Below are positions 1-64,000 of a stretch of DNA of 64,000 bases, in pieces. Below the pieces are notes generated by a model, which worked only from the letters and a program-made list of their open reading frames with translations, was not told the origin of the DNA and ran no database searches. Location: positions 5,642,001 through 5,706,000 of the forward strand of contig JBHGNT010000007.1 in the NCBI GenBank assembly GCA_043228905.1, in the 5' to 3' direction. The translations under genes were made by a program, and so were the position numbers. Origin of the DNA: Azolla caroliniana. Lineage: Eukaryota; Plantae; Polypodiophyta. How positions within the stretch are numbered: position 1 is the first letter of the stretch; each line of letters begins with the position of its first letter.

Positions 1-603
1 TTATGTAATATATATTTGATTGATATCTCGTACACATCCCCCTTTGATCTTCTCTTTCACCATTTAAATAGGTGCCCCCATGCATATGATGCATTGGAGG
101 GTACAAGTCATGCATGTGATGCATGATAAACATCTCGCTCATTTGACCTTTTATGTATGAAACAATATATGCAATAAGAATAAACATGAAAATATAATCT
201 TAAAGACAAAGGGCCTAGCCTAATGGTAGGTGTGTCAACTTTGGTGTATGAGGTTGTGGGTTCGCGTCTCAAAATGCTATTGAATACAACATACAACTTT
301 ATTTAATCCTTTATGTAATATAAAGTATATATAAAGTATGCTTTATTTTATGTATATTACTAGTATAGAGTAAATGGTAAGATTTGAGAGTCATAGGGTG
401 GGGTTATTGGTTCAAGTCCTCTCTTGTTCGTGTAATATAATATATTTATCTATATATATATATTATTTTTCTTTACATATTTATAATATTATCATATGTG
501 TTGTTAATATTATCTTTATATATAAAACATTATCAAATGTTATTTTAGTTACGTATTTATCTTATTGTAGACTTTTAATGTGAAGCTTTCGTACTTCACG
601 ACA
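1..603. mobile_element. Right-hand part of an AT-rich Gypsy-type LTR inserted into the pol gene that resumes at 604
   Basis: Ends ...ttcacgaca at 603, the same terminus as the Gypsy LTRs ending at 9925 and 11867. Pol sequence (GEKSAFGQSEILVVGHLCGPYG) starts immediately after. Layout resembles LTR 35135-35934. Confidence 0.65.
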
Positions 604-2849
604 CCGGGGAGAAATCGGCCTTCGGGCAATCAGAAATCCTGGTGGTCGGACACCTATGTGGACCATATGGCCGGAAGCCGTCTTCGGCAAAGGTAGAAGC
701 CATCTCCGCGATGAAGACCGACTGTAGCTCGGTTACGGAAGTTCAGAGGTTCTTGGGGGCGTGCGCATTCTACCACATATGGATCCCGCATTACGCCCAC
801 GTTGCGGAGCCGCTATACGGGTTGCTGAAGAAAGGGCGAAAATTCGAGTGGCGAGACGAGCACACGGAGTCGGTCCGGAAGCTGAAGGAAGCTCTTGTGG
901 CAGCACCGGCGCTCCGGAAGGCTGTCTACGGGAAGGGTACCCCGGTATACATAACAGTGGATACGAGTCCGATCGGGATCGGATGGGTCGTCAACCAAGA
1001 AGACGAGGACGGCATTCGGTTCCCGATCCGATTCGGCGCGAAGGTCCTCAGTGAGCGACAGCGAGGGTACGCCCAGGTTAAACGCGAACTCTGGGGTATC
1101 GTTTCGGCAGTGAAGGCCGACAAAGACTACCTGATCGGGACAGAAGTGAGTATCGAGGCGGATTGCCTGCCAATTCTCGGCATGGTGTCCGGATGCGCGA
1201 CACCGGACCTGGCGATGCTCAGGTGGATAGCGTACATCAAGTCCCTAGACCCGGAAATACGACACATTTCCGGAAAGGACAACGCCATGGCCGACATGCT
1301 TTCGAGGGCGAGGTTTGATGACGAGGGCGGCATGGTTTCGGAGGACGAAGAAGTCGGCGTGGACTTCTTCGAGGCAGCGTACGTGACGACCGATGGGACG
1401 AGCACTCCGGCACTTAACGGCTTCGACGAGAGCAAGTACGACGGCGAGTGGCTGCAGATCGGTGGTTTCTTAAGGACCATGACGCCGGATGCGTCATGGA
1501 CAAGGGACGAGACCAACCGGATCCGGAAGAAAGCATACCGATTCTTTCTCCGGGACGGATACTTATGGAAGCACCCGAAGAAGAGGAACGGCGTCCCGCT
1601 CCGGGTGGTGGCGATGAAGGAAGAACAGGAGGAGCTGTTGACGGCCTACCACGATAGCCCTTGGGCTGGACACCGTGGAACGTGGGCCACGTTCGAGAAG
1701 ATAAAGGGGAAGTACTGGTGGCCGGGACTGTACCGAGACGTGCATCGGTTCGTGACAACTTGCGAGAGCTGTCAGATGCACTCCGTAGTCCGACATCGGG
1801 ACGAGTTTCACGCTACGTACCCTCCGACCATCCACTTCAAATGGATGGTAGACCTGGTGACGATGCCGATGGGAGTAGAACAGATGCAGTATCTGGTCCT
1901 GGCTCGGGAAGATCTGATGAACCAGGTAAAAGGCCGAGCCCTTTAGAACAAAACGACCGCGGCCGTATGTCGGTTCCTGATTGAGGACGTGATATGCCGG
2001 TACGGGTGCGTCGGGAAGATCGTGGCTGATCGCGGGGAGTTGGACGCCGAAGAGGCTGAGGAGCTGTTCGACCGGCTAGGAGTCAAGCTCTCGCTTACCA
2101 CTGCGTACAATCCGGAGGCGAATGGGAAGGTGGAGCGCGGACACGAACCGATCGTCAAGGCGTTAGTTTGGGCATGCGGAGGTCAAGTCGGGAACTGGCC
2201 ACGGCTGCTGCCTTATGCGTTGTGGGCGGACCGAAATACGCACAGTTCGGTAACCGAATTCATGCCGGCAGAGCTCATGTTTGGGCAGAAGCCGATCATG
2301 CCGATGGAACGTACGATCTCCTCATTGGCAACCGTGGATTGGAGAGACGAGATGAGCCAGGAGGAACTGTTGGCGGTGCGCATACGACAGTTCAAGCGAA
2401 GACCGGAGGACGTGGAGCAGGCTGCGGGAAAGCTTCGGGTGGCAAGGACGAGGAACAAAGCCCGGTTCGACCGGACGCACCGGCTCCGACCAAAGAAGAT
2501 CGAGGAAGGCGACTGGGTGCTAGTCTACGACAGCAGCCTCAACAACCAGCACCGAGCGACACGGAAGTTCGCTAGAAGGTGGTTCGGGCCTTACGTGGTA
2601 CAAAGCGCCAACGACAACAGGACGTACCATCTAGCGGAACTCGACGGCACGAGAATGGCGATACCGGTAGCTGGGAAGCGGATCAAAGCGTTCAAAAAGC
2701 ATCACGACGACGAGTTGGATCCGGTTAACCTGGACAGCGATGACGAGCGATCCGAAACCGAGGAAGAACCGACGGGCGGGGAATGGAGGCTGGACGGGTT
2801 TTTCTCCGTCCCAACTCAATTTGGCGCATGCCGGTGGATGCGCGGTTAG
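604..2849 (+). pseudogene. Ty3/Gypsy pol fragment (RT C-terminus, RNase H, integrase) with a premature TAG at 1944-1946
   Basis: ORFs 642-1946 and 1989-2849 carry RNase H (VDTSP..., ELWG), integrase HHCC (HDSPWAGH...CESC) and core (AYNPEANGKVER) motifs; homologous to the intact pol at 35922-39389. Confidence 0.92.
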
Positions 2850-2860
2850 GTGGGGGCGGA

Positions 2861-3487
2861 TGTCGTGAAGAAAACTGTCCACAAGCGGAATCGGTGCACC
2901 GGAGCGTAGGAACCGGCTCTTCATACACATACGCCTTATGTTGTACATAGAAGATCCTAGGTAGGTAGATTCGGTAGGTAGGAAGTTAATGGGAAACGGC
3001 TCCTTCCTTGCCTATAAAAGGAGGGAGACGAGGAGGGGAGAGTGGATCGCGGAATCAGAGAGGACGAAGTGTTGCCGGGTTGTCGGCCGAAGGCTTCTCT
3101 CTCTTCCAAACTCCATAGCTTCTTTCTGTGCAGGTTTCGGGAGGCTCGCGCTGCTCTGAGGAATGCCCGAGTGCTTCCGGTAGCACCTCCAACCTACTCC
3201 TTTCTTTCTGTGCATTTACGAACAGGCATCGACATCTGTTCGCCGGCCTGTTCGGTTGTAACCGACTTCGTGCTTCTTGTTGTTTGTCTCTGTTAATATA
3301 TACATACATACCTTCGTGTCTCTCTGTGTTGGTTTTCCCGCTCGCTCTTCGTGTCGAAGGGCCGTGTCCCTGTGGATCTACGCTCGCACCTAGTGGGTCT
3401 CTTCCCTTCTCCTTTCTCTCTTGTTGTTCGGTACAAGACCCCCGAGGTCCCGCCTCATTCCACGCATCCGCGAGGAATACCTCGACA
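2861..3487 (+). repeat. 3' LTR of the plus-strand Gypsy
   Basis: TGTCG...CGACA termini, PPT ggtgggggcgga immediately upstream; reverse-complement homolog of LTRs 9294-9925 and 11220-11867. Confidence 0.92.
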
Positions 3488-4156
3488 CCGTATTGCTCGA
3501 CTAATAGCTTTTGTAAGTGACCTTGGATCCTCAGGGAATTGCTCCATTAGGGCTTGTTCATCCCAAGGAATATCGCTTGCGATGAGACGGAAATTGGCAG
3601 CATATGTCGAAGCTGGTTGATCACCTTGACGAAGTGTATGAATCTTGTTGATAGTTGTTCTCGCCCCATCAGTATCTTCGAAACAAGCCTTAAATTCCTT
3701 GATACATTCCTCTAAATTATTTAGTAGAGGAGAATTGGTCTCTCGCAATGGAGCAAACCACGACAATGTTATGCCAGTCAATAAGGTGCCCACTAGCCCG
3801 ACTCGTGATGCATCTGTTGGATAACGCGCGGGATGCATTTGAATCACCAACCGTACTTGATTCAAGAAACGTCGGAAATGCCCCCTCGACCCATCAAATT
3901 TAGCTAGGAGGCTAATTTTGGGCTCCTTGATAAGTCCCTGACCTTCAACCCTTTGTTGTTGTAACACTACGATTGTGGACTCTAACTGTTGCACTCGTCG
4001 CGTGAACTCCTCTTGTTGTTGTTGCTTCTCTATAGTAACCTTTTGTAGATCCCCAAGTAGACGTTGATTCTCTACTTCAAGAGATGCGAACTTGGATTTA
4101 AGGTTCTCCATTTCTGCAACAAGGGTGAGATATTCTTCTGAGTTAATGGCAGCCAT
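3488..4156 (-). pseudogene. Ty3/Gypsy gag (chromovirus/Tcn1-like Retrotrans_gag), interrupted by the Gypsy to its left
   Basis: ORF 3455-4156: coiled-coil N-terminus, then EPKISL.KFDG.R..F..F..Q and LRQG..AS.YA..F motifs. Clade assignment is by resemblance only. Confidence 0.8.
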
Positions 4157-4167
4157 GGTTTCAGGAT

Positions 4168-4181
4168 AGTTACGAAGGAGG

Positions 4182-4223
<42 letters not shown>

Positions 4224-4538
4224 TTGAATCAAACTATCAGAACCAAGGATAAAAGATAGAGTGATGGAAGAAGGATATTAGAGAACACGAGCAGAAAGGA
4301 ACGAAATACTAAGAGAAGAATGGATGTATAAGATAGAGAAAGAAAGAGAATGGATACAAGATATGTAATGAGAGCTAAAGACTGGTGTTGATTCGAATTG
4401 ATTTGAGAATACATGTATGCCCTTATTTATAGGTTCCTATAGAATAACTTAGAGATTTCTAGAATGTTCTAGAATGTTCTAGACCTAGAATGCTCTAGGA
4501 CATTCTAGAACATTCTAGAATAATCTAGAGGTTTTACA
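4168..4538 (-). repeat. Probable 5' LTR of the Tcn1-like element (left boundary uncertain)
   Basis: Minus strand starts TGTAAAACC at 4538, has TATAAATA at 4424-4431 and a CT-rich leader, and lies directly upstream of gag. Confidence 0.6.
4456..4521. promoter_or_regulatory. Heat-shock element array (alternating nGAAn/nTTCn)
   Basis: Five contiguous pentamers tTTCt aGAAt gTTCt aGAAt gTTCt (4456-4480) and four more aTTCt aGAAc aTTCt aGAAt (4502-4521), upstream of the minus-strand TATA. Confidence 0.7.
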
Positions 4539-4678
4539 ATAATCAATGTAATACAAGAAGTAGCTTTTCTTGTTTCATATAACAATAAGTTATCTTAATG
4601 GTTGAGGTTTTCAAGTATGGATTACAAGGTTCGAGGTTCAAGTCCAGGTGATGCCATAATGGTCATGTGTTCATGACA
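4539..4678. mobile_element. Terminal fragment of another Gypsy-type LTR, inserted in Copia RT
   Basis: Ends ttcatgaca (CpG-decayed ttcacgaca) where Copia RT homology begins; carries the same ataagtta..taatgg / GGTTCAAGTCC module as other Gypsy LTRs. Confidence 0.5.
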
Positions 4679-7600
4679 ATATGCACCCCCAGCATCTGTC
4701 TTGCCGGACCCAAGTCTTTCATTGAGAAGGTCCGGTTGAGAGCCTTCTTCAGCATCCGTATTTTGGCTTGGTCCTGTCCGACGATCAACATGTTGTCCAC
4801 ATACAGAAGGGGTATCAGGAAGTCGCCTCCGTCGAACTTCTTCACAAACACACAGTGATCAGCCTGTGTCTTGTGGTACCCTTGATCGGTCATGAAGGAG
4901 TCGAACTTCTGGTACCATTGTCGGGGAGCCTGCTTCAGTCTGTACAAGCTCTTCTTCAACCGGCATACCAGGTGCTCCTTCCCTTTCTCCACGAATCCTT
5001 CCGGTTGCTACATGTAGATCTCCTCTTCGAGGTCACCGTGAAGGAATGTCGTCTTCACGTCTAGCTGCTCTACCTCGAGATCCATGCTTGCCGCTATACT
5101 CAACACCGTCCGGATGGAGGTCATCTTTACTACCGGGGCAAATATCTCGTCGAAGTCCACGCCCTTCTTCTGTTGGAACCCCTTCACCACGATCCTGGCT
5201 TTGTATCTCGGGGAGTTGCTGGCATCTCCTGGTTTCAACTTGTACACCCACTTGTTTCGGAGTGCCCGCTTTCCTTTCGGCAACTCCACCAATTCGTACG
5301 TATGGTTCTCATGCAGAGAATCCATCTCATCCTGCATGGCACTTAACCATTTGCGGTTGTGGGTGTCATCCTTCGCTTCTTCGAAGCTTTCTGGCTCCCC
5401 CTCATCGGTTAGCAACACATGCTCTGCATCCGAAAATCTCCAAGGGGCCCTTCTCTCTCTGAGAGGATATCTCCGGCTTCGGTCTTCAGTAACCGGCCCC
5501 TCCATTTGCTCTTCATCCGAATCCGATTCGAGGTCTTTGCCGGTTCCGGTTTCAGCTTCCTCTACTTCTTCTTCTGCTGGTTCAGTATCCTCATCGTAAC
5601 CGATTGGTTCCTCGAGTGCTAACCGGTCTCTTGCCGGTTGGGTCTGCTCATCGTAAAATCGATCCTTACCGGTCAACTCGGAGTTCATCTTCTTCTTCTC
5701 CGACTCCCAGTCGGCGAGCGTCTTGTCCTCCATGAAGATAATATCTCGACTCCGGAATACCTTCTTGTCGACCAGGTTCCACACTCGGTAGCCGAACTCA
5801 TTGTCGCCGTAACCGAGGAATATGCATGACCGGGTCTTTGGATCTAACTTTCCTCTCCGGTCCTTAGCAACATGCACATACACGAGACACCCGAACACCT
5901 TCAAATGCCGATAGGACACTTCCTTACCGGTTCACACCTTTTGTGGCGTGTCTCCATCCAAGGGCACTGAGGGTGATTTGTTTATCACATACGTCGTTGT
6001 CGAGAGCGCCTCAACCCAAAACTTCTTGGGTAGTTTTGCATGCGCCAGCATACTCCGGACCCTCTCCATTATGGTCCGGTTCATTCTCTCGGCCAGCCCG
6101 TTTAGTTCCGGCGTCTTCGGCACGGTAAATTCGAGCCGGATTCCCTTCGAGCGACAGTACTCCTCGAACTGCCCCTGGTATTCACCTCCGTTATCTGCTC
6201 GAACCGCCTTCAACTTCCGGCCGGTTTCTCTTTCCACTCTTGCGTGGAGCTCCTTGAAGACGGATAGCACCTAATCCTTCGTCTTCAACGGTGTGGCCCA
6301 CAGCTTCCGGTTGTGGTCATCTATGAACGTCACGAAGTACTGCGATCCCGCATGTGACTTCGTGTCCACATGACACACATCAGTATGCACCAACTCTAGT
6401 GGTGCATTACGTCTCATCGGTGGCCTTGGTCGGAAGGAGGTCCGGTTTTGCTTACCTGCCAAACAATCAGTGCACTTCTCCAAGTGCACGTTCTTCACTG
6501 GAATGAGGTTGTCGTCTGCAAGCCTCTTCATCCCCTTCTCGCTCATGTGACACAGCCTCTTGTGCCACAGCTCACTTGCAGTGTCGGAAGCCACATTCAC
6601 TTCTTCCGGGCATAACCGGGCATTCATCAGGTAGATCATGTTTACCTTCCGGGCCCGAGCCACAATCAGGCTTCCTTTGTTGAACTTCATAACACCGTTC
6701 CGGATGCTACCCATGTAGCCTTCATCATCTAGCCGACCGGCTGTTTAGATTCAGACGAACCTCTGGACCGTGTCAGACATCCTTCAGCAGCATGCTTGCA
6801 TCCGGTTGGTGTTGTCAGCCACACGTCTCCTATGCCGACAATTAGGCATGTACCTTCATTCCCCATCCGAACACAGTCGTGGTCACCGACTGCGTAGGAT
6901 GAGAAGCATTTCCGGTCCGGGGTAAGGTGGAACGACGCTCCGGAGTCGACCACCCAGGTCATCTCGTCACCAACAAGGTTTATCTCACTCTCCTCGGTGA
7001 TGAGCATCAACTCTTCTTCACTTCCCACGATTGCCGTCGTTCCCTTCTGGTCCGGCCCCCTCCGGTTTGGTGTCCGCTTCGAATCGGTACCGTCGGTTTC
7101 CTTGTCTTTCCGGAAATGCCGACAGTTCTTCTGGAAGTGTCCCGACTTGCCACAATAGAAGCAAGTAGGCCTCCCCCTTGACTTTGACTGTGTCCCTGAC
7201 TTTTCCCGATTCTGGGGGCTACGGTTCCTTTGTCTTCCGCGTTCCGATTCGGTAAGAAGCGCTTTGGAGTTGGAGCTCGTATCCTTATCTTTCCGACTCG
7301 CCTCCTCATCTAGCAAGCTCGACTTCACTCTTGCAACCAATGTCTCCCAGCTATCTGGGAGGGAACCGAGTAGGAGTAGTGCTAGTACCTCATCGGCGAG
7401 AGGTACTTCCAATGATGTTGCCTGGTGAATCAGCCCCTGGAAGGCATTCATGTGCTCCACCATGCTGGAGCCATCTTGGTACCGGAGTCTTACTAGCTTC
7501 CGAAATACCGAAACCTGATTGACAACATTTTTGTTCTAAAACATAATGCCGATCTTCTCCCAGAGCTCATGAGCCTTGCTCTCTTCATTGAAGTTGTTGT

Positions 7601-8113
7601 ATAGGCTCATGTCGATGAAGCGCCGTATGTAAGCCGTTGTCTTCATGTGCATCACCTCCCATATCGTGGCGTCGATTTGGTCCGGTCTCTTGTCCTCGAA
7701 CTGAACCGGCAACCAAAGATCTTTAACCACGAGCATGTCCCTCATCTTCGACTTCCACACTGAATAGTTGGAGCCGGTGAGCTTGAACATGTCGCCCAAT
7801 GATTCGTCCATTTTCTGTGTTGTTTCGCTCTGATACCACTTTGTCAAGAACTACACGCTCCGATGAACACCGCTCGCCGCAACCGAGCTTAGAATCAAAC
7901 ACAGAAAACGGGGAAAAAAAAACACGACACAAAGGAGAGAAGAGTACATAGGATGTTTAACGTGGAAAACCCTAAGAGGGAAAAACCACGGGAGTCCACA
8001 GACTCCAAACTATCACTATATCACAATGATTACAACAGTGAGCTCACGGAGGCAACGACCTCGCGCTCTCGATCTTCGCCACAGGTGGCAGTTACAACAG
8101 AGGCAACGACCTC

Positions 8114-8155
<42 letters not shown>

Positions 8156-8694
8156 TACACTGTTACGCGCTCTCAAGTCTTGCACCAACAAAAATGACAA
8201 CAACTCCTATGAAAGAGTTTGCCCTAAGTCATATTTATACTAATATGACTTTTAGGCTATTTACAAATATAGCCCTGATGGACTCTCAGGAACATATTTA
8301 CTAATATGTCCCTTCATTCGGTGAGCGCTCCTCACGGGGCCTGCATCATCCGGCGCTTGTTGGGCACACGTCGTCCGGTTCTCACCGGGTCTTCCGTTTC
8401 CGGGTGCTCTTCATCTGGTTCTCACCGGGTCTTCACGGGGCCTGCATCATCCGGCGCTTGTTGGGCACACGTCGTCCGGTTCTCACCGGGTCTTCCGTTT
8501 TCGGGTGCTCTTCATCCGGTTCTCACCGGGTCTTCACCGTCCGGCTCTTGCCGGGTACTCGTCATCCGGTTCTCCGTAGCCGGGTACTCCTCATCCGGTT
8601 CTCACCGGGTCTTCTGTAGTCGGGTACTCCCCATCCGGTTTCTCATCAGTACTATTCTTCTCACATCCCATCCGGAGGGACCTGTTTCCTAACA
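4679..8694 (-). mobile_element. Ty1/Copia element (Tnt1/Tork-like), 5' LTR 7842-8694, degraded gag-pol 7811 to 4679, interrupted in RT
   Basis: TG..CA LTR, Met PBS TGGTATCAGAGC at 7827-7838, CCHC knuckle, protease DSGAS, integrase and RT (YVDNML) in Copia order, several stops/frameshifts. Confidence 0.93.
8330..8645. repeat. U3 subrepeats (catccggttctcaccgggtcttc) including an approximately 100-bp tandem duplication
   Basis: Direct inspection; the same units occur in LTRs 27310-27475 and 48455-48710. Confidence 0.85.
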
Positions 8695-9293
8695 AATTGT
8701 GGAGCAAGGGATGCAAGTTCGATTCAATCCTGGTGGTTGCTTCATTGAAAAAGAGGGCCGACTCATCGCACGCGGACGAAGAGAGGGCCGAATGTTCATT
8801 CTCGACTCACACGAGATGAAATTGGCCATGTTCGCAAAGGGCATGAAAGCTGACTCCGACATAGAGTTATGGCACAAGCGGATTGGCCATATAAATCTCC
8901 AAAAGCTCAAAGCAATGAAATCGAAAGGAGTCGTCATCGGACTCCCGACATTCAAAGAGAAGGAGATTGAAGGTGTATACGAAGCGTGCCAATTCGGCAA
9001 GCAACACCGACACCCATTCCCGAAAGAGCGGAACGTGAGCAAAGGTCTACTCGCCGTAGTCCATTTAGACATATGGGGACTGGCGCAGACGACTACATTC
9101 GGCGGGTGCCGATATTACATGCTCTTCATCGATGACTTCTCTAGGCACACTTGGATCTACCCGATGCGGCAAAAGAGCGAAGTATTCAGACACTTCCAAA
9201 CATTCAAGAATGAAGTCGAGAAAGCCACGGGCCGACATGTACGTTGTCTTCAATCGGATGGCGGCAAGGAGTACTTCTCGGACGATTTCACGG

Positions 9294-11867
9294 TGTCGAG
9301 GTATTCCTCGCGGATGCGTGGAATGAGGCGGGGCCTCGGGGGTCTTGTACCGAAGAGCAAGAGACAAAGGAGAAGGGAAGGGACCCACTACGTGTGGGCG
9401 TAGATTCACAGGGGCATGGCCCTTCGACACAAAGACGCGAGTGGGACACCAACGCAGAGAGACACGAATGTATGTATATATATATATATATTAACAAGGA
9501 CAAACAACAAGAAGCACGAAGTCGGTTACAACCGAACAGGCCGGCGAACAGATGCCGATGCCTGTTCGTAAATGCTCAGAAAGAAAGGAGTAGGTTGGAG
9601 GTGCTGCCGGAAGCACTCGGGCATTCCTCAGAGCAGCGCGAGCCTCCCGAAAACATGCACAGAAAGAAGCTACGGAGTATGGAAGAGAGAGAAGCCTTCG
9701 GCCGACAACCCGACAGCACTTTGTCCTCTCTAACCGCGATCCGTTCCTCTTCCCTGTCTCCCTCCTTTTTATAGGCAAGAAAGGAGCCGTTTCCCATTAA
9801 CTTCCTACCTACCGAATCTACCTACCTAGGATCTTTTATGTACAACATAAGGCGTATGTGTATGAAGAGCCGGTTCCTACGCTCCGGTGCACTGATTCCG
9901 CTTGTGGACGGTTTTCTTCACGACATCCGCCCCCACCTAACAGCGCATCCACCGGCATGCTCCACTCGGTTATTTCCCGGACCCGTCTCTCAGCGAGGTC
10001 TGCTTCATCTTTCCTCAGCCGTGCACCGACAAGGCCTTCCAGCATTGCCGACCAGAATCCGTCTTTGCTCTCCTTTCGGGCCTCGCTGCCCCCGACCCGA
10101 ATGCTGGCCGACGCCGAGTAGTGGATGGCCTCCACGTGTCGGGCCGCTGCCTCTTCCATCAGTCTCTTCATACCTCCTCGCTCGTCGTTCCGGTTTAGGG
10201 TCCTTTTGGTATCGTCGGCATGCACCCGGCCTTCCCATAGGTACACCACCCGATTCCTCAACGCCTCTGCGAAATCGCTGCAGTCCTTCCGAATGTGACC
10301 GACCTCGTCGCACCACATGCACCTGTTCCCTGCTGCCGGCCGTCGGTCACGAGCCGGTTCGCCGCCTTCCCTTCGAGTCTGGGCGATCTGGAGATCCTTT
10401 ATCGCCCGCGTCAACTCCTCCAGCGCTACTCCTCCGGACGAGTCATTGACCACGCCGGTCGGAGCCGAACAGGTTTCGAGCCACTCCCGGGTCTCTGCCC
10501 TTCGCCCTTGCGGTGCCGGTTCAAGCCTCCTCGTTGTGACAGAGCCCGCTTCGGCCGCCCCGTTGTCAGCCCATTCTCGCCGTTTGTCGAAACGGCCACA
10601 TACTCTCTTAACCGCAGCCCAGTCGGTCATCAGCCCGTCTTCGGTTTCTAGCAAGGAGCCGACTTGATCCCGGTCCCGCTCGTCCACCGACTTGACGAAC
10701 AGTAGGACCCGGCTCGTATCCAGAACGGTTCGGTCAAGCGCCGAAAGGCGCGCAAAGCGTTCCTCAAACTACCGGAGGAGTGCCGACGCGTTTCTTCCCT
10801 TGCCGGGGAACTCCACCCATTCCATGAAGTCCCGTTTCGAAAGCCGGAGCGCGTCATCCAGCCCGTATTTTTCTAGGAGTCGGCCTTCGAACTCCTCCCA
10901 GGTACGGCTCTCCGCCCGTACCTCGAGCACCTCCGCATGGATGCTCGGCATCGCCACTCGAGGGAACCCGGCAAGACGCCTCTCTTCCGGAATGTCCCGC
11001 ATCAGCATTTCTGCCCCGTAGGACGCCAAATACTTCGTGGCATCCTTTCCGCTGAACCGGCCGATCGTGCCGACGACCACCTCAATGGCTCTGTCGAGGG
11101 CGCCGGTGCCCTCGCGTGCGCTCAATATCCGATCCACGGCCGAAGCCATGGCCTCCGCAAGATCCGACCCCTTCATCTTCTACTCTTCTGCCGCCTCCTT
11201 CACGTCGGGTTCACCAAGATGTCGAGGTATTCCTCGCGGATGCGTGGAATGAGGCGGGGCCTCGGGGGTCTTGTACCGAAGAGCAAGAGACAAAGGAGAA
11301 GGGAAGGGACCCACTACGTGTGGGCGTAGATTCACAGGGGCACGGCCCTTCGACACAAAGACGCGAGTGGGACACCAACGCAGAGAGACACGAATGTATG
11401 TATATATATATATATTAACAAGGACAAACAACAAGAAGCACGAAGTCGGTTACAACCGAACATGCCGGCGAACAGATGCCGATGCCTGTTCGTAAACGCT
11501 CAGAAAGAAAGGAGTAGGTTGGAGGTGTTGCCGGAAGCACTCGGGCATTCCTCAGAGCAGCGCGAGCCTCCCGAAAACCTGCACAGAAAGAAGCTACGGA
11601 GTATGGAAGAGAGAGAAGCCTTCGGCCGACAACCCGACAGCACTTCGTCCTCTCTAACCGCGATCCGTTCCTCTTCCCTGTCTCCCTCCTTTTTATAGGC
11701 AAGAAAGGAGTCGTTTCCCATTAACTTCCTACCTACCGAATCTACCTACCTAGGATCTTCTATGTACCTAATTCTCTCTTTGTACAACATAAGACGTACG
11801 TGCATGAAGAGCCGGTTCCTACGCTCCGGTGCACCGATTCCGCTTGTGGACGGTTTTCTTCACGACA
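9294..11867 (-). mobile_element. Internally deleted non-autonomous Gypsy: LTRs 9294-9925 and 11220-11867, partial gag only
   Basis: Paired LTRs, flanks ACGG (9290-9293) and ACGA (11868-11871), PBS 11199-11216, PPT beside the left LTR, gag with CMWC..GH....C knuckle and an internal stop. Confidence 0.93.
11199..11216 (-). promoter_or_regulatory. Primer binding site complementary to the tRNA-Trp 3' end
   Basis: TGGTGAACCCGACGTGAA is complementary to plant tRNA-Trp ...TTCACGTCGGGTTCA-CCA (recalled sequence); identical at 41580-41597. Confidence 0.8.
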
Positions 11868-14252
11868 ACGACATATCTCTGAAAGGAAAGAATTCGGCGA
11901 GAATTCACTTGCCGACACACTCCGCAACAAAACGAAGTAGCTGAGCGCAAAAATCGGCACATCCTCGAAGTAGCGCGGGCCATGATGAACGAGAAGCATA
12001 TGCCCAAGTCTTATTGGGCCGAAGCTGCAAATACGGTCGTCTACCTAATGAACCGGTGCACAACATCCGACGTGCACGAGGTCACTCCGCACGAAAAATA
12101 CTTCGGAAAGAAGCTGGACTTATCGCACACCCGGATATTCGGCGCAACAGCGTATGTGCACATCCCTAATGAGAAGCGTCAAAAGCTTGACCTGAAGTTG
12201 GAGAAATGTATCCTTGTAGGATACTCATTGGAGCAAAAGGGGTACAAGTGCTACAACCCCTCAACTCGAAAATCTTGCGTAAGTCAAGACGTCGTTTTCG
12301 ACGAGTCCGCATCCTGGTACGCACCAGAGACAACTCCGACTTCGACTCCGCTCAACCCGGAATCCGCCGAACAAGAGATAGTGGATGAAGATCGCCTTAC
12401 ACGCATGTTCGAAGAAAGTCCGATCACGACCCGACTGAGCGGACCACAAGAGCCTTTGAGCGATCAAAGCACATCACGGCCTAGCCCGAAAATGGACAAA
12501 GGCAAGGCAAAAATGCCAGAGTTGAAGTCGATCACTTCGACAGCAACGAATCGTCTCACTCCCTCAATAGTGAGTTTGAAGGCCTTGACATCCGAACAAA
12601 TGGAGCGAAGAAATCCGTAGTATCCGCCGATCCACGCGTGAAAAGAACCCCGTAAGCTGATTCAGCTACAACGATTATATGGCGTACCATTACACATTTA
12701 TGATGAAGGTAGAAACAGTACGGGAGCCAGAAACCTTTTCTGAAGCCGCAAAGGACCTGCGATGGATTGAAGCAATGAACGAGGAGATGCGTGCACTACG
12801 CAAGACCTCGTTCCCCACTCACCGCACAATAAGGCAATTGGCTGCAGATGGATCTACAAGGTGAAGTACAACGCCAACGGTTCCGTCAACCGCTACAAAG
12901 CGCGACTCGTAGCGAAAGGCTACGCACAAACACGCGGAGTTGACTACGAGGAGACCTTTGCCCCGGTGGCAAAGATGACAACAGTACGGACCGTAATTGT
13001 GCTTGCCGCGGCGAAAGGGTGGCACCTCCATCAAATGGACGTTCAGAACGCCTTTCTACAAGGCGAATTAGAAGAGGAGGTGTACATGATACAACCACCC
13101 AACTTCGAATCACGCATTCATCCAAAAGTCGTATGCCAACTCAAGAAGCCACTCTACGGCCTCAAGCAAGCACCGCGTGCTTGGCATTCGAAGATAACGC
13201 AATATCTTCATCACATCGGCTTCCGTATGTCAAAATCGGACAACTCCCTCTACATACGACCCCTTCATCTTCATCATCTTATATGTGGATGACCTAGTAA
13301 TTGGCGGTGAGCATCTCGTCGACATCAATAAGGTCAAATCCCTCCTTTCCAACAAGTTCGAGATGACGGACATGAAGGAGCTCCACTACTTCCTCGGCAT
13401 CGAAGTAATTCGGACTCCGGCCGGAATCATGATCTCTCAACGGCACTACATCCTCAACTTGTTATACAAGTTCGGGATGGCTGAGTGCAAATCCGCGGCA
13501 GCCCCGCTCGATCGCAATCTCAAACTAGATGCGAACTCCGGCACCAAAGCGTGTGAACCGACTCAGTATCGGCAACTCATCGGGAGTCTCATCTACCTCA
13601 CAATCACTCGACCCGATCTCAGTTATCCGGTCGGTCTCCTTAGCCAATTCATGCAAACACCGCGTGATACTCACTTGGAATGCGCTAAGCGAGTTCTACG
13701 ATACGTGAGCGGCACAATGGATTGCAGCATCCTCTACAAGACCGCCATGCCAATACGACTCAAGGGGTACACAGACGCCGATTGGGCCGGCTACAAAGCC
13801 GATAGAAGATCAACCTCCGGATTTGTTTTTTCCCTCGACAATGGAGCAATATCCTGGAGCAGCAAAAAGCAACCAATCGTCGCTCTTTCAAGCACAGAGG
13901 CGGAATACATGAGCGTGGCAATGGCCGCATGTGAAGTCGTATGGCTCAAATGGATACTCAAGGATCTGAGCGTACCCATCAAGGATCCGACTTCCCTTTA
14001 CTACGACAACATGAGTAGTATCTATCTAGCTCGGAACCCGGTGTTCCACCCGCGGACAAAGCACATCGAAGTGCACTATCACTTCATCCAAGAGCGTGTT
14101 CTAGCTGACGATGTCGACCTACAACACATTAGCACCACCTTCAAACGGCTGACATCTTCATTAAAGCCTTAGGAGCCGACAAGCTATGGCAATTCATGAC
14201 TGATCTCGGATTGACGATCCCTGACCTGCCAAGCTTGAGGGGGAGTATTGAA

Positions 14253-14440
14253 GACATTACGCAATAACGTGTGGATTCCGCAAACTGCACACATTACGCA
14301 ATAACGTGTGGATTCCGCAAACTGCACACATTACGCAATAACGAGTGGATTACGCAATAACGTGTGGATTGCGCAACCGCGCAACGAAGCCGCAAAGAGC
14401 CGATCTACCGCGCAAAGAGCCGATCTACCGCGCAAAGCCG
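14253..14440. repeat. Short tandem repeats in the Copia 3' UTR (acattacgcaataacgtgtggattccgcaaactgcac; cgcaaagagccgatctaccg)
   Basis: Direct inspection, between the RNase H end and the 3' LTR. Confidence 0.85.
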
Positions 14441-15011
14441 CGAACAAAGACGCAAGCCGAAGCACAGACTTCGCAACTACGCACAACGCAAGCTGGAGCA
14501 CGGATTCCGCAACTCCGCATAAATGCGAGTCAACGTGAGTTGACGCAGACTCCGGAACGCGAGTCGAAGCGGATTTCGGATACCGTCTGAAACCAACCCG
14601 ACTTGAGCTTGAGGGGGCGTGTTGAGAATCAAGCTCAACTTGGTTTAGTGTGTGAACTCACCTTGAGAGTGAATAGACACTCCAACGGTCAAGAGTCACC
14701 ATTAAGTCCCCACTTTGTATTCTAGCATTTAGTATGAGTCATAGAATCATATTCTATGACACATAACTTATGAGCTTTCACATTCCCATGCTCAATGAGT
14801 CTTGTAGTTAATGAAGACAAAGGGTGACTACATAAAGTACCCTCCTCCCACCTTGTATAATGTTGAGTCCTTCTCCTTTGTGAATATACTTTTACCTTGC
14901 GTATTCTCTGTGTCTTATTCCTTGTCTCTCTCTCACTCTCTCTCTCTCTCATACACACACATAACTCATATCTCTTCCGTTTCACAAGAATCCATCTCTT
15001 GATTCTTTACA

Positions 15012-16400
15012 TAGACCATGTTTGTGGTATAGGGCACCACTGAGAATCAATCCTCACAACTGAGATGTGGTCCCTCTTGACCACTAAGCTAGACAAAATG
15101 CACCTCATGGACCATTTCATCATGAAGAAAGGCATGTGAGAAAGAGTTGTCAAAGTACAATTGCTATGGCACAACCAAGAGGAATGCTCTAATTATGATT
15201 GTAGTAGTATACCTCAACCCACGACCTCACAATTTATTCACAGTTGGCCTCGTCTATATAAAATCAGACTTGGAAATAAGATCATCCTTGTAAAAACACC
15301 CTGCATAGGATGAGGATAGTAAACTAACGATTGTTCCACCCTTGTTCACAGTAATAAGGTAACAACATTATTGTATTGTAGCATATAAGAAAACCCTACT
15401 AGGCTTAGATCCTTAAAATCGCGTTATGCCATTAAAAAACTTGCTTTGGAATCTTTCACAAAATGTTTTGCAAATTATTCTGCTCTCATAGTCCAACACA
15501 TCAATCCTCACATCATGTGTGTGGCAGCACAACCACAAAAGCTGATTCAGAATCTCTTGGACAATCAATCTACTTCCACTTCATGAGAACATGACTCTCA
15601 TTCCAAACCAGAATGATCATGTGCCATGAATTAGGATGGCTATCATACATGCCATCTTTTATAGGCCATCCAAACAAATATTTTTTGCTCACATTAATGA
15701 CTCTTCAAACTAGTGTAGAATCTCGTGTTTGTGGACTTATTAACTGGGTCACAAGAAAGCACAAACATGCGCTATGCCTACCATAACAAAATAAGCCTCT
15801 TTGAAAAATATTTCCCCTCCATCCAAATGTCCAGTGATGGGTGAGAAACCAATTTATCTGCTCAAAATTATCAAAGGCTCAGTATTGATATAGAATCCTA
15901 GTCCAATTAAATGTGTATGTCACTATACAAACCATATGCTTGAATTAACTTGCCAAGGTTGCAAGAGAGCACTATTATCCTTTCAGTATCCAAGTCCAAA
16001 CAACGTGCTTGAATTTCTCTTAGAGAATCCTATATGCATGAATGAGTGCGGTAACCTAGATATTTCCATAATATGCTTCAAATTAGTCCCTCACTCATAT
16101 AAACCTTCACATTATACTCATGCTGAAATGAGAAGGCCCCCATATCCTAGTACACAATGCGAGAAGTAAATCTATTTTGGAATGTTGTCATCTTATCTCG
16201 ATATTCTCTCTCTACAATATTCTTACATTACTCTCACTATGGTTTATATTCTTTCCTTCACTGAAATTTTAGCAAATCTTGTCTTATCCATCATAAAATT
16301 GGTTTTACACGGGACTGGCATCTTCTACGAAGTAGTGGCAGATTTGGATGATCTAAAGAGATAAGAATGAAAATCTAAAGGTAAAAGAGTGTAGATGTTA
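15012..16400 (-). pseudogene. Highly decayed retroelement pol/integrase-like remnant
   Basis: Only scattered motif-like traces on the minus strand; no long ORF. Confidence 0.25.
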
Positions 16401-16754
16401 CAAGACCCTTGGACACAATCTCTCCATTAAGCAAATGCAGATGGAAAGTACACAATTATAAATGAACACATACATCAACATGCAAGATTGTTTGCTGCAA
16501 ATGAGCACATGTAAAAAAATCCCTCAACTATTCCAAACCCTAATCCCTCAACTATTCCTACCACATGTAAAAAAAATCAGAAAAAGTGATGTAATAGGGT
16601 TTAGTACATACCTGGGAATAGTGATGGAGGAGATTGATTGCCACTTATGTCGATTGCAGGCCGCTTGACGATAGTTTTCTTTCTCGGCAAAAAAACCCTA
16701 TCAATCTCGTTTGAAAAAATGAGAGATAATGACAGGTTTTAGGCTTTTATAGTC

Positions 16755-16968
16755 GTCGGTTGGGCGACTTGCATCTTATATCGAGTTGGTTGGGCGACCA
16801 ACTCAATATAAACTTACCTGCGGTTGGGCAACCTGCTTAAACCATTCACCCAACCATTTTAAAAATATACAGTTGGGCGACCTGCGTCGATGATTAAGTT
16901 GGTTGGGCGACCAACTTAATATAAACTTACCTCCGTTGGGCGACCTTTGATAGGGTTGGGCGACCTTT
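16755..16968. repeat. Cluster of about seven (g)gttgggcgacc motifs with duplicated aact(c/t)aatataaacttacct
   Basis: Direct inspection. Confidence 0.75.
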
Positions 16969-17154
16969 GCAGAACTTTTTTTCTCGCGCGTTCTTCCTTA
17001 TCAAAATCTGATGGTGTAGATCGCACGCACCTTCCTCTGAGTGACCTGCACCGTATGTGGTCGCGATTCCCTCACCAACCCTCTTTATGATTTGATGCAA
17101 AATAAACACGTCGAATCCATCCATCCATCTATCATGATGTTGCTTGATGATTGG

Positions 17155-17755
17155 AAGATGGATGGATGGATGATAGATTGTGTGTGTGTGTGTGTGTCAT
17201 TTTCTGACACCACATTGCTTGCTCATGTACCGATCCAAGCTCCACGGTCACATGATGTGCTCAATGTATGTAACAAACTGTTTAACATTGCCAATTATCA
17301 GCTTGTCACAAAGCTTAATGGTGCATGGTCTCAATTTATGACGATTGGCATGTAAACCATGCACATTTAGAATTCCAGATGCATCTTGGTCATTAATTGG
17401 GTGGATGAATGATAGATCGTGTGTGTGTGTGTGTATGTATGTATATGTATATATATCATTGTGTGACACGAACTGCTTGCTCATGTACCAATCCAAGCTC
17501 CATTCCCTACTAATGTGCTCGGTGTACGTAACAAACTCTTCAACTGTGCCAAATATCAACTTGCCACAAAGCTTAATGGTGTGTGGTCTCAAATTATGAG
17601 GATTTCTAAACCATGCACATTTAGAATTTCATATATGCATCCTGGTAATTATCTGGGTGGATGAATTATAGATGATGTGTGTGTATCATTGTGTGACACA
17701 ATACTACTTGCAAGTATTACAATCCAAGCTCCAATGTCTAACGTTGTGCTCGGTT
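17155..17755. repeat. Degenerate tandem repeat, unit about 250 bp, about 2.4 copies
   Basis: Recurring ggatga..ataga..gtgtgtg, atccaagctcca, cacaaagcttaatggtg and aaaccatgcacatttagaatt blocks. Confidence 0.8.
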
Positions 17756-17890
17756 CAAATCTCTATTATGAGTTTGCAGTTTTGGTATATGTTCATAACA
17801 TCGTCCCCTTCCTTTGAAGACTCCACAAGTCGCAATGCACGAACTAGGACTTAGCTTATTTGGATATTGATGATGAAATCCAACGACAAG

Positions 17891-18474
17891 TTATGGGAGC
17901 TTGAACATGTCGTCGAATGAGTGTTCCATTTTTTTTGTTTGAAGTTTAGAACTTCGCTCTGATACCAGATTGTTGTAAATAGTGCTCGGCCACAACCGAG
18001 TCTCAATCACAATGGAAGAAACATAACAGAAACTACATATTAATGCACTTACACACAAAATGGGTCGACACAGGATGTTAACATGGAAAACCCTAATCGG
18101 GGAAAACCACGGGAGTTCTCTGACTCCGAACAGGATCACTAAAGAGGAGGGGTACAACAGAGTGAGACTCAGAGGCAACAACCTCGAGCTTTGTATCTTC
18201 GCCAACCGGCGGTTACAACAGAAAAAAGCATTATGTGTCTCTCTCTCCCTCTTCCTCTCCCTCTCCCTCTCTCTCTCTCTCTATATACAACTTCTATCTA
18301 ACTCTATCTCAAAACATTGTTGCCCCAGTTATATTTATACATATATAACTTTAGGGCTATTTACACATATGACCGATCCGAATCTCATCCGGTCCGATTC
18401 CTTCCTTCGACTCGTCCGATCCGGCTCGTCCGGTTCTCATCCGGATCCCATTCGGAGGGACCAGTTTCCCAACA
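17891..18474 (-). mobile_element. Truncated Copia: 5' LTR 17971-18474, Met PBS and first codons of gag
   Basis: TGTTG...CAACA termini, PBS at 17956-17967, MEHSFDDMFKL resembles the gag start MDESLGDMFKL. Confidence 0.85.
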
Positions 18475-19150
18475 GAAACTAAATCCAAAGTTTTGTGAAC
18501 TTCAAAATGTCCGGCCATTGGCATGTCATATCAAAATGTCTCAAGGAATGTTATATCAATGGACTCAAGAAAGGTTCGAATGGTTTTATATTCGTTAGTG
18601 TTGCGTTTAGCGTGCGACATTCAATGTTTTTTGGGATTTACAAATATTTGTTGCAAATTCATAAAAAAGTACTCGAAGTTCGTGTTACCTCTCATAGAGC
18701 TTACACAACTTAGATTGAGTTTTAGTGTAGCTTACCCATTTGACCATGAAGAGCAAGTGTTTACGTCTACCTCAAAATTGGTTCATATAGGTCTAGAGAA
18801 GCCTTTAATAATTATGGATCACTGAGCCATGTGACAAGTTGGATTCTCAATCTATTGGTCAATTCCTGATTTCTAGCCAAATTGCATTTCATTGGGATAT
18901 CCTTCCCATATCGTCTTCATATGATGCTCCACATATCACTTTTGCAACCTTATGATTTGAGCTTTATTCCATATCACATTATTCCTCTTCTGCATCATGT
19001 ATAGCTTGTTGATCGACTAGAGCATGAGGTTGAAGTTGTTTTGGATTTGAAGTCATGCTAGAGTGCTTGGCTCACCACAAACTTTTGCAACAATCACCAT
19101 AATCTGTAAATGTCTTAAAGAAGCAAGAAGTATGACAAAGTATACTGATA
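18475..19150 (+). pseudogene. Decayed Gypsy pol remnant (RT/RNase H junction, possible chromodomain trace)
   Basis: DIQCFLGFTNICCKFIKKYSKFVLPL resembles the FLG..NYYR.FI..YS...PL motif. Confidence 0.5.
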
Positions 19151-20469
19151 GAGAATGTCACAAAGAATGAAGACTCAACAATACAAAAATAACATAAATA
19201 AGGAGATTACAATTGCGCGAAGAGATCCAGGAGAGCAAAGGCATATAGTAAAGGTGTAACCTAGAATAGTCAAGTGATTAAAGTAGTTGTTGTACACCTC
19301 CCACGTAAATACTAAACTTAAAGGTGAGATGAACAACTACACTTACATTCTAATTTCACTTATTAGCCCTTTCATGAAATTTGGTTTTGGGGTGAAGTGG
19401 ATGAGAGACCATTGGAGAGCATTCCTCAAGTCAACAACTTCCATCCTCGTTAGGAGATCTTGAAAGTTAGTACAACCTCACGTGAAAGATTGAAATCATG
19501 CATGATATTCACATATGGGACTCGTTTTGATGTAAGCGTTCTTATGCTATTGACATGTTGAGGCGTCATCAATCACATATATCCTCTTTTTCTACTTAAC
19601 ATTTAGCCCACCCCCAAGTTCTACTTTTAATGTATTTGAGTGTACACATAAAAATTATGCAATGGCATGTCTTGCATACTTTCACATGGGTTTCACCCAA
19701 TTGACCGTAGTATATTTCCTTATATAGAGTAGTAATTCAATCGTTGTAGTAATCAAACTTAGATATATGTTGGGCCAATCTCCATTTCGTACAAAGGGCT
19801 TCCGATTGACTCATGTTCTCTTGCATCTTCAATTTAGCTCTACACACACATAAACATATCCAAATATTTGTAAACATTGTTGTCTTGCAGGCCATTGAAC
19901 CCAACCTAACGATTATGGCACATTTTAGGAAAGCAAGTCACATATATACATGCCTTGGTTATAGTAGTGCGTATTGGCCCAACTAGGTGAAAGAGACATC
20001 AGTTAATTATTTATTATTGTTGTTGTTGGTGGTGGTGACATTAATAAGACAATTCTTTTGCCCTTTTAAAGTGAGGATCATGTCCAACCAAATGTTATGC
20101 ATCGTCTCAACTGGAGAGCCCCTAACTTGATTGAAAATGAGAGAGAAACGAGCCTTGTAGGTGTAGTATATGGTGTTCCCGTAATGGATGCGTTTCATTT
20201 CTTACACCTAAAAACTGAATGTCAAAGATTCTTAGCGGACATTGGCATACCAATTGTGGCTCAAGGGCAGAGAGTCAGATAGACAATGTTTTTGTGACTT
20301 GTCTTGCAAATGGCAGCGACCAACAACACGAGGAGATACACTTGTTCAGTGGAGCCATGTACGAACAGAAGAGGCAAAAGGCTTGATACGTGCAAGTAAC
20401 AGATCACACTTGGACGCGAAGTATCTGACATGTGGCTTGGTTTCCTTTCCCAGAGCTTACGCCCCCCCC

Positions 20470-20500
<31 letters not shown>

Positions 20501-20752
20501 ACAAAAAAAAACACTTGGAAAAGAAACTTTAGGGGTAAATTACCTTGGTTAGACTCTCTAATTACATGCACAATTACAGGATTATGCTCTAATTACATAC
20601 ATAATTGCAGTATTATGCTCTATTATTACATATGTTAATTGAAGTATGTATTAGCCCCCCCCCCCTCCAATTCATGGCTTTTTTGTTTTCTGAAGCCTTC
20701 CTTTTAGGTCATAGCTTCTTCTCCTTCTTCTTCCTCCTCCTTCTGTGTCGCG

Positions 20753-22538
20753 ATGTCGATGGCAGCACCCGCTTCATCAGAGAATCCGTCTTCTGCGAAA
20801 CCTGTCCTCGTCCGCATAAAGAGGAAACAGCTCCAATCTCCTCTCCAATCTCTCTGTAAGCATCGCCATCATCATCAGTAGTATCAACATCTTCTCGTTT
20901 CTTGTTCCTTCTCCGTCTTCACAATGATTTCCTTATCCGGTACGACCTTTCTTTCCTAAAGCCTGGGGTTTGAGTGAATTTTTGCAGGTCTCGAAGTCTT
21001 TGAGAGACCTACGAAGCGTTTCGAGGCTGATTTCGTTTCTCTGTCGCTCAACGACAATGATGAACAAAATTCTGGTATGCTGTTCTTTGCTTTTATTGCG
21101 TGTAGGTATGTTTTCGTGCGTAATGTAGGCGTTTAGGCAAAGTTTTTTTGGTTATTCTGCATGGATGGACCTATTTTGTGGGTTTTCGAGTATGTATGGA
21201 TGAAAACAATAATTTTAGTGACATTTTAAAATGATAATCGTTATGTAACTGTAAAACTCTGTCGTAAGAAGAGGCTGAGTGGAGGGACTGGTGTAAAATC
21301 AGAGGAGCAGAGATGATGCAAACGAGACACAATTAGAAATTGGAGCTTCAAGGGAGACACTACACATGATGTCCCTGGAGCATCATGTATTTGGAACGGA
21401 ATATACCTGTGTTGCTATATATATGCTGGCAAGTGTTTTATTGAAGATCAAAGGAGACACAATTGAAAATTGGAGCTTCAAGGGAGACACTACAGATGAT
21501 GTCCCTATGGCATGTGTCTTACATGTCTGTTATAGCAGATACATCTCAGATTGTAAGGTTGTGAGTGGTTCGAGGTCCAGCCTTTATAACATTCCCCATC
21601 CTTATTTTGATCAAAATCCATCCCTTTTGTTTCTGTTGTGCATTTGATGTCCATTCTATGCAATACAACATTTCTCACATCTCAATATGGTTCTGAGCTT
21701 GGCAATTGTTTTATATCAGATCAATTTTGGTCAGGGGTAAAATTCGTAGGACATACATTTTTCTTTCTACCCCAAGAGTTTGTTTTTCGTTGTTTTCAGG
21801 CAAAACATTGGAGGCAAAAACAACTCGCTTACTATTTCATCATCTGGAGACCATAACTTCTTTAGGTACTAATGAAACAACCAGAGTAAATACTCTTTTG
21901 GTAAGGAAAACCATATTTGTGGTGATTATTATGAAGTATTCAAAGAAATTGTCGCAAACTAATTTCTTTTGGCTGCCAGAGCCAACTCCAAAATGAGACA
22001 TGTGATAGAAAACATCGAAGAGGGATAAAAAGTAAGGTAAAGTCCTACCTGATAAGATATAATATCAATTGTAGAATGACACAGTTGATCTCTTATTACT
22101 TTTTGTTCTAATGATTAAGGATCCAGGAAAGTGTTTGGCAACATCGAGACTAGCACGTCAGGTGATACATCTATTAGAACCAATCAATATTTAAATTTGG
22201 AATCTCATTTGGGCTTCAAATGAAGCATAAAGCCTTTCTTATAAGGTGGCAAAAATGGAACTCAAAGAAATGCACAAGGTTGTGCAAATTACACAGATTT
22301 TTCCTAATTACATATATACACATATACAGATATACATATACACATATACACATAAATACATACACATATACATAAATACATATATATACACATACATATG
22401 TACACACATATATATACATATATACACATATACACATAAATACATAGACATAGATATATACACTGATACTGATATACACACAGATACAGGTATACAGAGA
22501 TATACATATATACATACATACATACATGCATGCATGCA

Positions 22539-22592
<54 letters not shown>

Positions 22593-24394
22593 TACACACA
22601 TATCTATATATCTAACGTAATCTTGAGATTTCGTAATCAAACTTGATCCTCATGATTGACCTCAAGATTGAGTGCAATGGTTTATATGAAACCTTACCCC
22701 TTGAGCTTCAAATTGAAGGAACTAAAGTTTGCATCAATGTGTAGAGCTCTTTATATAGTTGCTTAAAAGCTTTTACTGAAGTTTCATTTGTGACATATAT
22801 TTGATTAAGGGCTTTCATTTAGAAGGCTCATTTTTGACATATGGTTTTTCTTTTAGGCTTTGAATCAGAAGGCTCGCTTTGAGCAAGTCTGGATGAGTCG
22901 CAAGGGAGAGAAGAAGACAGATATCATGGCTGAAGTTTTTCATTTGTATGACATTGTGCGTGTTGATACGGACATAGAGGCCCTAGAAAGGAGCTATAAG
23001 GAAGAACAAGTAAGGAGGTAAATAGAAGTAGCATCTGCATGAGTCCTGACTGTTGTATTGGCAGATTTGCATAGTTGAAGCTCAACAATGTTGGACTGCT
23101 GTAGATGTACAGAGGAAGAGGAAAACGAATTGCTACAAAGTTTTCTACCATTATTCAAGGAATATCTACCCAATGTTGCTGCAGAGGTTGAATCATTGCC
23201 AGTTGCACCCAAATGTGATGAAGGTTTGATAGGTTGCCTTCTACAAAAACTGAATTGAAAGGTTTATTACATTTTAGTCATTCTTTTCTGTTTGCAGTGC
23301 CTGTGGATGAGTATGTTTATGATCTTTATGCTTTATATCAACATTCGGAGGAAGATGCCGTTGACATGGAAGATTATCCTATGTGAGTTATTTTGACCTT
23401 ATTAATCCCTCACCCAAAAGAAAAGACAAACTAAAAGTTTTTTCCCGGTGGTTTTCATTTTTCTCATCCTTCTCTATCTCTCTTTTTTGTTTCGGGGGTG
23501 ATGTTTTTCGTTGTATCATCCTTCCATTGATCCATTGGCAATAGAGTGACATGATATTCTTTTGAAAGTTTGAAGGGGCAAATATTATGCTGCCAACATA
23601 TTTAAGGAGGCTATAGCTCCCCATGATAAATGGAGAAATAGGACTCTATTTAATCCTTTAAACATGATAATACTGCTACTTTAGCATCTTTCCTCTATTT
23701 AGTCGATTGTATCTATCAGCATATAGGTATTTACTGTTCTCATTTTCTAGTTGATTACTGAGTTTTGTTTCTTTTCTATATTGTAAGCTAAATTGGATTT
23801 CTTTCTTGTTTGCAGGATACAAGTAATGGATGAGGAAGACCTTAGATGGGGACTTTCTTCAGGCTCTGAATATGACAGTGAAGATTCAAACGGTATCAAT
23901 CAGATCCATTTTGGTAGACTTAATACACAAATTGTTTACATTTTACAATGAACCCTATAAATAGAATTAGCTTTCGAAATAAAATGTTTTTAAAAATAGA
24001 AGTAATACTATGAATAGGCTTGCTGCTTTTCAAATACTGAATTGTTCAGACATTTGTTTTCCAATTTTTAGGTTTAAAATATACAATCAATGTAAAATAG
24101 TTTTCCAAATACTAATTTGTTTGAGATTTGATTGTTTACTATTTTTTAGATGAAAATAATCCTGTAAATGATTATCCTGAAGAGGAAAGTGATTCCGAGA
24201 TAAGCTCAGTATCTGATGAAGGTGATATACAAAGAGATTCAGAAGTAGAAAGTAAATCAAATGCGTCAGGAATAGAGGAGAATCATATGGGCTCAGATGT
24301 TTCCAGAGAGTATAATGATTATTCTTATGAGGAATGGGATGATGACAATTGGAGGGATTCTGTCTATGTTGATTCTACCGAGGAGAGAGAATGA
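20753..24394 (+). CDS. RDM4: IWR1-family RNA polymerase-associated factor, RNA-directed DNA methylation 4 (RDM4/DMS4)-like. Exons: 20753-20855, 20988-21074, 21800-21900, 21980-22036, 22120-22161, 22857-23017, 23105-23223, 23298-23382, 23816-23892, 24150-24394
   Basis: GT-AG introns with consistent phases join [61 protein letters not shown] and [21 protein letters not shown], which are hallmark RDM4/Iwr1 motifs. Confidence 0.88.
22306..22613. repeat. Intronic (TA/CA)n low-complexity microsatellite
   Basis: Alternating purine-pyrimidine tract in intron 5. Confidence 0.95.
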
Positions 24395-27300
24395 AAAGGC
24401 GATTAGGGTTTCTCTATAACAGTGTTTACTTTTTTGTAAAAGTAAATAAAGAGTAACTATTTGTACAATTTTAAAGAGGAAAAAAGGACATCATTTACGA
24501 GTAAAATCTGCAGAAAAAGGTTTTGTAAGTTGATCAATTTAAATGTCAGGCATTAAGATAACAAAGAGTTAGGTGGACATTTCCATATTATTAGGACAAA
24601 AGATTGTGCAAAGTTTGGGAAAATGAATGCATTCTCTTACTAGATGTTCTTCAGAGTTTGTGATTGGTGCATTAAACCAAGGTTATGAACAAGAAGAGTT
24701 CGTAAAAAAAGAGGGAGAGACGAGCACAGACAAGAGATGAAGATAGTTTAGGCTTAACGAAGCAAACGATATTTAATAAAAATATGTTCTATTAAATTAG
24801 CAGTACAAGAGTTTATTTACTGAAGGTACAATATTTCATCGTAAAGATGACACTTTATTTTTGTCATATGAAAATATTTTCCTTAATGCCTAAATCATAA
24901 TATTCTTCCTCAAATAAATGTTCGAATAAGATTTCATATGATGTATGAGATGTGCAATTCATCAATTTTCACATGTGTTAATGCGCCATGCATGATAGTC
25001 ATCTTGCTTATCAGAGTCGTGTATGTAATATTAATATTACATGAGACATAATTACAGTGATGAGGACATAAAAACTTATGCAATCATTTGCATGTTGTGG
25101 TTGATATATGAGGTTATAGGTTCAAGCCTTATACATGACACTTACAATTATTTGATTTGTATTCATGTCATGAAACAATCGCTTGTGATCATATAATATT
25201 TTGAACAATTATATGGACAAGATAAATGCGATATTACCTTCATTTGGGTAATAATATCGACAAGATACATGTATAATGAAGAGTTGTGAACTAATGAAGA
25301 ATTGGTAGCCATCTTGCCAACTTGATTTTGCTCTATGCTCTATGGTTAATGTTGTGTTTGATTTACTGCCAATTGGGCTCACTTTTGAGTAACAATAAAT
25401 GAACTAGATTACAATCTACCAAGTGCAAATGAGCATTTGATTTTATTGTTTCATTGGATCACATTTGAGAAATAGAAAATGAATGAATGAAAGTTTTAAT
25501 GTTGCTCATAGGGTTGGATCAATTTTTAATCATGTTCAATTGGTGCAATCAATTCCAATTTTTTGAACACAATTCAATTTATTCTTGGGAAACATCAAAT
25601 GAAATAGTAAAGCATTGATGGTTGCAATGGGAAAGACTTGGATTGATTTGAGAGTATGAAGACATTTGTTTTCATCTTGTCGAAGTTAATTTTAAGAAAC
25701 AACATATGAGTCAAATGAAGCATTAGTGTTTATAATGACGAGGATTCAAAAAATCACACTTGGGCAAACAAAACAAACATGAACTTCTTTGGTTCACTTT
25801 TGAGTAACAACAAATAAATTAACGTAGGATTGGTGATCATCATATCGAAATATTGGATTGACATTATAGCTACAGGGGCAGACATAAGAGAAGATATTAT
25901 CCTCCAAAGCATACCCGAGAAAGTCACACCGGAAATGAATACATGGCTCGTGCGTCCCCTATCAATCATCGAGATATGGGAGGCCCTCACTATTTTAGAT
26001 GCCGATAGCTGCCCCGGAATCGACGGTCTCACCCCGCACATGCCGTTGGGGCACTATTAAAGAAGACCTCCTCCAGGCATATGAGGAGATCATCACCTCT
26101 GGAAGCATGCCGGAGGAATTTGGACAGGGGATGATACATCTCATTCCTAAAAGTGGTGGGAATGCCAACAACATTAGCAAGTGGCGGCCCATAACTCTTC
26201 TCAATACTGTCTATAAGTTGCTCGCAAAAATCGTGGCACGCCGTTTAACACCTCTTCTCCCTCAACTCATTCATCCGTCCCAGACAGGTTTCGTTAGAAA
26301 TCGAAGCATCCTAGACAACCTCTTCTCATTCTAGGAAGCAGTAACCCTTGCCAAGCATACCAACAACAAGGTTGCGGTGATGCTACAAGATTGTGAGAAA
26401 GCATATGACATGGTATGTTGGAACTTTCTAGAAAGTGTGATGAGGAAACTCGTCTTTCAAGAGACATGGATCAAAGGCATTGCAGGACTTTATAGGAATG
26501 GCAGCAGTTGCGTTTCGCTGGCAAGTAAAAGGGGCCCCTTTTTTCGAATATCCCGATCTATACGGCAGGGATGCTCACTAGCTCCATCCTTATTTCTATT
26601 ATACGCCGAAGCACCCTCTTGCTTTCTCAACTCGCGGCATCTCAACCTACGTGGTCTTCCCGTACCTCATTCTCACCAAAGCATCCTGGATATAGAATTT
26701 GCAGATGACACAACAGTCTACCTGCAAGGGGACTTGGAAAACCTCCAAAAGCTAGAAAGTGGTCTAGTTGTATTTTGCAAGAGATCCAACGCCATGATCA
26801 ATTGGCACAAATCCTGTGCAATATGGCTCTATCAGGAAACACATCCGGCGTGGCACCTGACGAGAAATATGCGGAATAATCTCTAGCCACAACTAAAGCG
26901 TAGATCACTTGATGACAATCAAACATAGAAGAAATGGGGATGGAGGTAAGTACACAAACAGAAGGAGAATACACAGGATATTAACGTGGAAAACCCTGAG
27001 AGGGAAAAACCACGGGAGTCCACAGACTCCAAACTATCAGTATGCTAAGGAGTACAACAGGGAGCACAGAGGCAACGACCTCTTGCTCACAATCTTCGCC
27101 TGATGGCGGTTACAACAGAGACATGCTCTGTATCTCTCTCTCTCTCTCAATACAGTCGTTACACCAATAACACTATACAAAGATAATAACGGGTAACTAT
27201 GTTACACGCCACACTATTTGCCCTAGGTCACATTTATGCTAATATGACATTAGGACTATTTACAGATATAGCCCCAATGGGCTCTCAGAAACATATCTAC

Positions 27301-30300
27301 ATATATGTCCCTTCATCCGGTGAGAGGTTCTCACCGGGCATGCAAAATCCGGTTCTCACTGGGTCTTCCTTGCCGGGTACTCGTCATCCGGTTCTCACCG
27401 GGTCTGCATCATCTGGTTCTCACCGGTTCTTCCTTGCCGGGTACTCGTCATCCGGTTCTCACCGGGTCTTCCGATGCTAGGCCTTCGTATCCCATTTGGA
27501 GGAACCAAGATCCTAACAAACTCCCCCTTCACTCCGGCATGGGATGCCTCATCAATCCGATTCGCTTCCGGCATGCGTCTAGCTTGTCGGGCGTCAACAC
27601 CTTGGTCAGCATATCCGACCCGTTCTCCTCCATGTGGATCTTCGTCAGTACAAACTCTCGGTCTTCTACTTGCTCCCGAATCCAGTGGTACCTCCGCTGG
27701 ATGTGCTTCGTCCTGGAATGATACGCTGCGTTCTTCGCAAGGTGGATGGCACTTTGACTATCGCAATAGAGCCAATATTCCTCATGCCGGATCCCTAGCT
27801 CTTCAATGAAGTTTTTCATCCGTAGTATTTCCTTGTTGGCTTCCACAGTCGCCATGTACTCCGCTTCCATGGTTGACAACGCAACCGTCTTTTGCAGCCT
27901 CGATTGCCACGAAACAGCTCCCCCCGCATATGTCATGACATATCCGGATGTTGACCGGCTGGTATCCGCATCAGCCGACATATCCGAATCGGTGAAACCG
28001 TCAAGTTGAGGTTTTCAGGAGCCGAATTGAAGACACATACTTGAGGTGCCTTTCAAGTATCAGAGTATCCATTTTACCGCATTCCAGTGCTCCTTGCCGA
28101 GATTGCTCATAAACCGGCTCACCACTCCGACTGCATATCCGATATCCGGTCGGGTACACACCATTGCGTACATTAGGCTCCCGATGGCAGAGGCATATGG
28201 TATCTTCATCATATCCGCCTTCTCTGCCTTCGTCTTCAGGCTTTGCTTACCGGATAACCTACAGTTTCCTGGAAGTGTCGATCTGACCGGTTTCGCATCT
28301 GACATGTTGAACTGCTGAAGCACCTTTGTCACGTACTTCTCCTGTGACAACCACAATTGCTTTGTTGGTCGGTCCCGGATGATATGCATCCCCAGCATCT
28401 GTCTTGCCAGACCCAAGTCTTTCATTGAGAAGGTCCGGTTCAGGGCCTTCTTCAACATCCGTATCTTGACTTGGTCTTGTCCGACGATCAACATGTCGTC
28501 CACGTACAAGAGGAGTATCAAGAAGTCTCCACCTTCGAACTTCTTCACAAATACGCAATGATCGGCCTGCGTCTTGTGGTACCCTTGATCGGTCATGAAG
28601 GAATTGAACTACCAGTACCATTGCCAGGGATCCTGCTTCAACCCGTCAAGGCTCTTTTTTAACCGGCAAACCAGGTGCTCCTTCCCTTTCTTCATAAATC
28701 CCTCCGGTTACTGCATGTAGATCTCCTCTTCGAGGTCGCCGTGGAGGAACGTTGTGTTCACGTCTAACTTCTCTACCTTGAGGTCCATGCTTGCCGCTAT
28801 GCTCAATACCGTCCAGATGGAAGTCATCTTTACTACCGGGGCAAATATCTCGTCGAAGTCCACACCCTTCTTCTGCTGGAACCCCTTCACCACGATCCTA
28901 GCTTTGTACCTTGGAGGGTTGCTGACATCTCCCGTTTTCAACTTGTACACCCACTTGTTTCGGAGTGCCCTCTTTCCTTTCGGCAACTCCACCAATTCAT
29001 ACGTGTGGTTCTCATGCAAGGAATCCATCTCGTCCTGCATGGCACTCAACCACTTGCGGCTATGGGTGTCATCCTTCGCTTCTTCGAAGCTTTCCGGCTC
29101 CCCCTCATCGGTCAGTAGCACATGCTCTGCATCTGGAAATCTCCGGGGAGGACTACTCTCTGAGAGGATATCTCCGTCTTTGGCTTTCGGCAACCAACTC
29201 CTCTACTTGTTCTTCATCTGAATCCGATTCAGGGTCTTGGCCGGTTCCGATTTCAACTTCCTCTACTTCTTCTTCTGTCGGTTCGGTATCCTCACCATAA
29301 CCGGTTGGTTCCTCGAGTGTCAACCGGCTCTTAGCCGGGTGGGTCCGAATCTCATCGGAGTTCATTATCTTTTTCTTTGGCTCCCAGTCGGCAAGAGTCT
29401 TGTCCTCCATGAAGATAATATCTCGGCTCCGGAAAACCTTCTTGTCAACGGGATGCCACACTTGGTAGCCGAACTCATCATCGCCGTATCCGAGGAATAT
29501 GCATGGCCGGGTCTTTGGATCCAACTTTCCTCTCCGGTCCTTAGCAACATGCACGTACGCGAGACACCCGAACACCTTCAAATGCCGATAGGACACTTCC
29601 TTACCGGTTCACACCTTTTGCGGCGTGTCTCCATCCAAGGGCACTGAGGGTGATATGTTTATCATATACGTCGTTGTCGAGAGCACCTCAACCCAAAACG
29701 TCTTGGGTAGTTTAGCATGTGCTAGCATACTCCGGACCCTCTCCATTATGGTCCGGATTCATCGTCTCGGCTAGCCCGTTTAGTTTCGGCGTCTTCGGCA
29801 CGGTAAATTCGAGCTGGATTCCCTTCGAGCGGCAGTACTCCTCGAACTGCCCCCGGTATTCCCCTTCGTTATTTGCTCGAACCGCCTTCAGCTTTCGTCC
29901 GATTTCTCTTTCCACTCTTGCGTGGAGCTCCTTGAAGAGGGATAACACCTGATCCTTCGTCTTCAACGGTGTGGCCCACAGCCTCCTATTGTGGTCATCT
30001 ATGAACGTCACGAAGTACTGCGCTCCGGCATGGGACTTCGTGTCCACTTGACACACATCGGTATGCACCAACTCCAATGGTGCATCACGTCTCATCGGTG
30101 GCCTTGATTGGAAGGAGGTCCGGTTTTGCTTACCGGCTAGGCAGTTGGTGCACCTCTCAAGATGCACGTTCTTCACCAGAATGAGGTTGTCTTCGGCAAG
30201 CCTCTTCATCCCCTTCATGCTCATGTGACACAGCTCACCGGCAGTGTCGGAAGCCAGGTTAACTTCTTCCAGGCATAACCGGGCAATCATCAGGTACAAC

Positions 30301-31834
30301 GTGTTGACCTTCCGGGCCCGAGCCACTATCAGGCTCCCTTTGTTGAATTTCATGACTCCGTTCCGAATGCTACCCGTGTAGCCTCCGTCATCCAGCCGAC
30401 CGGCTGATATCAGGTTCAGTCGAACCTCCGGAACGTGTCAGACATCCTTTAGCAGCAGCTTGCATCCGGTTGGTATTGTCAACCACACGTCTCCTATGCC
30501 GACAATTCGGCATGTACCTTCATTCCCCATCCAGACACAGCCGTGATCACCGACTGTGTAGGATGAGAAGCATTTCCGGTCTGGGGTAAGGTGGAATGAC
30601 GCTCCGGAATCGACAACCCACGTTGTCTCGTCGCCGGCATGGTTCAACCCACTCTCCTAGGTGATGAGCATCAACTCTTCTTCACTTTCCGTGATTGCCG
30701 TCGTTCCCTTCCAGTCTTTACCGTTCCGGTCTTTACCGGTCCGGTCTGGTGTCCGCTTCGAATCGGTACTATCGGTTTCCTTGTCTTTTCGGAAGTGCCG
30801 ACAGTTCTTCTGGAAGTGTCCCAACTTGCCGCAATAGAAGCAAGTAGGCCTCCCCCTTGACTTTGACCGTGCCCCCGACTTTTCCCAGTTCTGGGGACTA
30901 CGGTTCCTTTGTCTTCCGCATTTCGATTCGGTAAGAAGCGCTTTGGAGTCAGAGTTCGCATCCTTGTCTTTCTGACGCGCCTCCTTATCTTGCAAGCTCG
31001 ACTTCACTCTTGCTAGGGATAACCGTTTCCCTTCCAGCCCGGCGTTGCCCAAAGTGACAACTAACGTCTCCCAGTTATCTAGGAGGGAACCGAGCAGGAG
31101 TAGTGTTATTACCTCATTGGTGAGAGGTACTTCCAATGATGTTGCCTGGTGGATTAGCCCCTGGAAGGCATTCATGTGCACCGCCATGCTGGAGCCATCT
31201 TGGTACCAGAGTCTTACTAGCTTCTGAAATACCAAAACCTGATTAACAACATTTTTGTTCTGAAACATAATGCTGATCTTCTCCCAGAGCTCATGAGCCT
31301 TGCTCTCTTCATTGAAGTTGTTGTATAGACTCATGCCGATGAAGCACCGTATGTATGCTGTTGTCTTCATGTGCATCACCTCCCATATCGTGGCATCGAT
31401 TTTGTCCGGTCTCTTGTCCCCGAACTGAACCGGCAACCAAAGATCTTTAACCACGATCATGTCCCTCATCTTCGACTTCCACACTGAGTAGTTGGAGCCG
31501 GTGAGCTTGAACATGCCTCCCAACGAATCGTCCATTTTTCTGTGTCATTTCGCTCTAATACCAGTTTGACGAGAAATATGCAGAATAATCTCCGACCACA
31601 ACCGAAGCATAGATCACTTGATGACAATCAAACACAGAAGAAATGGGGATGGAGGTAAGTACACAAACAGAAGGAGAATACATAGGATGTTAACGTGGAA
31701 AACCCTGAGAGGGAAAAACCACGGGAGTCCATAGACTCCAAACTATCACTATGCCAAGGAGTACAACAGGGAGCACAGAGGCAACAACCTCTTGCCCACA
31801 ATCTTCGCCTGGTGGTGGTTACAACGGAGACATG

Positions 31835-31877
<43 letters not shown>

Positions 31878-34800
31878 AAAGCTCTCTGTAAGTTCACTCT
31901 TGCCATCGTTTTCTACGTTCTATAGCTCGTTGGAAAGCTCTTTGAGAGAGCTTTCTAAAGAATGTTCATTTACTAAGTTATGAGCATTTCCATCCGCAAC
32001 CATCTTTGCCCCACGGTTCCTCAAACGGAAGGTAGATTTTGAAGCCCTAAATCGAGTGAAAGGTACATTCTCTCTCCTTCCCTCTCTGTCTCTCTTTTCC
32101 CATAGGGTTTGTCCCTATAATGGCAAATACTCGTAAAACCGCCGCAAAGTTCGGGGGTATGATTGATAATGAGCCGAGATCACCAACAAATCTCGATTCT
32201 AATGCAATGGACAAAATGCTTATGAGTCACTTGATTTCTCTTCAAGAAACCATAAACAAGCAAGGTGAAGAGATTAGGATGTTAATGAAAGAGAATACTA
32301 AGCTCCAAAGTGTTGTCATTGAGAATGAAAGTCTTAATCAAGTGGTTGCAAAACTTCAAGAAGAGATTCAAGAATGTAAAAGAGCTTCATTTGAAACAAA
32401 TGAGTGCCTTAACAAGATTGAGTTAAAGGAAGCATTAAAAGAAGAAAAATTGGACACGATGAGGCAGGATGTAAGTGAGATGAAAAATGTATGTAGAACG
32501 AAGTCATGGGCCAATGTATGTGGTGGGGATTGTTGGGATTACGATCCCTTCGGATGGGATGGTCGGATGTCGGAGATGAATGCCGACGAGCCCGGTTTCG
32601 GTTTCGGATCCGGATGATGAAGACCCCGGCTTCGGTGCCGGATGACGAATGTACCCGGAGAGCGATCCGGATGCAGGGACATATCCGTGAATATGTTCGC
32701 TATGGGCCCCTGAGGCTAGAGTTGTAAATAGCCCCAAAGTCATATATGTATAAATATGACTTAGGGCAAACAGTTTTGTAGCTGCTGATTATTTTTTCTG
32801 TTTTTCCACTCAAGAGGAGTGAAGAGGGAGCAGCCGTGAGAGAGAGAGAGAGAGATAGAGCGTGAGAGAGGAAGAGGACGACGCCTCTTTGTATTTCCGC
32901 CTCCTGTGGCGAGGATAGCGAGCTCAAGGTCGTCGCCTTGCAGCTCGCCATTGTATACTTCTCTGTATAGTGTTGGTTTGGAGTCTTGTACTCCCGTGGT
33001 TTTTCCCGTCTAGGGTTTTCCACGTTAATCCCTGTGTGTTCGCGTTTTGTTTCTCTGTGTGGTTCCTATTTTCTGCTCCATTGATTCGCGCTTACTCGGT
33101 TGTGGCCGAGTGGTGAAGGTGAATCGAAGCGTTGATTCCCAACAAACTGGTATCAGAGCGAGTTGCTGCAGAAAATGGAAGGCGGCAGCAGCGGGCAGCC
33201 GGGGATGATGGTGCTGACTGCGCAGAATTACGCCGACTGGAAGATCAAGATGGAGGATCTTCTGATTGTTCGGGACCTGTACGAACCGATTGACAGGTCG
33301 GAAATACCGAAAGGGGTACTTGAGTCGGAATGGAGGCTTCTGAACCGGAAAGCCGTTGCAACCATTCGGCAATACGTCGACGTGAGCGTTCTACAACATG
33401 TGGCGAACGACACCAACGCATATGAGATGTGGCGGAAGCTGTCGGGCCTCTACGAGAGGAAGAATGCGTTGAACCGGACCTCCCTGATGAGGAAGATAGT
33501 GAATCTCAAGTACCGGGACGGCGAGAGTATGGTGGAACACGTAAGCACGTTCATGGGTTTCGTGAATCAGCTTGCGGCGATCAAGTTCCCGTTGGAGGAT
33601 GCAATGCAAGCCATCATCCTGATGTGTACATTGCCGGAAAGCTGGGAGAACTTGGTGGTGACTCTCAGCACCTCCTGCACCGAAGATAACTTGTCCTTAC
33701 AAACGGTAAAGACAAGTATTTTGAACGAAGAAGTGCGTCGGAGAGATAAAGAACCGGCCTCCGACTCGAAGGCGCTGCTTACCGAATCGGATCGGGGAAG
33801 ACAATGGAACCGGAGTCCGCAAAGACGGGAGAAGTCGGGGACCCGGTCGCAGTCAAGAGGAAGGCCCACATGCTTCCACTGTGGGAAGTCGGGGCACTTC
33901 CGAAAGAATTGTCGGCATTACCGAAAAGACAACGGAGCCGACGACACCGATTCGAAGAAGTCACCGGAGAGAAACGGTGCATACCGGGGAGCCACAGACC
34001 GGAGAGGTTCGGATCGGCGAGGGCAGGACCGGAAAGGAACAACGGCACTCGCGGCAAGTGAGGAAGAAATCATGCTCATCACCGAAGAAAGTGAAGTAAA
34101 CATTGCCGGCGATGAGACGACCTGGGTGGTCGATTCGGGAGCATCGTTCCACCTGACCCCGGAGAGAAGATACTTCTCATCCTACACAGCCGGTGAGCAT
34201 GGCTGTGTTCGAATGGGAAATGAAGGTACGTGCCGGATTGCCGGCATAGGAGACGTGTGGTTGACAACCCCGACCGGATGCAAAATGCTGCTGAAGGATG
34301 TCCGACACGTTCCGGAAGTTCGATTGAACCTGATTTCGGCCGGGAGGCTAGACGATGAAGGCTACACAGGTAGCATCCGGAACGGCGTAATGAAGTTCAG
34401 CAAGGGGAGCCTGATAGTGGCTCGGGCCCGGAAAGACAACACATTGTACCTGATGAATGCCCGGTTATGTCCGGAAGAGCTGAATGTGGCAGCCGACACT
34501 GCCGGTGAGCTGTGGCACAAAAGACTGTGCCACATGAGCGAGAAGGGGATGAAGAGGCTTGCAGAAGACAACCTTATTCCAGTGAAGCATGTGCACCTGG
34601 AGAAGTGCACCGATTGCCTGGCCGGTAAGCAGAACCGAACCTCCTTCCACTCAAGGCCACCGACGAGACGTAGCGCACCATTGGAGTTGGTGCACACTGA
34701 TGTGTGTCAGGTAGAAACGAAGTCACATGGCGGAGCCCAGTACTTCGTAACATTCATTGATGATCACAGCCGGAAGCTGTGGACGGCACCGTTGAAGACA

Positions 34801-35688
34801 AAGGACCAAGTGTTGTGCGTCTTCAAAGAACTCCACGCGAGAGTGGAAAGGGAATCCGGCAAGAAGCTGAAAGCGATACGAGCGGATAACGGAGGGGAAT
34901 ACCGGGGGCAGTTCCGGGAGTACTGTCGCTCGAAGGGAATCCGACTCGAGTTTACTGTGCCGAAGACGCCGGAACTGAACGGGCTGGCCGAGAGGATGAA
35001 CCGGACCATAATGGAGAGGGTCCGGAGTATGCTGGCGCATGCGAAATTACCCAAGGGGTTTTGGGCCGAGGCAATGTCGACGGCGACATACGTGATTAAC
35101 AGATCACCCTCAGTACCTTTGGACGGAGACACGCTGTCGTGCCTTTCGGCTCCGGATCGTTGCGTGAGTCGGGTGGGAACCACAGAGGTCTTGGACTAGG
35201 AGAAAGAAGTTCGTGAGATAGAGATTAATTATGAGTAAATAGCAAAGAGAAAGATAAGAAACTCGTGAATCACACGAGTATACTATATTAATTGGTACTT
35301 AGGGTGTTAAGAGAGAAGTAGATGTATAAATCGTGAATCCCACGAATAATTTTTGTATTGATTAATACGTAATCCAAATAATCAACAACCATATACATAT
35401 TTCTCTCCTCCTTATATAAGGAAGGAAGAGCTAAGCATGGCTTCATGCTTTTTTTTTTTACAAAAAGTGTTCATGTCCACTAAATGTGCATGTGATGCTT
35501 TTTTTATTTCCTAAGTATAGGGCTCATGCACGCTAGATGTGCATGACTTATTTTTAGTGTCTCGTGTTTTTCTTTTCTTTTCTTTTTTCATATATTAAAA
35601 AAAATACACGATTTACCTTTTAATAAAGGTATGCATAAATAAAGGTCTTATACCTATTAAATCTATATTTAAAACACTTAAGATAAGT

Positions 35689-35778
35689 TAATGTAATGGT
35701 AAGGTTGGGGTTTGTGAACGTGGAGGTGCAGAGTTCGAATCACGCCCTGCGCAATAGTGAGTATTTCCTTTCTTTTTA
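35689..35778 (+). promoter_or_regulatory. tRNA-like Pol III A-box/B-box module with oligo-T, inside the Gypsy LTR (copy from 42156)
   Basis: TAATGTAATGG at 35689, AGTTCGAATCA at 35732, TTTTT shortly downstream. Confidence 0.5.
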
Positions 35779-35921
35779 CATTTATGTCTCTTTATCCGTT
35801 TTCCTCCTTGCCGGTATGCCGTTTTCCTCCTTGCCGGTATGCCGTTTTTCCTCCGGTTCTCACCGAGCACTCCATTCTCTATCCGGAGGGACAAAAATAT
35901 AATTTCCACATAGTGTGCAAC

Positions 35922-38900
35922 CTACACTACGACACTCGCCCCCTCCAAACCCGCACATCCTCCGGTATGTGCCGAAGTTCTTGATTCTTCGTATCCGTCT
36001 TCATCCGAAGCTTCCTCCGATTCTCCCCTTATGTCGACTATGAGTTGTAATCCACTTTCTTCGCTTCCCGCATCATTGTGGTCTTCGTCCGATTGCTCCT
36101 CGTTGTCGGCCTCGACTTGGATCACATAAGGTTTGTCGTCGGTCCGCTTCTTGAAAATCTTCACCCGCTTCCCGGCTATAGGCACTCGTAGTATTGTTCC
36201 ATCCAACTCGGACAGTCGGTACGTCCCGTTGTCGAAGACCTTCCGAACCTCGTACGGCCCGAACCACCTTTTCGCGAATTTCCGCATCGTTGTATGTTGA
36301 TGGTCCAAGCTACTATCATATACGATCACCCAATCTCCTTCTTCAATCCTCCTCGGTCGTAGTCGGTGCTTTGTGTCGAAACGGCTTTTGTTCCGGAATC
36401 GTGCTTCTTGTTGTCGGCGTGACGCTTCCGCTACATCTTTCGGTCTTCCCTCCAGTTGTCGTATCCGGACCGCTAGTAGTTCTTCCCGGCTCATCTCTTC
36501 CTTCCACGGTAGTATTGTCCATGTCGCGATTGCGGTTTCCGTTGGCATTACCGGTGCTTGTCCGGTCATGAGTTCTGCCGGCATGTAACCGGTCACGGAG
36601 CTATGCGTCGTCCGATCCGCCCATAGTGCATACGGAAGCATTTGTGGCCAATCCTTCACCCTTCCGTCGCATGCCTTCGCAAGTGCTTTCACGATCGGAC
36701 TATGTCCTCGTTCGATCTTCCCGTTGGCCTCCGGATTGTAGGCCGTTGTCAACGTTAACCGAACTCCATGTTTGGCGAAGAATCCCCTAGCTTTGTCCGA
36801 GTCGAGTTCTCCCCGGTCCGCAATCACTTGTCCTACGCAGCCGTACCTACAAAACACTTCTTCCAAAAGAAATTGGCACACCGCGGCACACGTTTTCCTC
36901 CGAAGCGCTCGACCTTCAACTTGGTTTGTGAGATCTTCTCGAGCTAACACCAAGTATTTCTTTTGTCCAATCCCGGTCGGCATAGCTACAATGTCGACCA
37001 TCCACTTGAAGTTGATTGTCGGTGAGAATGTCGGATGCAGCTCATCTCGGTGTCGGACCCCGGAGTAGACTTGACATTTCTCGCAGCTTTCTGTGAACTC
37101 CGCGACATCTTTATACATGTTCTTCCACCAATATCTTTGCTTGATTTTCACAAAAGTTGCCCATGTTCCTCGATGTCCAGCCCAATCGGATTCGTGGAAC
37201 TCGGACATTATCCGATTTCGTTGCTCTTTCGTCCCGACTACTCGAAGTGGTATCCCATCCGGTCTTTTCGGCGTCCTCCATATTAAACCGTTTTCCAAGA
37301 AGAACTTTTGGACTTGCCTCTTCTTCCTTCGGATCTCGGCTCTCCTTTCTTTATCATTGGTTGAATCCTCGACCTCTTGTAGTATCTTCCCGATCATCAA
37401 GGTTTCCCCCTCGTATTCTTCTTCCCGGAATTCTCGGATCACGTTCACTCGGCATATGTGTTCTGACGTGAAGTAGTCTTTGGAAACTTCTTCATTATCT
37501 GATTCGGTAATGTCGTCTTCAAACCGCGCCCTCGATAACATGTCTGCTACCGCGTTGTCCTTCCCCGAGATGTGTCGAACCTCCGGATTAAGTGACTTGA
37601 CATATGCAATCCACCTTAGCATAGCCACATCCGGTATCGTACAACACCGCATCATCCCGAGTATCGGAAGACAATCCGTCTCGATCACCACTTCAGCTCC
37701 GATCAAATAATCCCGATCCGATTTTATCGCCGACACGACTCCCCACAATTCTCTTTTGACTTGTGCATATCCGCGTTGCCTTTCGTTGAGGACCTTTGCT
37801 CCAAATCGGATCGGATACCGCGAACCATCCGAGTCGGCTTGATTGATGACCCACCCGATACCGGTTGGACTTGTATCAACCGTTACTATGATTGGCCGCT
37901 TGTAGCTTGGCTTCTTAAGTGATTCCGCCCTCCATAGTGTCTTCTTGAGCTTCCTCATGGCTTTAGTGTGTTCCGGTTTCCACTCGAATTTCTTACCTTT
38001 CCGCAACAAGTGATAGAGCGGGTCCGCTATATGTGCATAGTGCGGAATCCATATGTGATAGAATGCACACGCACCCAGAAACCTTCGGACTTCCGATGTT
38101 GACTCACATACTTCCTTCATAGCTTGAATCGCATCGACCTTTGTTGGTGACGGTCTTCGGCCGTAGGGTCCACATAGATGTCCGACCACCAATATTTCTT
38201 CTTGCCCGAATGCCGATTTCTCCCCGGAAAGTGTTAGGTGCACATCTTCTAGCTTTCGCAACACTTTCTCGCAATCATGAATATGGTCGACCACGAACTT
38301 TCGGCATCCCCGATCATCCATAGTCTCATCTTTTTCTTCCACCGCGCATCCTTTCATCGGAATGTCATCTAGAAACGGCATCGTTATCTCCGGGATGCAA
38401 TCTCGAAGCACCTTGTTCATCGCGTTCATCATATGAGCAACCGAGTTTGTCGCTCCTTGTGGTAGTGTGCACATTCGAACTAGTCCTATCGGTGTCCGCA
38501 TGGTAGTGATGTCTCGGCTCTCCACGGCTAGTTGGAATTGGTCATACCCCGAGTATAGGTCCCCGATGGAGTATATCGCACGTCCGGCAAAAGCTTCCGC
38601 GAATTCGTCCACTATCGGACCGACTCCCGAGTTCCGGATCGTGACCTTGTTCACCGGTTGCAAGTCTTGGATGAATCGGAGTGACCCATTCTTCTTCGGA
38701 ACCGTAAACCATCGATTTGAGTACGGAGCACTTGATGGCTCTAGAATCCCCATCGCCACCTTCTCCTTGAGCAAGTCGATGACTTTCGGAATATGCGCCC
38801 GTGGCACCGGAATCGGCTTCAGGTTCCACGGTACATGATCAATCGTGAAAATCACCATCGGCTCCACTATCTTTGGATCAATGCATCCGATCTCCCTCGA

Positions 38901-39533
38901 TGTGAACGCGAATGCTTTGCCGTGTTGCTCCAACATCTCTCGAAACCGTTTTTCTTCTTCTTGTAAGAGGAACCCACCTCCACCGATCCGAAGTTTCTTC
39001 CGGGTCTCATCTGTGAAGGCATGTCCGATATCCACGGTCTTCCGAAGTGTCGGGTCTCCCGAGACTTCTTTCCTCTTTTGTTCGCTATCGGCGGGTAGTG
39101 GTCCCGCGGCCGGTTTCACCTTCTTCTCCACGGTCTTGTATTTCGTACTTACCATTGCTTCTTCTTTGCGGAGCGCATCCGGCCCCATTTTCGCAACGAT
39201 CTCGTACATCTCGACCGATTCCACCGGGACTACCCGGTTCCCTTGGCTTTTATCTTCCGCAAGCTCTTCAAGCCGTTGTAGTGTATTCCCATAGAACACT
39301 TCCTCGATCACTCCCACGATTTCTTCGTCTTCTTTTATTATTGATGCCGACCGTAACTTATCCTCCACTTGTCGGTAATGTTTCTTCATTCCTCCGGTTA
39401 CGGTCGTGTACGTAGATGCCCCATCCGGGCCGATTCGTACTTGTTTTGCTCCGAGAGTTTTCTTCCTGTGTGGGGTATCAGGGCTTCTCGGACTATCACT
39501 TCCCCACTCCGCAACAGTCCGCTTTAAAAATCC
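35922..39533 (-). CDS. Gypsy Pol (RT-RNase H-integrase), probably entered by -1 frameshift at 39527-39533
   Basis: 1155-aa ORF whose frame stays open upstream to the slippery site; LPQGATNS, FLDD, RNase H, HHCC, DDE and GPY motifs. Confidence 0.92.
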   Translation of the reverse strand, partial: GFLKRTVAEWGSDSPRSPDTPHRKKTLGAKQVRIGPDGASTYTTVTGGMKKHYRQVEDKLRSASIIKEDEEIVGVIEEVFYGNTLQRLEELAEDKSQGNRVVPVESVEMYEIVAKMGPDALRKEEAMVSTKYKTVEKKVKPAAGPLPADSEQKRKEVSGDPTLRKTVDIGHAFTDETRKKLRIGGGGFLLQEEEKRFREMLEQHGKAFAFTSREIGCIDPKIVEPMVIFTIDHVPWNLKPIPVPRAHIPKVIDLLKEKVAMGILEPSSAPYSNRWFTVPKKNGSLRFIQDLQPVNKVTIRNSGVGPIVDEFAEAFAGRAIYSIGDLYSGYDQFQLAVESRDITTMRTPIGLVRMCTLPQGATNSVAHMMNAMNKVLRDCIPEITMPFLDDIPMKGCAVEEKDETMDDRGCRKFVVDHIHDCEKVLRKLEDVHLTLSGEKSAFGQEEILVVGHLCGPYGRRPSPTKVDAIQAMKEVCESTSEVRRFLGACAFYHIWIPHYAHIADPLYHLLRKGKKFEWKPEHTKAMRKLKKTLWRAESLKKPSYKRPIIVTVDTSPTGIGWVINQADSDGSRYPIRFGAKVLNERQRGYAQVKRELWGVVSAIKSDRDYLIGAEVVIETDCLPILGMMRCCTIPDVAMLRWIAYVKSLNPEVRHISGKDNAVADMLSRARFEDDITESDNEEVSKDYFTSEHICRVNVIREFREEEYEGETLMIGKILQEVEDSTNDKERRAEIRRKKRQVQKFFLENGLIWRTPKRPDGIPLRVVGTKEQRNRIMSEFHESDWAGHRGTWATFVKIKQRYWWKNMYKDVAEFTESCEKCQVYSGVRHRDELHPTFSPTINFKWMVDIVAMPTGIGQKKYLVLAREDLTNQVEGRALRRKTCAAVCQFLLEEVFCRYGCVGQVIADRGELDSDKARGFFAKHGVRLTLTTAYNPEANGKIERGHSPIVKALAKACDGRVKDWPQMLPYALWADRTTHSSVTGYMPAELMTGQAPVMPTETAIATWTILPWKEEMSREELLAVRIRQLEGRPKDVAEASRRQQEARFRNKSRFDTKHRLRPRRIEEGDWVIVYDSSLDHQHTTMRKFAKRWFGPYEVRKVFDNGTYRLSELDGTILRVPIAGKRVKIFKKRTDDKPYVIQVEADNEEQSDEDHNDAGSEESGLQLIVDIRGESEEASDEDGYEESRTSAHTGGCAGLEGASVVV

Positions 39534-41563
39534 ATTCTCACTTGGGACAAGAGTTCCCTCTTGTTCCTTTCGTGATTTGCCGGCACCGTTAGGAATTGGA
39601 CGGATTTCCCTCCGTTTTGGCTCCGAATTCGCGCAAAAGCCGCACCACTATCGAGCACCTTCGTCTCCATCCGTGAAGCCGTGATAAAGGGTTGGCCGAG
39701 GATGACAGAATGTGAAACCTCATCCTGCACAAAGAAATTTTGGTCAATTTCGACATCCCCGATCTTTACCGTCACATCCGGACAAGCCGCAAATAGGTCT
39801 TCTGTCGTTTTCGTGGCTGCCCGAATCTTCCATCCATGGTTGGTGTTTATAGGCCACTTCCCCTTTCGGTAGAACTCCTTGGACATCAAGTTGATCTCCG
39901 ATCCGTGATCAATCAATGCTAGCACGGGTTCTTTGATGTTGCCGATTCGGACCGGAGTCTCCGTAGTCGCACGTGCCCAGTGTGGCCTTGTATAGTGGGA
40001 GTTCGGAATTTCGCCTTCCACTTCGGTGTCGTTCATTGAAACGGTATTTGCATTCACCCTTGGAGCATTTTCCTCCGTACTTTGTCTCTTCCTTTTCACG
40101 AGATCCACGAGAAGATCGTGAAACTCCTTCTTCACTATTCCGAGTAGTTCCCGCAGTGAAAAATCTACCCGGCTATCCAAGATTCTTTCCTCGAACACTC
40201 TTTTCAAGTCGGTTTGTTGTTCTATGTCCGAGGCGAGCTTGAATGCCGGAGTCGCCTTTTCTTTTACCTTACCTCCGGAGTTCCAGCTTTCCGGTATCTT
40301 CGATGGTCCGGCCGCATCCTCCGTGCGCCGTCGTTTCTCGTCCACATACACCTCATGTAATTGACAAAGGGCGTATATGCTATTCTTGTCGACAGGGCAC
40401 TCCCATCCCGTAGCTTCCCGGACGCCTTCCGCGGTGTTTCGGATATCGTTGGAGTCGGTTTTCTCGGTGTTTCCTAGCACCTCCGGCCAGAAAGACGCCT
40501 TCGCTCCCGATGACTCCCCGACACATATTCCCGCGGTTGTCGCATAGTTGCTTCTTGCCGCTAACTCCTCCTCGAGCACCTTCTTCATGCCGCCTTTCCG
40601 GAAGTTCGGTCGGAGTGGCTTCCGAGAGTCCATCGAATGAATCCGGTTTCCCTCGTAGTAGATGAGATCCCGTCGTAGCGCCTCCTTATGGTCGTCGCAA
40701 TCCCTCCGATCGTGTTCGGCGCTATCGCACCATATGCACCGTCGATCCGTATATTTGGAGCTTGTGGGGCGGTCATCCGACTTCTTCACCATCGCGATCT
40801 TTAGATTCTCCATCTCCTTCAGCAGCCGCTCCACCGTAGACGCGTCGACTCCCTTCTCGGCCGTAATCTCCCGAGCCCTCGGTTGATGGTCTTCCAGTCC
40901 CGTTCTCGGTTTCGGAATCGGTTCCGAAACCCTCTTTTCTTCGTTGGCAAGCCATTGCCCCCTCTTCGTGTACCGCGCGACGATATCCCGCACGCTTTCC
41001 CATGTTTCGGTGAGGCCGCTTTCGGTGGTCGCGTCCTCAAGAAGCACTCCGAGATCTTTCCGGTCCCGGACGTCCACAGCTCGCAAAAACATGATGACTT
41101 TGTCCGGCGCAAGTATAGTTTGATCTCTCGCGGACAACCTCCCGAACCGACTTTCGAATGTCGAAAACACTTCGAGGACCTTCAGCCCCTTACCTGACGT
41201 TTCCACCCAATCCTCGAATCCCCTCCGCGTTGCCTTGGAGGAGTCCTCGATGGCAAACGTGGTCTTTAACGCCTCTTCGAATGCTTCCCACGTCGGATTT
41301 TGTTGTTGCAACCCGTGGATACTCCCTTGAAGCCCGTCGGTCGCCACCCGGTTAAAGGATGTCACTTGCAGTCCTTCCGAAGCCCGGCACCGGAGCATCT
41401 CCGCCTTGTAGTCCTGCAAATATCGCGACACATCCTTACCATTAAATTGCCCGTTGCGTTGCACGAGCCGCTCTACTGATGCCGAAATCTCCGACATCGT
41501 GCGTTGTTCTTGAAGCATCCGTTCGAACATCGCCATCATATTGTTAGCTTGTTGAGCCTCCAT
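39524..41563 (-). CDS. Gypsy Gag-protease
   Basis: Open frame from MEAQQ; CIWC...H....C knuckle; protease-like ALIDHGSEIN...ILGQPF. Confidence 0.9.
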   Translation of the reverse strand: MEAQQANNMMAMFERMLQEQRTMSEISASVERLVQRNGQFNGKDVSRYLQDYKAEMLRCRASEGLQVTSFNRVATDGLQGSIHGLQQQNPTWEAFEEALKTTFAIEDSSKATRRGFEDWVETSGKGLKVLEVFSTFESRFGRLSARDQTILAPDKVIMFLRAVDVRDRKDLGVLLEDATTESGLTETWESVRDIVARYTKRGQWLANEEKRVSEPIPKPRTGLEDHQPRAREITAEKGVDASTVERLLKEMENLKIAMVKKSDDRPTSSKYTDRRCIWCDSAEHDRRDCDDHKEALRRDLIYYEGNRIHSMDSRKPLRPNFRKGGMKKVLEEELAARSNYATTAGICVGESSGAKASFWPEVLGNTEKTDSNDIRNTAEGVREATGWECPVDKNSIYALCQLHEVYVDEKRRRTEDAAGPSKIPESWNSGGKVKEKATPAFKLASDIEQQTDLKRVFEERILDSRVDFSLRELLGIVKKEFHDLLVDLVKRKRQSTEENAPRVNANTVSMNDTEVEGEIPNSHYTRPHWARATTETPVRIGNIKEPVLALIDHGSEINLMSKEFYRKGKWPINTNHGWKIRAATKTTEDLFAACPDVTVKIGDVEIDQNFFVQDEVSHSVILGQPFITASRMETKVLDSGAAFARIRSQNGGKSVQFLTVPANHERNKRELLSQVRMDF

Positions 41564-44500
41564 CTCCTTGCCACCCGCTTTCACGTCGGGTTCACCAACT
41601 GTGTCGTGCCTTTCGGCTCCGGATCGTTGCGTGAGTCGGGTGGGAACCACAGAGGTCTTGGACTAGGAGAAAGAAGTTCGTGAGATAGAGATTAATTATG
41701 AGTAAATAGCAAAGAGAAAGATAAGAAACTCGTGAATCACACGAGTATACTATATTAATTGGTACTTAGGGTGTTAAGAGAGAAGTAGATGTATAAATCG
41801 TGAATCCCACGAATAATTTTTGTATTGATTAATACGTAATCCAAATAATCAACAACCATATACATATTTCTCTCCTCCTTATATAAGGAAGGAAGAGCTA
41901 AGCATGGCTTCATGCTTTTTTTTTTTACAAAAAGTGTTCATGTCCACTAAATGTGCATGTGATGCTTTTTTTATTTCCTAAGTATAGGGCTCATGCACGC
42001 TAGATGTGCATGACTTATTTTTAGTGTCTCGTGTTTTTCTTTTCTTTTCTTTTTTCATATATTAAAAAAAATACACGATTTACCTTTTAATAAAGGTATG
42101 CATAAATAAAGGTCTTATACCTATTAAATCTATATTTAAAACACTTAAGATAAGTTAATGTAATGGTAAGGTTGGGGTTTGTCAACGTGGAGGTGCAGAG
42201 TTCGAATCATGCCCTGCGCAGTAGTGAGTATTTCCTTTCTTTTTACATTTATGTCTCTTTATCCGTTTTCCTCCTTGCCGGTATGCCGTTTTCCTCCTTG
42301 CCGGTATGCCGTTTTCCTCCTTGCCGGTATGCCGTTTTTCCTCCGGTTCTCACCGAGCACTCCATTCTCTATCCGGAGGGACAAAAATATAATTTCCACA
42401 TAGTGTGCAACCTACACTACGACAACGCCGCAGAAAGTGTGGACCGGTAAGGAAGTGTCCTACCGGCATCTGAAGGTGTTCGGGTGTCTCGCATACGTGC
42501 ATGTGGCAAAGGACCGGAGAGGAAAGCTAGATCCAAAGACCCGGCCATGCATATTCCTCGGTTACGGCGACGACGAGTTCGGCTACCGAGTATGGGACCC
42601 GGTCGACAAGAAGATATTCAGGAGTCGAGACATCATCTTCATGGAGGACAAGACACTCGCCGACTGGGAGTCGGAGAAGAAGATGAAGAGCTCCAAGTCG
42701 ACCGGTGAGGATCAACTCTACGAGGAGCAGTCCCGACCGGCAAGGGACCGGTTAGCACTGGAGGATCCGGCCGAAGACGGTGAAGAAACAGAACCGGCCG
42801 AAGAAGATGAAAATGATACCGGAACCGGCCCTGACCCCGAAATGGATTCGGATGAAGAAGAATCGGAAGAACCGGTTACCGAAGCTCCGGAACGGAGATA
42901 TCCTCTAAGAGAGAGAAGGGCCCCCCGGAGATTTCCGGAACCAGAGCACGTGCTGCTAACCGACGAGGGGGAGCCGGAGAGCTTTGAAGAAGCAAAACAT
43001 GACACCCAGAGCCGCAGGTGGTTGAGTGCCATGCAGGACGAGATGGATTCCTTGCATGAGAACCACACATATGAACTTGTGGAGTTGCCGAAAGGAAAGC
43101 GGGCACTTCGAAACAAGTAGGTGTTCAAGCTGAAACCGGGAGATGCCGGAAAACCCCCGAGATACAAAGCCAGGATCGTGGTGAAGGGGTTTCAGCAAAA
43201 GAAGGGCGTCGACTTCGACGAGATATTTGCCCCGGTAGTGAAGATGACCTCCATCCGGACGGTGCTGAGCATAGCGGCAAGCATGGACCTCGAGGTAGAA
43301 CAGATGGACGTGAAGACGGCATTCCTTCACGGTGACCTCGATGAAGAGATCTACATGCAGCAACCGGAAGGATTCGAGAAGAAAGGGAAGGAGCACCTGG
43401 TATGCCGGTTGAAGAAGAGCCTTTACGGACTGAAGCAGGCTCCCCGGCAATGGTACCGGAAGTTCGACTCCTTCATGACCGACGAAGAGTACCTCAAAAC
43501 GCAGTCCGACCACTGCGTGTTTGTGAAGAAGTTCGAAGGAGGAGACTTTCTAATACTCCTCCTGTACGTGGACGACATGTTGATCGTCGGACGGGACCAG
43601 GTCAAGATACGGATGCTGAAGAAGGCTCTTCACCGAACCTTCTCAATGAAGGACCTGGGTCCGGCGAGGCAAATACTAGGGATGCACATCATCCGGGACC
43701 GGAAGAAGAAGCAGTTGTGGCTGTCACAGGAGAAGTACGTGACGAAGGTGCTTCACCGGTTCAACATGTCGGAAGCAAGACCGGTCGGATCGACCCTCCC
43801 GGCAAACTGCAAGCTGTCCAGCAAGCAAAGTCCCAAGACAAAGGCTGAGAAGGAGGACATGATGAAAGTACCATATGCCTCTGCCGTCGGGAGCTTGATG
43901 TACGCCATGGTGTGTACGAGACCGGACATAGGATATGCAGTCGGAGTGGTGAGCCGGTACATGAGCAATCCCGGCAAAGAGCATTGGAACGCGGCCAAGT
44001 GGATACTCCGATACCTGAAAGGCACGGCAAACGTGTGCCTCCGATTTGGCTCCGGTAAGCCCGAACTCGACGGCTTCACCGATTCGGATATGTCGGCTGA
44101 TGCAGATACCAGCCGGTCCACATCAGGGTATGTGATGACGTATGCAGGGGGAGCCGTTTCGTGGCAGTCGAGGCTGCAGAAGACGGTTGCGTTGTCAACC
44201 ACGGAGGCGGAGTACATGGCAGTTGTTGAAGCCGGCAAGGAAATAATATGGATGAAGGACTTCATCAGAGAGCTCGGTATCCGGCAGGAGGAGTACCGAC
44301 TCTACTGCGACAGTCAGAGTGCAATCCACCTTGCGAAGAACGCGGCCTATCACTCCCGGACGAAGCACATCCAGCGAAGATATCACTGGATCCGGGAAAG
44401 GATAGAAGACAAGGAGTTCGTGCTGACAAAGATCCACACGGACGAGAACGGGTCGGATATGCTGACCAAGGTCCTCACACCCGACAAGCTGGAAGCATGC

Positions 44501-47500
44501 CGGAAGAGGATCGGATTGGAAAGACATCCCATGCCGAAGTGAAGGGGGAGTTTGTTGGGATTACGATCCCTTCGGATGGGATGGTCGGATGTCGGAGATG
44601 AATGCCGACGAGCCCGGTTTCGGTTTCGGATCCGGATGATGAAGACCCCGGCTTCGGTGCCGGATGACGAATGTACCCGGAGAGCGATCCGGATGCAGGG
44701 ACATATCCGTGAATATGTTCGCTATGGGCCCCTGAGGCTAGAGTTGTAAATAGCCCCAAAGTCATATATGTATAAATATGACTTAGGGCAAACAGTTTTG
44801 TAGCTGCTGATTATTTTTTCTGTTTTTCCACTCAAGAGGAGTGAAGAGGGAGCAGCCGTGAGAGAGAGAGAGAGAGAGATAGAGCGTGAGAGAGGAAGAG
44901 GACGACGCCTCTTTGTATTTCCGCCTCCTGTGGCGAGGATAGCGAGCTCAAGGTCGTCGCCTTGCAGCTCGCCATTGTATACTTCTCTGTATAGTGTTGG
45001 TTTGGAGTCTTGTACTCCCGTGGTTTTTCCCGTCTAGGGTTTTCCACGTTAATCCCTGTGTGTTCGCGTTTTGTTTCTCTGTGTGGTTCCTATTTTCTGC
45101 TCCATTGATTCGCGCTTACTCGGTTGTGGCCGAGTGGTGAAGGTGAATCGAAGCGTTGATTCCCAACAGGGATGTGTTATCAAACTCATCTAATATGCAT
45201 GTGATGCATCAAGAGAAGAATATAGAAAGCATAGATGTCCGAGAATTGAAAGAACGTGAACGACGATCAAAGAACATTGTCGTCCGTGGGATTAAAGAAG
45301 AGAGTATGGAAACACCCGCATCCCTTGGAAAGGCCATTGGTGAATTTTTTAGCATGCATTATGGGATGTCAGATGTGAATGTATATGGGGCACACCGAGT
45401 TGGGAAACATGGTGTTACTCGCTCCGGAGAAAGGCCTATTGTATGCACAATGACAGATGATACAAAGCGGCGAATCATACTCGAAAATAGTTGGGTATAC
45501 CTCAAAGGTACACAATGCTTTGTGAGTGAAGATCGTACTATCTCACAACAAAATGCTCGTCGTAAAGCATATGAAGAAAGATTGAAAAACAAGGTTAAGG
45601 ATGTGCCTAAAGATGGAAATGTAGGCAAATAGGGACACGTGATCTATGAGACTAACCCATGACTTTTATGACTATGCTTTTGGAATTGCAATGGATACCC
45701 ATGGAATGTGGAATTTGGCATAGAGGAGTTCACCGATGACTCGGATATCAGACTTCTTGTTGAAACATGGGAGCATGATACTCAAAGGATTCAAGGTTTA
45801 GGAAACTATAATGTACACTCTTTGATATGGAAGAAAAATCCAAGACAAAGAAGAGGACAAGGAGGGGTGGCATGTTTGATTAAGAAGGAAAAAGAGAAAT
45901 ATGTGTCAATCATAAAAAATGATGAAAATAAATGTTACATATGGCTCAAAATAGAAACACCTAATGATTTGCCCACTTTTGTAGTTGGATGTTACATTCC
46001 TCATCAAGATTCTAACTTTTATGCTTGTTTGGATAAAGATCAACCGTTTGCCAATCTAGAAGATGATATTTCTTATTTCAAATCCAAAGGGGAAGTTATT
46101 GTCTTTGGTGACAGGAATGCTCGTATAAGAAGTTTCCAACTTGATTCACAAGAATCTTTCATGCCACATATCTCAAGGATGCAAGAGGATATGCAAATGT
46201 ATAACGCTCTTCTAGCGATGAAAAAGATCCGGACCAATTTGGGAAGTTACTCCTACAAATGTGCAATAGTACTGGATTGCTTATTGCAAATGGTATTTCC
46301 TTATGGCCCAACACTAATGGTTTTACATGTAGAAAACACAACGGAAATAGTGTGTTGATTATGTGCCACTTTCCAAAGGTATTTTGGATCGTATACAAAT
46401 TGGACTACAAATTGGATCAAACCAAGACATAAAGGTGGAGATATAAATAATGTAAACAACTATCGAACCATCATGGTTGGCTCATTAATGGCAAAACTAT
46501 TTGGATGTATAATGGAATCAAAGATAAGTGTATGGGCTGAAAAAAGTTGTAAGAGAGCTTATGGACAGGCTGGCTTTCGGAAACACCATAGCACCATTGA
46601 TCACCTTATCACCTTTCGAGTATTAATGGAGGAAAGTCGCCTTAGAGGTAAAGGTTTATATTGTTGCTTTGTAGACTTCAAGAAAGCTTTTGATATGGTA
46701 CCTCGTGAGCATCTTTGGAGGCGAATGGAAGAACTTGAGGTGCCAAGTGAATATATGCTTGCAATTTCCCGAATTTATGAGAAGGTTATATGTTGTGTGC
46801 GCATGAGAGATAAACTTTCAGATTTTTTCAAAAGCACTATTGGTGTTAAGCAAGGATGCAAACTCTCACCAACACTATTTGGTCTATGCATTGATGAATT
46901 GGAAGAAATGGTTACCAAGTTTGCAAAGGAAGAATGTGTTGAAGAAGTTGCCATTGGGAATGTTGTGATTATGCTTTTGCTATATGCAGATGATGTAGTG
47001 CTTTTTGCAAATACTTTAGGAGATGCACAAAAGCTTATGAAGGCATTGGAAAAATTTTGCATGCATACTAAATTAAGTGTCAATAGCTCTAAAACAAAGA
47101 TTATGCTTGTGAAGAGCCAAAAAAGAGATAAACCATGCATTATGTACAACAATGAGCCACTTGAATGTGCGGAAAGCTTCAAATATCTTGACCTTGAACT
47201 TCCTTCAAATCATAGATGGAATGAATGTGCTACACGCCGCTTAGAGGCGGGCAAGCGAGCATACTATGCATTTGAGAACACATGCAATCTTGGAGATATT
47301 AAGTGTTGGGTCCTCAAGAAATATCTTTTCGACACTTTGGTGACACCGGTTCTTCTCTATGGGGTGGAAGTATGGGGCGTTAGCATCCCTAAATCTATGT
47401 GGAAAGAGTTTGAAAATGTCCAAAAGCATTTTCTTACCAAGTTTCTGCAAGTTAAGAAACAAACGCCCTACACCCTCCTCCTCCTTGAGACGAGATCGCT

Positions 47501-60399: not shown

Positions 60400-61600
60400 G
60401 ATCCCCTATGTTTTTCTAAATTCTAACCATCGGCTTAAATAAATACTTTGGTGTTGAGTAAAACCACTCCACCTTATCAAAAAGCTGTCTATAAAATATA
60501 CCTATGTCCCAAATGGCATGAAACTCCAAACGCTTAAGCGTTGCTTGATGCGTATTACCTTTTATACTATCCAACAACCCTCTGAGATTATGCACAATCT
60601 CTATCCAAATTCCCGAAATTATTTGGCAAGTCTTTCAATCACATTTTGAAATACCTTCAAACATCGAGCCTTCCAAATATACCAAATTGTAATACTACTT
60701 ACCAATTGCCATATTTGAGGTTTATCAGTTTGTATTTGTGGATTCAAAGGGATCAAATTTTTTACCATCAAACCATGTCTCATCACAATAGCATCTGCAA
60801 CCTCCTCCTGTTCATATACCATAGGTTTATCATGTACAACTGCCCATAATATTGCATCCCATGTATAGACCACTCTAGGATATACTAGAGTTAATAATTT
60901 TATGATTCGTTTCCTTATGTCCAGATCAAAACCACAACTTCACAAACAATGTTTAGCAGTCTCTATTACATCTGTACAGAAAGGGCACATCTTGTCTACA
61001 TTTCCTTTTCGCCACCCATTAGTTGGTATAGCATTATGAACCAACAACCATCGAAAACAAACAATTTTCCTACTCATCTTTATACCCCATGGCCATTTCC
61101 AAAAGTGTTTGAGATGTTGTGGAGAAAGTCCATTTCGTCTCCAAACAACATTTGCAGTTGGTTCTTTCCATGATCTAGCACCTAATATTTTCCTAACCAA
61201 TCTTCACATAATATTGAAAGAAAGGTACGTATTTGATGTGATCTTGCACCCACACCTTCCAATATAGTTCTCCAAGATCCCAAGTTAATCTAGATATTGG
61301 TTTCCTTTCCATAATCCAAATCCTCTAAAAACAATTCACCTTTTGAGGATCTGGGTCTAAGACCCAATTTGATCCATCATTTGCAATCACCCGCACTTCT
61401 TTATGCAAACAAAACCTAAACAAATCATTTTCCTTAGGTGTAAAGATTAACCTACCATCATCTTGTACATCAAAACTCATACACGCTTGTTCCCCAATAT
61501 AGGCTTTAACTCTAATTAAAACATCCAATGGAGGGAACCATTTGATTTTTCTCCAAATAGTTTCACAAATATAGTGATACCCTATTCAAATTTGGTTGGT
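60400..61600 (-). pseudogene. Decayed L1 ORF2 3' fragment (zf-RVT region)
   Basis: CPFCTDVIETAKHCL, WYIWKARC and WVLDPDP, homologous to 49800-50741. Confidence 0.8.
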
Positions 61601-62199
61601 CTCTCTTACATGTCCATTATGATATAATACTTGACTTTTTTCGAACATGTTTCACAATATTCTTGGTCGGAATTCGAGGTTACAATCACATGGTCTTAAA
61701 CCATGGTAAAAAATGGGAACATGCCTTTGACTTATCTCGTTCATCAATATACAAGGTTCTTAGATCGCCATATTACTCATCTAAAGAGAGACCAAATACG
61801 TCATGATGTGTAGTTAGTATGTCACAAATAACCCATACCAAATACGTCATGATGTGTGAAGCTTTATAAGAGAGATAAGAGGGAAGAACAACAAAAGCTT
61901 TTAACACTTGGCTTTGCTAGATGTGAGTCTCATTTCAAGCATAGTCCATATTTTGATAGTTCTAAAATTGCATTCAAACTTGGACTTTAATTGCGTTGTG
62001 CACAATAAGGATCTTAAAAAACCTTAATAACGAAGTTGAGATTTGACTTCTTATAAACATACTTTGAGAATGTGGCGTAAGAGCCCTTGGCTTATATTCC
62101 TAATCAAACACAGTTAATTGGGAAATACAAGATACCCAATGATTCTTTTACGCGGCTCTAAATGATTTACCAACTTCCTTCAACATTTATAAAAGAAGG

Positions 62200-63382
62200 G
62201 GCACACATTCTGTCTTTGTGGAAGAAGAATTGTAACTCGAGGGAATAGGTTGCCTATTCGTATATTATGGAAGAAAGATAAAAAATGGATATTGAACCCA
62301 CATCCAAATGATGTTAACAATCTCTATGATTTATGGGTCTATGAGACTAAGCCCATTGATCGCCTTTTGTGGCATCCTTGTGGGTGGAAATGGCAAATCA
62401 GATCAGCGCAAGGAATGTTAGGTAAACAGATCCCATTTTTTTAGTATTCGGTAAAAATGGGTAGAGGAATGCTAAGGAGAGGTGTGACTGTTACACCAAT
62501 AGCTAGTAATTTTTGGAGATTTTGTAATGTAATAGATTCTTGGTTGAATGCTTATTGGAAATGGTTATGGGCCATGCAAATTCCTAAAAAGGTTGTGTTA
62601 TTTATATGGTTGTTGACAAATTATGGCATTCATGTGAAGTCATGGATGCGAGGACATTGTCAGGATTTTAAAATGTGACAGTTATGGTTCTCCCATTGAA
62701 TCGGTTTACCATGTTTTATGAATATGTCCTATTGCTGGAGCAGCTTGGAAAAGAATGTTGAGAATGTTATATCCTATTTATGGTAGGTAGGTGTACACAT
62801 GGGGTTTTGTGAGATGGGGAAGATTGGCTAAAGAAATTCAAAACTATGAAAAGGAGTATGGTGATTTCTTTCTCCTCTCCGATGGAAGACATGTATTGGA
62901 GGTCTTTGATATTACATCAGTCTGTTGTTTGGAAGAGGATATGGTCTGTTTGGTCTACGATATCTTTTCAAGTCATTTGGATATTGTGGAAGGCTAGATG
63001 TAATTGTGTATTTCAGAAAGTTAAACAGAATGCAGTTGAGTTAGTCAAAGAGGTATGGTTAATGCCGTACACATTTTAAGAGGTCAATATGATGCAATAA
63101 TTGGTGAGCCTGAGGTTGTGATTCGGAGACAACAACAATTTAGAGAAATTTGGAAAAACGATGAGGTCTTTGTCTCTTTTGGAGAAAGAATAAAGTGGAG
63201 ATATGCTCCACCAAGATGGCTTTTTCCACCCCCCATCTTGGAACAACCTTCATGAGGGCTTTTGATACTTGACATGCTGGTTGATGTGGATATGAGGGTT
63301 GTAACATATTGTATGAACTCATTGTAGCCTTTCGACATCTTTCCATTAATACCAAGGTGAACCTTCTTTCAAAAAAAAAAAA
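62200..63382 (+). pseudogene. Decayed L1 ORF2 3' fragment with poly(A) tail
   Basis: WILNPHP, WILWKARCNCVF and IKWRYAPP motifs; A-run near 63371-63382. Confidence 0.82.
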
Positions 63383-64000
63383 GAGCAATGGCAGAAGCTC
63401 CAACAAAAGCATTAAGAGCAAAAGGCTATGCCTCTAGACCTTTGTCCAATCTTGAATTCTTGAGGTTTATAATGGACATCTAAGTAACTTCCTAATCTTG
63501 CCAACCTCATTTGATTTGCTTCCTTTGCACAAAATTATCAATTGATCTAAATTAGTATAATTCTTGTTTGACTTTGGAAGTACTATATTCAATGTGTTAT
63601 AGGTCATCTATTTCAACTCCTAATGTACATTTTTTTCGTGAGCATTCTAGCTCCCAAGAAACAAAGATTCTTTAGTACTCTTATAAGAGTCTTGAGATGT
63701 TTTTTAGACAACTGCCACCTACGACACATAATGTTGTTCATTATGATGATCTCATACATGGTGTTATACATGTTTTTATTCCTTCGTATTAATCCAAACA
63801 TGAGAAGATTGACCCTCAATATGAGGATTGTTAAGAATGGATACATTCATTACACTATGGCATTCTAGAGTAAGTCAGTCCCATTAGACATGAGTATGAT
63901 GGACCATGGTGACTATGTATCAACTGTCACCGTTTGGATAAAGGCTTGGCATACCATCAAATTAGAATTTTTGGCAAATGATGTTTTGACATTAGTTACT

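Follow-up and report, generated by a model that had tools for sequence, protein, structure and literature searches.

Conserved tRNA-like promoter parts within LTRs have been described in Helenus TRIMs (TRIMp3; Kojima 2024, PMC10886601), where, according to the available part of that paper, the tRNA-derived A- and B-boxes are conserved and the tRNA function is mostly lost. These elements are non-coding and 311-1263 bp long, the module is taken as the promoter of the element, and one plant case, Selaginella, is given there. The same source states that partial resemblance to a tRNA is seen in 'not a few' Repbase LTRs, its own analysis being limited to TRIMs shorter than 1000 bp. Cassandra TRIMs, as summarised in the same text, also contain a Pol III internal promoter within a plant LTR, which is of type 1, derives from 5S and drives the short element in full. 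Furthermore, both tRNA genes and ETC sites act in yeast and human as barriers to heterochromatin that depend on TFIIIC, and ETC sites consist of a B-box without TFIIIB or Pol III (PMC12409998). Our literature search, made largely in openly accessible papers and not in the entries of Repbase or REXdb, gave Kojima 2024 as the sole close paper.

Here we find that several autonomous Gypsy families keep an A-box, an AGGT word and a B-box, at the spacing of intronless tRNA genes, above the conservation of their surroundings. Unlike Helenus, the intact element studied here is 7290 bp long, encodes gag and pol and has a TATA-like box, and the modules are mostly antisense, occur one to three per LTR and are found in either orientation. 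In contrast to the Cassandra promoter they are of type 2 (tRNA) and unable to drive a 7-kb RNA. They resemble tRNA-gene barriers and ETC sites in that TFIIIC recognition bases are conserved without need for an RNA and in the barrier role proposed, but they retain the A-box at tRNA spacing and travel in a mobile element. We estimate at about one half the probability that these tRNA-gene promoter modules serve TFIIIC and TFIIIB as docking sites, which would hold the Pol II promoter of the LTR open.

Elements and modules of the window

The window, that is, the whole stretch of 64,000 nt that was analysed, is a nest of elements. Those needed below are:

35135..42424, minus strand: intact Phygy-like Gypsy element of 7290 bp, nested in a Copia element, with a 4-bp target duplication ACGC (NCGN type)
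41602..42424, minus strand: its 5' LTR, TATA-like box at 41878-41886
35135..35934, minus strand: its 3' LTR, TATA-like box at 35411-35419
41580..41597, minus strand: its primer-binding site, common to related loci
39524..41662, minus strand: its gag frame, with a weak DUF4100 match under the curated cut-off
35922..39647, minus strand: its pol frame (RT, RNase H, integrase), with the stop codon inside the 3' LTR
1..603, minus strand: second Phygy-like LTR, of which the window edge leaves the U3 end, with target CCGG next to it; relative of loci L019/L020 and L024
4160..4678, minus strand: 5' LTR of a non-Phygy Gypsy element whose gag (3458-4228) is Ty3-type; left end approximate, TATA-like box at 4432
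604..3487, plus strand: pol (Phygy-like) and 3' LTR (2862-3487) from a module-less family that serves as control
9294..11867, minus strand: a further control, a short element from that LTR family without module, with one gag-like frame and no pol

The intact element resembles the Phygy clade (Neumann 2019, PMC6317226) in its 4-bp NCGN target duplication, in an internal part filled by coding sequence and in the lack of a chromodomain match to the pol frame 35922..39647 in a domain search, and by these features we call it Phygy-like. Its 7.3 kb compares with 7.7-10.0 kb reported for Phygy, and the available part of that description makes no mention of a tRNA-like LTR module. The target sites of the Phygy-like elements (ACGC/ACGC; ACGG/ACGA; single sides CCGG and CCGT) are of the NCGN type, and the named homologues come from Riccia and Ceratopteris. 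We presume that the primer-binding site at 41580..41597 belongs to tRNA-Trp. This agrees with the Phygy row of the available table in PMC6317226.

Regarding the Ty3-gag LTR at 4160..4678, a heat-shock-element-like array was seen at 4457-4520. The family is, at a guess, Tcn1-like. The modules themselves are:

216..269, plus strand: module 1 of the second Phygy-like family; B-box with C for the consensus A at position 58
366..419, plus strand: module 2 of the same family; perfect B-box, T5 run 46 nt downstream
4591..4645, plus strand: antisense module within the U3 part of the Ty3-gag LTR, its A-box lying 160 bp off the TATA box; locus L047 has a homologous fragment
42156..42209, plus strand: module in U3 of the intact element's 5' LTR, antisense; A-box 42156, AGGT 42191-42194, B-box 42199, T5 run 42240-42244
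35689..35742, plus strand: module of the intact element's 3' LTR, same as the 5' LTR copy; B-box 35732, T5 run 35773-35777

An earlier note on this DNA had listed five A/B-box pairs, and all of them (216/259, 366/409, 4591/4635, 35689/35732 and 42156/42199) were recovered by a mismatch scan of the 64-kb window with A- and B-box consensus sequences, a spacing of 40-48 nt and 20 block shuffles as null. The scan gave 7 matches, whereas the shuffles averaged 1.5 and reached 5 at most; the two additional ones are poor matches in host DNA (52379 on the plus strand and 50970 on the minus strand). When the spacing was relaxed to 30-70 nt, the window matches were at chance level (12 against a shuffle mean of 7.7 and a maximum of 13). 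The window alone is only suggestive as evidence for modules; that they are real is settled by the related loci.

The same note placed the pairs in several distinct Gypsy LTRs. The window modules lie in U3 and run antisense to the element; three Gypsy LTR families carry them, of which two are Phygy-like and one has a Ty3-type gag. The five pairs represent 4 independent modules, because a single element carries those at 35689 and 42156, one in each of its LTRs, which differ by 3 mismatches in 800 nt. The spacing of 43-44 nt that it reported for every pair needs correction for the 366 module, where it is 42 nt if the A-box is read in an 11-nt register. Its description of the nearby LTR ends as of the ...CGACA type does not hold for the LTR at 4591, which ends in ...CATGACA at 4678; and since Phygy-type LTRs read CGACA at both ends, this motif is uninformative on orientation. 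The intact element is as had been described, with the module in U3, antisense, and a T5 run 30 nt past the B-box. The first T4 run after the B-box comes at 76 nt (216), 46 nt (366) and 115 nt (4591), in the last case outside the LTR.

Conservation of the modules in related loci

The comparison set consisted of 80 related metagenome loci, the best 80 of 236 relatives. A profile scan of these 80 loci yielded 38 further modules against 0 in shuffles; taken with the window there were 43 matches against 0 in each of 5 shuffles, 16 of the 43 being seeds that match the profile by construction. None of the 43 matches in the window and the best 80 of 236 loci fell in coding DNA, and a search of viral contigs found no relative. 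Furthermore, in the best 80 of 236 loci TGG stood at 33-34 nt in 16 of 43 de-duplicated LTR B cores against 2 of 68 in internal DNA, a peak obtained without spacing as a search criterion.

After de-duplication there were 30 modules, 22 antisense and 8 sense. The distance from G19 to G52 is 32-34, and both boxes agree with the consensus of a type 2 Pol III promoter. The A-box bases are well kept (G18 0.97, G19 1.00, T8 0.84), partly owing to the search criteria; a few lone B-boxes occur, and the conserved A-box sets the modules apart from ETC sites, which are defined by its absence. The GTTCRAnnC core is kept in 23 of the 30 modules and broken in 7, including window module 216, which speaks against docking. 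So does the distribution among LTR families in the best 80 of 236 loci, where 18 of 43 carry a module and 25 do not; the latter include whole clades and high-coverage contigs, and therefore the module is dispensable.

The earlier suggestion that the boxes and their spacing are more conserved than their flanks was borne out by alignments of homologous LTRs, with fewer changes in the boxes and almost no indels in the modules. In four group-A LTRs the invariant columns were 10/13 in the boxes, 11/32 in the spacer and 55/139 in the flank; for module 216 (4 LTRs) they were 11/13, 6/32 and 30/134 respectively. Gapped columns numbered 0-1 of 54 in the modules and 16-47 of 140 in the flanks. An AT bias does not account for the box conservation, since in the module 216 alignment 9 of 9 G/C columns were invariant in the boxes against 4 of 36 outside them. 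Nevertheless, in a lineage with a C56T change (L003, L058, L071 and L080), the identity to the window copy was 0.71-0.79 in the boxes and 0.71-0.77 in the flanks, that is, with no excess in the boxes. This lineage includes a contig of coverage 104, and both observations count against docking. In yeast C56 is critical, C56G having a 370-fold effect (PMC11811891).

Some positions outside the boxes are also kept. G46, which was unselected in the search, is G in 16 of 16 seeds and in 13 of 13 merged groups, and A38 is kept in 12 of 13 merged groups, although the nine extra positions of this kind were spotted post hoc and common U3 ancestry inflates the counts. T33 (0.75) was dropped as a conserved position, because its 10 of 13 merged groups equal those of the non-key T28 (10 of 13). 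The available text on yeast tauB reports a base contact upstream of the B-box, where a change of G45 alters binding five-fold (bioRxiv 2024.08.28.610035). On the other hand, TFIIIC tolerates variable spacing between the A- and B-boxes, and therefore the strict spacing and A38 are left unexplained by docking.

Origin and possible function

tRNA-derived SINE heads have A- and B-boxes with decayed stems. The modules are like them in both respects: as the earlier note had it, no cloverleaf is kept, since ARAGORN found no tRNA either in the window or in any of the 60 related loci scanned (0 in 60 of 60), an Rfam search gave no tRNA match, and stem pairing was at permutation level. They are unlike SINE heads in being without body, A-rich tail, target duplication or free-standing copy. 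TSD-like repeats surrounded 4 of 30 modules against 2-5 in shifted controls (old duplications may have decayed), an A4 run followed in 3 of 30 only, no SINE body was shared downstream of the 30 modules, the matches there being LTR ends or neighbouring modules, and none of the 43 profile matches was a free-standing copy. The LTR alignments and the TSD test thus identify the modules as family-level parts of LTRs and not as sporadic TSD-flanked SINE insertions. The LTR alignments of L016/L017/L024 and of L006-L012/L066/L008 were largely non-homologous and offered no clean empty-versus-filled site.

If the modules are docking sites, a tRNA gene or SINE head would have been captured once or a few times and then spread among families by duplication and U3 exchange. 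TFIIIC would bind the B-box plus the G-rich word upstream of it, and the retained A-box would set TFIIIB in the stretch from module to TATA box. The bound complex would exclude nucleosomes or stop spreading silencing, so that copies with a module would be transcribed more reliably, and any Pol III transcript of 80-100 nt would be a by-product. The A-box is dispensable for TFIIIC binding and required for TFIIIB placement, according to the available text of bioRxiv 2024.08.28.610035; its retention therefore suggests more than an ETC-type site. The insulator role put forward earlier would fit, by analogy with yeast and animals, from which, and not from plants, the barrier role is known.

Passive carriage of SINE heads or tRNA genes captured in U3, without any function, is unlikely. 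It would account for the patchy presence of modules on the integrase tree (a quick tree, used descriptively), for the sister families L032 and L033, whose difference spans the whole U3 as expected from its replacement, for the persistence of broken B-boxes, and for the residual non-key identity between groups (0.292 against 0.258 shuffled), which suggests shared descent. Nevertheless, homologous LTRs show fewer changes in the boxes than in spacer and flanks, and neutral decay should keep stems like consensus bases, yet the stems are at chance; the missing SINE hallmarks also argue against it. The same conservation pattern would be predicted if the same factors damped the Pol II promoter of the LTR, or blocked read-through or enhancer action toward neighbours in nested clusters. 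tRNA genes do block enhancer-promoter contacts (PMC12409998, available text), and the modules in sense orientation, which follow the TATA box at 73-128 bp, stand in the path of Pol II. However, most modules are situated upstream of the TATA box and point away from it, and module-bearing families are at high depth in public runs. Such a brake or wall is improbable.

We also doubt strongly that a Pol III RNA of 80-100 nt has an effect on the element itself or on silencing by the host. The retained A-box, the conserved A38 and the T5 run of the intact element would agree with it, as would a T-skew higher downstream than upstream of the modules in both orientations (0.25 against -0.05 and 0.21 against -0.29), but the skew is equally high 100 nt further downstream, and a T4 run lies within 50 nt past the B-box in just 18 of 30 modules. 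Moreover, the spacer is nearly free to vary, the stems are unpaired, orientation varies, and the predicted transcript has a mean folding z of -0.58 (-0.3 to 1.2 for the window modules) with no conserved fold. The small antisense RNA proposed earlier is weakened by the same data, 8 of 30 modules being sense. No upstream enrichment of TATA or CAA was found at the 30 modules. That the module is a landing pad for integrases which target Pol III start sites is very improbable: the nested window invites the idea, but there is no insertion directly upstream of any of its five modules, where the LTR alignments are continuous, and Phygy-like insertions follow NCGN targets inside coding DNA. Finally, it is hardly credible that Pol III makes the genomic RNA from the module, in analogy to the TRIMp3 elements of PMC10886601 (available text), because all window modules are antisense, TATA-like boxes are retained, and the internal part of the 7.3-kb element has 11 T4+ runs on the sense strand (3 of them T5+).

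Returning to docking, if the modules bind TFIIIC and TFIIIB, active plant retrotransposons would own an anti-silencing shield made of host factors, with no encoded protein needed, and each new copy would add one more genomic site for Pol III factors. The base profile, with G45/G46/T47 and A38 outside the boxes, would then be an evolutionary read-out of plant TFIIIC recognition freed from tRNA folding. Close families with and without the module, together with the lineages with a broken B-box, are natural controls. More tentatively, autonomous Gypsy elements of two lineages may have turned tRNA-gene promoters into portable insulators, placed head-to-head at a distance of about one nucleosome upstream of the elements' Pol II promoter or flanking it; this would be a counter-silencing device that borrows TFIIIC and TFIIIB, and a natural set of TFIIIC barriers in plants. 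The distance from A-box to TATA box is 152-166 bp in 8 of 14 antisense modules with a clear TATA box, including the non-Phygy family, a regularity noticed post hoc and from which the intact element itself departs (271 bp in its 5' LTR). Four LTR groups (L011, L019/L020, L024 and L032) flank the TATA box by outward-facing modules or B-boxes.

Box pairs and their carriers in the window

All five A-box/B-box pairs reported for the window (at 216, 366, 4591, 35689 and 42156) were found by a box scan, which at a spacing of 40-48 nt gave 7 matches, compared with a mean of 1.5 and a maximum of 5 in 20 shuffles. When the spacing was widened to 30-70 nt, the 12 matches of the window were not above chance (7.7 in shuffles). 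The earlier note placed the pairs in several distinct Gypsy LTRs; three families do carry them, although the five pairs reduce to four independent modules. The carriers are the intact Gypsy element, the LTR fragment at 1-603, which has two modules and is a relative of the metagenome loci L019/L020/L024, and a third LTR, which ends at 4678 and belongs to an element with a Ty3-type gag. A fourth Gypsy family had no module in its scanned LTRs (2862-3487 and 11220-11867). All window modules lie in U3, antisense to the element, as the earlier note had it for the intact element, and upstream of a TATA-like box wherever such a box could be placed. ARAGORN and Rfam give no tRNA.

In the window, nested LTR retrotransposons and a LINE-like region precede host DNA, and the named Gypsy integrase homologues come from Riccia and Ceratopteris. 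Judged by these homologues and by the Phygy-type features of the intact element, the host would most likely be a bryophyte.

Features of the window
35135-42424, minus strand: intact Gypsy element; LTRs differ at 3 positions in 800 nt; 4-bp ACGC duplication
45147-50741, plus strand: disrupted LINE-like frames with endonuclease, RT and zinc finger, adjoining the Copia 3' LTR
9294-11867, minus strand: 2.6-kb element that has a single gag-like frame but lacks pol; LTRs common to the Phygy-like element 604-3487
57900-58001, minus strand: U6 snRNA match, 100.8 bits, 5' stem worn

The features of the intact element match Phygy, a clade described from moss, to which PMC6317226 ascribes 4-bp NCGN duplications and, for the most part, priming by tRNA-Trp. 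In the intact element, the stop codon of the pol frame falls within the 3' LTR (35922-35946) and therefore the polypurine tract is translated. Three runs each gave 32-39 contigs that join Copia sequence to position 42425 without the Gypsy insert, as expected from other copies of the host Copia. The 2.6-kb element is likely non-autonomous and the U6 match may be a pseudogene.

In the Ty3-gag LTR, the stretch of U3 that separates the module from the TATA box holds an array of GAAnnTTC/TTCnnGAA words (4457-4520), which we take to be a heat-shock-element-like motif; 7 of the window's 54 such words are packed into 110 nt there, and through them the LTR would be heat-inducible. Furthermore, ATATG (plus strand of the window) abuts both ends of the Ty3-gag-type LTR (4678-4683 in the window, 11976-11981 in locus L047). 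These two ends sit at different Copia sites, and a target preference is possible (n = 2).

Conservation of the modules in related loci

Out of 236 related metagenome loci, the best 80, collected via integrase alignment, served as the comparison set; LTR limits were set from PPT and PBS, six loci being delimited by hand. Starting from B-box cores alone, we found TGG exactly 33-34 nt upstream of 16/43 cores in LTRs and of 2/68 in internal DNA of this set. A two-block profile trained on these 16 LTR cores gave 43 matches, 38 in the 80 loci and 5 in the window; each of 5 shuffles gave none. Of the 38, 36 lay within LTRs mapped or delimited by hand and the other two within LTR-like fragments (L047, L080); no match fell in coding sequence in the roughly 261 kb of internal DNA scanned in these 80 loci. 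Of the 43 LTR families in this set whose U3 covers 400 nt or more, 18 have the module; these are scattered patchily on a quick integrase tree, and an LTR has one to three modules. After de-duplication, 30 modules remained in the best 80 loci and the window, 22 antisense and 8 sense. Across these sequences, U3s with a module have a higher AT content and more CATGCA words than those without (4.6 vs 1.8 words per kb); there may be two U3 designs in the Phygy-like clade.

Regarding base frequencies (tRNA numbering, weighted over 19 clusters), those at box positions are to some extent built in by the search: T8 0.84, A14 0.79, G18 0.97 and G19 1.00 on the A-box side, and G53 0.99, T55 1.00, C56 0.93, A58 0.98 and C61 0.95 on the B-box side. 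Before the B-box they were A38 0.89, G45 0.89, G46 0.99 and T47 0.95, of which G46 (16/16 seeds) and A38 (12/13 merged groups) are not built in; most other positions were at 0.3-0.6. Stem pairing showed no excess over permuted partners (acceptor 0.39/0.39, D 0.46/0.51, anticodon 0.41/0.43, outer T 0.39/0.40).

In homologous LTRs, picked by integrase kinship, the boxes were more invariant than their flanks and the modules nearly gap-free (0-1 gapped columns, compared with 16-47 of 140 in flanks). Invariant columns numbered 10/13 in boxes, 11/32 in spacer and 55/139 in flanks for the window copy with L002, L003 and L004, box invariance dropping to 8/13 once all 7 group-A LTRs were included, and 11/13, 6/32 and 30/134 for module 216 with L019, L020 and L024. 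In contigs from four public runs, aligned on 42120-42245, 8 positions of the module had variants exceeding 4%, 7/32 non-key and 1/22 key; the numbers are small, and rare variants are lost in contigs. The sole variable key position was A10, mostly to G; a spacer CpG varied while the neighbouring B-box CpG was absent from the variant list, and these contigs had no indel within module 42156. The A/B-box modules in Gypsy LTRs are real and conserved, and the sequence comparisons make selection on the boxes very probable.

Origin and spread

Sporadic SINE insertion was rejected: among the 30 modules (best 80 of 236 loci and the window), TSD-like repeats were at control level (4/30, controls 2-5), an A-rich tail was rare (A4 downstream in 3/30), and no body sequence common to different clusters was found downstream. 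The modules are family LTR parts, as the earlier note supposed. The U3 of fragment 1-603 is a mosaic, its left part like L024 and its right part like L019, which points to U3 exchange between families. Furthermore, whole-U3 replacement separates sister families, the B-box block is duplicated in L020 and distant integrase clades have the same module type; together with the mosaic, this suggests that duplication and U3 exchange spread the module. Non-key identity left between groups was 0.292, compared with 0.258 in shuffled sequence.

Predicted role and position in the promoter

Helenus and Cassandra also have Pol III promoters inside their LTRs, from which they are thought to be transcribed, but they are short and non-autonomous (PMC10886601), whereas the present carriers are autonomous Gypsy elements. 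The same paper mentions, without analysis, tRNA-like pieces in further Repbase LTRs, which lowers the novelty of the present modules. Our literature search gave no account of tRNA-type modules in the LTRs of autonomous Gypsy elements from bryophytes, although the supplements of PMC10886601 could list related cases; the passages searched in a moss TE paper (PMC7466625) do not mention tRNA, SINE or Phygy.

The kept bases are those that a DNA-binding factor would read in either orientation, without RNA pairing. According to bioRxiv 2024.08.28.610035, tauB of yeast TFIIIC touches a base that precedes the B-box, changing G45 shifts binding five-fold, and the A-box serves for placing TFIIIB, not for TFIIIC binding; in yeast and human, tRNA genes and ETC sites act as barriers that depend on TFIIIC (PMC12409998). 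Joining the kept bases, the yeast contacts and the barrier precedents, we predict, at about even odds (roughly 0.5), that TFIIIC/TFIIIB would dock on the module and thereby keep the Pol II promoter of the LTR accessible; the binding itself, the direction of the effect and an RNA product, if any, are inferences. Against docking count the 25/43 families without module (best 80 of 236 loci), the broken B-box core in 7/30 modules, window 216 among them, terminators in an inconsistent 18/30, and upstream TATA/CAA signals that were not enriched at modules. The C56T lineage (L003, L058, L071, L080; altered B-box), which includes a high-coverage contig, also counts against it; C56 is critical in yeast (PMC11811891). 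Strict A-B spacing and A38 are not accounted for by docking.

Among 14 antisense modules with a clear downstream TATA-like box (best 80 of 236 loci and the window), the A-box-to-TATA distance was 152-166 bp in 8 (L004, L011, L019, L020, L028, L039, L051 and the Ty3-gag LTR), 191-198 in L032 and, for five members from the intact element's own clade, 243-271, a post hoc pattern with the TATA chosen by eye from pattern matches and some cases of common ancestry. In L011, L019/L020, L024 and L032 a sense module or B-box also lies behind the TATA box, thus bracketing the promoter.
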